Part shown: positions 1-64,000 of the stretch, piece after piece
How positions within the stretch are numbered: position 1 is the first letter of the stretch
Layout of the letters: each line of letters begins with the position of its first letter
NCBI GenBank assembly: GCA_040007635.1
Contig: JBDTUR010000001.1
Location: forward strand, 9,205-73,204
DNA from: Chloroflexota bacterium
Lineage (GTDB): Bacteria; Chloroflexota; Limnocylindria; Limnocylindrales; CSP1-4
Length of the DNA: 64,000 nucleotides
Direction: 5' to 3'
The notes under the pieces: model-generated
Seen by the model: only the letters and a program-made list of their open reading frames with translations
Database searches by the model: none
Told to the model about the DNA's origin: nothing
Position numbers and translations under genes: made by a program

Positions 1-593
1 AGTTATCGTCGCCGGTGAGCAGCGCGATCTGGCGCGGCAGACGCTCGAGCATGCGCCGCGTCAGCAGATAGAGCCGCGCGTCGAAACTGGCCTCTTTGAG
101 CGCCACCACCTGATCGATCGCGGCGATCTGGCGCAGCGTGTCCTCGCTGAAGATCACGCCACCCAGTGCGGGCTGGAGCTGGAAGGCGATCATCGGCAGG
201 CCCACCCCCGTTGCGACGGCTTCGTGGTAAGCGACCGGGATGGCCGGGTCGAGCGGCGTGCCCTGGTAAGCCGGGATGGGGAACATCAGCAAGCCCTGCG
301 CACCAGCGTCGCGGGCGCGCTTGCCCTCCTCCACGGCCTGCTCTGTGAAGCTCGCGCTGAGGCCGGCGATGACCGGGACGCTGCCCGCCTCTTCCACCGC
401 CACGCGCAAGACGGCCTCGCGCTCGTGTGGCCACAGATGCGGTCCCTCGCCGGTATCGGCATTGATCGCCAGGGCAACGGGTCCCTGCGGCAGGAGCCAC
501 TGCAGGTAGCGCCGGTACTGGCGCTCGTCGAATTTGCCGTTGGCGTCGAATGTGACGACGCAGGCGGGGATGATGCCATTCAGGTTGAGCGTC
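1..593 (-). CDS. Dihydrodipicolinate synthase/N-acetylneuraminate lyase (DapA) family aldolase. The 5' end and GTG start at 593 are in the window; the 3' end runs off the left edge.
   Basis: My own translation of the minus strand gives VTLNLNGIIPACVVTFDANGKFDERQYRRYLQWLLPQG...AINADTGEGPHLW...ALKEAS..., the DapA-family pattern (GIIPA.VTPF, TGE..L, KEAS active-site Lys region). AAGGAA sits 8 nt upstream of the GTG. The ORF track does not list it because it runs off the window. Confidence 0.6.
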
Positions 594-1614
594 ACTGGCC
601 ATTCCTTCGTGCGGTTGAGTCACGTAAAACGACTTGAGTTGGCAGGGTCTGGGGCGCGCCGTCCTCGCCGTTGAGCTTGCGCATCGCGTTTTCGAAGCCG
701 CGCCGGCCCATCTCGCGCAGCGGCAGACGCACGGTCGAGAGGTGCGGCGCGGAGAGGGCCGCGATCGAGATATCGTCGAAGCCGGCCACGCTGACGTCGT
801 CCGGGACCGCCCGGCCAAGCTCGGCCAGACGTGTCAGCGCGCCCAGCGCGAGGAGGTCGTTGGCGCAGCAAATGGCGCTGAACTCGACGCCGCGCGCGAG
901 CAGCTCATCGACGCCGACCGCGCCGCCGGCCCGGTCGAAGTCCGTGCTCACGATCAGCCGCTCATCGACCGTAAGGCGCGCGTCGGCCATGCCGCGGCGG
1001 TAGCCCGTGAGTCGCTCGCGCGCCACGAGCAGCGCCGACGGGCCGGCGAGAAACGCGATCCGCTCATGGCCCAACTCGACCAGCGCGGCCACCATGGCGG
1101 CGATGCCGGCAACGTTGTCCACGCCTACGTCGGGCGGACCGCCGGCGTGCGGCGACAGATGGACCACCGCGGAGCCGTTCTCGCGCATGCCCGCGACATG
1201 ACGCTCGAGCTCGAGGTTTGCCTCACCGTCGGCGATACCACTGCCCGCGAAGATCACGGCCGCCGCGCGGAGCGAGCGCAGCAGGCGCGCGTACGAGTTC
1301 TGGCGCGCCGGGTCGCGGTCCGACGAACAGGTGATCACGAGGTACCCGGCAGCGTTGGCCGCATCCTCAACGCCGCGCACGACCTCGTTGAAGTACGGGT
1401 CGGTGATGTCATGGACGATCACCCCCACGATCGGCACGGTGCTCTTCAATAGGCCGCGCGCCAGGGCGTTGGGCACGTAGTCAAGCTCGCGCGCGGCCGC
1501 CAGAACGCGCTCGCGGGTTGCGAGCGAAACCGGGTAGTCCGCCTCGCCCACGACGCGCGATGCCGTCGCGGTCGAGACCCCGGCGAGCTTGGCTACCTGG
1601 GTGATCGAAGCCAT
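592..1614 (-). CDS. LacI-family transcriptional repressor (alternative upstream start at 1668)
   Basis: N-terminal HTH MASITQVAKLAGVSTATASRVV plus a periplasmic-binding-protein-like sugar-binding core. The ATG at 1614 shares one nucleotide with the TGA of the upstream aldehyde dehydrogenase (TGATG). Confidence 0.85.
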   Translation of the reverse strand: MASITQVAKLAGVSTATASRVVGEADYPVSLATRERVLAAARELDYVPNALARGLLKSTVPIVGVIVHDITDPYFNEVVRGVEDAANAAGYLVITCSSDRDPARQNSYARLLRSLRAAAVIFAGSGIADGEANLELERHVAGMRENGSAVVHLSPHAGGPPDVGVDNVAGIAAMVAALVELGHERIAFLAGPSALLVARERLTGYRRGMADARLTVDERLIVSTDFDRAGGAVGVDELLARGVEFSAICCANDLLALGALTRLAELGRAVPDDVSVAGFDDISIAALSAPHLSTVRLPLREMGRRGFENAMRKLNGEDGAPQTLPTQVVLRDSTARRNGQ

Positions 1615-3098
1615 CAGTACGGCGGCCCGAACGACTTGGGCTCGTCGCGCACGGTGAGCCACTGCCACTGCGTGAAAGTGTCGTAGTTGGCCTCAGCGCC
1701 AAACCGGCCGCCGTTGCCACTCATGCCCATGCCACCAAACGGAATCGTGGCCTCGTCGTTGATCGTCTGGTCGTTGACATGGACCATGCCCGCGCGAATC
1801 TGCTGAGCGATAGCGAGGCCGCGCGAGATCGAGCGCGAGTAGACGCCCGCCGCGAGGCCATATTCGGACGCGTTGGCGAGCTCGATCGCTTCCTCGTCGG
1901 TGGCGAAGGTGACGACCGGTGCGACCGGCCCGAAGATCTCGTCGGTCCAGGCGGGCGCATCTAGGTGGACGTCCGACAGAACGGTCGGTCGGTAGAACAG
2001 GCCCTCGTAGGTCCCCCCTTCAACGAGCTTCGCACCGCCGGAGGCGAGGCTGCGCTTGACGATGTCATCGACGCGCTGCAATTGGCGCTCGTTGACGATT
2101 GGCCCGAGGTCGACGTCCGTGCGGTACGGATCGCCCGTGCGCAGCCGCTTGGCCTTCTGGGCGAGCAGGTCGACGTACTCGCCGGCGACGCTCTGGTGAA
2201 CGATGTGGCGGCCGGTCGCGAAGCACACCTGGCCCTGGAACTGGAAGCTGGCGTAGGCGCCCGCGCTGGCGGCCGCGGCCACGTCGGCGTCATCGAGCAC
2301 GATGAGCGGGTTGTTGCCGCCCAGCTCCAGGCTCACCTTCTTCAACAGGCCACCGGCCATGGCACCGACCATCCGCCCGACTTCCGTCGAGCCGGTGAAG
2401 CTGACCAGGTCGACGTTGGGATCGGTCACCAGCGCCTGCCCGGTGTCGGCGTCGCCGATGACGATTTGGAGCAGCCCGTCAGGCAGGCCCGCTTCCTTGA
2501 AGACGGCGGCGAACATGGCGCCGCCACAGACCGGCGTCTGGGGATCGGGCTTGAGGATGACCGCGTTGCCCAGGGCCAGCGCCGGGGCGACGACGCGCAT
2601 CCCCAAGACGCTGGGCGAGTTCCACGGCGTGATCGCGCCCACGACACCGACCGGTATGCGGCGGGTCATGGACAGGCGCTCCTGCTGGACGGTTGGCACG
2701 AGCGAGCCGTACGGCTGCCACGGCATCGCCGCTGCGGCCAGTGCCTCACCCGTGGTGAAGTTCTGCTCGTGGTGCATCTTGTTGTGGTGGGCACCGGTCT
2801 CGCGCATCGTCCACGTGCCGAACTCGGTCCGGTGTGCTTCGTAGATCTCCGCCGCGCGGCGCAGAACGGCCGATCGCTCCTGGTAGGAGGCCGCGGCCCA
2901 CGCCGGCTGCGCCGCCTTGGCCGCGGCCGCGGCACGGGCCACGTCCTGCGGTGTGGACATCTGTATGTCGAGCAGATGGCGACCGGTCGCCGGCTCGTTG
3001 ACGCGGTGCATCTCGCCCGTGCCCGTTTGCCAATCGGCCAGGAACGAGTCCAGCCAGCCGCCTTCCTGTGCCACTTGATCGGGCGCTGTCGCGACCAT
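1614..3098 (-). CDS. NAD(P)-dependent aldehyde dehydrogenase
   Basis: 494 aa with ALDH hallmarks (ELGGNNP, FQFQGQVCFATGR catalytic Cys region, GSTEVG). Confidence 0.9.
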   Translation of the reverse strand: MVATAPDQVAQEGGWLDSFLADWQTGTGEMHRVNEPATGRHLLDIQMSTPQDVARAAAAAKAAQPAWAAASYQERSAVLRRAAEIYEAHRTEFGTWTMRETGAHHNKMHHEQNFTTGEALAAAAMPWQPYGSLVPTVQQERLSMTRRIPVGVVGAITPWNSPSVLGMRVVAPALALGNAVILKPDPQTPVCGGAMFAAVFKEAGLPDGLLQIVIGDADTGQALVTDPNVDLVSFTGSTEVGRMVGAMAGGLLKKVSLELGGNNPLIVLDDADVAAAASAGAYASFQFQGQVCFATGRHIVHQSVAGEYVDLLAQKAKRLRTGDPYRTDVDLGPIVNERQLQRVDDIVKRSLASGGAKLVEGGTYEGLFYRPTVLSDVHLDAPAWTDEIFGPVAPVVTFATDEEAIELANASEYGLAAGVYSRSISRGLAIAQQIRAGMVHVNDQTINDEATIPFGGMGMSGNGGRFGAEANYDTFTQWQWLTVRDEPKSFGPPY

Positions 3099-3103
3099 CT
3101 TCG

Positions 3104-3595
3104 CTACTCCTTGTTGGGTGCCGTCGCGGCGAAGCGATCGGCATAAGTGCGCGGCACGTTGGGTTCCTGGGCGCGCTGGCCCGTGCCCGGATCGCGCCAG
3201 ACCGACCCGCGCGCGAGCACGGCATCGATATGGCCCTCATCCAGGTATTCGGGCACGAGCCATGACTTGACCTCGATGGCCATTTGGCCCGGGTAGCCGA
3301 TCAGCTCGCGTACGCGTTTGTCCGTGTAGTAACCGGCCACGATCGTGAGCTGCAGCGCAGCCAGGTTCGCCGGCTCATTCGCCAGCGCGTCGAGCCGACG
3401 CTGGACGTCACTGCCGAGGTCACTGCGCAGCGCCTCGTTCAAGGGATCGGCGAGATCCGGCCGCGCGCGCAGCACGAAGTCGATCCGATCGTCATTCACC
3501 ACCTCCGCGGCCGACGGCATGCCGTGCGCGGCCGGGATCAGCTGGTCCGCAATCGCTGCGAACGTGGCGCGCTGTTCGACGCTCAACTCGGTCAC
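3104..3595 (-). CDS. Gluconate 2-dehydrogenase subunit 3-like small subunit, partner of the GMC oxidoreductase
   Basis: The ORF frame 3104-3793 contains LSVEQRATFAAIADQLIPAAHGMPSAAEVV, typical of this small-subunit family. The GTG at 3595 overlaps the GMC stop (GTGA); the longer 229-aa ORF would overlap the GMC gene. Confidence 0.6.
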   Translation of the reverse strand: MTELSVEQRATFAAIADQLIPAAHGMPSAAEVVNDDRIDFVLRARPDLADPLNEALRSDLGSDVQRRLDALANEPANLAALQLTIVAGYYTDKRVRELIGYPGQMAIEVKSWLVPEYLDEGHIDAVLARGSVWRDPGTGQRAQEPNVPRTYADRFAATAPNKE

Positions 3596-5295
3596 GATGT
3601 TGTCTCCGCAGTTGGCCTGCGGGCCGCTGCTGCGCGCTCGCCCGCTGCCTCCCAGCTCGCGCTGGGGTGCATCGAGCTCCCTTGCTCCGGCACCTGCTGG
3701 TTGAGGCGCGTCTCGACCATGTGGTCGGCGGCGCGCAGCGCGATGGCAACGATCGTCGAGGTAGGGTTGACGCCCGACGAGGTGACGAAGCACGAGCCAT
3801 CTACGACGTACAGGTTGGGCACGTCGTGCGCCCGGTTCCAGCGGTCCAACACGCTGGTCTTGGGGTCATCGCCCATGCGCGCAGTGCCGAGCAGGTGCCA
3901 ACCGCTGTAGCGCATGAGTCGGTCGACCTCGATCTTGTATGCGCCCGCGGCGTCCATCGATTCCTTCGCCCGCTCGATGTGGAAATCGAGCATGCGCCGG
4001 GCGTTGTCGGCCATGGTGTAGTGGACTTCGGGCGCAGGGATGCCGGAGGAGTCGGTGACAGTGCTCGATAGCGTGATGTGGTTCTTCTCGTCGGGCAGGT
4101 CTTCGGCAAAGAGACCCCAGTTGGCGCCGTGGCCCAGCACTTGCTTGAGCGCGACGTGGTGGTCCGGGCCCCAGGTCTGCTCACCGGCGCGTGCCGGCAG
4201 GGCGGCGTTGACTGGACCGCCTGTTGGCGCAAGCCCCCAGCGCGCGCCGCGAACGAAGCCGCGCTTCTCGTCTGTCTCATAGAACTCGAGCGACTCGATC
4301 AGGTCACCGAACTGGCCCTGCCAGCTCATCAGCGGCTCTTCGAACAGGCCCGCGACGTTGGCAAACGGGTGCATCATCAACCGCTTCCCGACCAGACCGG
4401 AGGAATTCGCCAGTCCATCGGGGAAGCGTGGGCTGTCGCTCAGCAATAGCAGCCGCGGCGTCCCGATCGCATTGGCGGCAAGCACCACGACGCGCGCCGG
4501 CTCGAAGTGGCTGGCGCCATCGCGGTCGATCCACGTCGCGCCGGTGGCAAGACCGTCAGCGTTCGTCTCGATCCGGCTGACCCGGGCGTTGGTGACCAGG
4601 CGCGCGCCTTTGGCAATCGCCTTGGGCCAATGGGTCAGGTCCGTGGAGGCCTTCGCACCTTCGTTGCAACCGCTCTGACAGGTCGAACGCTGGACACACA
4701 CCCGACGGCCGTCGTACGGCGTCGAGTTGATCGAATTGAATTCGGGCCACCAGTGCCAGCCGAGCTTCGTGTGGGCACGCGCCAACTTGAGCCCCGCCGA
4801 CCCAATCGGCAGCGGTGGCATGGGCGGGTCTTCCGAGTCCTGCGGGTAGCCCGGATTGCCCGGCAGTGCGGACACGCCAAAATCGCGGTCTGTCCGGTAG
4901 AAGTAGGGCAGCAGGTCGAAGTAGTCGATCGGCCAGTCGTCGGCGACGCCGTCAAGGCTGCGCACCCGGAAATCTGATGGGAGGGCGCGCGGCCACGCCC
5001 CGGCAAAGATGATGGTCGAGCCGCCCACGGCGTTGTACATGAGTGGGCTGACCGGCGTGTCGTCCTCGACGATCGGGTAGTCCTGGGCGAGGCCGCGGAT
5101 GTTGGGGCTGGTGGCCCAACTCTTGCGCTGGTGCAGCTCCCAATCCAGCTTGTTGCCGGGGTAGTCGTCGCGGTTGAGCCAATCGCCCTGCTCGAGGCAG
5201 ACGACCTTGAAGCCAGCCTCAGACAGAGCCTTGGCGACTACGCCGCCAGAGGCGCCGGCACCGATGATCAGGACGTCTGCTGGTTCGACCGCCAA
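3592..5295 (-). CDS. GMC-family FAD oxidoreductase (glucose-methanol-choline type)
   Basis: N-terminal ADVLIIGAGASGGVVAKALSEAGFKVVCLEQG Rossmann motif and a 567-aa GMC-like length; C-terminal GMC signature region (HLLGTARMG). Confidence 0.9.
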   Translation of the reverse strand: MAVEPADVLIIGAGASGGVVAKALSEAGFKVVCLEQGDWLNRDDYPGNKLDWELHQRKSWATSPNIRGLAQDYPIVEDDTPVSPLMYNAVGGSTIIFAGAWPRALPSDFRVRSLDGVADDWPIDYFDLLPYFYRTDRDFGVSALPGNPGYPQDSEDPPMPPLPIGSAGLKLARAHTKLGWHWWPEFNSINSTPYDGRRVCVQRSTCQSGCNEGAKASTDLTHWPKAIAKGARLVTNARVSRIETNADGLATGATWIDRDGASHFEPARVVVLAANAIGTPRLLLLSDSPRFPDGLANSSGLVGKRLMMHPFANVAGLFEEPLMSWQGQFGDLIESLEFYETDEKRGFVRGARWGLAPTGGPVNAALPARAGEQTWGPDHHVALKQVLGHGANWGLFAEDLPDEKNHITLSSTVTDSSGIPAPEVHYTMADNARRMLDFHIERAKESMDAAGAYKIEVDRLMRYSGWHLLGTARMGDDPKTSVLDRWNRAHDVPNLYVVDGSCFVTSSGVNPTSTIVAIALRAADHMVETRLNQQVPEQGSSMHPSASWEAAGERAAAARRPTAETTS

Positions 5296-5439
5296 CCTCT
5301 TGCGAGCCTCCCGCGTTGGTCGCGCTTACGTCTGACTTAGGCGCGACTTTGGGACGGCGCCCTCCCTCATGAGTCGCCGTCCCTGATCGCCGCGCGGTCG
5401 GAAAGTAAAGGTTTTCTGTCCGCCGCGCAATACCCCCGC

Positions 5440-6240
5440 TCAGTTCGTTTCCGGGCCCTCGCTGACCGACCAGCCGCCGTCAACATCGAGCACTTGCCCG
5501 GTGATCATGCGCGCGTCGTCGCACAGCAGGAAAAGGGCCGCGCCGGTCAGGTCATTTGGCTGCAGGATGCCGTTTGCGAGCGGCTGGCGGACCTGGGCGT
5601 ACGCCAGAATCTGCGGATCCTGCTGGGCACGCTGGCTCATCGGCGTCGCGACCAGGCCCGGCGCGATGACGTTCACCCGAATGCCGTATGGCGCGTAATA
5701 GGCGGCCATGGCGCGCGAGAAAGATTCGATCGCGCCCTTGCTGGCGGCGTAACCGTGCGTGGCGAAATGGGTCGGCTCAGGATGTCGCGCGAGTGTGCTC
5801 GACATGTTGAGGAGCGCGCCCTTCTGGCCGTTTGCGGCGGGTTCCTGGGCGAGCATCTGTTTGATCGCCGCGCGGCATACGAGGAACTGGCTCGTGGCGT
5901 TGTTGGCCAGCGTCTGGTTCCAGCCGTCCAACGTCATCTCGTGCACCGGCCCATCGCCCAACCGGCGGCCGCTGATGCCCGCGACGTTGTAGACGCAGTC
6001 GAGCCGGCCAAACTTCCGCACGAGCTCGTCGATGACCGACTGGACGGCTCCCTCATGCGTGAGATCCGCCGCCCGGCCAGCGCAGGTGGCGCCGAGCTGA
6101 CGCAGGAGATCGTCGACATGCTCGGCCGTGCGCGACACGACGAAGACGCGCGCCCCTTCCTCGTGGAGTGCCAGGGCGGCGGCCGCGGCGATGCCGGTCG
6201 AGCCGGTGACGAGAACGGTGCGGCCGGCGAAGCGGCTCAC
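5440..6240 (-). CDS. SDR-family short-chain dehydrogenase/reductase
   Basis: TVLVTGSTGIAAAAAL cofactor motif and a YAASK catalytic motif; 266 aa. Confidence 0.9.
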   Translation of the reverse strand: MSRFAGRTVLVTGSTGIAAAAALALHEEGARVFVVSRTAEHVDDLLRQLGATCAGRAADLTHEGAVQSVIDELVRKFGRLDCVYNVAGISGRRLGDGPVHEMTLDGWNQTLANNATSQFLVCRAAIKQMLAQEPAANGQKGALLNMSSTLARHPEPTHFATHGYAASKGAIESFSRAMAAYYAPYGIRVNVIAPGLVATPMSQRAQQDPQILAYAQVRQPLANGILQPNDLTGAALFLLCDDARMITGQVLDVDGGWSVSEGPETN

Positions 6241-7553
6241 TGCGCGAGCGCCGGGGCGAGCGGCTCGAGCAGCGCCCCATCCTTCTGGATCCGGTCGCGC
6301 AGCTTTCCGATGTCCAGGGCGCGCGGCGTGGAGTTGCCGCTGGCCGCGAGGGCCGCGGCCGTTCCCGCCGCCTGACCCATCGCCATGCAGGTCGCCATCG
6401 AGCGCGCTGAAGCATGGGCGTCGTGTGTCGAGGAGAAGCAGCGCCCCGCCACCACGAGCGCGTCGAGGCCGGCCGGGAGTAGCGCGCGATACGGGATTCC
6501 GTAGACCGCGCCGTGGCCGCCGCTCGCGACGTATTGCCAGTCCGTCTCGCCACCCGGGCCGTGGTCCTCGATGGGTGCCCCGCAGAGCGCGATCTCGTCG
6601 TCGAAGCGACGCGCGCCCAGGACGTCTTCGCGCGTCAGCTGGTAGTCACCGATCACGCGCCGGCTCTCGCGCACGCCAATTGATGGGCTCGTCCCCACGA
6701 TGACGCTCGCCTCGAAGCCGGGCACCCGGTCGCGCAGGAAGCGGTGGTACTCACGAACCTGGCGGCGACCCTCGAGTTCCGCGTCGGTCAGCGCGACCGG
6801 GTCCGTCGCGTCGATGTTGGGGACGCGCGTCATGTGGACCATCACGATGCCCGCGAACGGGGTGCGGTGCCACGAGCCCTCGAGCCGCGGCAGCTGGTAC
6901 CCGCCGCTCACCGCCGCTTCGCGCATCAAGGCCCAGAGATCAGCCTTCTTTGTCTGGGCGGCGGCTTCGACGTCCACATTCGCGAGGCGGAATAGCGTCG
7001 ACAGACTCTGGACGCGGCCGGTCGTGCCGAAATCTTCGTACCGCGCCCCGGCGAGCGCGGCCACGTCCGCGTCGCCCGACGCGTCGACAACCACATCTGC
7101 GCCAATCCATCGTTCGCCGCCCTTGTTCCAGACGCGCACGGCCGTCACGCACCCCTCCTCGACGCGCACCCCCGTCGCCCACGTGTGGAGCAGCAGCTCA
7201 ACGCCCGCGTCCTGCGCGAGCCGCTCCCAGACGAGCTTGAGCGTTTCTTGGTCGTACGTGACGCCGGTGCCCGCGCCGTAGGTGTTGGGCCGCTCGAAGC
7301 AGACACCGGCGTCGGTCAGGCGTTGAACGACCTCCCAGCCCAGGCCGCCCACGACGCGCAGCGGCTCCGGCGTGGGCGTGTAGAACGCGTAGAACGTGTC
7401 GAGGACTGCGGTCGAGGTGCCGCCCATGAAGCCCAGCCGATCAATCAGCAACGTCCGTGCGCCCGACCTGGCGGCGCTGATGGCGGCCGATGATCCGGCC
7501 GAGCCCGCACCGACCACCACCACCTGGTAGCGGTCGCCAACCTGGCGACTCAT
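6237..7553 (-). CDS. FAD-dependent oxidoreductase
   Basis: N-terminal VVVVGAGSAGSSAAISAARSGARTLLIDR dinucleotide-binding motif; 438 aa. It overlaps its neighbours by 4 nt at both ends. Confidence 0.8.
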   Translation of the reverse strand: MSRQVGDRYQVVVVGAGSAGSSAAISAARSGARTLLIDRLGFMGGTSTAVLDTFYAFYTPTPEPLRVVGGLGWEVVQRLTDAGVCFERPNTYGAGTGVTYDQETLKLVWERLAQDAGVELLLHTWATGVRVEEGCVTAVRVWNKGGERWIGADVVVDASGDADVAALAGARYEDFGTTGRVQSLSTLFRLANVDVEAAAQTKKADLWALMREAAVSGGYQLPRLEGSWHRTPFAGIVMVHMTRVPNIDATDPVALTDAELEGRRQVREYHRFLRDRVPGFEASVIVGTSPSIGVRESRRVIGDYQLTREDVLGARRFDDEIALCGAPIEDHGPGGETDWQYVASGGHGAVYGIPYRALLPAGLDALVVAGRCFSSTHDAHASARSMATCMAMGQAAGTAAALAASGNSTPRALDIGKLRDRIQKDGALLEPLAPALAQ

Positions 7554-8497
7554 GCCGCGATCGGAGTGCGCAGCGCAAACGCCGCAGCCGCGTTGTCGAC
7601 CAGCATCCGCTGCGTCGCAGGCGCGCCGATGCGCTCCCTCAGGCGCGGCACGAAGTTGTCCATGAGGTAGCGCAGCCCGTACCCGCCGTTTACGTGCAGC
7701 GTGCTCGCTCGGCCGATGTCCAGGCCCAACAGAATCCGGTCGCCGTGCCCGGCCGCGCAGACGGCCTCGATGAGGTCGATCCGCACGCTGTCGGGGTGGT
7801 ATTTCGTCCGCCCTATCGTGTCGTAGACGAGCACTACGCCACGCTCGAGCAGATCGATATGGCGCACCGGATCGGGGTTGCGGTCCATGTGGGCCAGGAT
7901 GATCTGCTCAACGGGCAGGCCTTCGCCCACAAGCAAGTCGGTGATCTCGTCGGCACAGGTCGCGGCCTCCGTGTGGACGACAACAGCGACACCGGACTGC
8001 TGCGCGGCAGCCGCGGAACAGATGAGCCGGCGCCGCTCGTTGGGTGTGATCACATCTAGAGAAGCGCCGGCCTTGATGACTCCGGCTTTGGCTGAATCGA
8101 GGGGGGCGGATCGATCGATCCAGTCGGTCGGGTGCATGCCTTGGGTCAAGTCGGTCGCCATTCGCTCCAGGAGCAACTCGTCGGGCGCGGTCAGCACCCA
8201 GTGATCCGGCGGGTAATGCGCGTCGCGGTGGTAGCCGGTCGCGCCTATGACGTAGATGCCCGTCGCCTCAGAAACAGTCCGCATCGCCTCTGGCTGCCGA
8301 CCCAAACCAATCGGCGTCAGCTCCACGATCGTCGCCAAGCCGCTGCGCGCTCCATCGCGCATCTCCTGCGCCACTGCGGCCGGGTCCTCGATCTCCTCGC
8401 CGGCCAGGATGGGCGAGCGCAGGAAGAGATGGTCGTGGGCATCGGTGACGCCCATCTGCTCTGTGCCAATCAGCCCCGTGACGGTCATGACCGCCAT
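7550..8497 (-). CDS. Phosphotriesterase-family (PTE/aryldialkylphosphatase-like) amidohydrolase
   Basis: GVTDAHDHLFL metal-binding His motif near the N-terminus; 315 aa of TIM-barrel hydrolase-like sequence. Confidence 0.75.
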   Translation of the reverse strand: MAVMTVTGLIGTEQMGVTDAHDHLFLRSPILAGEEIEDPAAVAQEMRDGARSGLATIVELTPIGLGRQPEAMRTVSEATGIYVIGATGYHRDAHYPPDHWVLTAPDELLLERMATDLTQGMHPTDWIDRSAPLDSAKAGVIKAGASLDVITPNERRRLICSAAAAQQSGVAVVVHTEAATCADEITDLLVGEGLPVEQIILAHMDRNPDPVRHIDLLERGVVLVYDTIGRTKYHPDSVRIDLIEAVCAAGHGDRILLGLDIGRASTLHVNGGYGLRYLMDNFVPRLRERIGAPATQRMLVDNAAAAFALRTPIAA

Positions 8498-8502
8498 CGT
8501 CT

Positions 8503-9678
8503 CTAGTTCAGCATCTGGATCGGCGTGATGGCATTTAGGAAGCCGTCTGCGTTGCGCGCCTCTAGCAGCGCCGGCTGCGGCGGGCCCAACGTCAGTTCTT
8601 TCGCCTCAGTGACGGCTTGAACGCCCATGAGGTGGTAGGCAGCAGTCAGGGCCTCGCCGAGGTGGGTGCCGAACTGTTCGAGGGCCGCCACGTGCTCGGG
8701 CTTCTTGGGCCGCTCGACGCGGAATGACATGTGAGTGCCCGTGCCCGTTGGCTCGAGCTCGAACATCATCACCAGCTTGAACGGGATCAAAGGGTTGGTC
8801 GAACGCATGGTGATGTAGTCGTTCGGGCGGTAATCGAGGATCTCCTCGATCACCATCGCCTCGCCGTGCGCGCAATGGGTGACGGTCCCGGCGCCGCGTC
8901 GGCCGCCGTCGCCGGGCTGCTGCTCGATGCCCGTGGTGCCTGTCAGGCCCTGCCAACCAAGGCGTCTTCCGGGCGTCGTCAGGAAGTCCCAAACGACCTG
9001 CGGCGGTGCGTTGATCTGGAGCTCCATGTTGAACGCGGCGTCGGCTGGGCTGAAGTAGACGCGCTGCCGCGACTCCTCTTCCTGCCAGCGCTTTTCCAGG
9101 TCGAGCACCCAGATCGGCACTTCGCCAACGTGCTCGTACGCTTGGGAGTGGTGCGTCATCCCAAGCGCCGCCGGGTCAATACCGACCGCGCTGGTGAGCG
9201 TCGCAGTCAACGCCGCGTACGCAGGAACGCCAAGCGTCTCGACGATGTCGTTCTTCAACAGTCGATGGAGGACGATCACGTCTGAGCCAAGCAGCTCCTC
9301 GTGGCCCGCAACCTTCTGGCGGATGACGACGCCCCGGTGCGCGACGAACTTGAGGTTGAGCGTGGGAATCCGCATGCACGCGTTGCACTCGCACGAGGTG
9401 GCCGCGCGGACATCACGCCGACGGCGGCGGAAGCTGAAGTAGCAGCGCTCGATGGTGTCGAGCAGCGTCGAGCCATCGACTTTGTCAGCCGGCGCGAAGC
9501 AGAAGGCCGCGTCACCTTCAAGCTTGGCCAGCCGAAACGCCGGCCGCAGGCTCGTCACGACCGTGCCGATGAGGTCGGCGAGGATGTCCTGAGCGTGATC
9601 GATCTCGACCCCGGCCAGGTACTCGGTGTAGCCGGAGATGTCGGCGATTAGAAGAGTTACCTGCTCAAGCTGATTCAC
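8503..9678 (-). CDS. Fusion of a DUF2652-like (nucleotide-cyclase-like) N-terminal domain and an SRPBCC (polyketide-cyclase/START-like) C-terminal domain. An alternative start at 9744 would overlap the helicase gene.
   Basis: N-terminus LLIADISGYTEYL...CECNAC; the C-terminal half FNMELQINAPPQVVWDFLTTPGRRLGW is SRPBCC-like. The GTG at 9678 avoids the 26-nt overlap with the helicase gene. Confidence 0.5.
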   Translation of the reverse strand: MNQLEQVTLLIADISGYTEYLAGVEIDHAQDILADLIGTVVTSLRPAFRLAKLEGDAAFCFAPADKVDGSTLLDTIERCYFSFRRRRRDVRAATSCECNACMRIPTLNLKFVAHRGVVIRQKVAGHEELLGSDVIVLHRLLKNDIVETLGVPAYAALTATLTSAVGIDPAALGMTHHSQAYEHVGEVPIWVLDLEKRWQEEESRQRVYFSPADAAFNMELQINAPPQVVWDFLTTPGRRLGWQGLTGTTGIEQQPGDGGRRGAGTVTHCAHGEAMVIEEILDYRPNDYITMRSTNPLIPFKLVMMFELEPTGTGTHMSFRVERPKKPEHVAALEQFGTHLGEALTAAYHLMGVQAVTEAKELTLGPPQPALLEARNADGFLNAITPIQMLN

Positions 9679-9718
9679 GCTGATGGAATATTGCCACGCG
9701 GCGCTCCCGGCGCGCGAT

Positions 9719-12700
9719 CTAGGAAATGGCGCGCTCCGATCCAAACCGGCTGGGGCAGATCAGGCGGTAGTCACACCGCCCGCAGCGCCAGATGTCAGGC
9801 GTCGCGGTGAAATCACCGCCGCGAATGCGGCGCGCCTTTTCGATGAGCGACACACGGAACTCGTCGAGCTGTTGGGGTGTGCGCGTCGTCGACAGACTCA
9901 GGTCGTTTTCCGTGAAGTACAGCGTCAACTTGGTCGCGGCCGGCAAGGGTTGCTTTGTCTGGGGGTCAAGAACCGCGCCCATGGCCGTCGCGAGCGCGTA
10001 TGCGGAAAGCTGCTCGTCCTGATCGACCTCGGACTGCTTCTTCGACTTGCCGGTCTTGTAGTCGATGATCTCGATCGACCCGTCAGCATGGCGATCGATG
10101 CGGTCGATGATGCCGTACAGCAGCACCGGCGCCTCGCCATCGCCCGCCGGCAGCTCGAGCGTGAAGCCCTGTTCGAACCCGACCGCCTGAGCGATGTTCT
10201 TGACCTCGCGCTCATAGAAGCGACGTAGAGCCGGCTCCGCGCGCTTGGCGTAGTGCTCAGCCGCCTGCACGTCGGCATAGTTGCGCGGTTCCCAGGCCGC
10301 GTCGAAAGCCTGCTTCAGCTCTTCGTAGTCCGGCGGCGTGTCGCCTGCTGCGATCGCGTCGCGCCGCTTGCGCGCGTAAACCTCGAAGGCGCTATGGATC
10401 ACGTGGCCAAACTCAAAGTAGCCGGGCGTCGTGGCCACCGGTATGCGGTAGACCTTGTTGAACGCGTACTGGAGCGGGCAATCGCTGTACATGCGCAGCT
10501 GGCTGTGCGAGAAGGTCTGCGGCAGCGCCGTCATCTCGAGCAGTGTCTTGCCCGCTGGGGCGTGGCGCGACAGGACATTGAGCGTGATGGGGTCAAGCCC
10601 GTTGCGGCGCGCCTCGCTGGCCGCGCTGGCCGCCGCCTCAGCGACCTCCACTAGTTCCTGGGTGAGGCTGCGGCGGCCCTCAACGTCGTCCGGCGCCAGG
10701 CCCTCGAGCATGCCGATGATCTCGATCGCGCGGCGGCGTAGCGCGAAGCGGCGTTCGTGGGCGAGCGGCACGGGCATCAGCTTGAGCAGCTGGACTGTCG
10801 TCTCCGGCGTCGTCTCTAGCGCACCGCGACCCAGGTCGTCGACATCTGAAGTGGCCTTTTGGGCGCGTTGTTCGATGACGATGTCATCGGGCGTGGCCGG
10901 GCGCTCGTACTCATCCGATGAGACCGGCGCCAGCGTTGGGCCACCGCGCTCGATCTCCGCCACGAAACGGCTGGGCTGGATCTTGGAACCCGACGGCTGG
11001 AGGGCGCTGAGCAGCAACCGGCTCCGGGCGCGGGTCATCGCCACGAACAGCAAGCGTCGCTCTTCATCGATGGCGTAGTCCTCAGGCGGCTTCTGCTTGA
11101 GGAGCTCGATGGGCAACAGGCGCTGCTCATCGCGCGTGTCCGGGAACTGTTGCTCGACGAGCCGCGGGACGGCGACCGCCTCGTACTCGAGGCCCTTCGC
11201 CTGGTAGATCGTCATGAGCTGCACGCCTTCGACCTCAACGCGGCCCATCTGGTCGGATTCGATGTCGCCCCCAACCTGCTCGTACAGGTCGAGATAGGTG
11301 ACGAACTGGCCCAGGCTGTCGCGCGGATGAGCCGCTTGCCAGTCCGCCACGAAGCGCATCACACGAGCGAGGGCGAGCACGCTCCGCTGGGCGTCAGGCG
11401 TCTCAGCCGCGATCAGGTCGTGCAGCAGGTTGGTGCGGATCATGAAGTCCTCGAGCACGGCGAACGGCCCGTCGCGCTGCCCGCGCGGCACGAGGACATT
11501 GAGCAGGCTGAGCAGCCGCTCGAGCTTCACCCGAAGACGCGCGTCGAGCTGCTCACGGCGCCACACGGCGCGCTGCTCACGGCTACGGCGCTGGCGAACC
11601 GTCTCCGGCTCACGTTCGTCGAAATCGGCGTCGTTCCAGAGCGTCTGTCCAACCGCCGCGCGCAGGGGCGCGTCCTTGGCGAGTGCCGCTGTGGGCGGCT
11701 CGCTGACACTGATCTCGCCCTCGCGCAGGATGTCAGTCGCGGCCTGGTATACGGCACGCCCATCCCACGCGGCTGCATTGGCAACGCGCAGGATCTCTGC
11801 AGCGTCGAGCCGCCATGGGCCTGCCGACAACAGCCGGACGAACGACGCGTTGTCATCTGGGTTGGCGGCCACGCGTAGTGCCGCCACGACGTCGCGGACG
11901 TCGGGCACGTTGAAGAGGCCGGCGCCGCCCACGACGACGTACGGGATGTCCTGCTTGCGCAGCCGCTCAACGATCAGCTCGCGATGGCGGTGGCGCCGAT
12001 ACAGAACGGCGATGTCGCTCCAGCGGCGTGGGCTGGGCAGGCTCGCAAAGGTGTCCTTGATCCAACCGACGACCAGGTCCGCCTCATCCGCCTCGTCAGT
12101 GGCGTGGACTACCCGAACGGGATCGCCCGGTTCCTTGATGGGCGTCAGCGGACCGCTCTTGAGGCGTTTCTGGTTGCGCGCGATAAGGCGGCTCGCGGCG
12201 GAGAGGATGTGCCCTGTTGAGCGGCGGTTCTCGAGCAGCGGCTGGCTGATGACCTTCTGGGCCGGGCGGTCGGGATCCCATGTAGGCGCGAGCTCGAAGC
12301 GCTCCTCGAAACGGCTGAATGCCGCGTACGAAGCACCGCGGAAGCGATAGATGGACTGATCGTCATCGCCCACAACCACCACGTTGTCAGGCTTGTTCGG
12401 CCCACGCCCGACCAGCTCGAGCAGCAGGATCTGGGCCATGTTGGCGTCCTGGAATTCGTCCACAAGGACGTGGCGGAACTGGTCCTGGTAGCGGCGCAGG
12501 ATGTTGGGCCGCTCAGTCAGCAGTTGGATTGCCAGCGCCTGCTGCTCGCCGAAATCGAGCAGGCCGCGCTCACGCAGCGTGGCCTGATAGGTCGCGTAGG
12601 CCTCTGCTTCCTCCCGGACGCGGAGCACTTCGAGCGCCTCCGCGTCGCGGACGAACGTGGGCTGGAGGCCCCTCGCGAGGTTGAGCTGGTCGGGCGTCAT

Positions 12701-13462
12701 CTCGCTCGGCCAGAGCAGATCGCCAGTGCCGGACGCCTCACGCCGCGCTTCGCGAAACGCCGACTTGAGGGCCTTGTCTCGGCCCTCCTTGATCAGGTCA
12801 CGGCGGACGATGTTGATCTGCCACAGGGTCCCGCGCGACTCACGGTCACGCAGGTCCGCGACCGCCTTGTCGAACTCGCCCTCCCCGTGCGCAGCATCAA
12901 ACTCGGCGCGCTTGCGCTGGGCATAGGCCATGTATTCATCCGGCGTGACCAGCTCATCCTTGGCGCGACTGATGACATCGGCAAAGCGCGCCGCGCCATT
13001 CAGATCACGCGCCATTGGGTGGTACAGGAAGTGGGCGAAGTGCGGCCGCAGCTCACGCAGCAGCAGGCGCTGGCCCACCCCGTCGAGCACGTCGCTGCTG
13101 TCAGCGAGCCCGAGGTCCGCCCGATGGTCCGACAGGATGCGGTTGCCAAACGAATGGAAGTTGTGCACCCACAGCCGGCTCGCGGTTTCGAGCCCCAGGA
13201 GCTGCTCGAGCCGCTCGATCAACTCCGCCGCCGCGCGCACGTTGTACGTCAGAACAAGGACGTTCTCCGGCGCCAGGCCAGGCTGAGTGCCCAGCAGATG
13301 ACGCACGCGCTCGACCACGACCGTGGTCTTACCGGTGCCCGCGCCGGCAAGCACCATAAGCGGCCCGTCGCCCCATTCGACTGCGGCCCGCTGTTCGTCC
13401 GTCAGCTCAAACTTGCGACCCTCGATCGCAGATCCCCTCTCCGCAACCACCATCGCTGCCAA
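9719..13462 (-). CDS. ATP-dependent UvrD/PcrA/AddA-type DNA helicase fused to a C-terminal PD-(D/E)XK Cas4/AddB-like Fe-S nuclease domain
   Basis: Helicase motifs are present: AGAGTGKTT (I), VDEFQDAN (II), VVGDDDQSIYRFRGA (III) and FVAMTRARSRLLL (VI). The C-terminus carries YSDCPLQY...IIDRIDRH..IEIIDYKTGK...CGRCDYRLIC, a four-Cys Fe-S nuclease. 1247 aa. Confidence 0.85.
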   Translation of the reverse strand: MAAMVVAERGSAIEGRKFELTDEQRAAVEWGDGPLMVLAGAGTGKTTVVVERVRHLLGTQPGLAPENVLVLTYNVRAAAELIERLEQLLGLETASRLWVHNFHSFGNRILSDHRADLGLADSSDVLDGVGQRLLLRELRPHFAHFLYHPMARDLNGAARFADVISRAKDELVTPDEYMAYAQRKRAEFDAAHGEGEFDKAVADLRDRESRGTLWQINIVRRDLIKEGRDKALKSAFREARREASGTGDLLWPSEMTPDQLNLARGLQPTFVRDAEALEVLRVREEAEAYATYQATLRERGLLDFGEQQALAIQLLTERPNILRRYQDQFRHVLVDEFQDANMAQILLLELVGRGPNKPDNVVVVGDDDQSIYRFRGASYAAFSRFEERFELAPTWDPDRPAQKVISQPLLENRRSTGHILSAASRLIARNQKRLKSGPLTPIKEPGDPVRVVHATDEADEADLVVGWIKDTFASLPSPRRWSDIAVLYRRHRHRELIVERLRKQDIPYVVVGGAGLFNVPDVRDVVAALRVAANPDDNASFVRLLSAGPWRLDAAEILRVANAAAWDGRAVYQAATDILREGEISVSEPPTAALAKDAPLRAAVGQTLWNDADFDEREPETVRQRRSREQRAVWRREQLDARLRVKLERLLSLLNVLVPRGQRDGPFAVLEDFMIRTNLLHDLIAAETPDAQRSVLALARVMRFVADWQAAHPRDSLGQFVTYLDLYEQVGGDIESDQMGRVEVEGVQLMTIYQAKGLEYEAVAVPRLVEQQFPDTRDEQRLLPIELLKQKPPEDYAIDEERRLLFVAMTRARSRLLLSALQPSGSKIQPSRFVAEIERGGPTLAPVSSDEYERPATPDDIVIEQRAQKATSDVDDLGRGALETTPETTVQLLKLMPVPLAHERRFALRRRAIEIIGMLEGLAPDDVEGRRSLTQELVEVAEAAASAASEARRNGLDPITLNVLSRHAPAGKTLLEMTALPQTFSHSQLRMYSDCPLQYAFNKVYRIPVATTPGYFEFGHVIHSAFEVYARKRRDAIAAGDTPPDYEELKQAFDAAWEPRNYADVQAAEHYAKRAEPALRRFYEREVKNIAQAVGFEQGFTLELPAGDGEAPVLLYGIIDRIDRHADGSIEIIDYKTGKSKKQSEVDQDEQLSAYALATAMGAVLDPQTKQPLPAATKLTLYFTENDLSLSTTRTPQQLDEFRVSLIEKARRIRGGDFTATPDIWRCGRCDYRLICPSRFGSERAIS

Positions 13463-13464
13463 GG

Positions 13465-14163
13465 CTAAGACTTTGGCGTGCCACCTTGTGCGTCACGCGG
13501 TTTAAGGCTCAGCAGGACAACCCCATTGCCACCTGGGTCGCGTGCTGCGCTGAGTGCCGCCATGACTTGGCGCGTGGTCAGCGGGAACGCTGCTGCAACG
13601 ATGTCTCGAGCGGCGTTCATTGCCCGGCGGTTCGCGTGGGTCGCCGCGACCACAACGACCAACCGATCGACCGTTCCGTCGCGCTGCTTCAGTTCGAACG
13701 CACGCAACTGCGCCTGGCAATCGTGAAATCGGCTGACGAATTCGAGCGCGCAACGGCAACCGGGGAGTTCCAGCACTCCATCCCACGCGCGCAGGTCACC
13801 GGGAGCGTCTGATACAGGGACCTCGGGCCGGAACCGGTGATCAGCGGGCAGCCTAGCCCGGAGCCCGGTGATGAGCTGAACGGACGCGGCGTCGCGCAGC
13901 GCATCGCCGTCCGGGTATGCGCGTATCCGGGCCCGCAATCCCACTGCAGCCGCATGGCGCGCCAGCTGCTCAGATCGCGCACCCGGCGTGCGAGCTCGCT
14001 CCGTGTCGAGAATCGTCGATGGGGCGACACCGACTGCCCGGCCGACCCCGCGCAGCGTTAGCCCGGCACTCAGCCGAGCCGTACGGAGATCGGCGCCGAA
14101 TTCCTGAAGGTCGCGCTGCATCAGCCATGCCGCGCGCTCGAGGCGTCGCTCTCTATTTGCCAT
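13465..14163 (-). CDS. HTH (XRE-like) domain protein with an uncharacterised C-terminal domain, immediately upstream of the helicase-nuclease
   Basis: GLTLRGVGRAVGVAPSTILDTERAR helix-turn-helix. Its stop lies 2 nt from the helicase start. Confidence 0.55.
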   Translation of the reverse strand: MANRERRLERAAWLMQRDLQEFGADLRTARLSAGLTLRGVGRAVGVAPSTILDTERARTPGARSEQLARHAAAVGLRARIRAYPDGDALRDAASVQLITGLRARLPADHRFRPEVPVSDAPGDLRAWDGVLELPGCRCALEFVSRFHDCQAQLRAFELKQRDGTVDRLVVVVAATHANRRAMNAARDIVAAAFPLTTRQVMAALSAARDPGGNGVVLLSLKPRDAQGGTPKS

Positions 14164-14208
14164 CCGGACACTATGCGAATTCCGGCTTACCGGCCGCTTA
14201 GCGCGTTG

Positions 14209-14223
14209 TTCGCCACGGGCGAA
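14209..14223. promoter_or_regulatory. Inverted repeat TTCGCC-ACG-GGCGAA 45 bp upstream of the HTH gene start. Candidate operator.
   Basis: Perfect 6-bp arms with a 3-bp spacer, seen directly in the sequence. Confidence 0.3.
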
Positions 14224-14287
14224 ATAGCAGCCAACTTCGCCCTAACTTCGCCCTAACTTGGCGCCCAAAGTGTGTCCTGGCTGCCCA

Positions 14288-14310
14288 TTTGTTCGGCGCC
14301 CGCGAACAAA
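14288..14310. promoter_or_regulatory. Inverted repeat TTTGTTCG-GCGCCCG-CGAACAAA. Candidate operator (not an intrinsic terminator: no U-tract).
   Basis: 8-bp perfect arms. A tandem direct repeat AACTTCGCCCTA x2 lies at 14233-14256 in the same 245-bp intergenic region. Confidence 0.3.
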
Positions 14311-14407
14311 GAGGAAAGACTGAGGCCCTTCTTGGCCGCTACTTCGCTGCCAGCGAACAAACAGCCACGGGCTGAACAGGTTGGCGCGGACGGGGCTCCA
14401 AGCCGGG

Positions 14408-15206
14408 TCAGGAGGCGCGCGGCGCTACCGGGGCGTGGAACTGCTCGGCGCGGATGTTGGCCGCCGCGACGCCGGCCGCCAAAAGGACGCGCCGGCACGC
14501 CTCGATCATGTCCGGGTTGCCGCACAAGTACGCCGTCGAGTCGACAAGCGCGGGGTTGTCCAGAAGGAGTCGCTCAACCTGGGATTCGGCGCGGCCCACC
14601 GGGCCACTCCAACCTGAGTTGCGCCGCTCATGGGGCCGCGACACGGTCGGACGGTAGTCGATCGGCACGCCGCCAACCTGCCAGTCGCTGACGCGCGCCG
14701 CGTAGGCAAGCTCGGCGAACCACGAGACGCCATGGATCAGCACGTTGGGCGTGGTATCGCCGCGCGCGGACAAATCGTCGAGCATCGCCAGCAGCGGCGC
14801 CAGGCCTGTCCCGGTGCCGATCATTAGCCTGGGCCGCAGGTCAGCCGAATCCAGCACGAACAACCCACGGGCCGGCCCAACGTGCAGCCGCGCGCCCACG
14901 CGCAGCGCCCACAACATGTTTGAGAGTCGACCGTCGGGTAGGCGCCGGACAAACAGCTCGACCCGGGTCCCAGTTCGGTCGAGGGCGACGATCGAGTACG
15001 GCCGCTGAACCAACTTACCGTCGTGCTCGACGCCGAGCGACACGTACTGGCCGGGCTTGTACGCCCCGAGCGGCACATCGAGCACAAGGGCGAAGACGCC
15101 CAGCGTGCCCGTGACCTCGACGCGCGAGGCGAGCGTCGCGTTGGCAAGCACGGGATGCTGCCTGGATGCGACGCTGCGAGCCGGCAGCGAACGAAGCATG
15201 GTCATG
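14408..15206 (-). CDS. Ferredoxin-NADP+ reductase-type FAD/NAD(P)-binding oxidoreductase
   Basis: RPYSIV (FAD-binding RxYS motif) and GTGLAPLLAML (NAD(P)-binding). The ATG at 15206 overlaps the ferredoxin TGA (ATGA). Confidence 0.8.
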
Positions 15207-15498
15207 CCGCCGCTCCCGACAGCACCTCGGCCAGGACATCGCGCGCGGCACCCGCATCCCGGAACCAGGCCGCATCGATCCAGGCGTAGTCGGCCCACTT
15301 GGCGGGCAGGTCGGCCAAGGGATAGATCGCGTTGTTGGGACATACGGACAAGCACGAGCCGCACTCGATGCAGCCGTCGGGATCGATGTGGAACTTCCGA
15401 TCAATGCCCTCGACCGACGAGATGCAGTCGACCGGGCAGACCGCGACGCACGACTGATCCATGTGGTCGACGCACGGCTCGGCGATTACATAGGTCAT
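15202..15498 (-). CDS. 7Fe-type ferredoxin ([3Fe-4S][4Fe-4S], FdxA-like)
   Basis: MTYVIAEPCVDHMDQSCVAVCPVDCI...CIECGSCLSVCP, two Cys clusters; 98 aa. It lies inside a longer annotated ORF. Confidence 0.85.
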   Translation of the reverse strand: MTYVIAEPCVDHMDQSCVAVCPVDCISSVEGIDRKFHIDPDGCIECGSCLSVCPNNAIYPLADLPAKWADYAWIDAAWFRDAGAARDVLAEVLSGAAA

Positions 15499-16214
15499 GG
15501 CTGGAACTCCTGTGCTACGGGTACGGGTGCCTTGACGCGCGCTGCGGGACGAACCCCGCTGGCGAGGCTCAAAGTGATGCGGTAGACGAGCAGGAAGGCC
15601 ACGGCGACGGTGGCGATGGTGTAGGCCCAGAAAGCCCAGGCGGCGGGTGAGTCGGTGCCCGACATCAGGCCGTGTGCGGTCGCACCCACAAAGGCCAACA
15701 GCGTCGTGTAGTGGAGCAGTCGCCAGGCGCGCTGGCCAATCCGCCGGCGCACGCTGAACGACGCGTACACCGCGATCATCAGGTAGAAGGTGACCTGGCC
15801 GATGCCCACCCATTCAGGCCGGTACGGGCCGGCGAACGGGATGATCAGTTGGCGCACGGTCTGGGGCACGAAGGTGTCGAGCGCCAGCACGGCACCGTGC
15901 AACGCGGTCAGACCGATGGCGACCGCAGACAGATCCTGGTGCAGCGTGAAGGACACCACCCGGTGGGCGATCCGGTCGAGGATGCCAGTCGACAGCAGCA
16001 GCCCGTAGACCACTGATATGGCCAGCGCCCCGTACGCGAGGAAGCCCAGGACGCGCGTCGTGTACCAGGAGAGGCTGTCCTGATGCGCTGTCACCCAGTC
16101 AACGGCCAGGCCGGTGGCTGTGGGCGCGGTCGCGTAAAGGACCATCGTGACCGCGAGGCCGAACAACCCCCAGCGCAGCAGCCGCGTGCGCGGGCTCAGT
16201 CCTTGGTACTTCAT
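15495..16214 (-). CDS. Ferric-reductase-like transmembrane domain protein (di-heme b, MsrQ/FRD-type) without a fused FAD/NAD domain
   Basis: About six TM helices with conserved His in adjacent helices (HQDL...HGAVLALD; HYTTLLAFVGATAHGL). The ATG at 16214 overlaps the ApbE stop (ATGA). Confidence 0.65.
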   Translation of the reverse strand: MKYQGLSPRTRLLRWGLFGLAVTMVLYATAPTATGLAVDWVTAHQDSLSWYTTRVLGFLAYGALAISVVYGLLLSTGILDRIAHRVVSFTLHQDLSAVAIGLTALHGAVLALDTFVPQTVRQLIIPFAGPYRPEWVGIGQVTFYLMIAVYASFSVRRRIGQRAWRLLHYTTLLAFVGATAHGLMSGTDSPAAWAFWAYTIATVAVAFLLVYRITLSLASGVRPAARVKAPVPVAQEFQP

Positions 16215-17164
16215 GCCAGCCACGCCTCGACGCCGGGCAGGCTGACCACGCTGTTGTCCTCGAGCAGCAGGATCGCGGCCAGGGCGGCCGATCGAGCCAG
16301 AAAACCCAGCGCTTCGTGCGAGCCCAGGATGACGGCCGACTTGGCGATCATCTCCGCCTCACGCGCGCTAGGCGCGATCACAGTCGCCTGGACGACATCG
16401 GTTTGCGCCGGCTGACGGGTGCGCCGATCGATGAGATGGTGAGTCAGCCGACCATCCGCCAACTGCCAGTGATGGACGCTTGTGCCGGACGTCGCGACGC
16501 CGTAGCTCGCGGTCCACGAAGTGCCACCGCGCAACTTGAGCGTGGCAAGCGGTGGCGGCTCGACGCCTTCCGCCGCGAGTCGCGGATCCGCAATATCGAC
16601 CAGCCACTCGACGCCGCGGTCGGCGCGCAGGGCGATGTCGCCATCGGCGTCGACAACCACTCCCGGCCAGTGCGCCAGCAGGTCTGCCGCGCGGTCCGCG
16701 ATCCAACCTTTGGCCGTGCCATCGAGGTCGATGCGCACTCCTGGATCGCGCTCGACGATCGAGTCGCGCGCGGTGCCCAGTAGCTGCCACGTCCAACCAT
16801 TGGGTGTGGGCGAAGGCTCGAGGGCGGTCGCTGACTCGGCCGCGAGCCGCGCGTCGAGCAAGGTCGAGTCCACGACCCCGTCGGTGCGCTGCTGGGCCGT
16901 TTTGGCCCAGTGCAGCGCGGCGGCGAGTGTGGGCCTGACCGAAACGCGCGACTCGGCGGCCGAGTTCAGGTAGGAGAGATGGGATGCGTCGTTGAAGCGC
17001 GTCAGGCGCGCGGCCCAGGTCTCGACGCGCTGCACGGTGCGTCGCGCATCGATCTGTGCCTGCACAATGCGCTCGGGCTCCGCGGTGATGAAGACGCTGA
17101 GCGTCCCGCCCATCGACGGCGTTGAATGGGCCACGGTCTGGTAGTCGATTGCGTGCTCGTTCAT
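16211..17164 (-). CDS. apbE: FAD:protein FMN transferase (ApbE family flavin transferase)
   Basis: 317 aa of ApbE-like sequence, e.g. HSTPSMGGTLSV. Its start overlaps the stop of the upstream B2 gene (ATGA). Confidence 0.8.
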   Translation of the reverse strand: MNEHAIDYQTVAHSTPSMGGTLSVFITAEPERIVQAQIDARRTVQRVETWAARLTRFNDASHLSYLNSAAESRVSVRPTLAAALHWAKTAQQRTDGVVDSTLLDARLAAESATALEPSPTPNGWTWQLLGTARDSIVERDPGVRIDLDGTAKGWIADRAADLLAHWPGVVVDADGDIALRADRGVEWLVDIADPRLAAEGVEPPPLATLKLRGGTSWTASYGVATSGTSVHHWQLADGRLTHHLIDRRTRQPAQTDVVQATVIAPSAREAEMIAKSAVILGSHEALGFLARSAALAAILLLEDNSVVSLPGVEAWLA

Positions 17165-17745
17165 GGCCGCTTGCCTGACTGACGCGTGACAGGTTTGGGC
17201 GCGGCAGGGCGCGCCGCGGGCTGTGCTGCTTGGCCGCTGGGAGCGTTATGCGTAACGACGATCCGTGGCGTGGGGGCATTGGCGGCGATGACCTTCGCGC
17301 CTGGTGGCGCCGTCTCCCCGGGCTTGAGCTGGATGTACTGGGTCACATGCTGGACCGTCGTGGCGGGCACCTGTGCGACGGCATTGGGTTCAGCCGTAGG
17401 GTCGGATGCGCCGCTTTGGTCGGCGGTGGCGGCGAAGTCTGGCTGCACGAGTCCGACAGCCATGACACTCATCGCCGCCACCGCCCCGGCGCCGTAGACG
17501 AAGCGCATCGGCCGCGCATCGGGCTTGGACTGGCGGGAGTCCGTGCGCGCTGGTCGAGCGTCAGAAGGAGGGCGGGCCGCTGGGGCCGGCTGGGCTGAGC
17601 GCGCCATCTCGGCGGCCACCTCTCGCGCCAGGGCCATGATCATGTCGCGCGACACGCCGTCGGGCAGCTGCATGTCTGCAGGTTGCGCGGGCATGTTGCG
17701 TGCTGGCCGCGGCGGCAGCGGGGGGAGCGGACGATTGACTGGCAT
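17161..17745 (-). CDS. Pro/Ala-rich single-pass membrane protein, module B copy 2 (paralog of 18209-18934)
   Basis: Shared core MRFVYGAGAVAAMSVMAVGLVQPDF and YIQLKPGETAPPGAKVIAANAPTPRIV with its paralog. An SGAS motif follows the TM helix. The ATG shares the A of the A2 gene's TGA stop (TGATG, 1-nt overlap). Confidence 0.55.
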   Translation of the reverse strand: MPVNRPLPPLPPRPARNMPAQPADMQLPDGVSRDMIMALAREVAAEMARSAQPAPAARPPSDARPARTDSRQSKPDARPMRFVYGAGAVAAMSVMAVGLVQPDFAATADQSGASDPTAEPNAVAQVPATTVQHVTQYIQLKPGETAPPGAKVIAANAPTPRIVVTHNAPSGQAAQPAARPAAPKPVTRQSGKRP

Positions 17746-18080
17746 CAGTCGCCGCCTCGCTCGCCGCGATCGCCGCGATCGCCACGCTCGCCGTCACCTT
17801 GGCTGCGGGGCCGGCTGACTGTCGGCGCCGGCGTGGTGTTGTGGCGCGGCTTGTTGACGTGAACCACTGCCGGCTGCGGCGTGGGCTCGACGTAAACCTT
17901 GTCGATGACCGTCTTGGTCGTGTCAGGCGCTGCGGCCGCAGTCTGGTCACTGGCGGGTGTTGCGGCTGAGGTGTGAGCTGCCGTCGGCGCGGCAGAGAAG
18001 AGCCCACCCAGGTTCATTGCCAGGGCAAGGACGGCTGCCGCGCCGACACCACCGAGAAAGATTGCGAGCCGGTGAACCAT
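17745..18080 (-). CDS. Small signal-anchored protein with a collagen-like GDR/GER acidic tail, module A copy 2 (paralog of 18934-19422)
   Basis: Starts MVHRLAIFLGGVGAAAVLALA and has a GGAGG RBS 10 nt upstream of the ATG at 18080. The longer listed ORF (to 18155) has no RBS. Confidence 0.5.
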   Translation of the reverse strand: MVHRLAIFLGGVGAAAVLALAMNLGGLFSAAPTAAHTSAATPASDQTAAAAPDTTKTVIDKVYVEPTPQPAVVHVNKPRHNTTPAPTVSRPRSQGDGERGDRGDRGERGGD

Positions 18081-18208
18081 TTGCTTCGAGCCTCCGTTGT
18101 GCTTATCTGCTTCGGAGTCTGTCAGCGCGTTCTGTGGCCTCCATTTGCGACGCATTGGAGTTCGCTCACGCGGCGCAAGGCAGGCCCAGGGAGGACCCCG
18201 GGCAGGCC

Positions 18209-18934
18209 TTAGGGATGACCCGATTGACGCGTGGTGGGCTTGGGCGTGGGGCGAGGTGTGGGGCGCGGAGTCGCGGCTGGGCCCTGGGTGGGCCGGGGCG
18301 TGGTACTCACGCCACCGCCATTACCGCCGCCGCCATTTCCGCCGCCAGCGTTGCCGCCACCGCTGTGGGGCCGCGGCGTTGCCGTTGGGTCGGGGTTCGA
18401 TTGGTGGTTGCGCACGATGCGCGGCGGTGGCGCGCTCGCTGATATGACTGTCGCCCCGGGCGGTGCCGTCTGGCCGGGCTTGAGATAGACGTAGCGGATC
18501 ACGTGACGCACCTTGCCGCCGCGCCCACCCCCGCTGGTGCCGGTGGCATCGGGTTGGGCAGCGTCGGTGCCATCAGGCAGGAGCGCGATCGCACCCGGAT
18601 CGTCTGTTGGGTTGAAGCTTTCATCGGTTGGGCCCGGATCGGCGGTCGAGGTCCAGTCGGGTTGCACGAGGCCCACGGCCATGATGCTCATTGCCGCAAC
18701 CGCGCCTGCGCCGTAGACCACGCGCATTGGCCGTGGATCGGGCCGATTGGCGGGACGGCGTGCGGGCCCCCCAGCGCTGCCGGCGGTGGCCGGACGATGC
18801 TCGATCCCCGCGCGTGGCCGCGAGGCGCGCGGGACGTCAGCCGCGACCGCCTCCGCCTCTTCGCCGCGCCGTGGCGGCAGCGGCCGGCCAGACGTCGCCG
18901 ATCTTCGCCCGGAATCAGGCTCTTGAGCGGCCAT
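18209..18934 (-). CDS. Pro/Ala/Gly-rich single-pass membrane protein, module B copy 1
   Basis: About 45% identity over the core with 17161-17745 (MRVVYGAGAVAAMSIMAVGLVQPDW; YVYLKPGQTAPPGATVISASAPPPRIV). Confidence 0.55.
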   Translation of the reverse strand: MAAQEPDSGRRSATSGRPLPPRRGEEAEAVAADVPRASRPRAGIEHRPATAGSAGGPARRPANRPDPRPMRVVYGAGAVAAMSIMAVGLVQPDWTSTADPGPTDESFNPTDDPGAIALLPDGTDAAQPDATGTSGGGRGGKVRHVIRYVYLKPGQTAPPGATVISASAPPPRIVRNHQSNPDPTATPRPHSGGGNAGGGNGGGGNGGGVSTTPRPTQGPAATPRPTPRPTPKPTTRQSGHP

Positions 18935-19422
18935 CAGTCGTCGCCCGGCTCATGGCCGCCATCGTCGGACCCGCCATCGTGGGACCCGCCGTCGTGGGAC
19001 CCGCCGTCGTCCGAGTGCTCGCCGCCATCATGCTCGTCCTCGCCCCCGGCCTGGCCGTCATCACCGCCCACGTTGCCACCGCCGCCGTTGCGCGTCGGGC
19101 GGGGCGTGTCACTGGGCTGGTTGCCTTTGTCGCCTGCGGGCTTGTCGGTACGCACGACCACCGGCTTGCTCGGCGGCAGGACATAGATCGTGTCGACCTT
19201 CTTGACGGACGGCGCGGCCTGGTCCGTGCCCAGATCGGTCACCAGGGCCAGGGGATCAGTGGGCGCAACCTGCGCCAGCTGATCGGCGCCGGTTACATCA
19301 TTCGCGACAGGCACGAACGCGTCTGGAGTGGTTGGCGGCGCTGACCCATTCAGTGTCAGCGCCAGGGCGAGAACACCGGCCGCGCCGGCGCCGCCCATCA
19401 GCAATGCAAGTCGGTGAACCAC
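18934..19422 (-). CDS. Small signal-anchored protein with a Gly/Asp/His-rich tail (DGGSHDGGSHDGG), module A copy 1
   Basis: GTG start with a GGAGGAG RBS. N-terminus MVHRLALLMGGAGAAGVLALA and motif KKVDTIYVLPPSKPVVVRTDKP are shared with copy 2. Its TGA stop shares one nucleotide with the ATG of the next gene (TGATG). Confidence 0.55.
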   Translation of the reverse strand: MVHRLALLMGGAGAAGVLALALTLNGSAPPTTPDAFVPVANDVTGADQLAQVAPTDPLALVTDLGTDQAAPSVKKVDTIYVLPPSKPVVVRTDKPAGDKGNQPSDTPRPTRNGGGGNVGGDDGQAGGEDEHDGGEHSDDGGSHDGGSHDGGSDDGGHEPGDD

Positions 19423-19496
19423 GGCTGCTCCTCCTCTTGAAAGATCACGGCTGAGGCGCAGTCTGGGCGGCCCGTCTGTGGCGAGTTTTAGGTGAG

Positions 19497-19527
19497 CATT
19501 TGAATTCCCAAAGGAAGGCCATTTGAA
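19497..19527. promoter_or_regulatory. Direct repeat CATTTGAA (19497-19504 and 19520-19527) in the lower-GC divergent promoter region between the A/B operon and the response-regulator gene. Candidate OmpR-family binding site.
   Basis: Two exact 8-mers 23 bp apart centre to centre. Confidence 0.3.
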
Positions 19528-19556
19528 CCTTGCGCAGCGCGGCTGGCGATGCCTAT

Positions 19557-20243
19557 ATGGAAGCCATGAAGCGAGTCCTGCTCGTCGAAGACCAAGAGCG
19601 CATGGCCGACGCCGTGCGGCGCGTGCTCGTGGCTGAGCGCTACACGGTTGACGTCGCCGCCGACGGCGAGACCGCGCTCGAACTGAGCCGGCAGCACAGC
19701 TACGACGTCGTGCTGCTGGATCGAATGCTGCCGGGGATCAGCGGCGAGCAGGTGCTGCGCACCATGCGCCGGCGCGGCAACTCGACGCCCGTGCTCATGG
19801 TCACGGCCCTTTCCGCACTCGACCACCGCGTCGAGGGACTGGACGCCGGCGCCGACGACTATTTGCCCAAGCCCTTCGCGTTCAGCGAGCTGCTCGCACG
19901 CCTGCGCGCCCTCACCCGTCGCAGCCCAGAACTCGTGGCCGAGCGGCTTGCGGCGGGCACGATCGAGCTCGATCCAGATCGCCACCAGGTGACAGTGGGC
20001 GAGCGGAGCGAGCTGCTGTCGGCGCGCGAATACGCACTGCTGGGCTATCTCATACGCCACGCCGGCCAGGTGGTGACGCGCCAGCAGATCCTCGACTCGG
20101 TCTGGGGCGCGGAGCCTGACGTGTATTCGAACGTCGTCGACCTGTACATCCATTACCTGCGGCGCAAGCTGGGCGCGCTGGGCCAGAACAAGGCGTTACG
20201 CACCGTGCGCGGAGTCGGTTATGCGCTTCAACCGGGCGGCTAA
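19557..20243 (+). CDS. OmpR-family two-component response regulator
   Basis: Receiver domain (VLLVEDQ...D...LLDRMLPG...PVLMVTA...K) plus a winged-helix trans_reg_C domain (GYALQ terminus). Confidence 0.9.
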   Translation: MEAMKRVLLVEDQERMADAVRRVLVAERYTVDVAADGETALELSRQHSYDVVLLDRMLPGISGEQVLRTMRRRGNSTPVLMVTALSALDHRVEGLDAGADDYLPKPFAFSELLARLRALTRRSPELVAERLAAGTIELDPDRHQVTVGERSELLSAREYALLGYLIRHAGQVVTRQQILDSVWGAEPDVYSNVVDLYIHYLRRKLGALGQNKALRTVRGVGYALQPGG

Positions 20244-21750
20244 ACCACTCGTTACGGCGGTGACGCCATCGGACCGCCTGGTCCGACGAACATCGCGCGG
20301 CCTGGCCTTCGTCACGCTCGCATTGATCGCCGCTCTGCTGGCCGGGGTGGGCCTGGTCACGGCGGCGGTCGCGATTGGCATGACCAACGAGAACATCGAC
20401 CGCACGTTGGAGCAAGCCGCTTCCGTCCGACTGGGCGAGATCGAGACACTGCTCCAGCAGGAGACCGACCAAGAGGGACAACCGAGTCAGACGTCCAGTC
20501 CCGAAAACGAAAACGGATCTGAAGATGGCGCGACCTCCCAAGAAGGCGAAGGCGTACCGGGCGCGACGTCGGAAGTGACGCCGGTGCCCACCCCTGCCCC
20601 GACGGCCACACCCATGCCGTCCGGCCTTGGTCTGGTTGATAGCGACGAAGCGCAGCTCGAATCCTTCCAGACCTTCTACCTGGTGCTCGACACCAACGGC
20701 AACGTGCTCTCCAATCCGCAGCAGATCAGGCTCGCCGGACTGCCCGACGCCGCCGCGGCGGAAGCAGCAAGGCGCGGTGACGATCTGCGCACGGTGACCG
20801 TGGGCGGCATCCATATCCGCCTGCTCACCCGGCGCGTCATGAACACGAGGAGCGAGGTTGTCGCTCTGCTCCAGACCGGGTTCCTGCTGACGCAGCACGA
20901 CCAGCAAACGAACACGATCCTGATCACGATCGCACTGGTCAGCCTGATCGGACTGCTGGGTGCCGCGGTGGTGACGCTGGTGGTCACGACGCGCGCCATG
21001 GGACCAATTCGCTCAGCCTTCAATGCTGAGCGACGCTTCGTCGCGTCGGCGTCGCACGAGCTACGGACACCCGTCGCCGTCGTCCGCGCATCGGCCGAAA
21101 TACTGCAGCGCGAAGGCCTGGTACAGCCCGACGGCCAACGCCTCGTCGCGGACATCGTGTCCGAATCTGACCGGCTGGGGCGGCTGGTGGGCGACCTGCT
21201 GGCGCTCGCATCCGCCGATGCCGGCGCAATCGTGGTGAAACCAGAGGAGATCGAGATGCGCGGCTTCGTCGCCGAACTGGCGCGGCGCGCGGAGGCGATC
21301 GCGACCGAGCGCGGTGTCAAGCTGGAGCTCGTCCAGGAGCGCGCGTCCGGGGCCGATCGCGCTCTCCTCGTGCGCGCCGATCCCGACCGCATGACCCAGC
21401 TGTTGCTGATCTTCATCGACAACGCGATCGACCACTCCCCGGCCGGCGGCACGATCCGCCTGTCTGTGGCGCCACTCAACGAGGGTCGCCAGCCGCAGAT
21501 CTGCGTGGGCGTCGCGGACCAGGGGCCGGGCGTGCCAATGCACGAGCGACTGCGCATCTTCGAGCCATTCGCGCGCCTCGCCGGCCGGCGCCGCGAGACG
21601 GGCAATACCGGCCTGGGCCTGGCCATCGCCCGCGTCCTCGCCGCGCGTCAGGACGCGACGCTCCACGTTGACGACGCCACCGGCGGCGGCGCGGTGTTCA
21701 GTGTCTGGCTGCCGCGCCGGAGCGCTACCGGAGCCGCGGCCAACAACTGA
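20221..21750 (+). CDS. Sensor histidine kinase (two TM segments, periplasmic sensor with an acidic Pro/Thr low-complexity insert, HisKA + HATPase_c)
   Basis: H-box SASHELRTPVAVV, N/G boxes, C-terminal GGAVFSVWLP. Overlaps the regulator gene by 23 nt. Confidence 0.9.
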   Translation: MRFNRAAKPLVTAVTPSDRLVRRTSRGLAFVTLALIAALLAGVGLVTAAVAIGMTNENIDRTLEQAASVRLGEIETLLQQETDQEGQPSQTSSPENENGSEDGATSQEGEGVPGATSEVTPVPTPAPTATPMPSGLGLVDSDEAQLESFQTFYLVLDTNGNVLSNPQQIRLAGLPDAAAAEAARRGDDLRTVTVGGIHIRLLTRRVMNTRSEVVALLQTGFLLTQHDQQTNTILITIALVSLIGLLGAAVVTLVVTTRAMGPIRSAFNAERRFVASASHELRTPVAVVRASAEILQREGLVQPDGQRLVADIVSESDRLGRLVGDLLALASADAGAIVVKPEEIEMRGFVAELARRAEAIATERGVKLELVQERASGADRALLVRADPDRMTQLLLIFIDNAIDHSPAGGTIRLSVAPLNEGRQPQICVGVADQGPGVPMHERLRIFEPFARLAGRRRETGNTGLGLAIARVLAARQDATLHVDDATGGGAVFSVWLPRRSATGAAANN

Positions 21751-21799
21751 TCGGGCGTGGGCCGTGCGTACTCAGCGGCGTTTGTAACAATGCTGATCA

Positions 21800-22972
21800 A
21801 TGAACGCTGCGATGAATGCCACCCTGCGCGTGTCGGCCAAGGCCGAACGCTTCACTGAATCGGTCATCCGCGACATGACCCGGCTCGCGCTCCAGCACGG
21901 CGCGGTCAACCTCGCTCAGGGCTTCCCGGACTTCGCCTGTCCGCAGGAGTTGAAGGACGCGGCCGCCGCGGCGATCCAGGGGGACATCAATCAATATGCG
22001 ATCACATGGGGAGCGCGCGATTTTCGCGAGGCGATCTGCGCCAAGACTGAGCGGTTCTACCCCGGTTGGAAGGTTGACCCACAGACCGACTTGACGGTCA
22101 CCTGCGGCGCGACTGAGGGCATGATCGCGGCCATGCTGGCGCTGCTCGACCCGGGCGACGAAATCGTCGTGTTTGAGCCCTTCTACGAGAACTACGGGCC
22201 CGACGCGATCCTGTCAGGCGCCGTACCCAGGTACGTGACGCTGCACGAACCCGACTGGCACATCGACGAGGCTGAGCTGCGCGCAGCGTTCGGTCCGCGC
22301 ACCCGGGGCATCGTGCTCAATTCGCCGCATAACCCAACCGGCAAGGTCTTCACGCGGCCTGAGCTCGAGCTGATCGCCGGGCTCTGCGTCGAGCACGACG
22401 CGCTGGTCTTCACGGACGACATCTACGAGCACATCATCTACGCTGGGACCCACATCCCAATGGCGACGCTGCCCGGGATGGCCGTGCGCACCGTGGCCAT
22501 CAACTCGCTCTCCAAGACGTACTCGGTCACCGGCTGGCGCGTCGGCTGGGTGATCGCACCTGCACCGTTGACGAGTGCGATTCGCAAGGTGCACGACTTC
22601 CTTACGGTTGGCGCCGCGGCACCGCTGCAGGCCGCTGGCGCCGTGGCGCTGAACCTGCCTGACTCGTACTACCAATCGCTCGCGGCCGGCTACCTGGAGC
22701 GGCGCGACACGCTTATGAGCGCCTTGGACGGCGCCGGCTTCCGGACATACGTGCCCAACGGCGCGTACTACGTGATGACCGACATCAGAGGCCTGACCGA
22801 ACAGGACGATGTCACCTTCGCCAAGGCGATGACGGCGAGCCCCGGCGTGGCCACCGTCCCGGGCTCGTCGTTCTACTCGCGACCGGAGCTCGGACGCACC
22901 AAGGTTCGCTTTGCCTTCCCCAAGAAGCATGAAACGCTCGTTGCAGCCGCGGAACGCCTGGCGGCTTTGTAG
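21800..22972 (+). CDS. PLP-dependent class I/II aminotransferase (AspAT/kynurenine-AT-like)
   Basis: NLAQGFPDF, SLSKTYSVTGWRVGW (PLP-Lys region); 390 aa. Confidence 0.85.
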   Translation: MNAAMNATLRVSAKAERFTESVIRDMTRLALQHGAVNLAQGFPDFACPQELKDAAAAAIQGDINQYAITWGARDFREAICAKTERFYPGWKVDPQTDLTVTCGATEGMIAAMLALLDPGDEIVVFEPFYENYGPDAILSGAVPRYVTLHEPDWHIDEAELRAAFGPRTRGIVLNSPHNPTGKVFTRPELELIAGLCVEHDALVFTDDIYEHIIYAGTHIPMATLPGMAVRTVAINSLSKTYSVTGWRVGWVIAPAPLTSAIRKVHDFLTVGAAAPLQAAGAVALNLPDSYYQSLAAGYLERRDTLMSALDGAGFRTYVPNGAYYVMTDIRGLTEQDDVTFAKAMTASPGVATVPGSSFYSRPELGRTKVRFAFPKKHETLVAAAERLAAL

Positions 22973-23319
22973 CGCGGGGCCCGGCCAAACGGCCTGAATG
23001 TAGTGTGCTCCTGAAAGGTCCCTTAAGTACTATTCGACGGCGCACCAACGCCACTGATGCAATAATCCTGTGGCGCAATCGCGCACCATCGAAGAGGAAA
23101 ATCGAACAAGCTCGCCGCCCCAGCGGCAGCAGTCGTCAGCTCAACGGCCATTTTTCGGCCCGTTGCTGAACCTCTTGAGTCCCACCCCGCCGTGCGGGTC
23201 TCGGACGTGTGTCTCTTGGCCGCTTAATCGCGCCTGACTGCTGTTAACCGGACGGCCCAATTGCCGGACTCCGCGTGTAATGCCGAGTCGCGCCTAGGCC
23301 GGCTACCGAGGAGGCAGCA

Positions 23320-24015
23320 GTGCCATCTGCCAATCCGGCTGTGGGGGTAAAGCCGATCATCAGCGCGTCCGCCGTCCATCGGCGTGTACGCAACACGTTC
23401 CTGGCTGCGGGCCTGAGCCTGGGGCTCTTGCTACCGGCTGGGTTGTTCGTGGCGACCGGAGTCGCCGCGCACGTCCCGTCTGGTGGCGGGAACGATTGCA
23501 GTCGCTGGACCAGCACCACCCAGCCGCCTGACTACATCCGCGTCTATCGCAACAAGACGGGCCGGATCGAACGAGTGCCGTTCCGCAAGTACGTGGTAAC
23601 CGTCCTGGGCCGCGAGTGGCCGGGATACCTACCGCATGCCCTCATCGCCGCGGGAGCCGTGGCGGCAAAGCAGTACGCGTGGTATCACGCGCTGAGCCCA
23701 CGTCACATGCGCGACGGTCGCTGCTTCGATGTCCGTGACGGCATCCAGGATCAGCTCTACCGGCCCGCCAGCGCCCGCGTCCGCCAGGACCACTTCGATG
23801 CGGTCGCTCTGACTTGGGGTGTAACGCTGAGTAAGAGTGGCCGCTTCTTCATGACGGGCTACCGCGCAGGCCACAAGGGTCGCTGCGGCAGCGACGCAAA
23901 CGGCTGGAAGCTATTCGCCCGTACGGGCACGCGCTGCGCGTACGGCGGCAAGGACTTCATGCAAATCCTGCGCATCTATTACGGGCCCGACCTGGGCATT
24001 CACCGCCGCCGCTAA
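23320..24015 (+). CDS. SpoIID/LytB-domain-like secreted protein
   Basis: N-terminal TM/signal; C-terminal ...RCAYGGKDFMQILRIYYGP resembles the conserved SpoIID/LytB terminus. GTG start with a GGAGG RBS. Confidence 0.45.
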   Translation: MPSANPAVGVKPIISASAVHRRVRNTFLAAGLSLGLLLPAGLFVATGVAAHVPSGGGNDCSRWTSTTQPPDYIRVYRNKTGRIERVPFRKYVVTVLGREWPGYLPHALIAAGAVAAKQYAWYHALSPRHMRDGRCFDVRDGIQDQLYRPASARVRQDHFDAVALTWGVTLSKSGRFFMTGYRAGHKGRCGSDANGWKLFARTGTRCAYGGKDFMQILRIYYGPDLGIHRRR

Positions 24016-24136
24016 CTCCGGCCAACCCGACGCGGCAGACATCTCGTCTGCCGCGTCTTTTCATATGGAATTCGCTCTCCTCGGTGTACCCGCTGGGACC
24101 TGAAAATACCGACCTGCGTCACATCGAGGTGAGGGA

Positions 24137-24864
24137 ATGGCCCGTATCGTCCGCGGCGCTCTGATCCAGGCAACCTGGACGGGCGACAAGGAATCGATGA
24201 TCCAGAAGCACGAGCAGTACGCCCACCAGGCGGCCAAGGACGGCGCCCAGGTGATGCTGTTCCAGGAGCTCTTCCACGGGCCCTACTTCTGCCAGGTCCA
24301 GGATCCGCAGTACTACTCGTACACGGAGCTGATCCCCGACGGGCCAATCACCACTCTGCCGTCGATGCAAACTGGGGTGTGACCCTCCGCAAGCACGACG
24401 AGTTCTTCATGACCGGCTACCGACGCGGTAGCAGGGCCCGCTGCGGCGCCGATTCAACCGGTTACAAGCTCTTCGCCCTGAGCGCCAAGCGCTGCGCCAA
24501 CAAGGGCTACAACTTCCGCGAGATCCTGCGCGTCTACTACGGCCCGGGCCTCCAGCTGGTCGAGGGCAGTTCGGCCGGGTCGTCGACTTCTGCCGCACAG
24601 GCGCCCAGCGCGCAGTCGCCGGCGGCGGAGCCGTTGACACAGCAAGCGACGACGCCGGCCGTCGACCCGCAACCAGCTCAGCAGGCGCCTGGCGAGCCGC
24701 GCATGTTCGCCTTCCCACCGGCAGATCGCCCAGCGCGCGCCGGCGCCACAAGCGTGTTGGTGGCGCGCGCTCCAGGGCGGTCGCGCAAAACCACGAGACT
24801 CGGCGCCGCGTTCAGCGTCTGGCTGCCTCGGCGTCCAGGGGACGAGGCGCCGGCGAGCGCTTGA
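24137..24864 (+). pseudogene. Mosaic gene remnant made of three fragments, frame-shifted between the first two. Fragment 1 is the 5' 70 codons of the nitrilase gene (about 97% nt identity to 28743-28903). Fragment 2 is a diverged copy of the SpoIID-like C-terminal domain. Fragment 3 is a histidine-kinase C-terminus-like segment (VLVAR...AAFSVWLPRR).
   Basis: My own nucleotide comparison of 24194-24354 vs 28743-28903 (5 mismatches in about 160 nt). Protein similarity of 24379-24560 to 23830-24000. HATPase_c-like ending at 24750-24840 resembling 21660-21720. Confidence 0.55.
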
Positions 24865-27067
24865 CCGGCCGGGTCGCGGGAGCGCCGGCTTCGAGGCGCT
24901 CGATCAGGCCATCGGCGCCCATCGCCGCGAAGAGCGCCTGGGCCTCTGCGCGCCCATCGGCCGCGTCCTTGTCCCGGTCGCCCAGCAACCGCGCACGTTC
25001 CAGCAGCGTCAGCGCCAGGTCGAAGCGCAGGTCGGCCGCGCGCCAATCGTCGATCACACGCCGGTAGAGGCGGGCCGATTCGTCGAAGCTGCCGTCGAGC
25101 GCCAATGCGCCGGCGTCTATCGCGCGGCGCGACTTGTCGACCCAGTTGGCGGCCGCCGCATTGTGGAGGAACCAATCGCGATCCTGGTTTACCGCATCGG
25201 CATCGCCCATCAGCAACGCAACGTGTGCGGCGAGCACAGTGGCAATGCCTCCCGCGCGGGGGTATGCCTCGGCTGACTGGACGGCCAGCCGCCGGGCGTC
25301 GGCCAGCCGGCCTTCGGCCAGGGCAATGCACGCATGAATGTAGTGCAGCGTGGCGGCGTCCTGCGCCGAGCTCGAGCTGGCGACCTGGCTCTCGAGGGGC
25401 GCCATCCGCTCGCGTGCGCCGGCGCGATCGCCGCGCAAGGCCAGGACGATGGCCGCGTGACCGCGCACGAAAGCGCCGAGGGAGCCGGAGCCCTCGATCG
25501 CACCGGCCTCGAGCCGCACGACCTCGTCCAGGTCACCGATCAGCTGCGCGGCGTGGGCGGCGTTGCCGGCCATGCTCCCGCGAGCAATGCCGTACTGGCG
25601 GCTGATGGCAATGCCCGCTTGGGCAATCTCGAGCGACTGGTACGGATCCTCGATGATCAGGTAGCCGCTGAGGTTGAAGCGAGCACGCAATCGTGAGAAC
25701 AGCTCATCCTCCTGATCGGCCATGTGCATCGCGCCGGTCAGCAACGCGACTGCCTCACGGAATCGACCAAGCATGTTGAGCGCCCAGGACTTGGTGATGA
25801 TCAGCTGCAGCGTCGGCCCGCGAATCTGGAGCCGCTCGGCGGTCTCAAGAGCATGCGCCACAGCTGTCGCCGCAGGTTCGCCTTCGCCGCGAAACAGGTG
25901 CCCGCGCGCAAGTTGACCGTTGAGGGCAATACCGGCCCGGCTCTCTTCCGACGGCAGGCTGGCCAAAGCCGCGCCGAGCATGGTCATTGCCTCGTCGATG
26001 CGTGAAATCTCGAGCAGCCATGAGCCCAGCTGCGCCGTGATCTCGCCGGCCTGATCGAGGTCGCTGCGCTGCTCCTGCCATGCCTTGGCCGCGGCCAGGT
26101 TGGCCAGCGCCACCTCGACGTTGCCGGCATTCCAGGCGGCTTGACCGGCCCGGACACGGAGGTCGTTCAGATCCTGCTCCTCGAAGGTGACCGCCATGGC
26201 CTGCTCGTAGTAGGTCAGCGCCTGGTCGTGCGAATGAAGCCGCACGGCGCGGTCGGCAGCGGCCCGCAGGGCAACGCGCGCCTGGGCGGCAACCGCCGCC
26301 CCTTCCTCTCCCTCCGGTGCGGCCTGGAACGCCTCCAGGTAGTGACTGGCCAGCATGCCGGCCAACTCGTCGTCGCCCAGCGTGTCGAAATAGCGCGCGG
26401 CCGCCAGGTGGCGGCTGCGCCGCTCACGCTTGGACAGCATGGCGTATGCGATCTCGCGAATGAGGCCCTGCTTGAAGTGGTGCTGACCTCGCTCCGGTGA
26501 GCGCGGATCAGACTCCAACGCGAGGAGCTCCTTGTGCGCCAGGGCGCGCAGCCGGGGCTCGACTTCCTGGGCCGACTTGCCCGTCAGGGCGGCCAACGCG
26601 GTGATCGGGAAGACCTGACCCAGCACGGCCGCGTCCTGGAGAAGAGCGCGGTCGTCGGCGTCGAGCGCGTCGAGGCGCGAGGAAATGAGCGCCCTCAGGG
26701 TTGGTGGCACATCGAGCGCGGGCAGGTCGCCGTGCAGCTCGTAGACGTCGCCCTGCCGTACGAGGTGGCCGCCGTCGGCCAGGGCGCGGACCATCTCGAC
26801 CGCATACAGCGGCACACCCGCGGCGCGCTCGATGATGCGCGCCAGGTCCTCCTGGGCAAGTGCCGGCACAAGTCCGCGGAGCATCTCGCCCATGGCATCC
26901 TCAGCCAGCGGCTCGAGGTGAAGGGCAACCAGCGCGCGGCGGCCCATGCCGAAGTTCGGCCGGCGCTCGAGCAGTTCCGGCCGGGCGAGAGTCACGATCA
27001 GGATCGGCTGGTCGCGCGTCCATTCGAGCAGGTGCTCGATGAAGTCGAGCATCCGTTGTCGGCCCAC
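24812..27067 (-). CDS. C-terminal part (AAA ATPase remainder + TPR-like repeats) of a frameshifted adenylate cyclase-ATPase gene
   Basis: Begins ...LDFIEHLLEWTRDQPILIVTLARPELLERR, the expected continuation of the upstream ORF's FEDLQWAD. Long alpha-helical repeat region. Confidence 0.7.
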   Translation of the reverse strand: MGRQRMLDFIEHLLEWTRDQPILIVTLARPELLERRPNFGMGRRALVALHLEPLAEDAMGEMLRGLVPALAQEDLARIIERAAGVPLYAVEMVRALADGGHLVRQGDVYELHGDLPALDVPPTLRALISSRLDALDADDRALLQDAAVLGQVFPITALAALTGKSAQEVEPRLRALAHKELLALESDPRSPERGQHHFKQGLIREIAYAMLSKRERRSRHLAAARYFDTLGDDELAGMLASHYLEAFQAAPEGEEGAAVAAQARVALRAAADRAVRLHSHDQALTYYEQAMAVTFEEQDLNDLRVRAGQAAWNAGNVEVALANLAAAKAWQEQRSDLDQAGEITAQLGSWLLEISRIDEAMTMLGAALASLPSEESRAGIALNGQLARGHLFRGEGEPAATAVAHALETAERLQIRGPTLQLIITKSWALNMLGRFREAVALLTGAMHMADQEDELFSRLRARFNLSGYLIIEDPYQSLEIAQAGIAISRQYGIARGSMAGNAAHAAQLIGDLDEVVRLEAGAIEGSGSLGAFVRGHAAIVLALRGDRAGARERMAPLESQVASSSSAQDAATLHYIHACIALAEGRLADARRLAVQSAEAYPRAGGIATVLAAHVALLMGDADAVNQDRDWFLHNAAAANWVDKSRRAIDAGALALDGSFDESARLYRRVIDDWRAADLRFDLALTLLERARLLGDRDKDAADGRAEAQALFAAMGADGLIERLEAGAPATRPVKRSPAPRPLDAEAARR

Positions 27068-28374
27068 TGAAGGTCCTCGAAGGCAAGCACCGTCGGGCCC
27101 TTGTCGGCGATGCGTTCGAAGAACGTTCGCCAGGCACTGAACAACTGCTCGCGCGCACCCCAGTCGGCCTCGTCGATGCCGAGCAGGACGCCCAGGGCCG
27201 GCTCCAGCCAGCGCCGCTCCTGCGCATCGGGGACGAAGTCGTCCAGCGTCTTGCGCAGCTTTTCGCGGGTCGAGGCCTCGTCTTCGCCCTCGGTGATGTG
27301 GGCCCGGCGGCGGACCATCTCGCCCAGTGCCCAGAAACTGACTCCCTCGCCGTAGGACGGCGAGCGACCCTGGTGCCAGTAGTAGAGCTCGGGGCCGGCC
27401 AGCCCGTCGAGGTACTTCTCCAACTCCCAGATCAGGCGGCTCTTGCCCATGCCCGCCTGGCCCGTGATCGCGACCATGCGCAGCTTGTGCTCACGCTCGG
27501 CGGCATGGAGCTGGTCCTTCAGCAGGTGCAGCTCCTCGTCGCGGCCGACAAACGGCGGCTCCAGACCTTCCTCGCGCCCCGCACCGCCTACGCGGGCAAC
27601 GACGCGCAGCGCGCGCCAGGCGGCAACCGGCGCCTGCTTGCCCTTGAGCAGCTGCTCACCCGCCGGTTCGTAGGCGATCGCCGCTCTGGTCGCCTGTTGG
27701 GTCGTTTCACCGACCAGCACCACGCCCGGCGGAGCGATCGACTGGAGCCGCGACGCGGTGTTGACCAGGTCGCCTGCAACCATCCCCTCGCCGGTCAGGC
27801 CGACAGTCACGGCCGCCTCGCCCGAGTGGACGGCGGCGCGCAACTCGATCGGTGCGCCGCTCAGGCGCAGCTCCCGGACTCGGCTGACCAGCTCCAGCGC
27901 GGCGCGCACGGCACGCTCGGCGTCGTCCTCGTGGGCGAGCGGAGCGCCCCAGACCGCCATCACCGCATCGCCGATGAACTTCTCGATCGTGCCGGCGTAG
28001 CCCGCGATCACCTCGCGCGCAACGTTGAAGTACTCCGACAGCAGCTCGCGCACCTGCTCCGGATCGTGTTGTTCGGACAGGGTCGTGAAGCCGACCAGGT
28101 CGGCGAACAGGACCGACACGTAGCGCCGCTCGGCGGCCGGGCCGGCGGGTGTCGCGGCCGCGGTCGGCCGGCGGCCGGCGTCGCCGCCAGCTGCTGCCGT
28201 TGCGGACGCGGCTGTGGGCGCTGAGGCAAAGGCAAAACCGCACTCCGCGCAGAACTTGGGGCTACCCTCGTAGGGCGTCGCGCAGTTGGGGCAGTTCACG
28301 GCCAGGCCAAGTCCGCACTCGGCGCAGAACTTCGCGCCGGCGAGCGTTGCGGAGCCGCAGCGAGGACAGGCCAA
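26998..28374 (-). CDS. N-terminal part of the same gene: double zinc ribbon + class III adenylate/guanylate cyclase + P-loop NTPase start
   Basis: CPRCGS..CAECG..CPNCAT..CAECG zinc ribbons; cyclase catalytic region VSVLFADLVGFT...FIGDAVMAVWG; Walker A GQAGMGKS. The frame breaks near 27045-27065. Confidence 0.75.
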   Translation of the reverse strand: MACPRCGSATLAGAKFCAECGLGLAVNCPNCATPYEGSPKFCAECGFAFASAPTAASATAAAGGDAGRRPTAAATPAGPAAERRYVSVLFADLVGFTTLSEQHDPEQVRELLSEYFNVAREVIAGYAGTIEKFIGDAVMAVWGAPLAHEDDAERAVRAALELVSRVRELRLSGAPIELRAAVHSGEAAVTVGLTGEGMVAGDLVNTASRLQSIAPPGVVLVGETTQQATRAAIAYEPAGEQLLKGKQAPVAAWRALRVVARVGGAGREEGLEPPFVGRDEELHLLKDQLHAAEREHKLRMVAITGQAGMGKSRLIWELEKYLDGLAGPELYYWHQGRSPSYGEGVSFWALGEMVRRRAHITEGEDEASTREKLRKTLDDFVPDAQERRWLEPALGVLLGIDEADWGAREQLFSAWRTFFERIADKGPTVLAFEDLQWADNGCSTSSSTCSNGRATSRS

Positions 28375-28685
28375 TTCTCACTCCAAGTGACGGGACTCAA
28401 CGGTCAGCGTACTACTCCACCCGCGCACGACCGCGTCGGTGATACGCCCTGCCAAGCAACTTCTCGCCTCCGGGACGCTAGCCCGTCGACCACGCTACCG
28501 AGACTGACGCAGGCGGGGCCTGCCCAGCCGGCAGCGCCTCAGCCAGGTGCTCCGCGGGCGATAGATTGCCCCACTGGTCGATCGCTGGGCCGCCAGTACC
28601 CCGTTAGACGCGGTGCTACATCAAGCGCCCGTTGTACGCTGTGAGCGCACTACCCAGTCATCCCCCAGTTGCCGAGGTAACTCAG

Positions 28686-29537
28686 ATGGCCCGAAACGTT
28701 CGTGGCGCGCTGCTCCAGGCGGAGTGGACCGGCGACAAAGAGTCGATGATCCAGAAGCACGAGCAGTACGCCCACCAGGCGGCCAAAGATGGCGCGCAGG
28801 TGATGCTGTTCCAGGAGCTCTTCTACGGGCCCTACTTCTGCCAGGTCCAGGATCCGCAGTACTACTCGTACACGGAGCTGATCCCCGACGGGCCGACCAC
28901 CAAGCGCATGCAGGACCTGGCCAAGCAGACGGGCATGGTCCTCATTGTCCCGATGTATGAAGAGGACGAGCACGCGGCGGGCATCTACTACAACACCGCC
29001 GCGGTGATCGACGCCGACGGCAAGTACCTGGGCAAGTACCGCAAGACCCACATCCCGCACGTCAAGGGCTTCTGGGAGAAGTTCTACTTCCGTCCCGGCA
29101 ACCTGGGCTATCCGGTGTTCGAGACCGCTGTCGGCCGAGTCGGTGTCTACATCTGCTACGACCGACACTTCCCGGAGGGCGCCCGCGCGCTGGGGCTCAA
29201 CGGCGCAGAGATGGTGTTCATCCCCTCGGCCACCTCGCGCGGCCTGTCGGAATACCTGTGGCGCGTCGAGCAGGTCTCACACGCCCTGGCGAACGGCTAC
29301 TTCGTGGGCACGATCAACCGTGTCGGCATCGAAAAGGAATTGGGCGACGACGACTTCTACGGCCAGTCGTACTTCGTCGATCCGCGCGGCCAGTTCATCG
29401 GTGATGTGGGTGATCCGCACAACGAGGAGCTGCTCGTGCGCGACATGGACCTGGACATGATCCACGAGGTCCGTAACACCTGGCAGTTCTACCGCGATCG
29501 CCGGCCGGACGCATACGGCGACCTAGTCCGACCCTAA
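28686..29537 (+). CDS. Nitrilase-superfamily carbon-nitrogen hydrolase, beta-ureidopropionase / N-carbamoyl-amidohydrolase-like
   Basis: Catalytic triad context (E in FQELF, K in YRKTH, C in VYICYD). ATG at 28686 (MARNVRGALLQ); the listed ORF start at 28632 is an upstream extension. Confidence 0.85.
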   Translation: MARNVRGALLQAEWTGDKESMIQKHEQYAHQAAKDGAQVMLFQELFYGPYFCQVQDPQYYSYTELIPDGPTTKRMQDLAKQTGMVLIVPMYEEDEHAAGIYYNTAAVIDADGKYLGKYRKTHIPHVKGFWEKFYFRPGNLGYPVFETAVGRVGVYICYDRHFPEGARALGLNGAEMVFIPSATSRGLSEYLWRVEQVSHALANGYFVGTINRVGIEKELGDDDFYGQSYFVDPRGQFIGDVGDPHNEELLVRDMDLDMIHEVRNTWQFYRDRRPDAYGDLVRP

Positions 29538-29560
29538 ACCGCCCCAGCACGATCATCGCC

Positions 29561-29941
29561 ATGAACCTGACCCGGGTCAGCCTCTACTACGTCGTCGCTT
29601 ATCTGGCGGTCGCCGGCCTGTCGCTGCTGCTCGTTCCGAACTTTGCGCTGAACCTGCTGCTCTCGAATGACGCCGATGCCTACGGCGACGTGTTCCCGCG
29701 CTTCGTCGGCATGACCCTGATCGGCCTCGACATCCTGGTCTTCCAGATCGTCCGGCTGCGCCTCGAGCAGCTCTACCAGACCACGTTGTTGGTTCGGATC
29801 TTCTTCCTCGCGGTGTTGGCCGCGCTGTTCGTGCGGAGTCACGACCCGTTCTTCCTGGTCGTGGTCGCGATCATCGCGGTCGGAGTGGCGATGACGGGTT
29901 ACGCGTATATGCGGGAGCGGCGCGGGGGAGTTGGCGGCTGA
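29561..29941 (+). CDS. Small integral membrane protein (about 4 TM), hypothetical
   Basis: Hydrophobic helices; the opposite-strand ORF 29534-29965 is D/E/R-rich and looks spurious. Confidence 0.45.
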   Translation: MNLTRVSLYYVVAYLAVAGLSLLLVPNFALNLLLSNDADAYGDVFPRFVGMTLIGLDILVFQIVRLRLEQLYQTTLLVRIFFLAVLAALFVRSHDPFFLVVVAIIAVGVAMTGYAYMRERRGGVGG

Positions 29942-30128
29942 TCGGCAAAACTTGCGGCCGTGCATACCTGATTTCTACTTCAAATGGAGACCTCCACGGG
30001 CCTGGTTCGGACGGGGCAGCGGCAGACGGCCAAGCCAGGCTCTCAACACCCGAATCGCCGTACCGATCTGCCCACTGGCGGCCGATTACGCCCGATAAGC
30101 CGACGTAGACCGCGGACGAAGGGCATGT

Positions 30129-30998
30129 GTGTCTACTTCAATTGGAATGTCGCCACGCAAGTTCACAGTCGCACCCTCTTCGACCATTGAGGATGCCGTC
30201 CGGCGGCTATGGATCTCGATGGGCATTCGGATCCGCGATGCCCGCCTTGGCCGCAAGTGGTCCGTGCCAGAGCTCGCTCGGCGGGCAGGGATTTCTCGCG
30301 CCGCCACATATCTGATCGAAGCCGGTCAGCCGACTTCGGTAGAGGCAGTCACGCGTGTCGCGAGCGCACTCGGCTTGCGCTTGGATTTCGAGCTAACCGA
30401 CACCCGCCGGCGCGCCGAGCCAAGCCCCTCGCTGACGGCGGACGTGGTTCACTCGGCGATGGGCGAATTGGAGGCAAGCCACTTCAGGAGCGTGGGGCTG
30501 CCTGTGGGTATCGACGAGCCCTATCAGCACTACCAGTTCGCCGGCCGAGCGGACGTGGTCGCGTGGGATCTCGACAAGGCGGCCCTGCTTCACCTCGAGA
30601 ACCGAACGCGTTTCCCAAACGTCCAGGAGTCGATCGGCACATTCAACGCGAAGCGCGCCTACCTCGGTGATGCACTGGCGACGCGGCTGGGTGTGCGTCG
30701 CTGGCGCAGCGAAACCCACGTCATGGTCGGCGCCTGGACGGCCGAAGTCCTGCACGCACTGCGCCTGCGCGCGGAGACCTTTCGATCCGTCTGTCCCGAT
30801 CCGCCAACTGCGTTCGAGGGCTGGTGGCACGGCACTCCACCGGAGAACGCCAGGGTCTCGATTTTGGTCGTCTTGGACCCGCTGGCGGGTCGGCGTCAGC
30901 GACCCTTCATCGGGCTCGATGAGGCGATCGCCACGGCCCGGCCGCGCTACCGCGGTTATGCCGATGCCGCGCATGTCCTGGTGCGGGGGCACGGCTAA
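30129..30998 (+). CDS. XRE-family HTH protein with an uncharacterised C-terminal domain
   Basis: HTH IRDARLGRKWSVPELARRAGISRAATYLIEAGQ; C-terminal region with ...RADVVAWDLDKAALLHLENRTR. Confidence 0.55.
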   Translation: MSTSIGMSPRKFTVAPSSTIEDAVRRLWISMGIRIRDARLGRKWSVPELARRAGISRAATYLIEAGQPTSVEAVTRVASALGLRLDFELTDTRRRAEPSPSLTADVVHSAMGELEASHFRSVGLPVGIDEPYQHYQFAGRADVVAWDLDKAALLHLENRTRFPNVQESIGTFNAKRAYLGDALATRLGVRRWRSETHVMVGAWTAEVLHALRLRAETFRSVCPDPPTAFEGWWHGTPPENARVSILVVLDPLAGRRQRPFIGLDEAIATARPRYRGYADAAHVLVRGHG

Positions 30999-31007
30999 CA
31001 TCGCCGC

Positions 31008-32198
31008 ATGGCCGTGACCTCTATTCGCCGTGTTGATCGTCTGCGCAACTCCATCGCGCCGTTCCTGGGCTTCTTCACGGGTCCCTACGCGACGCTCGAG
31101 AAGGATCCCGACGTCGCCAACTTCGCCGTTGGCAATCCCCAGGAGTTGGCGATGCCGGCCTACGTCAGGGCCGTGCGCGACCAACTCGAGCCGCGCCACA
31201 AGGACTGGTTCGCTTACAAGCTGTCCGAGCCAAACGCGCAGCGTGTCGTGGCCAACTCCATGTCAAAGCTGACCGGCCTCGAGTGGGACCCAGCCGACGT
31301 GAACATGACCAACGGCGGTTTCGCCGCCATCGCGGTGGCGCTGCGCACCCTGCTCGAGCCCGCTGACGAGGCGATCTTCCTCTCGCCGCCGTGGTTCTTC
31401 TACGAGCAGCTCATCCTCGCGGCCGACGGCGTGCCGGTCCGCGTCCGTTTCGATATGCCCGAGTGCAAGCTGGACCTGGCACGCATCGAGGCGGCCATCA
31501 CGCCGAGCACGCGGGTCGTGCTGCTCAACTCGCCGCACAATCCGAGCGGCCGAGTGGTGCCACTCGATGAGCTGAGGGGCCTCGCAGACATGCTGGCCAG
31601 CGCCTCGCGCCGGATCGGCCACGACATTTACCTGCTGAGCGACGAGCCCTACCGGCGGATCGTCTTCGATGGCCGCGAATACCACTCACCGGCCGAGGTC
31701 TACCCGGCCACCGTGGTCACCTATTCGTATGGCAAGCAGCTGCTGGCGCCGGGCATGCGCATTGGCTACCTGACGTGGCCCCCAACAATGCCCGATCGCG
31801 ACCGTCTGCGCGAGGACACATTCGTGCAGCAGCTGGGCGCCGGATTCTCCTTCCCGAACGCCGACCTGCAGCATGCCGTCGAACATCTCGAGCCGCTATG
31901 CATCGACATCCGGGCGCTTGAGCGACGCCGCGCGCGTCTCGTGGGCAAGCTGCGTGGCATGGGCTACCAGGCCACCTGGCCCGAGGGCACGTTCTACGTG
32001 ATGGCGACCTCGCCGCTGCCTGACGACGAGGCGTTCGCGCGGATCCTCAATAGCCACAAGGTGCTGGTCCTGCCGGGCACGATCGTGGAGACGCCCGGCT
32101 GGTTCCGCATCAGCCTCACGGCCTCTGATGAGATGGTCGAGCGCGGCATCCCCGGCTTTGCCGCAGCTTTCGAGGAAGCGCGACGCACCACGGCTTGA
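31008..32198 (+). CDS. PLP-dependent class I/II aminotransferase
   Basis: LNSPHNPSG, TYSYGKQLLAPGMRIGY (Lys region); 396 aa. Confidence 0.85.
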   Translation: MAVTSIRRVDRLRNSIAPFLGFFTGPYATLEKDPDVANFAVGNPQELAMPAYVRAVRDQLEPRHKDWFAYKLSEPNAQRVVANSMSKLTGLEWDPADVNMTNGGFAAIAVALRTLLEPADEAIFLSPPWFFYEQLILAADGVPVRVRFDMPECKLDLARIEAAITPSTRVVLLNSPHNPSGRVVPLDELRGLADMLASASRRIGHDIYLLSDEPYRRIVFDGREYHSPAEVYPATVVTYSYGKQLLAPGMRIGYLTWPPTMPDRDRLREDTFVQQLGAGFSFPNADLQHAVEHLEPLCIDIRALERRRARLVGKLRGMGYQATWPEGTFYVMATSPLPDDEAFARILNSHKVLVLPGTIVETPGWFRISLTASDEMVERGIPGFAAAFEEARRTTA

Positions 32199-32199
32199 G

Positions 32200-32766
32200 C
32201 TAGACCAGCTGGCAGATAACCGTGACCGCGATCTGGGCGCCGTCGCGTGCGTCGGCTTCGAGGTCCAGCGTCGCGTCCAAATCCGACAGGTCCAGAAAGG
32301 CATTCCCGTCGCCTTCCCCGCTGCCCGGGTCGATGGTGTAGCTGACACCACCATTCGGGCCGCCCAGACTGATCTTCGCCTCGAAGTCATCACTCGCGTC
32401 GTCGATCGCCACAGCGGCATCGCGCAACACCAGGTCTAGCGCGACGAAGCCATCAGGCGCGGCGTTGCTGGCGTAGTTAACGCTGAACCTGTTCTGCTCG
32501 GGCTGGCTGCGACATGCGCCCGGTGCCACGGCGCGATACGAGCCGTCGTGCGGCCCGCCCGTGATGACGATCTCGATCTCAGCTGACGGACCCGTTGGCT
32601 GGGGTGCATCGTTCGCGGAAGGTTGGGTGCTGGTCGCGCTGGGTTGGGCACTGGTGGTCGGCCCACCGCTGTGGATCGGGCTGGGCGTGGCCTGCGGCGG
32701 AACGTAACCGCCGTTGCAGGCAACTGCGGCGATGGCCACGCCGATCAAGGTGAGGGGACGTTTCAT
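32200..32766 (-). CDS. Secreted lipoprotein, hypothetical
   Basis: MKRPLTLIGVAIAAVAC lipobox (Cys+1 then NGG) and a Pro/Ser/Thr linker. ATG at 32766; the longer listed ORF extends upstream without supporting signals. Confidence 0.55.
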   Translation of the reverse strand: MKRPLTLIGVAIAAVACNGGYVPPQATPSPIHSGGPTTSAQPSATSTQPSANDAPQPTGPSAEIEIVITGGPHDGSYRAVAPGACRSQPEQNRFSVNYASNAAPDGFVALDLVLRDAAVAIDDASDDFEAKISLGGPNGGVSYTIDPGSGEGDGNAFLDLSDLDATLDLEADARDGAQIAVTVICQLV

Positions 32767-32880
32767 AGCTTCTAGGATCGCCCCATTTCCAACGACGCGT
32801 GATTCCCTCGCGGCCGGCGGCCTCAGGGCGCGGCGTATCCTTCCGCCTTCTCCTAAGCGAGCAGAGGGGCACCACGCGGA

Positions 32881-33891
32881 ATGGACTTCGGATTCACGCT
32901 CAAGCCCGATCACACGATCGAGCGAACGATTGCGCTGACTCAGCAGGCCGAGCAAGGCGGCTTCAGCCACGGCTGGCTGTTCGACTCGCACGTCCTGTGG
33001 AAGGATCCCTACCCGCTCATGACTGTTATGGCGCTCAACAGCACGCGCCTCCGGCTGGGGACGTGCGTCACCAACCCGGCGACGCGCGAACCAAGCGTGA
33101 CCGCCAGCGCCCTCGCGACGCTCAATGAGATCAGTGGCGGTCGCATGGACCTGGGCATTGGCCGCGGCGATTCAGCGCGGCGCGTGATGGGCAAGCCGCC
33201 CACGACGCTGGCCCGCCTTGAGGCCGCGACCAACGAGATCCGCGACCTGGTCGAGGGCCGCACCGTCACCGAGGACGGCACGGAGATGCACTTCACCTGG
33301 ACGCGGCGCGACAAGCTGCCCGTCTGGATCGCCGGCTATGGGCCAAAGGCGCTCGAGCTGACCGCCCGCGTTGCCGATGGGGTGATCCTCCAGCTGGCCG
33401 ATGTGGATCTCATTCGCTGGTTCGTCGGCCAGCTACGCGACTACGCCAGTGCGGCCGGCCGCGACCCGCGCCAGATCAAGGTCATGGCCGCCGCGCCCGC
33501 ACACATTGGCGCCCTCACCGATTGCCGCGACCGCGTGCGCTGGTTCCCCGCCCTCGTGAGCAACCACGTCGTGGACCTCGTGAGCAAGTACGACCCGGCC
33601 GACCTACCGCCCGGGCTGACCGCCTACGCCAGGAATCGCGCCGGCTATGACTACCTCCACCATGCCGAAGTAGGCTCCGACAACGCTGGCTTTGTGACCG
33701 ACGACGTGGTCGACCGCTTCTGCGTCATCGGCTCGGTCGACCAGCACCTCGCCAAGCTCACGGCGCTGGCTGATGCGGGCGTCGACCAATTCAACATCTA
33801 CCTCATGAACGGCGACGAGGAAGCCACGCTCGCCACGTACGCGCGCGACATCGTGCCGCGCATGAGCGGGGTCGCGGCCGCGCACTCCTGA
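32881..33891 (+). CDS. LLM-class (luciferase-like) flavin-dependent oxidoreductase, possibly F420-dependent
   Basis: TIM-barrel LLM pattern (GFSHGWLFDSHVLW..., LGIGRGDS); 336 aa. Confidence 0.75.
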   Translation: MDFGFTLKPDHTIERTIALTQQAEQGGFSHGWLFDSHVLWKDPYPLMTVMALNSTRLRLGTCVTNPATREPSVTASALATLNEISGGRMDLGIGRGDSARRVMGKPPTTLARLEAATNEIRDLVEGRTVTEDGTEMHFTWTRRDKLPVWIAGYGPKALELTARVADGVILQLADVDLIRWFVGQLRDYASAAGRDPRQIKVMAAAPAHIGALTDCRDRVRWFPALVSNHVVDLVSKYDPADLPPGLTAYARNRAGYDYLHHAEVGSDNAGFVTDDVVDRFCVIGSVDQHLAKLTALADAGVDQFNIYLMNGDEEATLATYARDIVPRMSGVAAAHS

Positions 33892-34025
33892 ATCGCGTCT
33901 TTAGGTCGCCCGCCGTAAGGTCGTCATTGGCCCCCGAAACGATATGGGCGTGGCATTCGTCGTAATCAGTTAGGAAGGTTGACCGGCCCGTTTGGGTTGG
34001 TCCAAGGGGCGTCGCACCTATACTT

Positions 34026-34943
34026 TTGGCGCCCCAGCCTTGTCCCTATGCGCATGAGAAACACGTCTTGATTTGTCCTAATTGCGGGCGGCGCAACTCA
34101 GCCGGCGCCACCTTCTGCAGCCGCTGCCACCAGCGACTGCCGCTTGCCAACAAGCTCAACGGCAACCAGCGCCGCGTGGTGATGGTCGAGCCGCGCGGCG
34201 GTGGCGGCAGCGGCGCGGTGGTGCTCGGCGTGGCCCTTCTGGCAGGCTTCCTGTTCATCGGCGGGGCGGCCGCCATCTACCTGTCAAATCCACCCGGAAC
34301 GGCCAATCCGACCGATATCGCCTACGCCTCGGGCTCGCCCACGCTGCCGCCATTCGTCCAGCCGACAGCCACGCCCAGCCCTACTCCCACGCCCACCTTC
34401 ATCCTGCTGCCGTCGGATTCACCTGCGTCCTTTTCGCCGCTGCCCACCGACACGACCGGCTTCCCCACGCCGCTGCCGACCCCCCAGCCGACTCCCCAGC
34501 GCACCCCACCGCCGACCGGTGGACCACCCACCGCGACACCCCGGCCGACTCCAGTTCCAACGCCCAAGCCTGTGGTGGCCAAGTTCACCTTCAGCGTCAA
34601 CGGCTTCGACGTCCAATTCACCGACCAGTCGAAGGGCGGACCCACTCAATGGCTGTGGGACTTTGGCGATGGCAGTCCTCAGGCAACGGAGCAAAACCCT
34701 CAGCATTCGTATGCCGCGGGCGAATACAGGAGCTATACGGTCAAGCTGATCGTTACCGGGCCTGGCGGCACGAGTACCTGGACGAGGAAGGTGACCTTCC
34801 AGCCGCCAGCCACGCCAACGCCGACGCCCACTCAAACCCTCGTGCCGTCGCCGACGCCGACGCCGACGTCGCCGACGCTGAGCGAGGCTCCGATAGTGCC
34901 GCCTCCGCCCGTTCAAGGTTCCCTGCAGAACCAGACGCCCTAA
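34026..34943 (+). CDS. Membrane protein: cytoplasmic zinc ribbon, one TM, Pro/Thr-rich linker, extracellular PKD domain
   Basis: CPNCGRR..CSRCHQRL; hydrophobic segment VVLGVALLAGFLFIGGAAAI; PKD signature WLWDFGDGS...QNPQHSY. Start codon uncertain (TTG listed). Confidence 0.55.
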   Translation: MAPQPCPYAHEKHVLICPNCGRRNSAGATFCSRCHQRLPLANKLNGNQRRVVMVEPRGGGGSGAVVLGVALLAGFLFIGGAAAIYLSNPPGTANPTDIAYASGSPTLPPFVQPTATPSPTPTPTFILLPSDSPASFSPLPTDTTGFPTPLPTPQPTPQRTPPPTGGPPTATPRPTPVPTPKPVVAKFTFSVNGFDVQFTDQSKGGPTQWLWDFGDGSPQATEQNPQHSYAAGEYRSYTVKLIVTGPGGTSTWTRKVTFQPPATPTPTPTQTLVPSPTPTPTSPTLSEAPIVPPPPVQGSLQNQTP

Positions 34944-34967
34944 CGGCGGTCCCTCGCGCGTCTACCA

Positions 34968-35804
34968 TTGACGCAAGTGGCTGACTTCGTCATCTGTCCG
35001 CGCTGTAGAGGACAGAACCCTGCCGACGCCGTCTTCTGCAACCGCTGCGGCGTGCGCCTGCTCAGCTCGGGCGTCACCTACCGGAATCGGCCCGAGAATG
35101 GCTCGAGCGGCATCGGCCAGCTGGTGCTTGGGTTGGGCGTGTTGATCCTGGCCGGGCTGGTGCTCGGTGGCGGGGCCATCCTGCTTCTCGGCAGCGCTCC
35201 CCGCCCCACGCCCACGCACGTCGCCGGCCTACCGTCCGGTTCACTGCTGCCTACGCTCTCGACGCCCTTCCCCTCGTCGGTGGCCACGCCGACGCTGCTG
35301 GTGACATTCCCGGCGACCTTCCCCTCGAGCCTTCCGCCTACACCGACTCCCTCGCTCGCGCCCACGCTGTCGCCCACCCCTACCCCCCAGCCTACCCCCG
35401 CTCCGACGCCGGTCGACTGCGCCGTGGCCAGCATCGGCCTGGACGTGAAGGAGCTCGTGCTTGGCTACGGGCATGACACAGCGCGTGGGCCAATAGGCAA
35501 GGTGTGGTGCATCCGGGACATAACCTTCCATCCTGCCTTCAACCCCGGCGTCAGCACGGGCTACGGCACGGCGAAGCTCATGCGCGGCACCAAGCTGCTG
35601 GCCCCGTACACGTGCACGACCTCCAGCTGCGGCGACGGACCGTTCGCATTCTCACCGCCGATGCGCATCAAGATCGGAACCACGCTGAGCTACCAGTTCA
35701 CGTGCCAGGACAGCACCGACACGCTCGAGGACGACTGCACCGACGCATACGCCGACGGCATGACGATCACCATCCACTACGAGGCCATCGACGGTCCGCC
35801 GTAA
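34968..35804 (+). CDS. Membrane protein: cytoplasmic zinc ribbon, one TM, Pro/Thr-rich linker, Cys-rich extracellular domain. Paralogous architecture to 34026-34943.
   Basis: CPRCRGQ..CNRCGV; TM LVLGLGVLILAGLVLGGGAILLL; the C-terminal domain has 8 Cys. Confidence 0.55.
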   Translation: MTQVADFVICPRCRGQNPADAVFCNRCGVRLLSSGVTYRNRPENGSSGIGQLVLGLGVLILAGLVLGGGAILLLGSAPRPTPTHVAGLPSGSLLPTLSTPFPSSVATPTLLVTFPATFPSSLPPTPTPSLAPTLSPTPTPQPTPAPTPVDCAVASIGLDVKELVLGYGHDTARGPIGKVWCIRDITFHPAFNPGVSTGYGTAKLMRGTKLLAPYTCTTSSCGDGPFAFSPPMRIKIGTTLSYQFTCQDSTDTLEDDCTDAYADGMTITIHYEAIDGPP

Positions 35805-35813
35805 CATTCGGCC

Positions 35814-37214
35814 ATGAGATTTCTGATTACCAACGGCATCGTCGTGAACGCGAACGGCTCGACTGAGGCAGACGTCCTGATCGACGGTGAAAAGGTCATG
35901 GCGGTTGGTCGGGGCCTTGCTGGATCTGCTTTGGCGGCTGGAGTCGAGCAGACGATCGACGCGACCGGCAAGTACGTCATACCCGGCGCGATCGACGTCC
36001 ATACGCACATGGAGCTGCCCTTCGGCGGCACCTTCGCCAAGGACACGTTCGAGAGCGGCACGCGCGCGGCGGCATTTGGTGGCACCACGACCATCATCGA
36101 TTTCGCCGTCCAGTCCAAGGGCAAGTCGCTTCGCGAAGGCCTCGATGCCTGGCACGCCAAGGCTCAGGGCAACGCCACAACGGACTACGGCTTCCACATG
36201 ATCATGAGTGACGTCACCGATGCCTCGCTGGCTGAGATGGATCAGCTGGTCAACGAGGGTGTCACCGACTTCAAGCTCTTCACGGCCTACCCGGGCGTCT
36301 TCTACAGCGACGACGGGTCGATCTTCCGTGCCATGCAGCAGACCGACAAGAACGGCGGGCTGATCATGATGCACGCCGAGAACGGCATGGCCATCGACGT
36401 GGTCGCCGCGCAGCTGGCCGAGTCGGGCAAGACGGACCCGTACTGGCACGGCGTGGCGCGCTACCCGGTCTTCGAGGGCGAGGCGACCAACCGCGTCATC
36501 CGCCTGGCTGAGGCCGCGAACGTGCCCGTGTATATCGTCCACCTGTCCGCGCGCGACGCTCTGGACCAGGTTCGCGCGGCACGCGACCGCGGCTCAATGG
36601 CCTTTGCCGAGACGTGCCCGCAGTACCTATTCCTGTCGCTCGACGACATGGGTAATGGCTTCAATGGCGCGAAGTTCGTGTGCTCGCCGCCGTTGCGCCC
36701 CAAGGACCACTGGGAATCGCTCTGGCAGGGGCTGGTCAAGGACGATCTGCAGCTCGTGGCGACCGACCATTGTCCGTTCGACTTCGAGACCCAGAAGCAG
36801 CTCGGAGTGGGCGACTTCCGCAAGGTGCCCAACGGGCTGCCCGGCGTCGAGGACCGGGTCGACCTGCTGCACGATGGCGGCGTCGTGGGCGGCCGCATCA
36901 CGAAGGAGCGTTGGGTCGAGATCGTGTCTGCCGCGCCGGCGCGCATGTTCGGCCTGGCCGGAGTCAAGGGTGTCGTCGGCCCTGGAGCCGACGCCGACCT
37001 CGTCATCTACGACCCCACACGCAAGCACACCATCAGCGCCAAGTCGCACCACATGGACGTCGACTACTCGTGCTACGAGGGTCGGGCTGTCGTGGGCGGC
37101 TCTGACATCGTCATGTCGCGCGGCCGGGTGATCGTCGAGAAGGGCGACTGGAAGGGCGAAAAAGGGTGGGGCAAGTTCCTCAAGCGCAAGACCGCGCGCG
37201 AGTACCTGACCTAA
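35814..37214 (+). CDS. Dihydropyrimidinase / D-hydantoinase (cyclic amidohydrolase)
   Basis: AIDVHTHMELPFGG metal-ligand motif and a carboxylated-Lys region typical of hydantoinases; 466 aa. Confidence 0.9.
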   Translation: MRFLITNGIVVNANGSTEADVLIDGEKVMAVGRGLAGSALAAGVEQTIDATGKYVIPGAIDVHTHMELPFGGTFAKDTFESGTRAAAFGGTTTIIDFAVQSKGKSLREGLDAWHAKAQGNATTDYGFHMIMSDVTDASLAEMDQLVNEGVTDFKLFTAYPGVFYSDDGSIFRAMQQTDKNGGLIMMHAENGMAIDVVAAQLAESGKTDPYWHGVARYPVFEGEATNRVIRLAEAANVPVYIVHLSARDALDQVRAARDRGSMAFAETCPQYLFLSLDDMGNGFNGAKFVCSPPLRPKDHWESLWQGLVKDDLQLVATDHCPFDFETQKQLGVGDFRKVPNGLPGVEDRVDLLHDGGVVGGRITKERWVEIVSAAPARMFGLAGVKGVVGPGADADLVIYDPTRKHTISAKSHHMDVDYSCYEGRAVVGGSDIVMSRGRVIVEKGDWKGEKGWGKFLKRKTAREYLT

Positions 37215-37273
37215 GCGCCTGCTCTGGTTTGCGCGCTTTGCGCGCTTGGCGGTCAGGTACTTCGATACCCGGG

Positions 37274-39472
37274 TTAGCGCTCGAAACGGCCCATGTCGGG
37301 TGCGCTGCCGCGATAGCCGTCCGTCACGCCACTGACGATGCGGCCGCGATCGATGGCCGGCGAGTCGCTCGACAGCCGGTAGTCATGGTTCGCCGGATCG
37401 GTGAAGCTGGGATTCCCGGTGAGGCCGTGCACTTCCTTGCCGGTCCAGGAGCGGAACGTGTCGAGGCTCGTTGTGCCGCCGATGCCAACCACGGTGGCGA
37501 CATAGCCCGAGCCACTGTTGTAGACCAGGTTGTAGTCGATCACGACTGAGGCAGGCAGCGGCCAGGTCTCGATGCCATAGGCCTTGCCGCTCGTGACCCA
37601 GATGATGTTGTTGACGATCTGCAGGCCATCGATCGAGGCGCCCCAGCCGCCCTTGTTATGGGAGATGTCGAAGACGAAGACCTGCAGGTCGTGGAAGGTG
37701 TTGTTGGCCACGATGGTGTTCGAGGCACAGCGCAGGATCATGCCCTTCGAGACATCGACGGTCGTCGCACCATAGATGACGTTGCGCGTGAAGCGGCCGT
37801 TGTTGCACGGCGTCTTGTTGGCGTCCGTGCCTGATTCGAGCACGGTGCGGTTGTCCCAGATCGTGTTGTCGGTGATGGTCCAGTTGCTGGCACCAAAGAC
37901 GCTGAAGGCGCCGCCGTCGTAGCCGTAGTCGTAGCTGACCGCCCGGTTGCCCCAGATCGAGTTGCCGCGGACGGTCACGCTGCCGGTGGTCATGACCAGC
38001 GCGATGCCTTCGCCGCCGGCATCGTCGTCCGCGATGTCCGCGGTGTTGACGATCATCTTGTCGTTGTGGTGGACCAGGTTGTCGGTCACGAGCGTGCCCT
38101 GGCCGGCGCGACCGACGTAGATGCCGACCGCGTTGTGGGACACCTCGTTGCCATCGATGGTGACATAGGTCGAGCTGAACGAACGCACGCCCCAGACCTT
38201 GTTGGCGGTGATCAGGTTGTCGCTGATGTCGATGTATGAGCTGCTCTCGGCAGTGATGCCGGCGCTGTTGTAAGCCGGCCCTGAGCTGCCGCGGATGGTC
38301 AGGCCGGTGACGCGCACGTAGGCCGCGCCGACGATCTTGATCGTGTACTGCGCCACACCATAGCCGTCGACAACGGGCTTCTCGCTGCCGTACGCGGTGA
38401 AGGTGATCGGTGCCGCGGCGGTGCCTGAGCGGCGCATCACGAACGAGCCGTAGGTGCCCGCGCGCAGATAGACGGTCGCTCCGGCGGGCACCGTGTCAGC
38501 TGCCTTCTGGAGTGTCTTCCAGGGTGCCGCCAGGGTGCCCGGATTGGCGTCACTGCCAGTCGGCGCCACGTAATAGGGGTTGCTGCCTGGCGGCGCTGTT
38601 GGGTTCGGCGGAGACGTGGGCGATGGCGTCGGTGGCTGCGTGGGCGATGGCGTCGGCGCGGGTGGCTGGGTGGGCGCGGGAGAGCTGGTCGCGGCGGCCT
38701 GATACTGGTCAAAGGCGACCACGAATGGACCGCCCTTCGCCGCTGTTGATGCATATGTGATCAGGGCCACCGCGCCGGATCTCTGAAGTGCCGGCTTGCT
38801 ATCGGTGGAACTGTACGACCAAGTAGGCGGCTCGGGCGAGGATGACGGCCACGACCGTATTTGAATACCCGTCGGCGCCGAACCCGTGACGCGCACCCGC
38901 AGGTTCCATTGGGTGCCGATGGTTACTCGGTCGGTAATTGGCGAAGGGCTACCGATCTTCACGTCGCTTCCAGCAACGTATTTGCTCGCCCAGACCTCGG
39001 CGGCACCACCGGGCCGTATCCGTAGCCATGCGCGATATGCGTTACCTGTTGACGGAGCACGGCGTGCAACAGCAACGATCGAAACGGAGCCCTGAGTCGG
39101 CAGCTTGGAGAGCCGAAAACTCAATAGGAGCTCGACGTCACGTTGGTTGATCGAGCCCAGCGTGGCAGATCGACTCGCGCCCGATCTGGGCAGCGTCATC
39201 CGGCCCGCGCCGGCCGACACGCCGTAATCCTGCGCTGGCCCAGGTGTCATGTAGCTGCCGCCCACTTTTGCCGCGCCCCAACCGTTGATCGTTGTGCGAG
39301 CAAAATCGTCATAGGCGTAGGCAGACGATGACGCCGCGATCGGATCGGCGGTCACGACGGTCGTCAGCGAGAGCCCGCCCACTAGCGCGAGCCCAAGAAT
39401 AAGGATCAGCGAGGAGCGCTTCCGGGTATTGCCTCTAGGCGTCCGGGCCGCGGCTCCATCAGATACCGGCAC
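37274..39472 (-). CDS. Secreted protein: signal peptide, one copy of the unassigned about-210-aa domain, Pro/Thr linker, right-handed parallel beta-helix (pectin-lyase-fold) region
   Basis: N-terminal TM/signal; DDFARTTINGWGAAKVGGSY...AYRAWLRIRPGG...TGIQIRSWP...FVVAFDQY matches the repeated domain. The beta-helix repeat region is Asn/Gly/Ile-rich (e.g. NNIIWVTSG). Confidence 0.75.
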   Translation of the reverse strand: MPVSDGAAARTPRGNTRKRSSLILILGLALVGGLSLTTVVTADPIAASSSAYAYDDFARTTINGWGAAKVGGSYMTPGPAQDYGVSAGAGRMTLPRSGASRSATLGSINQRDVELLLSFRLSKLPTQGSVSIVAVARRAPSTGNAYRAWLRIRPGGAAEVWASKYVAGSDVKIGSPSPITDRVTIGTQWNLRVRVTGSAPTGIQIRSWPSSSPEPPTWSYSSTDSKPALQRSGAVALITYASTAAKGGPFVVAFDQYQAAATSSPAPTQPPAPTPSPTQPPTPSPTSPPNPTAPPGSNPYYVAPTGSDANPGTLAAPWKTLQKAADTVPAGATVYLRAGTYGSFVMRRSGTAAAPITFTAYGSEKPVVDGYGVAQYTIKIVGAAYVRVTGLTIRGSSGPAYNSAGITAESSSYIDISDNLITANKVWGVRSFSSTYVTIDGNEVSHNAVGIYVGRAGQGTLVTDNLVHHNDKMIVNTADIADDDAGGEGIALVMTTGSVTVRGNSIWGNRAVSYDYGYDGGAFSVFGASNWTITDNTIWDNRTVLESGTDANKTPCNNGRFTRNVIYGATTVDVSKGMILRCASNTIVANNTFHDLQVFVFDISHNKGGWGASIDGLQIVNNIIWVTSGKAYGIETWPLPASVVIDYNLVYNSGSGYVATVVGIGGTTSLDTFRSWTGKEVHGLTGNPSFTDPANHDYRLSSDSPAIDRGRIVSGVTDGYRGSAPDMGRFER

Positions 39473-39755
39473 AATCGTCCCTCTAGGTTCGCCGTCGCAC
39501 GGCGGCTATGGGCCGATCACTGTGATAGCTCGGCAGTACGCTTATAGCCTCTGCACCGCATCGGGACACGACTCCCAAATGGGCTACGGCGGATAGCCGA
39601 ATCTGCCACCGTTGATCACCCCTCACCGCCACGCTGGGGCGCGGCGACGCAGGCACCTTACCATAGCCAACCACCCCTATCCCGACTGCACGACACAGGG
39701 GTGGTGGCCCTTTCGCACCAGCCGCTCGACTGGCGCTTTGTCTGTCGTGGTCAGC

Positions 39756-41174
39756 TCAAGTGGGCCGGCGTCGGAAGGCGCCTGGGCCGAACGCGATTGA
39801 CTGAATGCCCAGCGTTCGGTAGGCGATGATCACGAGCACCACGTTCGCAAGCGTCAGGCTGGCCACGGCTCCAAGGGCGGCCCCGACCGTATCGAGCGTG
39901 GGAATCAAAACACCAGAAACTGTCAGGTTAATCAGCGCCCCGGCCGTGATCGCCAACGCAGCTCGACGTTGATGACCGGTCATTACCAGCAGGGTCGCCA
40001 CCGTCCCGGTTGCCGCATTCACCAACTGGCCGACAGTCAGGATTGCCAAGGCGGCGTTTGCACCGGCGAATTCTCCACCGAAGAATAGGTCCAATATCTG
40101 CCGACCGGCCGCGAGATAGGCGAATGCGAGCGGAAGCGCCGCGAGGAGGGCGCCGCGAGCACCAAGCGTGACGAGATGCTGCAGTTGCTGGCGCTCGCCC
40201 GCTGCCCAAAGACGGGCAGCCATCGGCCCGATCGCGGCGGAGACTGCGGCCAGTGGGAAAGCAACCAAGAGCGCTCCGCGCTGCGCGACGGCATATAGCC
40301 CTGCGGCCTCTGATCCGCTCATCGCACCCAGCAGGGCTACGCCGATTTGGCTGTTCAGAACACTGGAGCCGCTAAGGAAGCCGAGGGAGATGGCGGACAT
40401 AAGCCATGGGCGCGTTGCGTATGCCGGTCGGGCCTCCCGGACCTCTCGCGGTGTGCGCACCCACAGCAGAGCGACGCTGACCAGGCATGCGACGGCAATG
40501 CTCAGGCTGTAGAAGAACACGGCGCCTGCAGGGTCGATGGCGGCGCCCGCCGCTGCCACAACAACAACCAGTGCCAGCAGAACCGCTGGCCTGAGTATGT
40601 ACTCTGGAGCTTGTCCCAGGAGGATGTCGTGCAATCCCATCAAGCCGCCCTGGACAATCCTGCCCAGTGCCAGGAAAGGGAGGCCTACGACACCCAACCA
40701 GAACGCGATAAGGCCAGTTGACGGCGTGCCGCCAGCAACGATCCAGGCTGCGACAACCGTGCCGAGCGCCAGGACAACCGAGAGAATTAGCACCATTTGC
40801 TGGGCGCGCAGGAGGAGACCATGGGCCAGCCCGTATACGGCTGTACTGCTGTAGACGGCTATGTCTCGGATGACCAGCCTGTCGATGCCTAACACGGCCG
40901 GAATACCCAGCAGCGTTACGGTCGCGATCACGAACGAATAGACCCCGAATCCGGCGGCGCCCATCATCTGGGCCAGCAAGATCGTGGTCACGGTCGTAAT
41001 GGCGACGTTGGCGAGGTTGAGCGCGAGGCCACCAATTGCGTTGCGGGCAAGTAGCCGCGACGCGCCGCGCTCACTCCGGCGAGGGATCCCCTCGGCCTCT
41101 ATCGGCTCCAAGGTTTGACCGACTTCAAGGGGACTTCGCCTCCACTGGCCCCCGTGACACGGGGCAACACCCAC
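39756..41174 (-). CDS. Wzx-type oligosaccharide/polysaccharide flippase (MOP/MATE superfamily)
   Basis: About 12 predicted TM helices and a polysaccharide-biosynthesis-protein-like length. The exact start is uncertain. Confidence 0.7.
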   Translation of the reverse strand: MGVAPCHGGQWRRSPLEVGQTLEPIEAEGIPRRSERGASRLLARNAIGGLALNLANVAITTVTTILLAQMMGAAGFGVYSFVIATVTLLGIPAVLGIDRLVIRDIAVYSSTAVYGLAHGLLLRAQQMVLILSVVLALGTVVAAWIVAGGTPSTGLIAFWLGVVGLPFLALGRIVQGGLMGLHDILLGQAPEYILRPAVLLALVVVVAAAGAAIDPAGAVFFYSLSIAVACLVSVALLWVRTPREVREARPAYATRPWLMSAISLGFLSGSSVLNSQIGVALLGAMSGSEAAGLYAVAQRGALLVAFPLAAVSAAIGPMAARLWAAGERQQLQHLVTLGARGALLAALPLAFAYLAAGRQILDLFFGGEFAGANAALAILTVGQLVNAATGTVATLLVMTGHQRRAALAITAGALINLTVSGVLIPTLDTVGAALGAVASLTLANVVLVIIAYRTLGIQSIAFGPGAFRRRPT

Positions 41175-41289
41175 CGGCCCGCATTTCCTGGTCCTACTCT
41201 GGAAGGCGAGAGCTGGTGGCCGGATTATCGCCCAATAACTAGGCGAACGGACCGGACCCGGCCCAGGGGGTCAGCGCCCGACTAGAGTG

Positions 41290-41640
41290 GCGGCGCAATC
41301 TACAGGTCGTCGAAGCCGAGAATGACCGGCGCGTTGGATAGGCCGGCGTCGACGTAAAGGCGCAGGCCGGCTTCGCCGGCGGCCTGGAGGACCGAGGTCG
41401 TCCTGGTCGCCGTGAATTGCCAGCCTGCTGGTTCCGGCGGGCCGTCAGCCCAGGCCCGGACTCGAATCGTCTGTGGATTAGAGCCGACCACCTGGGCGCG
41501 CAGCCATAGCCAACCGTTCGCGGTGTAGCTGGGCCGGCACCGTGACCGCGGGGCCGAGCGACGACTCGACGTCGTTAACGACCACTCCGGCGCGCACCTG
41601 AACCGCAGCGCTGGGGTCGATGATCACGGCGACTTGACGA
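41290..41640 (-). pseudogene. Truncated, frameshifted remnant of the C-terminal half of the repeated about-210-aa domain, immediately after the stop of the 1790-aa gene
   Basis: Frame a reads ...VIIDPSAAVQVRAGVVVNDVESSLGPAVTVP. Frame c continues ...YTANGWLWLRAQVVGSNPQTIRVRAWADGPPEPAGWQFTAT...GLRLYVDAGLSNAPVILGFDDL*. There is no N-terminal half, no start and no signal peptide. Confidence 0.55.
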
Positions 41641-44600
41641 GGAAATCGTCGAAGTTGAACGTCACCGGTGCGTTGGACAGGCCGCCGCTGACGTAGAGGC
41701 GGAGGCCAACCCCGCCGGCGATTTGGACGGCGGCGTTCGAGTTGGTGGCGCTGTACTGCCAGGAGACTGGCTCGGCTGAGCCGTCGAGCCATGCCTTGAC
41801 GCGGATAGTGGTCGGATTGGTGCCGGAAATCTCGGCGCGCAGCCAAAGCCAGGCATTGGCGGTGTAGGTCAAGCCGGGCACGGTGGCCAGCGCTCCCATA
41901 GCCGACTCGGTGCTGTTCACCACCACCCCGGCCCCAACCTGGATGGTGCCGTTGGGCAAAATGACGAGCTTGGGCCGGTAGGCATTGTTGGCGTTGCGCC
42001 GTGCCTCGCCATAGATGAACAGGTTGCCCGCGCTGGGCAGTTTGTTTACGCGCACCCGGAAGCGGATGTCAACGCTGGTAACCGAGACGGCGTTCAGCAA
42101 TGCGGCGAGGTTTGCGCCGGAGGACGGCGCGACTATGGTGCCGACGCCCGAGCCAACGCCGAAATTGGAACTCGCGCCGTATAGGCCATAGGCGCCGCCG
42201 ATGTTGGCGCTTGCCCAGCCGCCAGTAACCGTGCGGTCGAAGCTGTCGCTGACGTAGGTGGTGAACGTGGGCGGGCTGACGCTGACGAGCTTGGTCTCGC
42301 TGTCCGTGCCGCCGGCGTTCGTCGCCGTAAGCGTCACACTGTAACTTCCAGCACTTGCGTAGGTATGGGCCGGGTTCTGCTGGCTGGAGCTGCCACCGTC
42401 GCCGAAGTCCCAGCTCCAGCCCGTGGGCGACCCAGTGGAGCTATCGCTGAAGTTGACGGTCAGCGTGCCGGGCTGCTGGACCTGGCTGAAATTGGCTACG
42501 GGGAGGGCGACGACCATGACCGTCTTCATTTGGCTGCCGGACCCACCGCCGTTAGTCGCAGTTAGCTTGACGGTGTAGTTGCCGCCACCGGCATAGATGT
42601 GGGACGGGTGCTGCACGCTCGAGCTGGCGCCGTCGCCAAAATCCCAGATCCAGGACGTGGGCGAGCCACTCGACACATCAGTGAACATCACCGCCAAAGT
42701 GTTCGCCTGCTGGGCGAACGAGAAATCGGCAACCGGCGGTATGGGTAGCACCGTCACACTCTTCGTTTCACTGTCCGAGCCGCCCAAGTTGCTGGCGGTG
42801 AGCGTGACGGTATAGTCTCCCGGCGCGACATAGGTATGCGTCGGGTTCCGCTCGGTCGAGCTACCGCCGTCGCCAAAGTCCCAGTTCCACGAGGCGGGCG
42901 ACCCGATGCTGGCGTCATGGAAGTTGGCCGTCAGCGTGCCTGCCTGCTGGGCAGAGGTAAAGTCAGCGAACGGCGGTGGCGGCGGGATGACAACACTCAC
43001 AGACTTGTTCACGCTGGTCGAGCCACCCGCGTTACTCGCATTGAGGGTGACGTTGTAGTTGCCGGACAGCAGGTACACATGGCTCGGGTTCTGCTGCGTC
43101 GAACTTGCGCCATCGCCAAAGTCCCAGTTCCACGACGTGGGCGAGCCGGTTGAAGCGTCGGTGAAGTTCACGGTCGTACCGCCGGACTGCTGGGCAAACG
43201 TGAAATCGGCAACCGGCGCGGGGAGCGAGACAGTAACCGTTTTGGTGACGGTGCCAGGGCCACCGGAGTTGGCCGCGGTGAGCGAAACGCTGTGACTACC
43301 GGACGCCGCGTACGTGTGCGACGGGTTCTGCAGAGTCGAGCTTGTGCCGTCGCCAAAGTTCCAGCCCCAAGAGGTGGGCACGCCGGTAGAGGTGTCGGTG
43401 AAGTTGACCGTCAGCGTGCCGGGCTGTTGCGCGAACGAGAAGTTGGCTACGGGAGTAGCCGGCGCCACGGTTACCGCCATGGTCGCGGTGCTTGAGCCGC
43501 CGGCATTGCTGGCCGTTAACGTAACCGTATAAGCACCCGTTGCGGCGTAGGTGTGCGACGGGTTCTGCAGAGTCGAGCTTGTGCCGTCACCAAAGTTCCA
43601 GTTCCAGCCAGCGGGCGAGTTAGTCGATGTGTCGGAGAAGTTCACCGTCAGCGTCGCAGGCACCTGGCTCGAAGCGAAACTCGCGGTGGGTCGCGTGATT
43701 GGTGCTCCGCCGGTTGAACGCACGAGGTAGTCGTCGAAATTGACGGTAAAAGGCACGTTGGTCGCGCTCGTGTAGAAACGAAGGCCCACTGTCCCGGCCG
43801 TCCGAACGGCCGCGTTGGAGTTGGTTACGGCGTACTGCCAGCTGGCGGGTTCAGCCGCGCCGTCCGCCCAGACCTTCATTCGAATGGTCGTAGGGCTGGC
43901 TCCGGAGACCTCGGCGCGCATGCGCAACCAGGTGTTCGGAGCGTAGGTCAGGCCGGGGATTGTCATTGCGTTCGCAACCGACGATTCGCTGCCATTGACC
44001 ATCACGCCCACGTGGGCCTGGACGGCGCCTGCCGGCGTGATCATGATCTTGGGCCGATACGCGTTGCCGCCGTTGCGCCTCGTCTCCGCGTAGATATAAA
44101 GATTGTCGCCCACAGGAAGCTTGCGTGCCCGGACGCGAACGTTCATGTCCAGGTCACGCGTCTGGACGTCGCCCAGAAGCGCAGAACCGGCGTTGCCCTT
44201 GATGGACAACAGCATCGCCGCCATCCCGCCACCGACGCTATAGGCGACGGGCGTGGGCTCAAGGTAGTAGGGACCGCCGACGTCGGCCATGCCCCAGTGG
44301 TCGCCGATCGTCCTCTCGAAGCTGTCTGCGGCAAGAACCGTGCCCGGCGCCAGTGGATTGACCGTGACAGTCTTGGTGATGCTCTGCGAGCCAGAGTCGC
44401 TGGTCACCGTGACGGTCGCGTCATAGGTGCCAGCCCCGTAAGTCCAGCTGGGATTCTGGAGCGAGGACGTGCCTCCGTCCCCGAAGGTCCACGACCAAGC
44501 ATAGGGAGAACCGCTCGAATTATCCGCGAAATCGATAGTCAAAGTGCCGACTTTCTGGCTCCAGTTGAAGTCGGCCGCTGGCAGCACTGGCGGCCCACCG

Positions 44601-46996
44601 GCGAAGGAGTTGGATGTAAGTGACGACGTCTCGCCGTTACTCCTGGTTTGGGTCGCCGCGATTCGGGTGCCTGGCGCGAGGGTTTCGGAGAAGGGCACCG
44701 TCCAGGCACCGCCGTTCACGACCGCGGAGCCAAGAAACGCGACTGGCAGGCCGGAGCTGCTGATGGATCGTGACGCCTTAAAGACTTCGACGGTGGACCC
44801 GTTGACGCCGCTGCCCGAGGCCTGCGTGGTCGAGGCCGAGATGATGATCGGCAACGGCGGCAAGCCGTTGGCACCGGTTGAGGGATTGTTCGGGTCTGGG
44901 GCGAGATAAATCGCCGGGCCGCTGGTATCAGTGATGACGTTACGGCTAATGGTGATATTGCGATCATTGAAGTCGATCAGGCCAATGCCGCCCAGTCCGG
45001 CATTTCGGAAGATGTTGCGTTCGACGGTATTGAACTTTGCGCTGAACTGCAGAAAGATACCCCAGCGGCTCATGGGTGCTGCCTCGCCGTACGGAGACTC
45101 GCCGACAGTATTGCCACGGATTACGTTTCCCGTGGAGTTGCTCATCATGATGGCCAGGCCGTTGTAAAAAGCACTAACGTAGTTACTTTCAATAATGTTG
45201 TCGCTAACACCGTCGACGAGATTGATGCCCTCGCCGTTGTCGTAGCTGGGGAGGTAGCGCGCCGAACGGAACTCTGGGTCATAGTGGCCGTCCTGGCGAA
45301 AGCCGACCCAATTGCCGATGACGTGGTTATCCCTGATCTCCCATGCAGGATCCGGTTGCCCGGTGTTGTAGTTCCAGCCATGGGACAATTCGATGCCGTT
45401 GGTGCCGGTGGAGCCGATGATGTTGCGCTCGTTTGCGCCGGAGCCACCTATCAGCGAGTGCTTTGGACCGAAGTCGGTGTCGATACCGATCTGGCACAGT
45501 GCGCCCACGGCAATGGTCGTGCCGTTGGGCCGAATACAGACGAGATTGTTCTGCCAGACGTTGTAGTCTGTACCAGGTCCATACTGATACAGCGCCTTTG
45601 CGTAGTTACCCACAACGTTCCGGTCGGCTAATGCCGGCGTGCCGATGTAATTGTGGTTCGCGCCGCCAGCCACCTGAACGCCAGAGCTTTTCTCCAGCCG
45701 AGGTGGTAGCGAGTTATCGGCACGAAATCCAACGAAGTTACCCACAATGTGATTGTTCGTGGATGTGGCACCCACCATCCAGATGCCGCGGAACGCGCTG
45801 TTGACAATCAGCCCCCTGATCGTGTTGTTTGGCCTAGGCACATACAACACGTACTCCATGCTGCTCTGGCCAGTGCCTCGGAGCTCAACGCCTGGTACAG
45901 CATTGGTCCCGAACGTCGAGGTGTTCACGTGGCTGCCTGGCTGGGAGTAGCCGTCGATCACCATGCTCGTCTGCGAGGTGCCGACCAAAGGTAGCTCGGA
46001 CCCCAGCTGGATAAGCACCGGCGCCTGGCCCGGCAGGTTGAAGGTGATCGTCTGCTGGCCCGGGTTCTGGTTGGCTTCCTCGATCGCCGCGCGCAGCGTG
46101 CATGCTCCCTGGGCATTGGCGCAGATCCCGTCTCCGAGAGTGACGTCGCCTGAATCGGCCGCGCTTGTGACGATGAAGGTGTGAGGGGCCTCGAGAGCCG
46201 CGTCGGTCGGTACGAACCCGTCGCCGATACTGGCTTTGAAGCCGGCGTCAATGCCACGTGCGACTGGGCGCGTGCTCGCCTCTCTGCCCTGGCTGGCGAG
46301 CAATGCCTGAATGTCGACGATGTCGATGCAACCGTCTGCGTTGGCGTCGGCGCCCAGGTTGGCACCGGCCAAGGCGCAGGAAGCACTGGCTCCGCGTGTC
46401 CGGTACCAGGCCGCCTGAGCGATGTCGAGGTCCTCAGGCGAGATGACACCCTTGCCGAAGAGATCCCGGACTGGGCTTGCGGTACGAGCCGGGGCCGGTC
46501 GTGCTCTGCCGTCCGGGGCAGCGCTCGATGCGCCCTCACCGCTGACATCGAGCGTGGCGACCATGTTGGTGTCCGCGAGCGCCACCCGCCGCCCGTTGGA
46601 GTCTGCCGCCGCGTCGACGAGGATGCGCATGCGCAGCGAACCGGAAACGCGCGGGAAGATCACCAGACGCAGGACGGTCTTACCACTCTTCGAGCGCAGG
46701 CCGTAAGCACCAAACGCATAGCCGTACGGCACCGGAACGGGCGTGAGTACCTCGCCTGGACCTACGGGTGCGACACCAACCAGGTCTCCGGTGTCCTCGT
46801 CGATCAGGACACGGCCGTCGACGGCAGCCACGTTTCCCGGCAGCGTGAGCGTGACCGCGGTTGACTGGCCAGGCGTCACGTTGGTCGGCACCGCGATCAG
46901 CACGGGCTTGCCAACTGCCGACGGCACCGACGCTGACAAGAGCGACGACGCCGCCAGAACTGCCGTCGCGACGGCCGTTATGAGTGTCCGCAGCAC
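41624..46996 (-). CDS. Giant secreted surface protein (1790 aa). Order: signal peptide, Ig-like N-domain, dockerin-like Ca-loop, right-handed beta-helix, PKD, novel domain copy, 6 tandem PKD, novel domain copy.
   Basis: [19 protein letters not shown] loop; beta-helix repeats (NHIVGNFVGF, NRNVVGNY ...); PKD signatures (W.WDFGDG...QNPSHTY) x7; novel-domain copies at about 43718-44335 and 41630-42265. Confidence 0.8.
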   Translation of the reverse strand: MLRTLITAVATAVLAASSLLSASVPSAVGKPVLIAVPTNVTPGQSTAVTLTLPGNVAAVDGRVLIDEDTGDLVGVAPVGPGEVLTPVPVPYGYAFGAYGLRSKSGKTVLRLVIFPRVSGSLRMRILVDAAADSNGRRVALADTNMVATLDVSGEGASSAAPDGRARPAPARTASPVRDLFGKGVISPEDLDIAQAAWYRTRGASASCALAGANLGADANADGCIDIVDIQALLASQGREASTRPVARGIDAGFKASIGDGFVPTDAALEAPHTFIVTSAADSGDVTLGDGICANAQGACTLRAAIEEANQNPGQQTITFNLPGQAPVLIQLGSELPLVGTSQTSMVIDGYSQPGSHVNTSTFGTNAVPGVELRGTGQSSMEYVLYVPRPNNTIRGLIVNSAFRGIWMVGATSTNNHIVGNFVGFRADNSLPPRLEKSSGVQVAGGANHNYIGTPALADRNVVGNYAKALYQYGPGTDYNVWQNNLVCIRPNGTTIAVGALCQIGIDTDFGPKHSLIGGSGANERNIIGSTGTNGIELSHGWNYNTGQPDPAWEIRDNHVIGNWVGFRQDGHYDPEFRSARYLPSYDNGEGINLVDGVSDNIIESNYVSAFYNGLAIMMSNSTGNVIRGNTVGESPYGEAAPMSRWGIFLQFSAKFNTVERNIFRNAGLGGIGLIDFNDRNITISRNVITDTSGPAIYLAPDPNNPSTGANGLPPLPIIISASTTQASGSGVNGSTVEVFKASRSISSSGLPVAFLGSAVVNGGAWTVPFSETLAPGTRIAATQTRSNGETSSLTSNSFAGGPPVLPAADFNWSQKVGTLTIDFADNSSGSPYAWSWTFGDGGTSSLQNPSWTYGAGTYDATVTVTSDSGSQSITKTVTVNPLAPGTVLAADSFERTIGDHWGMADVGGPYYLEPTPVAYSVGGGMAAMLLSIKGNAGSALLGDVQTRDLDMNVRVRARKLPVGDNLYIYAETRRNGGNAYRPKIMITPAGAVQAHVGVMVNGSESSVANAMTIPGLTYAPNTWLRMRAEVSGASPTTIRMKVWADGAAEPASWQYAVTNSNAAVRTAGTVGLRFYTSATNVPFTVNFDDYLVRSTGGAPITRPTASFASSQVPATLTVNFSDTSTNSPAGWNWNFGDGTSSTLQNPSHTYAATGAYTVTLTASNAGGSSTATMAVTVAPATPVANFSFAQQPGTLTVNFTDTSTGVPTSWGWNFGDGTSSTLQNPSHTYAASGSHSVSLTAANSGGPGTVTKTVTVSLPAPVADFTFAQQSGGTTVNFTDASTGSPTSWNWDFGDGASSTQQNPSHVYLLSGNYNVTLNASNAGGSTSVNKSVSVVIPPPPPFADFTSAQQAGTLTANFHDASIGSPASWNWDFGDGGSSTERNPTHTYVAPGDYTVTLTASNLGGSDSETKSVTVLPIPPVADFSFAQQANTLAVMFTDVSSGSPTSWIWDFGDGASSSVQHPSHIYAGGGNYTVKLTATNGGGSGSQMKTVMVVALPVANFSQVQQPGTLTVNFSDSSTGSPTGWSWDFGDGGSSSQQNPAHTYASAGSYSVTLTATNAGGTDSETKLVSVSPPTFTTYVSDSFDRTVTGGWASANIGGAYGLYGASSNFGVGSGVGTIVAPSSGANLAALLNAVSVTSVDIRFRVRVNKLPSAGNLFIYGEARRNANNAYRPKLVILPNGTIQVGAGVVVNSTESAMGALATVPGLTYTANAWLWLRAEISGTNPTTIRVKAWLDGSAEPVSWQYSATNSNAAVQIAGGVGLRLYVSGGLSNAPVTFNFDDFLVKSP
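42272..43687. repeat. Six tandem, highly similar PKD-domain coding repeats (about 240-bp period) inside the 1790-aa gene
   Basis: Protein repeats at residues 1104-1575. They also show up as repeated shadow ORFs on the plus strand (VELAPSPKSQ...). Confidence 0.75.
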
Positions 46997-47080
46997 TCCA
47001 GAAGCCCCTCTCTCTGCGCAGATGGACGAGTCTACGCCGCTCCCGCCAGAGAACCTACCTACTAACTATGACCCCGGTTT

Positions 47081-50000
47081 CTACAGCCCCTTGACCAAGA
47101 AGTCATCGAACTTGAACGTGACAGGTGAGTTGCTGACTGCACCCCCCAAGTAAACTCGGAAGCCTACGGCACCCGCCGTTTGCAGGGCGGCGCTTGAGTT
47201 GGTCGCGGTGAACTGCCACGACGTGGGTTCAGGCGAGCCGTCGGCCCAGGCCTTGACACGAATCGTCGTTGGATTCGTGCCTGTCACCTGGGTGTGCACC
47301 CAGATGAAGCTGTCGGCGATCTGGGTTAGCCCGGGCACCACCACTGAACCGAAACCAGTCTCGGAGTTGCTGACCAGCATGCTGGCCGAAACGCTCACCG
47401 TCCCGTTGGCGTTGAGGATGAGACGCGGGCGGTACTCGTTGTTGCCATTCTGCCTGGACACCGCGTAGACGTAGTAGCTGCCGCCGGCGGCAACCTTGTC
47501 CACCTGTACCCGGAACGTGATGTCGAGGTCGAGCTGGGAGACGCCGCCCAGGATGGCCGCGCGACCGGCTCCGGCGTTCGGCAGGACAATGCTGCCCATG
47601 CCGCCGGCCACACTGAAGTTGGCCGTGTTGCCGGTCAGGGTGTAGCTGCCGCCGGTGTCGGCCGTGCCCCAGCCGCCGTTGACGGTCCGGCCAAATGCAT
47701 CCGCGGCGTAAGTAGGCGGTCCCGTCGGAACAACGGTGACCCACTTGGTCGTGCTGGTTGCGCCACCCGCGTTGGTAGCCGTCAGCTGGACTGTGTACGT
47801 GCCAGCCGCGGCGTAAGTCTTGCTGGGGTTCTGCAGCGTGGATGTGGTGCTGTCCCCGAAGTCCCAGCTCCAGCCTGTGGGGCCGCCGCTGGACGCATCG
47901 GCGAAGTCAACGGTCAACGTGTTTGGCACCTGTTGCCACGTGAAGTCAGCCGTCGGTGGCGGTGGCAATCCGGCGCCCGGATCGCCGAAAACCTCATAGT
48001 CGTCGAAGGTGAAGGTAACCGGAGCATTGTTGACGGCGGATGCCACGAAGACGCGCAATCCAACCGAGCCGGACGTCTGCAACGCGGCCGCCGAGTTGGT
48101 GGCTGTGTATTGCCATGCTGCCGGCTCCGCGTCGCCGTCCGCCCAGGCCTTGACTCGGATCGTGGTTGGGCTGGTGCCCACCACCTCGGCGCGAACCCAG
48201 ACATAGCCACCGACCGTCTGCATCAGACCGGGCACGACCACGGCTGATCCGATCGCAGATTCGCTGTTGTTGACCACTGAGCTGGCCTGAACCGAAACGG
48301 TGCCATTGGCGTTCATGACGATGCGCGGGCGATACTCGCTCGTGCCATTGCGCCGGGTGACGGCGTAGACGAAGTAGGCACCACCAGAGGCCACCTTGTC
48401 GACGCGAACGCGGAAGGTGAGGTGGACGTTCTGCTGGTTGACGTTGCCCAAGACGACAGAGCGAGAATTGCCGGCCGAGTTCACGACGATGCTTCCAGCG
48501 CCCGACCCCACGCTGTAATTCGACAAAGTGCCACTGGCGGCATACGGGCCACCCGTGTCAGCGGTCCCCCAGCCATTGCTGACCGTCCGCTCGAAGGAAT
48601 CTGAGGCGTAAACCGGGGCCGGCAAGAGCGGCGCAACCGTCACCGTGTGGGTCTCGCCATCGGCGCCGCCCAAATTGGCGACCGTAAGGCTGACCAGATA
48701 GTCACCCGCCGCGGCATAGGTGTGAGACGGGTTCTGGTCAGTGGAGGTGGCGCCGTCGCCGAAGTCCCAACTCCAACTGTCAATCGATCCGGTAGACGTG
48801 TCACTGAAGGCCACGTCGAGCGTGTTGACGGCTTGGCTCGATGTGAAACTGGCTACGGGCGTTGTGGGCGCCGGGTACTTCGCAACAAAGTCGTCGAAAC
48901 CAAACGTGACCGGGGCGGTAGTGGCGGCGGAACCGACAAAGCTCCTTAGCCCAAGAGCGCCAGGCACCTGGAGGCTGGCTGTAGAGTCGGTCCCGGTATA
49001 GTTCCAGGCTGCCGGCTCGGCGGTGCCGTCCGCCCAAGCCTTGACCCGGATTGTCGTGGGGTTCTGACCAGTCACCTGGGCACGCACACGGATGTACGTG
49101 TTCGCTATCTGCGCCAGACCGGGCACGGTGACGGTCGAGCCGATCGCGGTTTCGACACCGTTGACTTCCGCACTGGCATGCGCCTGAACGGTTCCGGTCT
49201 GAGTGAGCAGGATCCGGGGACGATACTCGTTGCTGCCGTTGCGCCGGACAACTGCATACACGAGATAGCTGCCGCCGGCTGCGATCTTGTCGACCTTGAC
49301 TCGGAAACTGATATCGACGTCGTCCTCGGAAATGCCATCGAGGATTGCCGAGCGCGTGTTGCCTGCCGCGGGCACAATCATGTCGCCCACGCCCTGGCTC
49401 GTGTTGTAGTTGCCGGCGGTCACCTGCAGCGAATACGCGCCGCCCACGTCGGCATCGCCCCAACCACTGCCAAGGCTGCGGCTGAACGAGTCGGCCGCGA
49501 ACAGGCCGCCCGGCGGTAGCGGTGGCGGCACCGACACGCTTATCTGCTTGGCCTCGGAATCCGAGCCGCCCTGGTTGGTGGCTGTAAGCGTCACGGTGTA
49601 CGTGCCGGCTGCGGCGTAAGTGTGGGCGGGGTTTTGCTGCGAAGACGTGGGCGTGCCGTCACCAAAGTTCCAGCTCCGCGAAGTCACGACAGCGGTCGAG
49701 GCGTCGGTGAAGTCGACTATCGTGCTGTAGGCCCGCTGTCCCCATGCGAAGTCCGCCACGGGCGGTTGTGGCGGTGACGCAGCAGAAACCAGAACGTTCT
49801 GGGTCAGCTCTGACGTGTTGTCGTTAGTAGCGATCTGAAGGGCCGTGACACGATCACCGGCCGCGAGCGCGGAGACGGGCAGCTGCCATGCACCGCCGGA
49901 GACGACCGCCGAACCGAGATATTCGGTCGGCAAGCCTACGAGCCCGGCAGCGCGATCGGCGCGGTATACCTCAACCGTGGCGCCCTCGATGCCGGTGCCG

Positions 50001-52180
50001 CTGATCCAGACCGTCGTTGCCGAGGCGATGACCGGACGGGCCAACAGCACATTGGCGCCAGTGGTTGGATCGTTGGCGTATGGCTGTAGGTGGATCGGTT
50101 TGGCCGATGAGTTGGTGATGATGTTGTGCGTAATTCGCACCCAACGCACGTTAGGTTCGATCAGGCCGATGCCATAGGAGGTCGTGTTGCGGATCGCGTT
50201 CCCCTCAATCACGTTACTTTTCGTCGCATTTCTCACGACTATGCCGTAGCGCCCTACCGGTGCCGCCTGGCCCAACGGCGACTGGCCAACAATGTTGCCC
50301 CGAACGACGTTGCCTGTCGAATTGCCTGACAGAATCTGGATGCCGTCCCAGACCGAGGACACATAGTTGCCTTCGATTAGGTTGTAGCTCGAACCGTCGT
50401 AGCAGTTGATTCCGTTGCCGTTGTCGCCCGAACCGGGACTACTCTGGGCCGAGCGGAAGGCGGCATCGTACGCGCCGTCGTGTCGGAAGCCGACCCAGTT
50501 GCCGAGCAGTTCGTTGTGGCTTACGGCCCAAGTATCGTCAGTCTGCCCCGGGGAGCCAGCCGGATTCCAGCCGTGTGACAGCTCGATACCATTGAGCGTG
50601 GTCCGTCCGATGATATTTCCTTCGTTCGGTCCCAAACCGCCCGTAATGTTGTATTGCGGTCCGGAGTTGTGGTCCACAGCCGTGCTGCACAGCGCATTGT
50701 TATCTGCAACCCCGTCGGGTCGCATGCAGAAGAGGTTGTTCTGGATGACGTTGTACTGCGTCCCAGCACCGTATAAATGGACGCCCTGACCGGCGCGGCC
50801 GATCACATTCCGGTCGGCCAGCGCGGGTGTGCCAATTATGTTGTGATTCGAACCTGTATTCAGCAAGATATCGTACGCGGCACTGTTAGTCGCTGTCGTA
50901 CCGTTCGGACTGAATCCAAACCAGTTGCCGATTATTTGGTTGTTCTGGGCATCGGTGCCATCGATGATGATCGGTCGGTAGAAAGTCCTGAAAGCAAGCC
51001 CGCGGATGACGTTGTTTGCGCTCGTGATGCGGAACGGATTGTTGACTGACTTGGTGGTCCCGGGACCTACCACGGCGATATTCAGGACCGCGTTCGAGCC
51101 GTAAGCCGCAGTGTTTACCGAACTGCCAGGCTGCGTGTAACCATCGATCTGGATGCCGCCGTTGCGATTCTGGACGATCGGCAGGGGTGAGGTGCCAACA
51201 GTGATGGTCTGCAGGCCACCCGGCGCGATCTGGAATTCGATTCGCGCCGGACCATGAACCCAGTTGGCCTCGGTGATTGCCGCACGCAAGGTACAACGAC
51301 CTTGGCTGTCGGCGCAGATTCCGTTACCCGGGCTGGTATCGGCCGTGTCCGCCGTGTTGTTCACGGTAAAAATCGGACCGGCGAAGGCAGCGGGGGCGTT
51401 TAGGCTCGAGGGGCGCTCAACGGCACCTGTGGTCGCGGCCGGGATGAGATGTTGCGCCGAGCTGACTCGGGCTCCTTGAGCGGCCACGAGAGCCTGGATG
51501 TCGACGATGTCGACGCATCCGTCGCCGTTCGCGTCAGCATACGCGGCGAGGTCAGCGCCACACGCCTCGTCACGCTCACGGGCCAGCTCCCAGCCCGCGC
51601 GCACGATGTCCAGATCCTTCGGGCTAATCCGGTTCTCGCCGAACAACCCACGCGTTTCTACCGCCGCGCGAAGTGGGACGGGTCGCGGGGTCGCTTGTGC
51701 TGCAGGGACGAACCTTGTATCGCCCGCGACATTCAGGTTGGCCACGGCGGCCAGCGACCTTGTCGTCAGGCGGCGGCCATTCGTGTCGGACGCCGAATCA
51801 ATGACCATGCGCACTTCCACCGCGCCGGCGACGTGCGGCGTCATCAGCACGCGCAGCACGGTCTGGCCCGCAGACGACTTCAGCCCATAAGCACCGAAGG
51901 CTGCGCCGCCAGGGATCTCGACCGGCGTGAGCGAAGTGCCGCCGTCTTTGGGCGCGACGGCGAGCAGCTCAGCCGCGCCGGAGTCGAATAGGATCCGGCC
52001 GTCCACCGCGGCGGCGTTCTTGGGCAACCGGAACTCCAGAGCGGTACTCGTATCCAACTCGACACGAGTTGGAGCCGCGACGGTGAGCGTCCTCGTCTGG
52101 GTGTTCTCAGCTGCCAGGCTCCCCATCGGAAACAGTGCGGTCAACGCGACCGTGACCGAGGCGATGACAAATCGGGACAT
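47081..52180 (-). CDS. Giant secreted surface protein (1699 aa). Order: signal peptide, Ig-like domain, dockerin-like loop, beta-helix, then three [PKD + novel domain] units.
   Basis: [18 protein letters not shown] loop; PKD x3; three copies of the GWG.AD.GG.Y ... [20 protein letters not shown] ... F.FDDF domain. Confidence 0.8.
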
Positions 52181-52384
52181 TTGGTAAACCCCTGATACCG
52201 TGGGTGATCCGCGCAGCAGCGCCGCAAGACGGCTGGAGGGACCCCCTCCTCGACTAGAGGCATCGTCTGCCCCGCCCGAACGAAAGTCAAGGCAGGCAGG
52301 GGTACTTTGGCACTACTGAAAGGTTTGGCGTTGGCTGGCGGCAACGGTTACCGCTCCGAACCCGGCCTAACCTCACACTAGGGC

Positions 52385-53443
52385 TTAGGCGGCGGGAAAG
52401 ATGCCGAAGACCGCACTCAACCCGTAGGGCTCTAGCAGGATCTGTGCGACCAATTGCCGCGTCCTAAGGTCATAGCAGCCAACGTGGGTCCCGAAGTCGC
52501 GCTTCAGGCCGCGCAGGACCCAGCCCACGTTCTCACGGAACTTGGTTGGCCGTATGCGTGAAAACCCAACCCACGCGTGGTCGCCGTCGATCAGCAGGCC
52601 GCGCGCCCAACCGAGCAGCATGTCAGGAGGATGCGCGCTGGTAAGATCGATGACCTCGACGACCTTGAGGCTCACGATGTCGGCGATTACCAACTGTCCG
52701 TTGACCGTCGTGAAATAGGCGCGTCCGTCCGCAACGATACCGTCGTGCAATCGCTCCAGGCCGATGTCGATCCGCCTCGATGGATCGACGAGCGAAATAG
52801 CGTCTCGTTGCTCAAAGCGCGTGGCCCATGGCTCGTTGCCGATGTAGAAAACGTGGTTGGGGTGGGCATAGTGTGGCTTCGTGGTCTTCACTCGCCGATA
52901 GTCGACGTCGCGCGAGAATCGTGCCCAGGGATCCTCGCCCAGTACATTCCAGTTATGTACGACTTCGCCGGCCCGGGTTACCTCGACAACACTGTCCAGA
53001 CCGGTATTGGCAACCAGCAGGTTTCCCTCTGGCGTGGGCCGGACGTGGTGAACGTCATTGAACATCGGCAGCGAAACATAGGCCAGTCTCTCGAACGAGG
53101 GCAGCCTATAGACCATCACTTCTGTCTGGGTACATATATAGAGACGATCGCCGTCGAGTGTGCCCGACTTGAATAGGATCGCGGGCTGCTCCTCCGCGGT
53201 AGCCTCGGGTGGTGACACATACTCCACGGCCGTTCTCGCCTGGCCCGTTGTCGTGTCCAGTTCGAGAATGATCGCCTTCTGGTATTCATACCAGCCGCCA
53301 CCCATGCCTACTGACATTGGACGCAGCGTTCTTTGCTGGCCGCCGGCAACATAAAGTCGGCGAGCGGGGGGATGCTCAAGCTCGGCCGGAAGTTGGGTAG
53401 AAGCCGCGGCAGCTTGCCCTACCGGCGTCGTTTCTAGGGCCAT
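52385..53443 (-). CDS. Hypothetical protein, possibly beta-propeller (NHL/SMP-30-like repeats), no signal peptide
   Basis: Repetitive strand-like segments (LLVANTGLDSVVEV, LVIADIVSLKVVEV); 352 aa. Confidence 0.4.
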   Translation of the reverse strand: MALETTPVGQAAAASTQLPAELEHPPARRLYVAGGQQRTLRPMSVGMGGGWYEYQKAIILELDTTTGQARTAVEYVSPPEATAEEQPAILFKSGTLDGDRLYICTQTEVMVYRLPSFERLAYVSLPMFNDVHHVRPTPEGNLLVANTGLDSVVEVTRAGEVVHNWNVLGEDPWARFSRDVDYRRVKTTKPHYAHPNHVFYIGNEPWATRFEQRDAISLVDPSRRIDIGLERLHDGIVADGRAYFTTVNGQLVIADIVSLKVVEVIDLTSAHPPDMLLGWARGLLIDGDHAWVGFSRIRPTKFRENVGWVLRGLKRDFGTHVGCYDLRTRQLVAQILLEPYGLSAVFGIFPAA

Positions 53444-53464
53444 GGTCTTCTAAGCTCGGTTAAT

Positions 53465-54403
53465 TCAAGGCTGGTCTGTAGTTGCCGCAAGCAGCCCGCT
53501 GAAAGCGAACTCGTAGGGCGAACCGACGGTCCTGAGACCCGCGAGGGCGGAGAGGCCCACCGATCCGCTGCCCTGCAGGCTGCCGGTCCAGTCGATCACC
53601 GCGAAGTGCCAATAACTCGGCTCCTCCTGACCATCCTCCCACGTTCGCACGCGAACCAAGGTGGGATCGCTTCCAGTTGCCTGGGCTCTCAGCCAGATCA
53701 GCTTACCCGGGGTGACCCTCACGTCAGGGGCAAGCACCTCCCTGCCTAGCGACTGTGATCCGCCTGCCAACAGCAAGCCCACGTGGGCAAATACGGCGCC
53801 ACCGGCATCGATGCGGATCCTGGGCCGGTAAGCCAGTCCCGCGACGGTCGACCTCAGCAGTGCGTACACAAACAAAGATCCTTCGCCCTGTGGCAGCTCA
53901 TCGACTCTGACCCCGAACTTGATGTCGACGTCGCGCGCCGACACGGTGGGCAAGACGACGCTCCCCGTAGCGCCGGCGATCGGCAAGGTAACTAGCCCGT
54001 TGCCCGTTTCAACCCCGAAGCGTTCTACGCCGACGCTGGTCGAGTACTCTCCGCCAACCTCAGCCGCACCCCAACCATCATCAACGGCTCGCGAGAAAGT
54101 ATCGCTCGCGATGACGACAGACGGCCCCACAACGATGGGCGACCCCTGTGGGTGTGTGTCGGGCGTCCGCGCCGCCGGTGACACCGGTCCCGGGGCGGGC
54201 GTCCGCGGTGCGGCAAACGTCGCAGGATCCAGCCAAGCGGGCGCGAGAGCAGAGACAACGAGCAGGGTTACCAGCACGATCGACTTGTCTGACCAGGGCA
54301 GCGTTCTGACGCGCCGCATGGGAGCCGCACTATGACGGCGGGCGCGCATTAACAGGTCCGGCCCGTGGGATGGCGGCTGCTCCGAGTCTCCTGACGTACC
54401 CAA
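53465..54403 (-). CDS. Membrane-anchored protein carrying a single copy of the novel about-210-aa domain
   Basis: TM SIVLVTLLVVSALAPAWL, then DTFSRAVDDGWGAAEVGGEY...AYRPRIRIDAGG...TLVRVRTWEDGQEEPSYWHF. Confidence 0.6.
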   Translation of the reverse strand: MGTSGDSEQPPSHGPDLLMRARRHSAAPMRRVRTLPWSDKSIVLVTLLVVSALAPAWLDPATFAAPRTPAPGPVSPAARTPDTHPQGSPIVVGPSVVIASDTFSRAVDDGWGAAEVGGEYSTSVGVERFGVETGNGLVTLPIAGATGSVVLPTVSARDVDIKFGVRVDELPQGEGSLFVYALLRSTVAGLAYRPRIRIDAGGAVFAHVGLLLAGGSQSLGREVLAPDVRVTPGKLIWLRAQATGSDPTLVRVRTWEDGQEEPSYWHFAVIDWTGSLQGSGSVGLSALAGLRTVGSPYEFAFSGLLAATTDQP

Positions 54404-54529
54404 GGCCAGCTAGAGTCCTTTCCTGCCGTGGCGAATCGCCATGCTACGGGAGCGGACGTGGGCCGTCGATGGGACTATGCGCGGGTAGCAGCCGCCCTGT
54501 GTAACAAAGCAACGCGGACGCCCGCAAAA

Positions 54530-57500
54530 TCACGGCGTCGTCACGACGAAATCGTCGAAGCTGACCGTAATCGGCCAGTTGGCGATGCTGTCCACATAAG
54601 CACGCACGCCGACCGCGCCGGCAGTCTGGAGCACAGCAACCGAGTTGGTTGCGGTGAACTGCCACGCGCTCGGCTCGGTCTGACCGTCCGCCCAAACGCG
54701 GAGCCTAATCGTGGTCGGGCTGGCGCCGGTGATCTCAGCGCGTAGCCACAGCCAGGAATTGGCGCTGTAGGTCAGGCCGGGCACGACGACCGCTGGCGCG
54801 ATTGACGACTCTGACCCATTGACTACGGCGCCGGCATGGACCATTACGCTGCCGTTGGAGTTGATGATCAGCTTGGGCCGGTAGGCGCTGTTAGCGTTGC
54901 CCCGCACCTCGCCGTAGACGTACAGCTGGTGACCAGTGCTGGGCAGCTTGTTGGCGCGCACTCGGAAGAGCACCTTGACGTCCCTGGCGCTGGCGTTGTT
55001 GAGCCGCGTGGCTCGGGTTGTCCCGCCGCTGGGTAGCACGATGTTGCCCACCCCCGCGCCAACGCTGAAGTTGGTTGCCGTGCCGTCAAGTGTGTAGGCG
55101 CCGCCCAGAGTGGCTGAACCCCATCCGTTGGAGACGGTGCGCGTGAAGGAGTCGTTCGCAATGGCGGCGGACGACGGCTGCTGCACACCGACGGTCTTGG
55201 TGACGCTGTTCGAGCCACCGCCGTTGCCTGCCGTAAGGGTGACGCCGTATGTTCCCGGAGCAGCGTACGAATGCGACGGATTCCGAGTCGTTGAGGAGGC
55301 GCCGTCGCCGAAATCCCAGTTCCACGAGGTCGGCGAATTGGTCGAGGCGTCATCGAAGTTGACGCTCAGCGTGCCCTGCTGCTGGCTGAACGCAAAGTCG
55401 GCCACCGGCGGCGGTGGTGACCCACTACTGGCCGTTGCCCAGACCGGCGCCGAGGGTATCGATTCGTTCCCAGCACCGTCGAGGGCGGTTACAACATAGC
55501 GATATTCGGTCCCGTTCAGCGCCGTGGTGTCGACGAAGCTCGGCTGACCCAGCAGAGCACCGTTGAGTGGACCGGTCGTGGTGACTGCCCCGCGCGAGTC
55601 GTGGCACGCTTTGCTGCCCGTGTCGGTGAACGTCTTGCCCGCCTGGGGCATCCACTGCCAGTCATATGCAGCAGATCGCAGCGTCAACTTGAGCACGCCA
55701 TAGGAATCGTCGTTTCGAACCTCGCTGTTGGCAGTCGGCGTGCCCATTGAAGCGTGGCTCTCGCCACCCGTGCCCACGACGAATTGGCGGATACCTCGGA
55801 CGGTATCAAGCGCGCCGAGATAAGTCTGCGGCGCGAAGCGTTCGTAATTGTGTGTATGGCCTGTGAGCACCAGGTCCGCGCTGCCCTCGTAGAGCGCCTT
55901 GAACAGCGGCCGCACATACTCGCTCGGCGTGTGGGACGTCCCCGAAGTGAAGAGGGGCTCGTGCCAGATGGCCAAGGTGCAGGTATTGGTATGACTTGCA
56001 AGCTGGACTCTCAGCCACTGTTCCTGTGCCGATCCGGCATAGCAGCCGCCAACGTACGAGCACTCGCTGTTGAGTACCAAGACGAGCCACGAGCCCAACT
56101 GAAAGCTGTAGTAGCCCTTGTCACGGTCGCCGGCAATCGCGCCGAAGTAGTCGAAGTAACCGGCGGCCCCTGGGGTGTTGTACTCGTGATTGCCGATCGT
56201 CGGAAACGTGCGCGCCCAGTGGCGCCCCCAGGATGGCTGATAACACTGCCGGAACTCGTTGAGCGCGCCGTTGTCATAGACGTTGTCGCCGCTTGTCCAC
56301 ACCCAACCGGTGACATTGTCGAGCAGCTGCGCAGTGGCCTCATCGCCCGCTGTGCCGCAGCCCGCGATGTCTCCCGCGCCAGTGAAGGTCTGCGGGGAGA
56401 CGCTGGGCACCCCATCTCGATAGACTCGGTATCCGGCCGCGCCGGCAACCGGTTGCCATGACAGTTGGATCTGACCGTCCCCAGGAGTCGCCGTAAGCCC
56501 AAGCGGGCTCCCCGGCGGCGCCAACGGTGGGTCGACTGTCATCGTCCGCGTCACCTCGTCCGAGCCGGCGCCGTTCGACGCGACCAGCGTGACGAGGTAA
56601 GTCCCCGATGTGGCGTACGTATGCGTGGCGTTCTGAGAGCTCGAAGCCTGGCCATCGCCGAAGTCCCACGACCACGATGTGGGTCCGCCGGTGGAGGTGT
56701 CGGCAAACCGAAGCTCGCGCGACCAGGGCAGCTGCGCATGGTCGAAGTCCGCCGTCGGCGCAACTGGAGGACTTGATTGCGGTGGCGTTGCCAGGTAGTC
56801 GTCGAAGCCGAAAGTGACTGGCGCGTTGGTGGCACTGCTGCTGTTGTAGGCGCGAAGTCCGACGCTGCCCGACGACTGCAGCGCCGCGGACGAGTCGGCG
56901 GCGACGAACGTCCAGCCAACCGGTTCAGGTTGTCCATCGGGCCACACCCGACTGCGAATCGTGGTCGGATTGGTGCCCTCGAACTGTGCGCGGAACCAGT
57001 ACCACGTGTTGGCGCTGTGGGACAACCCTGGGATTTGCGTCCAGTTGCCAAATCCGGTGCCTGCACCGTTCAGCACGCGCTGCGCACGCAAGCTGATACT
57101 GCGGTCCGACGCAAAGAGGATCTGAGCGCTGTATTCGGAATTGCTGGCCAGGTGTCGCCGAGCAACCACGTATCCGATCTGCCCGGCTCCCGTAGCGATC
57201 TTGGACGTTCGGACACGTACGACCACATCCACGTCCAGGGCTGACACGGCTTCCAACGTTGCCGCCCTCGCGGCTCCGGCTGTCGGCAGAGCGACCAGGC
57301 CTGTCGACCCATCGGCCGAAAAGCTCGACGATCCGGCGTGGGTGTAGCTGCCGCCGACGTCGGCGGTACCCCAACCGCCGCTCGCGACCCGCGAGTAACT
57401 GTCAGCAGCGAATGTGACACCGGTGGACGCCTGGCCGCCAGTGGCCGGCGGCCCGGTTACCAAGGCCTGCGCGGCGGTCGCCGGCAAGCCAAGACCCAGA

Positions 57501-57616
57501 ACGACTGCGATCGCTATGGCCTGAAAGACCCGGGTCGTCCGGATTGCCTGGCTCCTCAACCCCGTCTCCCTATCAACCTGGCGTGGGGATGCCGATGGTA
57601 TCTCCTCCGATGGCAA
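54530..57616 (-). CDS. Secreted multidomain protein (about 1000 aa). Order: novel domain, PKD, Fn3, purple-acid-phosphatase-like metallophosphoesterase, Fn3-like, PKD, novel domain.
   Basis: Metallophos motifs GDNVYDNG, GNHEY, GHTHNYERF; Fn3 (LSWQPVAGAAGYRVYRDG); PKD x2; two novel-domain copies. The true start is probably downstream of 57616 (signal VFQAIAIAVVLGLGLPATAAQA). Confidence 0.75.
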   Translation of the reverse strand: MPSEEIPSASPRQVDRETGLRSQAIRTTRVFQAIAIAVVLGLGLPATAAQALVTGPPATGGQASTGVTFAADSYSRVASGGWGTADVGGSYTHAGSSSFSADGSTGLVALPTAGAARAATLEAVSALDVDVVVRVRTSKIATGAGQIGYVVARRHLASNSEYSAQILFASDRSISLRAQRVLNGAGTGFGNWTQIPGLSHSANTWYWFRAQFEGTNPTTIRSRVWPDGQPEPVGWTFVAADSSAALQSSGSVGLRAYNSSSATNAPVTFGFDDYLATPPQSSPPVAPTADFDHAQLPWSRELRFADTSTGGPTSWSWDFGDGQASSSQNATHTYATSGTYLVTLVASNGAGSDEVTRTMTVDPPLAPPGSPLGLTATPGDGQIQLSWQPVAGAAGYRVYRDGVPSVSPQTFTGAGDIAGCGTAGDEATAQLLDNVTGWVWTSGDNVYDNGALNEFRQCYQPSWGRHWARTFPTIGNHEYNTPGAAGYFDYFGAIAGDRDKGYYSFQLGSWLVLVLNSECSYVGGCYAGSAQEQWLRVQLASHTNTCTLAIWHEPLFTSGTSHTPSEYVRPLFKALYEGSADLVLTGHTHNYERFAPQTYLGALDTVRGIRQFVVGTGGESHASMGTPTANSEVRNDDSYGVLKLTLRSAAYDWQWMPQAGKTFTDTGSKACHDSRGAVTTTGPLNGALLGQPSFVDTTALNGTEYRYVVTALDGAGNESIPSAPVWATASSGSPPPPVADFAFSQQQGTLSVNFDDASTNSPTSWNWDFGDGASSTTRNPSHSYAAPGTYGVTLTAGNGGGSNSVTKTVGVQQPSSAAIANDSFTRTVSNGWGSATLGGAYTLDGTATNFSVGAGVGNIVLPSGGTTRATRLNNASARDVKVLFRVRANKLPSTGHQLYVYGEVRGNANSAYRPKLIINSNGSVMVHAGAVVNGSESSIAPAVVVPGLTYSANSWLWLRAEITGASPTTIRLRVWADGQTEPSAWQFTATNSVAVLQTAGAVGVRAYVDSIANWPITVSFDDFVVTTP

Positions 57617-57829
57617 ATCCGTCCTATGCGGACCCCCGCTTGCGCAAGTTGGGGTGATTGATGGCTAAGGGCCGCACGAGCACCCGCTGAAGGGTTGACA
57701 GTTGGCAACGGCGACCGCTGGGCGTGAAGAATGGCGGGGCCTCTCGCCTCGACAGTGCCACCCAATGGCGCTAGCCTCCCGGCTCGTTGGGACTACCCTG
57801 CGCCGTAAGTCAACCAACCAGGGACCGAC

Positions 57830-58864
57830 ATGACCACTCTCATCCGAGCCAAGGCGCCTCTACGCATCAGCTTTGCCGGCGGCGGCACGGATGTTTCACC
57901 TTTTCCCCAGATGGAAGGCGGCTGTGTGCTCAGCTCCACCATCGATCGTTACGCATGGGGCACTCTCCGGCCACGCAGCGACGGTCAGATCCGCATCGAA
58001 TCGCTCGACTTTGGCGTCTCCCTCAGTTATGGCTCGCGCGAGGCGCTGACCTACGACGGCCAGATGGATCTGCCCAAGGCAGCAATCAAGCGCCTCGCGG
58101 GCGATCACCAGGGCGGTTACGACCTGTTTCTTCATACGGACGCGCCGCCTGGATCGGGCCTCGGCTCATCGTCGGCGATGATGGTCGCTTTGGTTGGCCT
58201 ACTCAAGGATTTCCACGGACTCCCGTTGACCGACTATGAAGTCGCCGAACTGGCGTACGCCATCGAGCGGGTCGACCTGGGGATCCAAGGCGGTATGCAG
58301 GATCAGTACGCGGCGGCGTTCGGCGGCTTCAATTTCATCGAGTTCCTGAGCGACCGCGTCGTCGTCAATTCGCTCAAGATCAGTCCCGACATCGCCAACG
58401 AGCTCGAGTACAACATGTTGCTCTGTGACACGGGGCGGGTGCGACTGTCCGCGCACATCATCGAGGATCAGGTGCGTCGCTACGAGGACCGCGACGCTGA
58501 CACCATCTCCGCGTTGCGCGACCTTAAGGCGCTGACGACAGAGATGAAGAACGCGCTGCTGCGCCGGAATCTGGACGAATTCGGGGCACTACTAGACCTT
58601 GAGTGGCAGCACAAGAAGCGGATGTCGAACCGAATCTCGAGCCCGGAGCTGGACGAGCTGTATGACATCGCCCGACGCGAGGGTGCGCTGGGCGGCAAAA
58701 TCACCGGCGCTGGCGGCGGGGGCTACATGCTCCTGTATTGCCGCTTCGACCGCAAGCACGCCGTGGCGCAGAGGCTACGCAGCCTGGGCTGCGAGATCCA
58801 GAAGGTGGCGCTCGAACCCCTGGGACTCCAGACATGGCGCGTCAACGGAGCCGATGGCGACTGA
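57830..58864 (+). CDS. hddA: GHMP-family sugar kinase, D-glycero-alpha-D-manno-heptose 7-phosphate kinase (HddA-like)
   Basis: LRISFAGGGTD and PPGSGLGSSSAMMVAL GHMP motifs. Sits with gmhA/gmhB/hddC. Confidence 0.75.
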   Translation: MTTLIRAKAPLRISFAGGGTDVSPFPQMEGGCVLSSTIDRYAWGTLRPRSDGQIRIESLDFGVSLSYGSREALTYDGQMDLPKAAIKRLAGDHQGGYDLFLHTDAPPGSGLGSSSAMMVALVGLLKDFHGLPLTDYEVAELAYAIERVDLGIQGGMQDQYAAAFGGFNFIEFLSDRVVVNSLKISPDIANELEYNMLLCDTGRVRLSAHIIEDQVRRYEDRDADTISALRDLKALTTEMKNALLRRNLDEFGALLDLEWQHKKRMSNRISSPELDELYDIARREGALGGKITGAGGGGYMLLYCRFDRKHAVAQRLRSLGCEIQKVALEPLGLQTWRVNGADGD

Positions 58865-59450
58865 CAAGCCCGGCCGGCGGGCGGTCTTCCTCGACCGCGA
58901 TGGGGTCATAAACCACAAGCCGCCCGATGGTGCATACGTTCGCTCGTGGTCCGAGTTCAGATTCCTGCCCGGTGCCCTCACGGCGCTGGCGGAGCTCCAC
59001 GCCAGCGGGGCTACTCTGCTGCTGGTGACAAATCAGCGCGGAGTCGCGCGCGGCCTGATCCGGCCTACCGATCTTGCGAAAATCCATGCCCAACTGGTCG
59101 CCGAACTGGCCGCCGTGGAGGTGCAGCTGGGCGGCATCTACGTCTGTCCCCACGATGCCGGCGAATGCGACTGCCGCAAGCCGGACGTGGGCCTCTTCCT
59201 GCGCGCCCAGCGCGAGCATCCCTGGATCTCTTTTCCGAACTCCGACCTGATCGGCGACTCGTTGACGGACCTAGAGGCCGGGCGGCGACTGGGCATGCGC
59301 TTATGGCTTGTGGGCGACAACGAGCATGCCGCTGCTACCGAACGCGACGCGCAAGCACGGGCCTACATCCTGGAGGGACGCGCACCGTCGCTGCTCGAGC
59401 TCGTTCGCCACGGCGGCCTGCTGTATGGCGCGGAAGGCAGCGGCCGATGA
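58854..59450 (+). CDS. gmhB: D,D-heptose 1,7-bisphosphate phosphatase (HAD superfamily, GmhB)
   Basis: AVFLDRDGVIN HAD motif I; CxC...C zinc site (CPHDAGECDCRKP). ATG at 58854 overlaps the hddA 3' end. Confidence 0.8.
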   Translation: MATDKPGRRAVFLDRDGVINHKPPDGAYVRSWSEFRFLPGALTALAELHASGATLLLVTNQRGVARGLIRPTDLAKIHAQLVAELAAVEVQLGGIYVCPHDAGECDCRKPDVGLFLRAQREHPWISFPNSDLIGDSLTDLEAGRRLGMRLWLVGDNEHAAATERDAQARAYILEGRAPSLLELVRHGGLLYGAEGSGR

Positions 59451-60610
59451 TCGGCAGGGACGGACGCAGGCGCAGCGTTGTCGTCGTCGGCTCGGGTACG
59501 CATTTCCTAAGCGGCATCAGCATCTACTCCGTGCGCCTGGCAAACGCCCTTGTCGAGCGCAACCGAGTGGGCCTGATCACCATGCGTCGCCTCATCCCGG
59601 CCAGGCTGTATCCGGGTTGGAAGCGGGTCGGGGCCGACCTGACCAAGTTGGACCGCGACCAGCGCGTGGCTGTCTTCGACGGCATCGATTGGTACTGGCT
59701 GCCGAGCATGCTGCGGGGGGCCTGGTTTCTGCTGGGTAGGCGACCGGACGTTGTCATCTTCGAGTGGTGGACCGGCACCGTCCTGCACAGCTATGTCGCG
59801 CTGGCCCTGCTGGCCAGGCTGTGGCGCGCCAAGGTCATTGTCGAGTTCCACGAGATCATTGCGACAGAGGAGCTGCGCATCGCGCCAGCTCGGCGCTACG
59901 TGCGGGCGGTGACGCCCATCATGATGCGTCTGGCTCATGCCTTCGCCGTCCACTCGGACTTTGACCGGCAGCTCGCCATCGATACATGGTCGGTGGGCAA
60001 CCGTCCGCTGGCTGTGCTGCCCCACGGCCCGCACGACCACTACCAGAGCGATGCCACGCGTCTGGAACGTTTGCGTGAAGCGCCCGACGAGACATTCAAC
60101 TTGCTCTTCTTCGGCGTCATCCGCCCCTACAAAGGCCTGGAGGACCTGGTGCGGGCCTTCGAGGCCATTCCGGAAGGTGAGATCGGGCGTTACTGGCTCA
60201 CGGTTGTCGGCGAGACATGGGAGGGCTGGGCACTGCCCTCGGAGTTGATCGCGCGTAGTCCTCGACGAGACCGCATCACGCTGATCAACCGCTACGTGAC
60301 CGACGCCGAGCTGCACGGTTATCTCAGGGGCTCAGACGCGGTCGTGCTGCCGTATCTGCGTTCCTCGCTCAGTGGGCCGCTCCACGTGGCCATGGGCTAT
60401 GGGCTGCCAATCGTCATGACGGACGTTGGCGGCAATGCCGAGGCTGCCAATGGCTACGAGGGGATCACGCTCGTTCCACCTGGCCAGCCCATGGCGCTCA
60501 TGGAAGCCATCAAGCGAGTGCCTGCGCTCGCTGGCAGGCGATTCGCACATCCCCACACGTGGGCACAGACGGCGGACGCGTATGAACGGCTGATTGAGCA
60601 GCTCGACTAA
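59447..60610 (+). CDS. Glycosyltransferase family 4 (retaining GT-B)
   Basis: C-terminal GT4 EX7E-like region (LPYLRSSLSGPLHVAMGYGLPIV). ATGA overlap with gmhB. Confidence 0.75.
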   Translation: MIGRDGRRRSVVVVGSGTHFLSGISIYSVRLANALVERNRVGLITMRRLIPARLYPGWKRVGADLTKLDRDQRVAVFDGIDWYWLPSMLRGAWFLLGRRPDVVIFEWWTGTVLHSYVALALLARLWRAKVIVEFHEIIATEELRIAPARRYVRAVTPIMMRLAHAFAVHSDFDRQLAIDTWSVGNRPLAVLPHGPHDHYQSDATRLERLREAPDETFNLLFFGVIRPYKGLEDLVRAFEAIPEGEIGRYWLTVVGETWEGWALPSELIARSPRRDRITLINRYVTDAELHGYLRGSDAVVLPYLRSSLSGPLHVAMGYGLPIVMTDVGGNAEAANGYEGITLVPPGQPMALMEAIKRVPALAGRRFAHPHTWAQTADAYERLIEQLD

Positions 60611-60691
60611 GGGTCAGTACACTTCGAGAGTGAGCAAGACCGAACGGATCACGGTTGGCACTGGCGAGAAAAGGGCGTCGGTAACGGCCGG

Positions 60692-61312
60692 GTGACGTCG
60701 ACGAGCGGCGAAGCCAGAGCTGACCTCGCCGAACACTTCCGCCGGCAGATCGAGGCAAGCGTCCAGGCGAAGAGTGCCCTGCTCGAGGACCTGGGCGAAT
60801 GTGTCGCCGTCGCCAGCGAACTGATCGACGCTTACCGCAGCGGACACGCCTTGCTCCTATTCGGCAACGGCGGCAGCGCCGCGGATGCACAGCACATCGC
60901 CGCCGAGTTCCTGGGTCACTTCTACCTCGAACGCCCGGGGGTGGCGGCCCACGCCCTGACGGTCAACACTTCGGCGCTAACTGCGATCTCGAATGACTAC
61001 TCCTTCGATGCCGTTTTCGCACGTCAGCTGGTGGCGATTGGCCGCGCCGGTGACGTGGCTGTAGGCATCTCGACCAGCGGCAACGCGGCCAACGTCATCG
61101 AGGGGCTGCGCGCAGCTCGCCGAGCGCGCATGGTCACTGTCGCGATGACCGGTGCTGACGGCGGCCGGGCGAAGGAAGAGGCGGACCACTGGGTGCGAGT
61201 TCCGTCGAACGACGTGGCCCGCATCCAGGAGAGCCACATCATGATCGGCCACATCTGGAGCGAGTTGGTCGAGGCCGCACTCTTCGGTCCCGAAAAAAGA
61301 CGCTCCGGCTAG
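60692..61312 (+). CDS. gmhA: D-sedoheptulose 7-phosphate isomerase (SIS domain, GmhA)
   Basis: LLFGNGGSAADAQHIAAEF..., SIS fold; 206 aa. Confidence 0.85.
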   Translation: MTSTSGEARADLAEHFRRQIEASVQAKSALLEDLGECVAVASELIDAYRSGHALLLFGNGGSAADAQHIAAEFLGHFYLERPGVAAHALTVNTSALTAISNDYSFDAVFARQLVAIGRAGDVAVGISTSGNAANVIEGLRAARRARMVTVAMTGADGGRAKEEADHWVRVPSNDVARIQESHIMIGHIWSELVEAALFGPEKRRSG

Positions 61313-62028
61313 CTCCGGGCTGCGACGCGCAGCAGTGGGCCGGGCGAGCGGTGAAGGCGCAGGTAGTCCTCTGGTACTCCGATGTCGACGAAAGCACCTT
61401 GGAAGGCCACCCCGTGAAGCCCGTGGCCGACCAGGGAGGGGAAAATCTCACGCTCGAGCGAAACCGGTCGATCGGGAGCGATGAGATCAAGGATCGTCCG
61501 TTCGAGCACGTATATCCCGCCGTTTATCATCGACCCTGCGTCTGCGTCGGCGGTCTTTTCGGAGAATTCCTCGATTCGCTCCCCTTCTCCCAGCCTTACG
61601 GTCCCGTAGCGCCTGGCGTTATCGACGCGAGCGAGAGCGATGGTCGCCATCGCCCCGCTGCCAACGTGGGAATGCACAGCCAGCCCTATGTCGATGTCAA
61701 AGAACGAATCGCCGTTCATAACCAACCAGCGATCACCGCTCAGGAGCGGCTCGGCGAACTTGATCGCCCCTGCGGTACCGCGCGCCTCCGGTTCCTGCGA
61801 GTAGCGCAGCTCCAGGCCCATTGATTCACCGCGTCCGAAGTGGGTCATCACGAGTTCTCCCAAATGCCCGGTGCAGAGCACGACCTTGCGATACCCCTGG
61901 CCTCGGAGTTGGATGAGCAGGTACTCGAGGAATGGGCGGCCCGCAATCTCGACCATGGGCTTGGGCAGGTCGCGTACCAAAGGGCCAAGGCGAGTGCCCA
62001 GGCCTCCGGCTAGGATGACCGCGTGCAC
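61309..62028 (-). CDS. hddC: Sugar-1-phosphate nucleotidyltransferase, D-glycero-alpha-D-manno-heptose 1-phosphate guanylyltransferase (HddC-like)
   Basis: MHAVILAGGLGTRLGPLVRDLPKPMV nucleotidyltransferase signature; 239 aa, no C-terminal isomerase domain. Confidence 0.75.
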   Translation of the reverse strand: MHAVILAGGLGTRLGPLVRDLPKPMVEIAGRPFLEYLLIQLRGQGYRKVVLCTGHLGELVMTHFGRGESMGLELRYSQEPEARGTAGAIKFAEPLLSGDRWLVMNGDSFFDIDIGLAVHSHVGSGAMATIALARVDNARRYGTVRLGEGERIEEFSEKTADADAGSMINGGIYVLERTILDLIAPDRPVSLEREIFPSLVGHGLHGVAFQGAFVDIGVPEDYLRLHRSPGPLLRVAARS

Positions 62029-62165
62029 TGCTGTCCTCCCAATGGTCCAACTCCGGCCAATGATTCTCCGTCCGCTGGCGTCATTGTGGCGCTCGTCGCG
62101 ATGCGCCGCGGCGAGCCGAGGGCAGGCGTGTCAGGGCGCTGACGGCGGACTGGCCGAATGAACAC

Positions 62166-63272
62166 ATGATCATGCCTACAGGGGTGCGGCTCCTCTTGGT
62201 CGCGCCCAACGCATTTCCGGTGATGGGCGGCCTGGAAACGCACCTCAACGAGGTGGCGCCGCGTATAGCGAGGGCCGGATTCGAAGTCACCATCCTGACC
62301 ACCGATCGGACCGGCCTGCTCCCAACGGCGGAGCTCCGCGATGGAGTCCGCATTGAGCGTGTGCGGGCCTACCCGTCGCGAAGTGACTACTACTTCGCCC
62401 CGGCCATTTACCGTCGAATAAGGCAGGGAAAATGGGACCTTCTCCACTGCCATGCATATCAGACGCTGGTCCCGCCACTGGCCATGCTCGCAGCAGCGCG
62501 GTCTGGCATTCCTTTCGTGGTGACGTTTCACAGTGGTGGTCACGGCTCACGACTTCGCAACCGCTTTCGTTCCACCCAGCTTCGACTGTTGAGCCCACTC
62601 CTCAGGCACGCCCGTCGTCTAATCGCGGTATCTGAGTTCGAAGCCTCGACCCTGCCTGCGAGACTGGGGGTCCCGGCGAGCAGATTCGTGATCATTCCCA
62701 ACGGCGCAGAGATCGAGTTGCCGGCCGATCAGCCGGCGCCTGCGGAGGATCCGGGCCTCGTCTTGTCGGTCGGTCGACTGGAACGGTACAAGGGCCATCA
62801 TCTGGTCATTGCCGCGTTACCGCACGTCCTCGCAGACATCCCGGACATTCATCTCCTGATCGTCGGCAGCGGGCCGTACGAGGCCGAGCTGCGGCGCTTG
62901 GCCGAATCGTATGAGGTGGCCGACCGCGTTGAGATACGCAGCATTCCACCCACAGATAGATCGGGCATGGCGTCAACGGTGGCACGCGCGGGTTTGGTCA
63001 CGTTGCTCAGCGCCTACGAAGGAAACCCCGTCTCGGTTATGGAGGCGCTCGCCCTGCGTCGTCGAGTTCTGGTCGCTGACACCTCAGGGTTGAGCGAGCT
63101 AGGCAGGCGTGGACTGGCTCACGTGATACCGCTTGACAGCTCGCCGACGGCAATCGCTCGCGCCATCGTGGAGCAACTGCGCTCGCCCGCTCCGGCAGAT
63201 TTCAGATTGCCGACCTGGGATGGTTGCGCCGCGAAGCTCGTCGAACTGTACAGGGACGTATTGACGGGCTGA
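62166..63272 (+). CDS. Glycosyltransferase family 4
   Basis: LLLVAPNAFPVMGGLETHLNEV N-terminal GT4 pattern; 368 aa. Confidence 0.75.
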   Translation: MIMPTGVRLLLVAPNAFPVMGGLETHLNEVAPRIARAGFEVTILTTDRTGLLPTAELRDGVRIERVRAYPSRSDYYFAPAIYRRIRQGKWDLLHCHAYQTLVPPLAMLAAARSGIPFVVTFHSGGHGSRLRNRFRSTQLRLLSPLLRHARRLIAVSEFEASTLPARLGVPASRFVIIPNGAEIELPADQPAPAEDPGLVLSVGRLERYKGHHLVIAALPHVLADIPDIHLLIVGSGPYEAELRRLAESYEVADRVEIRSIPPTDRSGMASTVARAGLVTLLSAYEGNPVSVMEALALRRRVLVADTSGLSELGRRGLAHVIPLDSSPTAIARAIVEQLRSPAPADFRLPTWDGCAAKLVELYRDVLTG

Positions 63273-64000
63273 TGCGCATCCTGATGCTCTCAGACATGTA
63301 CCCGCCGTATATCGGTGGAGTGGAGCAGCACGTGCGCAACCTCAGCCGAGGCCTGACCCAGCGTGGTCATGCCGTGACAGTGGTTTCGATGCATCACCCG
63401 GAGCGCGCCGAGGTCGCGGACGAGGACGGGGTCCGCGTTCACCGTCTGCGCAGCACGGCATGGCGGGCCACCTCGCTGCTCGGCATGGGTGGTCGTCCCT
63501 ATTCCCCTCCCTTGCCGGATCCGGCGGTCATGCGGTCGCTGCGCCGCATCATCAAAGCCGATCGGCCAGAGATCATCCACGCCCATAACTGGATGGTGGA
63601 TTCGGTCGTGCCGCTGAAGGCTTGGAGCAAAGCAAGGTTGGTCTTGACGCTTCATGGCTACGACATGACCTGCGCGAAACGAAGCCTGATGTACTACTCC
63701 CGCGAATGCACGGGGCCGGGGTTTTCGAAGTGCCTCAGGTGCGCCGCTTCAAACTACGGTGCGGCCAAGGGGATGACGATCACTATCGGGAACTGGCTGA
63801 CGCGCGGCGGACGACGGTCGGCCGTTGACATGTTCCTCCCCGTTAGCCATGCGGTTGCGGTCGGCAATGATCTTGAACGCCTCCGCCTCCCATTTCAGGT
63901 CCTGCCCAACTTCGTACCCGACGACGTGGCACAGGCCAGCGCGCCGTCGGATTACGGGTCGCTGCTTCCGGAGGGGCCTTTCTGCCTGTTTGTCGGAGCG
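63272..64000 (+). CDS. Glycosyltransferase family 4. The 5' end is in the window; the 3' end runs off the right edge.
   Basis: My own translation gives MRILMLSDMYPPYIGGVEQHVRNLSRGLTQRGHAVTVVS... The ATG overlaps the previous stop (CTGATG). The ORF track does not list it because it runs off the window. Confidence 0.7.
   Translation, partial: MRILMLSDMYPPYIGGVEQHVRNLSRGLTQRGHAVTVVSMHHPERAEVADEDGVRVHRLRSTAWRATSLLGMGGRPYSPPLPDPAVMRSLRRIIKADRPEIIHAHNWMVDSVVPLKAWSKARLVLTLHGYDMTCAKRSLMYYSRECTGPGFSKCLRCAASNYGAAKGMTITIGNWLTRGGRRSAVDMFLPVSHAVAVGNDLERLRLPFQVLPNFVPDDVAQASAPSDYGSLLPEGPFCLFVGA

Follow-up and report, generated by a model that had tools for sequence, protein, structure and literature searches.

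A repeated module with a predicted concanavalin A-like fold and a probable glycan-binding role, shared by large secreted proteins of Chloroflexota and tail proteins of actinophages

A module of about 210 residues, repeated in five neighbouring genes of a Chloroflexota bacterium, constitutes a new family with a concanavalin A-like fold as predicted by modelling, and it is probably a non-catalytic glycan-binding (CBM- or lectin-like) targeting module. All coordinates given here are positions within the window, i.e. the whole 64-kb stretch of DNA that was analyzed. When an HMM built from six copies was run against the six-frame translation of the entire window, exactly nine full-length copies were obtained, all on the minus strand, as had been announced for five surface-protein genes in an earlier note on this DNA. 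The rest of the window contains no further copy. The nine matches extend from HMM positions 1-2 to 205-209, with domain E-values from 4.7e-47 to 2.8e-107. The pairwise identity of the copies is only 32-61%, which indicates old, selected duplicates and not recent repeats.

The five genes, all on the minus strand, encode proteins of different architecture. The 732-aa protein (37274..39472) comprises a signal or anchor sequence, an N-terminal module (38690..39322, aa 51-261, E 4.7e-47), a Pro/Thr linker and a right-handed, pectate-lyase-like beta-helix with matches to Beta_helix, NosD, Pel9A-like, DUF1565 and PelN-like. In the 1790-aa protein (41624..46996), a signal peptide, an unassigned N-terminal region, a CSLREA motif, a beta-helix, a Big_6 domain and a PKD domain precede an internal module (43715..44338, aa 887-1094, E 7.9e-104), which has PKD on both sides, since six PKD domains follow it before the C-terminal module (41630..42259, aa 1580-1789, E 1.2e-105). 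The 1699-aa protein (47081..52180) also starts with a signal peptide and a CSLREA motif (CSLREA_Nterm, 30.3 bits versus a cut-off of 25). The region that follows is homologous to the beta-helix part (N-terminal 800 residues) of the 1790-aa protein, without a Beta_helix match in the Pfam scan. Three PKD-module pairs complete this protein, the first module being located at 48875..49504 (aa 893-1102, E 2.2e-105), the middle one at 47984..48613 (aa 1190-1399, E 2.8e-107) and the C-terminal one at 47087..47713 (aa 1490-1698, E 5.6e-106). The 1028-aa protein (54530..57616) carries one module at the N-terminus (56783..57415, aa 68-278, E 2.5e-64) and one at the C-terminus (54536..55165, aa 818-1027, E 9.8e-104), and between them a phosphoesterase of the Metallophos type (calcineurin-like or purple-acid-phosphatase-like) flanked by PKD domains. 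The alternation with PKD domains in cassette-like units, proposed earlier for the two giant proteins, is thus observed in both and is found in the 1028-aa protein as well. Finally, the 312-aa protein (53465..54403) consists of an N-terminal hydrophobic anchor and the module as sole domain (53480..54115, aa 97-308, E 8.3e-54), and it has no Pfam or NCBIfam match. Its copy is divergent and has lost the terminal FDD motif in the alignment. The start of this gene is uncertain, as it is called at 284 aa in an identical public contig.

The family is characterized by the motifs D-x-F-x-R near the N-terminus, G-W-G-x-A-D-x-G-G, R...Y-R, P-T-T-x-R-x-K-x-W-x-x-G-x-x-E-P-x-x-W and a terminal F-D-D. The more detailed motif series listed previously for the window copies holds for the six closer copies; three copies show it in degenerate form, namely the single ones of the 732-aa and 312-aa proteins and the one at the N-terminus of the 1028-aa protein. 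A decayed tenth copy, also suspected before, is real. It lies on the minus strand at 41303..41672, immediately 3' to where the 1790-aa gene stops, and its upstream end covers, in another frame, the final codons of this gene. Only a C-terminal half is left (HMM positions 98-205), split by one frameshift: bases 41303-41545 correspond to HMM positions 131-205 (E 1.8e-32), and bases 41505-41672 correspond, in a second frame, to positions 98-129 (E 1.4e-6). The N-terminal ~95 residues are missing. Its best match at the DNA level is the adjacent C-terminal copy of the 1790-aa gene (68% over 296 nt).

Membership of known families was checked by HMMER-level searches and one hhalign test, using 59 diverse members of the family together with the nine window copies. 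The window copies match nothing in Pfam-A (2025 copy), even at E <= 10, and the 59 diverse members match nothing consistently, the best cases being Endotoxin_C for 3 of the 59 (E 0.02) and CBM_4_9 (PF02018) for a single one (E 0.032). No HMM match to GH16, DUF1080 (3-keto-disaccharide hydrolase) or PA14 was found, and the search of NCBIfam yielded noise only. Kinship to any solved structure at the sequence level was ruled out by two profile searches of the PDB sequences, whose best E-values of 0.41 (9-sequence profile) and 0.37 (59-sequence profile) both correspond to short spurious stretches. A further candidate was a diverged Laminin_G_3 domain (PF13385), which belongs to the same fold class and co-occurs in many homologous proteins, albeit as a separate domain elsewhere in the sequence. 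It was rejected: Pfam gives no such match for the window copies (E <= 10) or for the 59 diverse copies (E <= 1), jackhmmer started from true Laminin_G_3 never recruits the module, and hhalign against genuine Laminin_G_3 domains from the same homologous proteins gives a probability of 0.5%. The earlier statement that the module could be assigned to no known family therefore stands in the light of these searches. The sole matching database cluster is PHROG 24476, named 'phosphodiesterase', which is matched by 49 of the 59 copies (best E 3.6e-20), and by a window copy with E 2e-19 over residues 4-209 (profile positions 830-1033 of 1066). However, this cluster was assembled automatically from complete phage tail proteins and does not define a domain family. 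It represents PhoD-family tail proteins, for instance the one of the Streptomyces phage-plasmid pFP3, and the module is its C-terminal part, whereas the name fits the N-terminal PhoD enzyme. CBM23, founded on a mannan-binding module of ~230 aa in C. fimi Man26A, was considered as a candidate because of its similar size and because some homologues of the present module carry GH26.

An exhaustive profile search returned 6,943 clusters at 50% identity. Among the top matches, two to five copies per protein are usual; 156 of 205 proteins have their last copy at the C-terminus, and 76 of 205 have N-terminal copies. The cellular homologues combine the module with Beta_helix, Phosphoesterase, Metallophos, GH26 and GSDH domains. 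A second homologue search, with a diverse profile, gave mostly proteins shorter than 400 aa, none of which is Pfam-annotated across the module, and the cluster names of ten large homologues are only 'hypothetical', 'PKD repeat protein' or 'CSLREA domain-containing protein'. Where the organism is named, it mostly belongs to Chloroflexota or Actinomycetota or is a phage of these; one partial match is labelled Hyphomonadaceae, i.e. a diderm.

In Streptomyces and Thermobifida phages, tail proteins of ~1,100 aa have a C-terminal domain that is a sequence homologue of the module. In Dubu gp16 (E 1.1e-50) it occupies aa 1033-1239 of 1273, and other examples are KimJongPhill gp27 and gp28, Rooney gp24 and pFP3. 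A structural match in BFVD reaches a TM-score of 0.87 at 25% identity. In IMG/VR the module is present in at least 105 contigs. In 80 IMG/VR loci it is single-copy, and 73 of 84 ORFs have it no more than 40 residues from their C-terminus. In the named phages, the genes with the module follow the tape measure gene immediately or with one gene in between. A constant pairing with a PhoD-type phosphodiesterase in phages was ruled out, such an enzyme being found in 4 of the 84 viral ORFs. One functional analogue, from a mycobacteriophage, has been characterised by experiment: the gp23 CBM of Douge binds mycobacterial arabinomannan/LAM and alpha-glucan (PMC13033339). The Douge gp23 BppU-CBM (8zdo) and the TM4 gp23 receptor-binding domain (9n6a) share 11% identity with the module and were missed by the PDB sequence-profile searches. 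Both lie outside the family, as analogues or as very distant relatives.

The architecture of these proteins, with two to five copies, a C-terminal last copy, diverse catalytic partners and a Pro/Thr linker, is typical of a binding module. Together with the module-linker-enzyme order and the actinophage tail homologues, it makes a lectin-like or carbohydrate-binding role, as guessed in the earlier note, the best-supported function, although the glycan nature of the ligand and the choice among glycans are both inferred. The CAZy definition of a CBM asks for a contiguous, discretely folded and non-catalytic part of a carbohydrate-active protein with proven carbohydrate binding; the module has the discrete fold and the attachment to GH26 and beta-helix enzymes, and its carbohydrate binding is a prediction. 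In bacteria, the module would keep secreted enzymes and adhesin-like proteins attached to a polysaccharide of the envelope or the extracellular matrix. Among these proteins are beta-helix lyase-like proteins, phosphoesterases and GH26 enzymes, with PKD domains as spacers, and several copies of the module in one protein could provide avidity. In actinophages, the single C-terminal copy of the long tail protein would bind a cell-wall glycan of the host. Nothing specific points to S-layer proteins, which had been considered as well, and the searches turned up neither SLH nor any other S-layer signature.

The genes around the module-bearing genes are those of glycan biosynthesis, in line with the first description of this neighbourhood. 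A Wzx-type flippase (Polysacc_synt/MatE, 39756..41174, minus strand) lies between module-bearing genes and is syntenic in related MAGs. At 57830..63272 there are nucleotide-heptose-type pathway genes (GHMP kinase, SIS isomerase, nucleotidyltransferase and Hydrolase_like phosphatase) and two GT4 glycosyltransferases, the nucleotidyltransferase and the phosphatase being read from the 100%-identical contig L009. A profile search of genome contigs with a narrow alignment returned five Chloroflexia MAG loci, and the synteny of module genes with flippase, GT4 and heptose-pathway genes is kept in Chloroflexia MAGs. A homologue in Clavibacter michiganensis sits in a cluster with GT4, CDP-alcohol phosphatidyltransferase and Wzz-type genes. 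At one locus (L001), four module-protein paralogues are found in tandem.

Such a neighbourhood raises the possibility, tentative at this stage, that the module retains proteins in cis by binding a secondary cell-wall or surface glycan that the producer itself makes with the adjacent flippase/GT4/heptose cluster. This would be a special case of glycan binding and not its opposite. The proteins would be held non-covalently on a monoderm envelope, like those with SLH, CWB2, LysM or GW modules, and phages would have borrowed the module for recognition of this polymer. The extreme C-terminal position in most of the 205 proteins, the reduction of the 312-aa protein to a membrane anchor and a module, and the glycan-biosynthesis synteny in two phyla are consistent with it, as is a reading of the sequences of the five window proteins, whose module-ending C-termini have no LPXTG-type motif. 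So are the predominance of Chloroflexota, Actinomycetota and their phages among the named organisms, and the sharing of the module with phage tail proteins, as is the case for known wall-binding modules. However, N-terminal copies are frequent too, as in ordinary CBMs, one partial match comes from a diderm, and the co-location with glycan genes concerns a handful of loci. By a related and equally tentative extension, the module could be a widespread wall-glycopolymer-recognition domain of monoderm Terrabacteria, captured by actinophages as the receptor-binding head of their tails. It would then be the functional equivalent, in Chloroflexota and Actinomycetota, of SLH, CWB2 and LysM, keeping secreted enzymes and adhesins on the polymer that the adjacent genes produce, and this surface polymer might be anionic and contain heptose or phosphate.

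The copy at 47984-48613 was modelled with AF2 at a pLDDT of 98.1. The model is a compact beta-jelly-roll of 15 strands in two curved antiparallel sheets, which superpose on lectins, GH16 and LamG, in accordance with the jelly-roll guessed before. This is the concanavalin A-like lectin/glucanase fold, which we take to be Pfam clan CL0004. The module shares this fold, but its sequence could not be linked to any member family and its motif set is its own. Its nearest structural neighbours are overwhelmingly carbohydrate-active. CBM66, the C-terminal module of B. subtilis levanase SacC (4b1m), is ~45 residues shorter, shows 10-12% identity and has no sequence-profile match. The longest structural alignments (191-192 residues) are with enzymes of PL36, PL14 and GH16, so the fold alone cannot tell a binder from an enzyme. 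A new family of ConA-like polysaccharide lyases or glycoside hydrolases, comparable to PL7, PL14, PL36 or GH16, appears improbable. Its 210 residues are the size of a GH16 or PL7 catalytic domain, compared to 120-170 aa for typical CBMs, and the near-invariant R87, Y94, E163, D173 and Q179 are of residue types used by such lyases. However, of the residue types that make up the catalytic set in the concave cleft of PL7, PL14 and PL36 (Tyr + His/Lys + Arg/Gln), the conservation analysis shows no conserved His or Lys, with R87, Y94 and Q179 near-invariant, and R87 and Y94 fall in phase with the hydrophobic residues of the hairpin they belong to. It would also be unusual to find a catalytic domain as two to five divergent tandem copies interspersed with PKD spacers, and other catalytic domains accompany the module; the PL36 and PL14 alginate lyases (6kcv, 5gmt; 9-13% identity), in contrast, are single-copy enzymes. 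The identity to any enzyme is 5-14%, and there is no Pfam match to a GH or PL family.

Many near-invariant positions (Gly, Pro, Trp and R87/Y94) look structural, and not like ligand contacts, from their alternation pattern. Taken with the very large, repetitive proteins encoded by tandem paralogues and with the protein contacts that the Douge BppU CBMs also make in the baseplate (PMC13033339), this could suggest a module without a glycan ligand, such as an oligomerisation or lattice unit of a surface layer or phage baseplate, but we consider it still less probable than an enzyme, given the carbohydrate-active structural neighbours, the many unrelated partners, and the module-PT linker-enzyme order and phage C-terminal position typical of ligand-binding heads.

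For the preferred glycan-binding module, there is a weak hint that the ligand is an anionic polymer, e.g. one of uronic acids or a teichoic-acid-like one. This hint comes from conserved basic residues that alternate opposite the hydrophobic core (R95/R97/R99, R141, and R153/K155 beside W157) and from the recurrence of the module with phosphodiesterases, including those of the PhoD type. In B. subtilis, PhoD is an endolytic teichoicase (PMC7086022). A globally basic module was ruled out (median pI 7.9). The partner enzymes are very diverse, and a single common substrate is thus unlikely.

New ConA-like binding modules turn up regularly, and the present one, a new family with a known fold, leaves current concepts unchanged. 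Its interest lies in its extent: public annotation labels the proteins of its ~7,000 clusters (50% identity) as nothing more than 'hypothetical' or 'PKD domain-containing'. With an entry in Pfam or CAZy, thousands of large proteins secreted by soil Chloroflexota and Actinomycetota would receive an annotation, and so would the distal domain of numerous tail proteins from Streptomyces phages. The module may also be a new scaffold for glycan probes. To our knowledge, the receptors of Streptomyces phages are largely unknown. If binding to a wall or matrix glycan is true, the module would provide a pointer to these receptors and a handle on the surface attachment of proteins in the poorly studied Chloroflexota.

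Using an HMM built from six copies chosen by eye, every six-frame ORF segment of the 64-kb window was searched for the module of about 210 aa. Nine full-length matches were found, with domain E-values from 4.7e-47 to 2.8e-107. All lie inside 37274-57616, a region of seven ORFs on the minus strand, and this search found no module elsewhere in the window. The 1699-aa protein carries three copies, the 1790-aa and 1028-aa proteins two each, and the 732-aa and 312-aa proteins one each. Directly 3' of the stop codon of the 1790-aa gene is a remnant whose matches are split over two frames (HMM positions 131-205 in one, 98-129 in another), indicating a frameshifted C-terminal half-copy of the module. 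Its best DNA match is the adjacent intact copy (68% over 296 nt). The count in the earlier note, nine copies in five proteins and a decayed tenth, is thus confirmed. Pairwise identity among the copies is 32-61%, so they are old duplicates retained by selection.

An N-terminal hydrophobic segment, signal-peptide-like or anchor-like as read by eye from the sequence, is present in all five proteins, and Pfam-A matches in these proteins are PKD, Beta_helix, Big_6 and Metallophos. The giant proteins do alternate PKD domains and module as cassettes, as the same note had described: (PKD-module)x3 in the 1699-aa protein and PKD-module-6xPKD-module in the 1790-aa protein. In the 1028-aa protein, the arrangement module-PKD-...-PKD-module flanks a calcineurin-like/purple-acid-phosphatase-like core. 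The 312-aa protein has its module behind a hydrophobic anchor. In the 732-aa protein the module is followed by a long Pro/Thr linker and then by a right-handed beta-helix with weak similarity to PelN, Pel9A, NosD and DUF1565. In the N-terminal stretches of about 270 aa of the two giant proteins (46200-46996 for the 1790-aa protein and 51400-52180 for the 1699-aa protein, minus strand), the part that follows the signal peptide matched no library searched. It contains a dockerin/EF-hand-like motif, after which comes a CSLREA motif (C-T-L-R-A-A-I). With the NCBIfam model CSLREA_Nterm, the 1699-aa protein reaches 30.3 bits and the 1790-aa protein 20.3 bits, the latter under the cut-off.

The module could not be assigned to a known family, in agreement with the earlier note. 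Pfam-A gave nothing over the module region of the window proteins, a Pfam scan of the nine isolated copies at E <= 10 gave only two isolated noise matches, NCBIfam gave noise only, and the best PDB sequence against the nine-copy profile had an E-value of 0.41. We gathered 333 full-length copies from homologues and reduced them to 59 sequences with a mutual identity below 40%. Pfam matched these 59 in no consistent way (best scores: Endotoxin_C in 3/59, E 0.02; CBM_4_9 in 1/59, E 0.032), PDB sequences did not match their profile, and precomputed Pfam annotation was empty for every module-only homologue. Laminin_G_3 is present in many homologues, as a domain of its own located elsewhere in the protein. 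That the module is itself a diverged Laminin_G_3 was rejected, since the profile of the 333 copies, compared with that of 46 co-occurring LamG_3 domains, gave a probability of 0.5%. PHROGs was the sole matching library: 49 of the 59 copies match cluster 24476, 'phosphodiesterase', at about positions 830-1033 of 1066. Cluster 24476 groups phage tail proteins over their whole length and does not constitute a domain definition.

The AlphaFold2 model, based on a 53-sequence alignment (pLDDT 98.1, pTM 0.93), is all-beta with 15 strands. Its structural neighbours (similarity scores in brackets) are PL36 alginate lyase (17.3, 192 residues aligned), Mycobacteriophage Douge gp23 (17.2), CBM66 (17.2), the TM4 gp23 receptor-binding domain (17.1), the galactocerebrosidase lectin domain (16.8), PL14 alginate lyase (16.2) and the GH43 C-terminal domain (6ms3; 16.1). 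Foldseek was concordant with these (best E 1.7e-6, TM 0.64). The earlier guess of a jelly-roll is thus borne out, with no one known family ahead of the rest. A Foldseek search of BFVD gave one outlier, a minor tail protein of Streptomyces phage KimJongPhill (E 7.6e-13, TM 0.87, 25% identity).

Sequence homologues of the module do occur in phage tail proteins, which is a new finding. A tblastn search located the module in 15 Streptomyces phages, in Thermobifida phage P1312 and in one gut phage, 17 records in all. The family HMM matches Dubu gp16 (aa 1033-1239, E 1.1e-50), the pFP3 protein (6.8e-49), KimJongPhill gp27 (4.5e-46) and gp28 (5e-30), and Rooney gp24 (2.8e-43), and every signature motif is kept in these five proteins. 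The phage genes are located directly behind the tape measure gene or one gene beyond, the spot of Tal/tail-fibre proteins. A pattern scan of IMG/VR added 105 relatives. In the 80 loci retained there is one copy per protein, at most 40 residues from the ORF end in 73/84 viral ORFs (median ORF 1,133 aa). A PhoD-type phosphatase is joined to the module in P1312_022 and the pFP3 protein, a parallel to the phosphoesterase and module of the 1028-aa protein; this combination occurs in only 4/84 of the IMG/VR ORFs. Since it carries genes for a tape measure protein and for a PhoD-family tail protein ending in the module, the 34-kb linear plasmid pFP3 of Streptomyces sp. F2 (NC_023067.1) appears to be a prophage or phage-plasmid. 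The module protein of pFP3, at 1066 aa, has the same length as the PHROG 24476 profile.

The family is very large. An exhaustive hmmsearch over 1.84 billion cluster representatives gave 6,943 proteins at E <= 1e-3, 4,597 at E <= 1e-10 and 1,575 at E <= 1e-30. Among the best 150 and earlier matches, a list biased to multi-copy proteins, most have 2-3 copies (maximum 5), and the last copy forms the C-terminal end in 156/205. Named sources are Chloroflexota MAGs, Clavibacter, Cellulomonas, Actinomadura, Pengzhenrongella and Actinomyces oris, besides one partial protein from a Hyphomonadaceae MAG. The window is matched at 100% identity by a public Chloroflexota MAG contig, and the nearest relatives (55-62%) are uncultured Chloroflexia MAGs. 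In one of these (CAVVHT010000009.1, about 7400-20623), four giant CSLREA/beta-helix/PKD/module paralogues are consecutive, with at least eight module copies at the locus, a strong expansion of the giant gene family in this lineage. Partner domains in 47 homologues are PKD (24), K319L-like PKD (16), Sde0182_C (8), Ig-like (Bact_surface_Ig-like, 6), Laminin_G_3 and Beta_helix (5 each), Phosphoesterase (4), GH26 and Metallophos (3 each) and GSDH (1).

In the window, a Wzx-type flippase is interspersed among the module genes, which adjoin genes for a GHMP kinase, SIS isomerase, nucleotidyltransferase and small phosphatase and for two GT4 enzymes. The kinase, isomerase, nucleotidyltransferase and phosphatase genes lie side by side at 57830-62028 and, as assigned by Pfam, are presumably the set for the GDP-D-glycero-alpha-D-manno-heptose route, which serves S-layer glycans in some Gram-positive bacteria. 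Synteny with this region extends to related Chloroflexia MAGs and takes in the giant paralogues, a conserved 352-aa protein, the flippase and a homologue of the 732-aa protein; one such locus (L005) additionally holds heptose genes and a GT4. The 352-aa protein (52385-53443, minus strand), encoded between module genes, had no match in Pfam, NCBIfam or PDB sequences and is kept in synteny at 72-83% identity in three of these MAGs. Its start is uncertain, as the identical public contig calls the gene at 310 aa. Just upstream of the region, two adjacent plus-strand genes (34026-34943 and 34968-35804) begin with zinc-ribbon or double-zinc-ribbon motifs. The former also encodes a PKD domain, so its product may belong to the membrane or surface proteins of this neighbourhood. 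In Clavibacter michiganensis, a PKD+module protein has GT4, CDP-alcohol phosphatidyltransferase and Wzz-like genes as neighbours.

On the most economical reading, the module would be a non-catalytic glycan-binding module. The fold class points to this, as do the architectures (module-linker-enzyme, and several copies with PKD spacers), the promiscuous pairing with catalytic domains and the location at the C-terminus of phage tail proteins. Moreover, the structurally closest phage module, the BppU-CBM of Douge, has been shown experimentally to bind glycan (PMC13033339). A cis-acting wall-retention module would be a special case of glycan binding, attractive and yet rather unlikely.

Residue conservation was assessed by per-column statistics of the 333 copies, numbered as in the middle copy of the 1699-aa protein (47984-48613, aa 1190-1399). 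Many near-invariant residues are Gly, Pro or Trp; others are D5/F7/R9...D204, which pair the terminal strands, and R87 and Y94 are in register with hydrophobic positions of their hairpin. These near-invariant residues are thus probably structural. The moderately conserved basic residues R95, R97, R99, R141, R153 and K155, near the invariant W157, alternate with hydrophobic positions on strands 92-100, 138-145 and 150-158, and could be a candidate anion-binding stripe. Together with the phosphodiesterase partners and the role of PhoD as a teichoicase in B. subtilis (PMC7086022), they hint at an anionic polymer as ligand, weakly because the overall pI of the module is neutral. A new lyase or hydrolase is improbable: the multi-copy arrays, the lack of a conserved His or Lys in the module and the co-occurrence with other enzymes all speak against it. 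That the module is a purely structural or protein-binding unit seems slightly less probable still.

Set against Pfam-A, NCBIfam, PDB sequences and PHROGs, the module is a new sequence family, very large in size, whose fold is well known and whose function is probably of a well-known kind. It brings no new principle, and the family deserves a database entry.

Follow-up and report, generated by a model that had tools for sequence, protein, structure and literature searches.

Positions 57830-64000 of the window, the whole 64,000-nucleotide stretch of Chloroflexota DNA analysed here, encode an HddA-type GHMP kinase, a GmhB-type HAD phosphatase, a GmhA SIS isomerase, an HddC-like guanylyltransferase and three GT4-type glycosyltransferases (Table 1). 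The seven gene calls were reproduced by an independent gene caller on a Logan contig, Pfam and NCBIfam place each gene in its claimed family, and since all seven are coding sequences with strong family matches, chance is not an issue. The heptose and glycosyltransferase genes are mixed together and adjoin genes for large secreted proteins, which lie in a cluster (37274-57616, minus strand) that diverges from hddA across a 213-bp gap. An earlier note had placed the seven genes at these coordinates, had described start/stop overlaps among hddA, gmhB and the first GT4 gene and between GT4-2 and GT4-3, and had seen a Wzx-type flippase inside an adjoining surface-protein cluster; the gene calls and family assignments, the overlaps themselves (11 nt, ATGA and TGATG) and the finding of five secreted proteins together with a Polysacc_synt gene bear these points out. 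Gene identities, gene order and their conservation were observed. The gene for the 732-aa beta-helix protein forms the left border of the locus, with unrelated metabolism genes beyond it, and methyltransferase and sulfotransferase genes are found just past the window end.

Table 1. Features of the heptose/glycosyltransferase segment and the adjoining secreted-protein cluster.
Feature	Coordinates	Strand	Basis or remarks
Secreted beta-helix protein, 732 aa	37274..39472	-	Pfam Beta_helix, NosD, Pel9A-like
Wzx-type (MOP superfamily) flippase, 472 aa, ~10 hydrophobic segments	39756-41174	-	Pfam, hydropathy
Secreted PKD/beta-helix protein, 1790 aa	41624..46996	-	Two ConA-like modules
Secreted PKD protein, 1699 aa	47081..52180	-	Three ConA-like modules
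hyp352, beta-propeller, highly conserved (NCBI: 310 aa)	52385..53443	-	AF2, Foldseek
Secreted or anchored protein, 312 aa	53465..54403	-	One ConA-like module
Secreted PKD + metallophosphoesterase protein, 1028 aa	54530..57616	-	Pfam; ConA-like module at both ends; divergent from hddA
Promoter-like element TCGACA-17 nt-TAGCCT	57749..57777	+	53 nt upstream of hddA start
hddA-like GHMP kinase	57830-58864	+	NCBIfam HddA model, PDB alignments, motifs
gmhB-like heptose-1,7-bisphosphate 7-phosphatase, HAD-IIIA, 198 aa	58854-59450	+	Overlaps hddA by 11 nt
GT4-1 ('GT1'), divergent GT-B glycosyltransferase, 387 aa	59447-60610	+	ATGA overlap with gmhB
gmhA sedoheptulose-7-phosphate isomerase, SIS, 206 aa	60692-61312	+	81 nt after GT4-1
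hddC-like heptose-1-phosphate guanylyltransferase (putative), 239 aa, single NTP_transferase domain	61309-62028	-	Pfam, motifs, clustering
GT4-2, canonical GT4, 368 aa (349 aa from NCBI start 62223)	62166-63272	+	Pfam, EX7E
GT4-3, N-terminal 242 aa in window	63272-64000	+	TGATG 1-nt overlap with GT4-2; runs past window end

The host is an uncultured Ca. Limnocylindria-like Chloroflexota MAG from soil or freshwater, and the closest loci, with 79-83% HddA identity, belong to Limnocylindrales or 'Chloroflexia' MAGs. An outer membrane with LPS is described as missing in this phylum (PMC10608941). When the hddA upstream regions of seven genomes were aligned, relatives showed TTGAC-N17-TAGCGT/TAGCCT at the site of the promoter-like element, whose match is unique within the window. 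A generic sigma-70 scan gave no hit, and the case for the element is therefore one of conservation only.

Analysis of the kinase revealed a full-length match of 278.5 bits to the NCBIfam HddA model (cut-off 600), with fucokinase as runner-up at 118 bits and mevalonate kinases or galactokinases below 100 bits. The protein contains the Pfam domains GHMP_kinases_N and GHMP_kinases_C and the motifs PPGSGLGSS and GAGGGG, and it aligns end to end with the HddA/WcbL structures 3k85, 4usk and 4n3o (225-267 bits). Pfam, structure alignment and motifs thus define an anomeric kinase of the GHMP (HddA) type, and not of the PfkB/ribokinase (HldE/HldA) type. The score difference speaks against a galactokinase or mevalonate kinase. 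The earlier note had named such an affinity as evidence against a heptose pathway; given the margin of the HddA score and the end-to-end alignments, the heptose assignment stands on this point.

Similarly, heptose-pathway families were the top matches, by clear margins, for the isomerase and the phosphatase, as for the kinase, in NCBIfam, Pfam and PDB comparisons. The phosphatase scored 137 bits against NCBIfam GmhB PRK08942 (cut-off 178), compared to 71 bits for HisB, and 79-97 bits against the GmhB structures 4pnh, 3l8h and 3l8e; DRDGV, the Zn-loop motif CPHx6CxCRKP and GDSLTD are present. Its top NCBIfam model is a beta-type GmhB; sequence does not reveal the anomer preference. For the isomerase, 187 bits were obtained with NCBIfam phosphoheptose isomerase (cut-off 276) and 176 bits with TIGR00441 (cut-off 209), compared to 124 bits for DiaA; Pfam SIS_2 gave 79 bits. 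With the nucleotidyltransferase included, all four enzymes remain under the NCBIfam equivalog cut-offs (278/600, 137/178, 187/276 and 149/300), which is why NCBI gives them only generic names. We read these scores as reflecting distance from the seed organisms and not a different function.

The nucleotidyltransferase gene is convergent with gmhA and the 3' ends of both overlap by 4 nt; its placement on the minus strand was absent from the earlier note. The protein matches Pfam NTP_transferase with 142 bits. In NCBIfam, the HddC model came second with 149 bits (cut-off 300) after the N-terminal part of an Rv ManB model with 191 bits, and among PDB structures GMPP scored 124 bits and Yersinia HddC 112 bits, so that by score alone the protein is slightly nearer to mannose-1-phosphate guanylyltransferases. 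The earlier note would have given up the heptose assignment for a mannose-1-phosphate enzyme with a C-terminal extension; according to length and Pfam, neither such an extension nor a ManC-type C-terminal domain is present, and it is the scores that leave this part of the claim ambiguous. Besides GGLGTRL, the motif EPEARGTAGA starts at residue 79, and its Glu aligns with Glu80 of the Yersinia enzyme, the guanine-binding residue; otherwise the motif has diverged from EXXPLGTGGA (AR for PL, TAGA for TGGA). In Yersinia HddC this Glu was shown to select guanine, and the same enzyme was itself assayed with mannose-1-phosphate (PMC6981941), which makes the boundary between heptose and mannose specificity a soft one. 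Yersinia pseudotuberculosis HddC (6jq8), also a single-domain protein, shares the Glu and is 32% identical over 216 aa. The window protein groups with hddA-adjacent nucleotidyltransferases and Yersinia HddC at 62-73% bootstrap support, the grouping with Yersinia HddC having 62% in a neighbour-joining tree that included three references. Among 34 genome loci, 17 have a relative of the hddC type as the immediate upstream neighbour of hddA, as do 6 of 14 metagenome loci; gmhA is the immediate downstream neighbour of hddA in 15 of the 34 genome loci, and an hddC-hddA-gmhA(-gmhB) operon recurs in MAGs of Acidobacteriota, Methylomirabilota, Myxococcota, KSB1, Patescibacteria, Bacillota and Chloroflexota. 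As to the predicted sugar preference, the scores favour neither heptose-1-phosphate nor mannose-1-phosphate, while context and tree favour HddC.

The three glycosyltransferases (GT4-3 taken at its full length of 407 aa, on L001:11107-12330 and ending at window-equivalent position 64495) all contain Glyco_transf_4 and Glycos_transf_1 domains above the Pfam gathering scores. GT4-2 matches them with 113 and 82 bits and presents EX7E at residues 285-293 in a three-sequence alignment; in the same alignment GT4-3 (Glyco_transf_4, 75 bits) retains only the second Glu, and GT4-1 lacks both and reads RSSLSGPLHVAM, which is invariant in 10 family members. GT4-1 scored 66 bits with Glyco_trans_1_4, 55 bits with Glycos_transf_1 and 31.5 bits with Glyco_transf_4, just passing the gathering score of 28.5, and a search of the PDB found no sequence relative. 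In Limnocylindria-like loci the GT4-1 gene comes after hddA or gmhB. Its translational coupling to hddA-gmhB makes this enzyme the foremost candidate for a heptosyltransferase. Loci L057, L009 and L065 have the heptose genes in colinear arrangement with GT4-1, a membrane protein of ~640 aa, DUF1616, GT4-3, a P-loop protein and Wzx, and the wider conserved module comprises three GT4 enzymes, a small GT2-family enzyme, the ~640-aa protein (11 TM segments, no family match), DUF1616, the P-loop protein and Wzx. More distant GT4-1 homologues (50-56% identity) keep company with the other glycosyltransferases and the membrane proteins and have heptose genes within 6 kb in only 3 of 24 well-flanked loci; the other 21 loci indicate that donor specificity in this family is not tied to heptose. 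The three GT4 and DUF1616 genes are a widely conserved glycan-assembly module, in which the heptose genes are embedded in this lineage.

Judging from these genes, the segment is likely to belong to a cell-surface glycan locus that makes and uses GDP-heptose, and to cover there the supply of nucleotide sugar and the cytoplasmic steps of assembly. We infer the enzyme activities, the donor use of the glycosyltransferases and the final acceptor as follows. GmhA would convert sedoheptulose-7-phosphate to the 7-phosphate of D-glycero-D-manno-heptose, HddA would phosphorylate C1 in the alpha configuration, GmhB would remove the 7-phosphate, and the HddC-like heptose-1-phosphate guanylyltransferase would form GDP-heptose. 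No epimerase or 4,6-dehydratase gene was found nearby, and the final sugar is therefore probably D,D-heptose. At least one of the adjoining GT-B glycosyltransferases, with GT4-1 as first choice, would consume GDP-heptose and build a lipid-linked oligosaccharide, the Wzx-type flippase would export the product, and the methyl- and sulfotransferases beyond the window may decorate the glycan. The earlier note assigned the four enzymes to the GDP-heptose (HddA/HddC) and not to the ADP-heptose (HldE) type, a view supported by the kinase scores and structures and by the Glu and the context of the nucleotidyltransferase. As a gene-cluster prediction, this is sound but fairly ordinary.

The four-step GDP-heptose pathway was established biochemically in C. 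jejuni, which employs the same four enzyme families with the same predicted chemistry (PMC10680097). The C. jejuni HddA (PDB 4n3o) aligns with the window kinase end to end at 225 bits, and in both cases the heptose genes lie inside a surface-polysaccharide locus. However, C. jejuni is an LPS-bearing diderm, unlike the host phylum as described, and it borrows GmhB from its LPS cluster, whereas gmhB of the window lies in the locus and overlaps hddA; also, unlike in C. jejuni, hddC is on the opposite strand and heptose-modifying enzymes are absent from the window. WcbL, the heptokinase of Burkholderia pseudomallei (4usk), scores 249 bits against the window kinase. The Yersinia and Burkholderia pathways, which serve O-antigen and capsule, go on to 6-deoxy-heptose by way of a GDP-heptose 4,6-dehydratase and a reductase, genes that the window lacks; in the related locus L002, a GDP-mannose-4,6-dehydratase-family gene adjoins gmhA. 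Aneurinibacillus thermoaerophilus DSM 10155 is a bacterium without LPS that has D,D-heptose in its surface glycan (PMC5387315); the four-step pathway is cited there for its S-layer glycan, and PMC2943079 likewise cites the heptose-containing S-layer glycan. Compared by gene content, the window plus a 5.8-kb extension differs in having a Wzx-type flippase and no ABC transporter, WsaB- or WsaP-type enzyme or S-layer gene.

The flippase matches Pfam Polysacc_synt with 52 bits and MatE with 27 bits, and a homologue is found at the corresponding place in L035. Nucleotide-sugar genes, several GT4 genes, a MOP-family flippase and tailoring methyl- and sulfotransferases are features in common with Wzx/Wzy-dependent loci. 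In contrast to such loci, the window and the 5.8-kb extension contained no recognised priming phosphoglycosyltransferase (WsaP-type included), Wzy polymerase, ligase or chain-length regulator; related loci have the 11-TM and DUF1616 membrane proteins, and the former could take a Wzy- or priming-type role. The same sequence contained neither an ABC transporter (Wzm/Wzt) nor an oligosaccharyltransferase (Wzy_C/PglL/WsaB-like, STT3/PglB-like or PMT), nor an SLH or S-layer gene among the Pfam and NCBIfam hits of its sizeable ORFs. Since S-layer gene, ABC transporter, WsaB-type and WsaP-type enzymes are all missing there, the analogy with S-layer glycosylation loci drawn in the earlier note found no support. 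The locus continues past the sequence covered, and these absences apply to the window and its extension, not to the genome.

The five secreted proteins have signal peptides, and no recognisable covalent anchor was found in them. All five carry an unclassified ConA-like module of ~210 aa, nine copies in total, located C-terminally in the four large ones. In the 732-aa protein, an N-terminal copy is followed by a 43-aa Pro/Thr linker and a pectate-lyase-like beta-helix; the 312-aa protein gave no Pfam or NCBIfam match. An AF2 model of the module (pLDDT 85, from an alignment 9 sequences deep) was the sole confident one of five, and Foldseek matched it to CBM66, GH16 glucanases, legume lectins, carbohydrate-recognition domains of ERGIC-53/Emp46 and the carbohydrate-binding module of phage Dit.

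GT4 enzymes commonly use GDP-mannose. The short nucleotidyltransferase might accordingly be a mannose-1-phosphate guanylyltransferase that supplies GT4 mannosyltransferases, which would make the heptose assignment wrong or incomplete, and its top scores, together with distant relatives of the glycosyltransferase module that have no heptose genes nearby, point that way. However, these matches are confined to the N-terminal catalytic domain that the enzymes have in common, a place immediately upstream of hddA is fixed for the closest relatives across many phyla, and a kinase, a phosphatase and an isomerase making heptose-1-phosphate would be left without an activating enzyme. We therefore consider a mannose enzyme very improbable.

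If GDP-heptose is the product, the glycan might be attached covalently (O- or N-linked) to the giant PKD/beta-helix proteins in the style of the Aneurinibacillus S-layer. Consistent with this, the Wzx gene lies among the secreted-protein genes, and heptose/glycosyltransferase and secreted-protein genes are found side by side in no fewer than nine genome loci and four metagenome loci despite rearrangements (L002, for example, reads sulfotransferase, beta-helix, PKD, then hddA-GT4-1), although related genomes can share such a neighbourhood as inherited synteny. The proteins are rich in Ser/Thr (18-20%), and Pro/Thr linkers like the one in the beta-helix protein are often O-glycosylated; the O-glycosylation-prone linkers that the earlier note suggested looking for were thus found in one protein, but linkers are short in the other four, and N-sequons are as frequent as expected. 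With no oligosaccharyltransferase, SLH/S-layer gene, ABC transporter or priming enzyme in the window and extension, covalent attachment appears unlikely. Another reading makes the glycan a cell-wall-associated polymer or glycolipid that holds the five proteins non-covalently via the ConA-like module, much as SLH domains bind secondary cell-wall polymers. The module's presence in all five proteins and its modelled place among lectins and carbohydrate-binding folds suggest that these neighbours may be binders of the glycan and not its carriers, and the signal peptides without covalent anchor and the conserved position beside the glycan genes agree with this. However, the fold matches are generic (TM 0.5-0.6, 10-18% identity) and include enzymes, the model is a single one from a shallow alignment, environmental polysaccharides could be what the modules bind, and partner domains such as theirs (beta-helix lyase-like, phosphoesterase) would fit degradative enzymes that are secreted, so that we hold this anchoring, too, to be rather doubtful.

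The hyp352 protein, encoded within the secreted-protein cluster, lacks a signal peptide. Its AF2 model (pLDDT 85) gave only generic propellers in Foldseek, and 1628 homologues were found, the best 120 of which are 64-86% identical and are all named hypothetical. The gene adjoins hddA in seven genome loci, and in L046 and L053 it directly follows GT4-1 on the same strand.

By ORF listing, translation and codon-position GC analysis, seven genes were called in the interval 57830-64000, and their products correspond, in order, to the Pfam families GHMP kinase, HAD, GT-B/GT4, SIS, NTP_transferase, GT4 and GT4. The region and its gene calls are identical in L001, a Logan assembly contig that reaches 5.8 kb past the window and on which GT4-3, the last of the three GT4-type glycosyltransferase genes, is complete with 407 aa. 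The content of heptose and GT4 genes and the overlaps described in an earlier note are thus accurate, the one detail missed being the opposite orientation of the hddC-like gene. For GT4-2 the start is ambiguous, since the Logan call at 62166 gives 368 aa and the NCBI start at 62223 gives 349 aa from Met20. Downstream of GT4-3, L001 carries a gene for a P-loop NTPase-like protein (216 aa), then a weak methyltransferase-like ORF on the opposite strand and, further on, genes for an FkbM-type methyltransferase, a DUF1616 membrane protein and a sulfotransferase; the methyltransferase and sulfotransferase genes suggest a methylated or sulfated glycan. In the related loci L002 and L035 the sulfotransferase gene adjoins the beta-helix gene.

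Positions of the features of the locus and of related loci (window positions unless a contig is named)
Feature	Position	Strand	Remark
Cyclase and 751-aa ORF	24812-28374	minus	
Pro/Thr/Ser linker of beta-helix protein	38570-38698	minus	aa 259-301
ConA-like module copies	38687-39316, 41627-42250, 43712-44341, 47084-47707, 48005-48613, 48881-49501, 53468-54118, 54533-55162, 56789-57418	minus	
hyp352	52385-53443	minus	predicted beta-propeller gene
hyp312	53465-54403	minus	secreted one-module protein
hddA upstream element	57696-57716		contains GGCAACG
hddA upstream element	57749-57777		TCGACA-N17-TAGCCT
hddA-like	57830-58864	+	
gmhB-like	58854-59450	+	overlaps hddA by 11 nt
GT4-1	59447-60610	+	ATGA overlap with gmhB
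gmhA	60692-61312	+	
hddC-like	61309-62028	minus	3' ends of hddC-like and gmhA overlap by 4 nt
GT4-2	62166-63272	+	
GT4-3	from 63272	+	TGATG overlap; truncated at window end
P-loop/methyltransferase-like/FkbM/DUF1616/sulfotransferase stretch	L001:12345-16612		window-equivalent about 64510-68777
GDP-mannose-4,6-dehydratase-family gene	L002:1016-2011		directly upstream of gmhA
Glycan-assembly module examples	L057:2720-13038; L109:5240-12517; L009:2069-8619; L065		

In comparisons with NCBIfam, the HddA-like kinase matched the entire HddA model with 278 bits, followed by fucokinase with 118 bits and by mevalonate kinases and galactokinases with at most 98 bits. Among solved structures it aligned end-to-end with the heptokinases of B. 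thetaiotaomicron, B. pseudomallei (WcbL) and C. jejuni (225-267 bits), other GHMP kinase structures scoring below 93 bits, and its signature motifs PPGSGLGSS and GAGGGG are intact. A fucokinase, galactokinase or mevalonate kinase was ruled out by these score margins, which also speak against the kinship with the latter two that the earlier note had named as contrary to a heptose assignment. For the GmhB-like phosphatase, GmhB was the best NCBIfam model (137 bits vs 71 for HisB), GmhB structures were its matches among solved structures, and the motifs DRDGV and GDSLTD as well as the zinc loop CPHx6CxCRKP are intact; a HisB-type histidinol phosphatase was ruled out by score and context. Similarly, the SIS isomerase matched GmhA best (187 and 176 bits vs 124 for DiaA), and DiaA was ruled out by score and context. 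None of the four heptose enzymes reached the curated NCBIfam equivalog cut-off, which accounts for the generic names that all four carry at NCBI.

The nucleotidyltransferase might be an HddC or a mannose-1-phosphate guanylyltransferase (ManC), and the boundary between the two is soft because HddC from Yersinia was itself assayed with mannose-1-phosphate as substrate (PMC6981941). Scores lean slightly towards the mannose-1-phosphate enzymes, with 191 bits for a mycobacterial mannose-1-phosphate guanylyltransferase model, matched over its N-terminal two thirds, vs 149 bits for HddC in NCBIfam, and with about equal values of 124 bits for GMPP catalytic domains and 112 bits for Yersinia HddC among structures. 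On the other side, the protein of 239 aa is free of the C-terminal extension that the earlier note had taken as a mark of the mannose-1-phosphate enzymes, its GGLGTRL motif is intact, and it retains, in the motif EPEARGTAGA, the Glu that selects guanine in the structure of Yersinia HddC and that is replaced by Gln in uridylyltransferases (PMC6981941). The strongest evidence is genomic context. When one genome per species was scanned with the kinase, 34 loci were obtained, from Acidobacteriota, Methylomirabilota, Myxococcota, KSB1, Patescibacteria, Bacillota and Chloroflexota; a homologue of the window nucleotidyltransferase lies directly upstream of hddA in 17 of them, and gmhA directly downstream of hddA in 15 of 34. 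In a neighbour-joining tree with only three reference sequences and bootstrap values of only 62-73%, the window protein falls within the hddA-context clade, and the reference that groups with this clade is Yersinia HddC rather than Arabidopsis GMPP1. The window nucleotidyltransferase is likely to be an HddC.

Gene content, order, coupling and conservation are directly observed. By analogy with the established pathway (PMC10680097, PMC5387315), GmhA would convert sedoheptulose-7-phosphate to heptose-7-phosphate, HddA would phosphorylate it to alpha-heptose-1,7-bisphosphate, GmhB would form alpha-heptose-1-phosphate and HddC would generate GDP-D,D-heptose. GT4-1 and/or other GT4 enzymes would then use GDP-heptose on a lipid carrier, and the glycan, possibly methylated or sulfated, would be exported by Wzx. 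This is the same GDP-heptose route as in C. jejuni, Y. pseudotuberculosis, B. pseudomallei and A. thermoaerophilus, and on sequence grounds the locus represents a new, phylogenetically distant instance of it in an uncultured lineage. The closest loci (kinase identity 79-83%) belong to MAGs that bear the name Candidatus Limnocylindrales or 'uncultured Chloroflexia', and the window GC content of 60-70% fits the 68.9% reported for the class, whose median genome size is 2.39 Mb (PMC10608941). Ca. Limnocylindria (= Ellin6529) is a common class in soil and freshwater for which a review mentions no cultured member, and Chloroflexota are placed there among the monoderm lineages without an LPS outer membrane (PMC10608941); a role of the heptose in an LPS core is for this reason unlikely. 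A role in secondary metabolism (aminoglycoside-type heptose) was ruled out, as biosynthetic-cluster genes are absent from the window and its 5.8-kb extension. The prediction goes beyond the generic public names and would add one more phylum to the few groups of LPS-free bacteria known to use D,D-heptose, but the pathway itself is textbook knowledge and the gain is incremental. More potential novelty than in the heptose genes lies in a glycan-assembly module with two unclassified membrane proteins, in a lectin-like module and in a conserved beta-propeller, none of them characterised so far.

When, reciprocally, metagenome contigs were scanned with the GT4-1 alignment, 80 loci were obtained. Where GT4-1 identity was 60% or more, heptose genes were adjacent in 13 of 17 loci, short flanks included. 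In a well-flanked subset of 24 loci (at least 2.5 kb on each side, GT4-1 identity 50-61%, GC 45-73%), heptose genes were present in only three, and homologues of GT4-2, GT4-3 or DUF1616 in 21. A small GT2-family enzyme occurs in 31/80 GT4-1 loci and a protein of 640-845 aa with about 11 hydrophobic segments and without a Pfam match in 32/80; Wzx is also found and, at times, the P-loop protein. On many metagenome contigs of 45-73% GC these genes form a module of GT2-family glycosyltransferase, GT4-1, GT4-2, the membrane protein of about 11 TM segments, DUF1616, GT4-3, P-loop protein and Wzx, and in L057 the GT2-family enzyme, hddC, hddA, gmhB, GT4-1, the membrane protein, DUF1616, GT4-3, P-loop and Wzx are colinear. 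Heptose genes accompany the module in some loci and not in others; their pathway is thus often, though not always, inserted into this conserved set of glycan-assembly genes. The P-loop NTPase-like protein encoded past the window end is kept in the module elsewhere, and orthology between the window Wzx and the Wzx proteins of distant module loci was not detectable. GT4-1 belongs to a family of at least 2310 members and carries, at the EX7E site of GT4 enzymes, the sequence RSSLSGPLHVAM (aa 302-323), in which both Glu residues are absent and which is invariant in 10 family members; a PDB sequence search with GT4-1 gave no match. For DUF1616, a literature search found no role, only a Haloferax DUF1616 protein listed as an N-glycoprotein.

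Left of hddA, beyond a divergent gap of 213 bp, the minus strand encodes a PKD/metallophosphoesterase protein (1028 aa) and the 312-aa and 352-aa proteins hyp312 and hyp352, followed by two PKD proteins (1699 and 1790 aa), a Wzx-type flippase and a beta-helix protein (732 aa). The genes to the left of 37274 have no relation to the locus (amidohydrolase, luciferase-like oxidoreductase, aminotransferases, two-component system, cyclase, oxidoreductases, AddA-like helicase-nuclease), and a search of 1-37 kb for priming transferase, polymerase and ligase genes met only unrelated metabolism, regulators and the helicase-nuclease. The cyclase is an adenylate/guanylate cyclase with zinc ribbon and AAA_16 (458 aa) that overlaps the start of a 751-aa ORF without Pfam match; the pair seems unrelated to the heptose locus. 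Neither a priming phosphoglycosyltransferase, Wzy, a Wzy_C-type ligase/oligosaccharyltransferase, an ABC transporter nor an SLH protein is encoded in the window and its 5.8-kb extension. The locus is not of the S-layer glycosylation type to which the earlier note had likened it, because the genes that define this type were not found in the sequence available.

All five secreted proteins have signal-peptide-like N-termini, and they share nine copies of a ConA-like module of about 210 aa, which is found at the C-terminus of each of the four large ones and has the consensus DSFxRTVxxGWGxADVGGxY...NAYRP...PTTIRVKxWADGxxEPxxWQY...PVTFxFDD. No Pfam or NCBIfam model matches the module. An AF2 model built from the nine copies, the confident one of five (pLDDT 85), predicts a jelly-roll fold of the ConA-like/CBM66/GH16 kind, with structural matches to CBM66, GH16 glucanases, legume lectins, the carbohydrate-recognition domains of ERGIC-53/Emp46 and a phage Dit carbohydrate-binding module.

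In Limnocylindria-like genomes (L003-L008, L035), hddA(-gmhB)-GT4-1 is kept divergent from the hyp352/hyp312/PKD genes, and L002 has the same gene set compacted in the order gmhA, hddC (opposite strand), GT4-2, GT4-3, P-loop, sulfotransferase, beta-helix, PKD and then hddA-GT4-1. That the neighbourhood outlasts rearrangement argues for a functional association between glycan genes and secreted proteins, compatible with the latter carrying, binding or acting on the glycan. The locus, about 30 kb of secreted-protein and glycan genes and thus more than 1% of a genome whose median size is only about 2.4 Mb, probably shapes the cell surface of Ca. Limnocylindria. L002, a close relative, also has a GDP-mannose-4,6-dehydratase-family gene, of which there is none in the window; that genome may continue to 6-deoxy-heptose or make GDP-deoxyhexoses.

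Evidence that the PKD/beta-helix neighbours are covalently glycosylated, one of the two options in the earlier note, is thin. Their Ser+Thr content is 18-20%, and a 43-aa Pro/Thr/Ser linker, AAATSSPAPTQPPAPTPSPTQPPTPSPTSPPNPTAPPGSNPYY, separates the ConA-like module from the beta-helix in the beta-helix protein, this being the only long linker of the Pro/Thr kind in the locus; N-glycosylation sequons are not enriched in the secreted proteins, their frequency being that expected. We consider such glycosylation unlikely, and to a similar degree doubt that the proteins dock on the glycan through their lectin-like module; what remains of the probability goes to other acceptors or a looser relation between the glycan and its secreted neighbours. 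It is a rather improbable, speculative picture that the heptose genes sit inside a widespread uncharacterised envelope-glycan machine (small GT2-family enzyme, EX7E-lacking GT-B, two GT4s, ~640-aa 11-TM protein, DUF1616, P-loop and Wzx) and that in Limnocylindria a heptose wall glycan is the docking polymer for large secreted ConA-like-module proteins, with the cytoplasmic, hyper-conserved beta-propeller as an extra pathway component. If true, these parts would make up a new cell-surface display system in an uncultured lineage that is of major importance in soil and freshwater and belongs to a phylum described without an LPS outer membrane.

This beta-propeller, hyp352, has 352 aa (310 aa at NCBI, ABI725_00265) and lacks a signal peptide. 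Its homologues number 1628, all of them 'hypothetical', and the best 120 share 64-86% identity, an unusual degree of conservation. In relatives its gene has the PKD genes on one side and hddA on the other, and in L046 and L053 it immediately follows GT4-1 in the same orientation. Many positions of the predicted propeller are invariant for His, Asp or Arg. A PDB sequence search gave no meaningful match, and a Foldseek search with its model returned generic beta-propellers only, the best being 3no2, itself without known function, so that no function can be proposed. Comparison of hyp312, hyp352, hyp220 and DUF1616 with NCBIfam gave nothing.

The whole window contains no Rfam RNA family, a tRNA scan found none, and a generic scan of 57400-64000 for sigma-70 promoters and terminators gave nothing over shuffled background. 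Upstream of hddA, in the divergent intergenic region, are TTGACAGTTGGCAACG, whose GGCAACG is common to relatives, and a second element, a candidate promoter or operator, that aligns with TTGAC-N17-TAGCGT/TAGCCT of five relatives.
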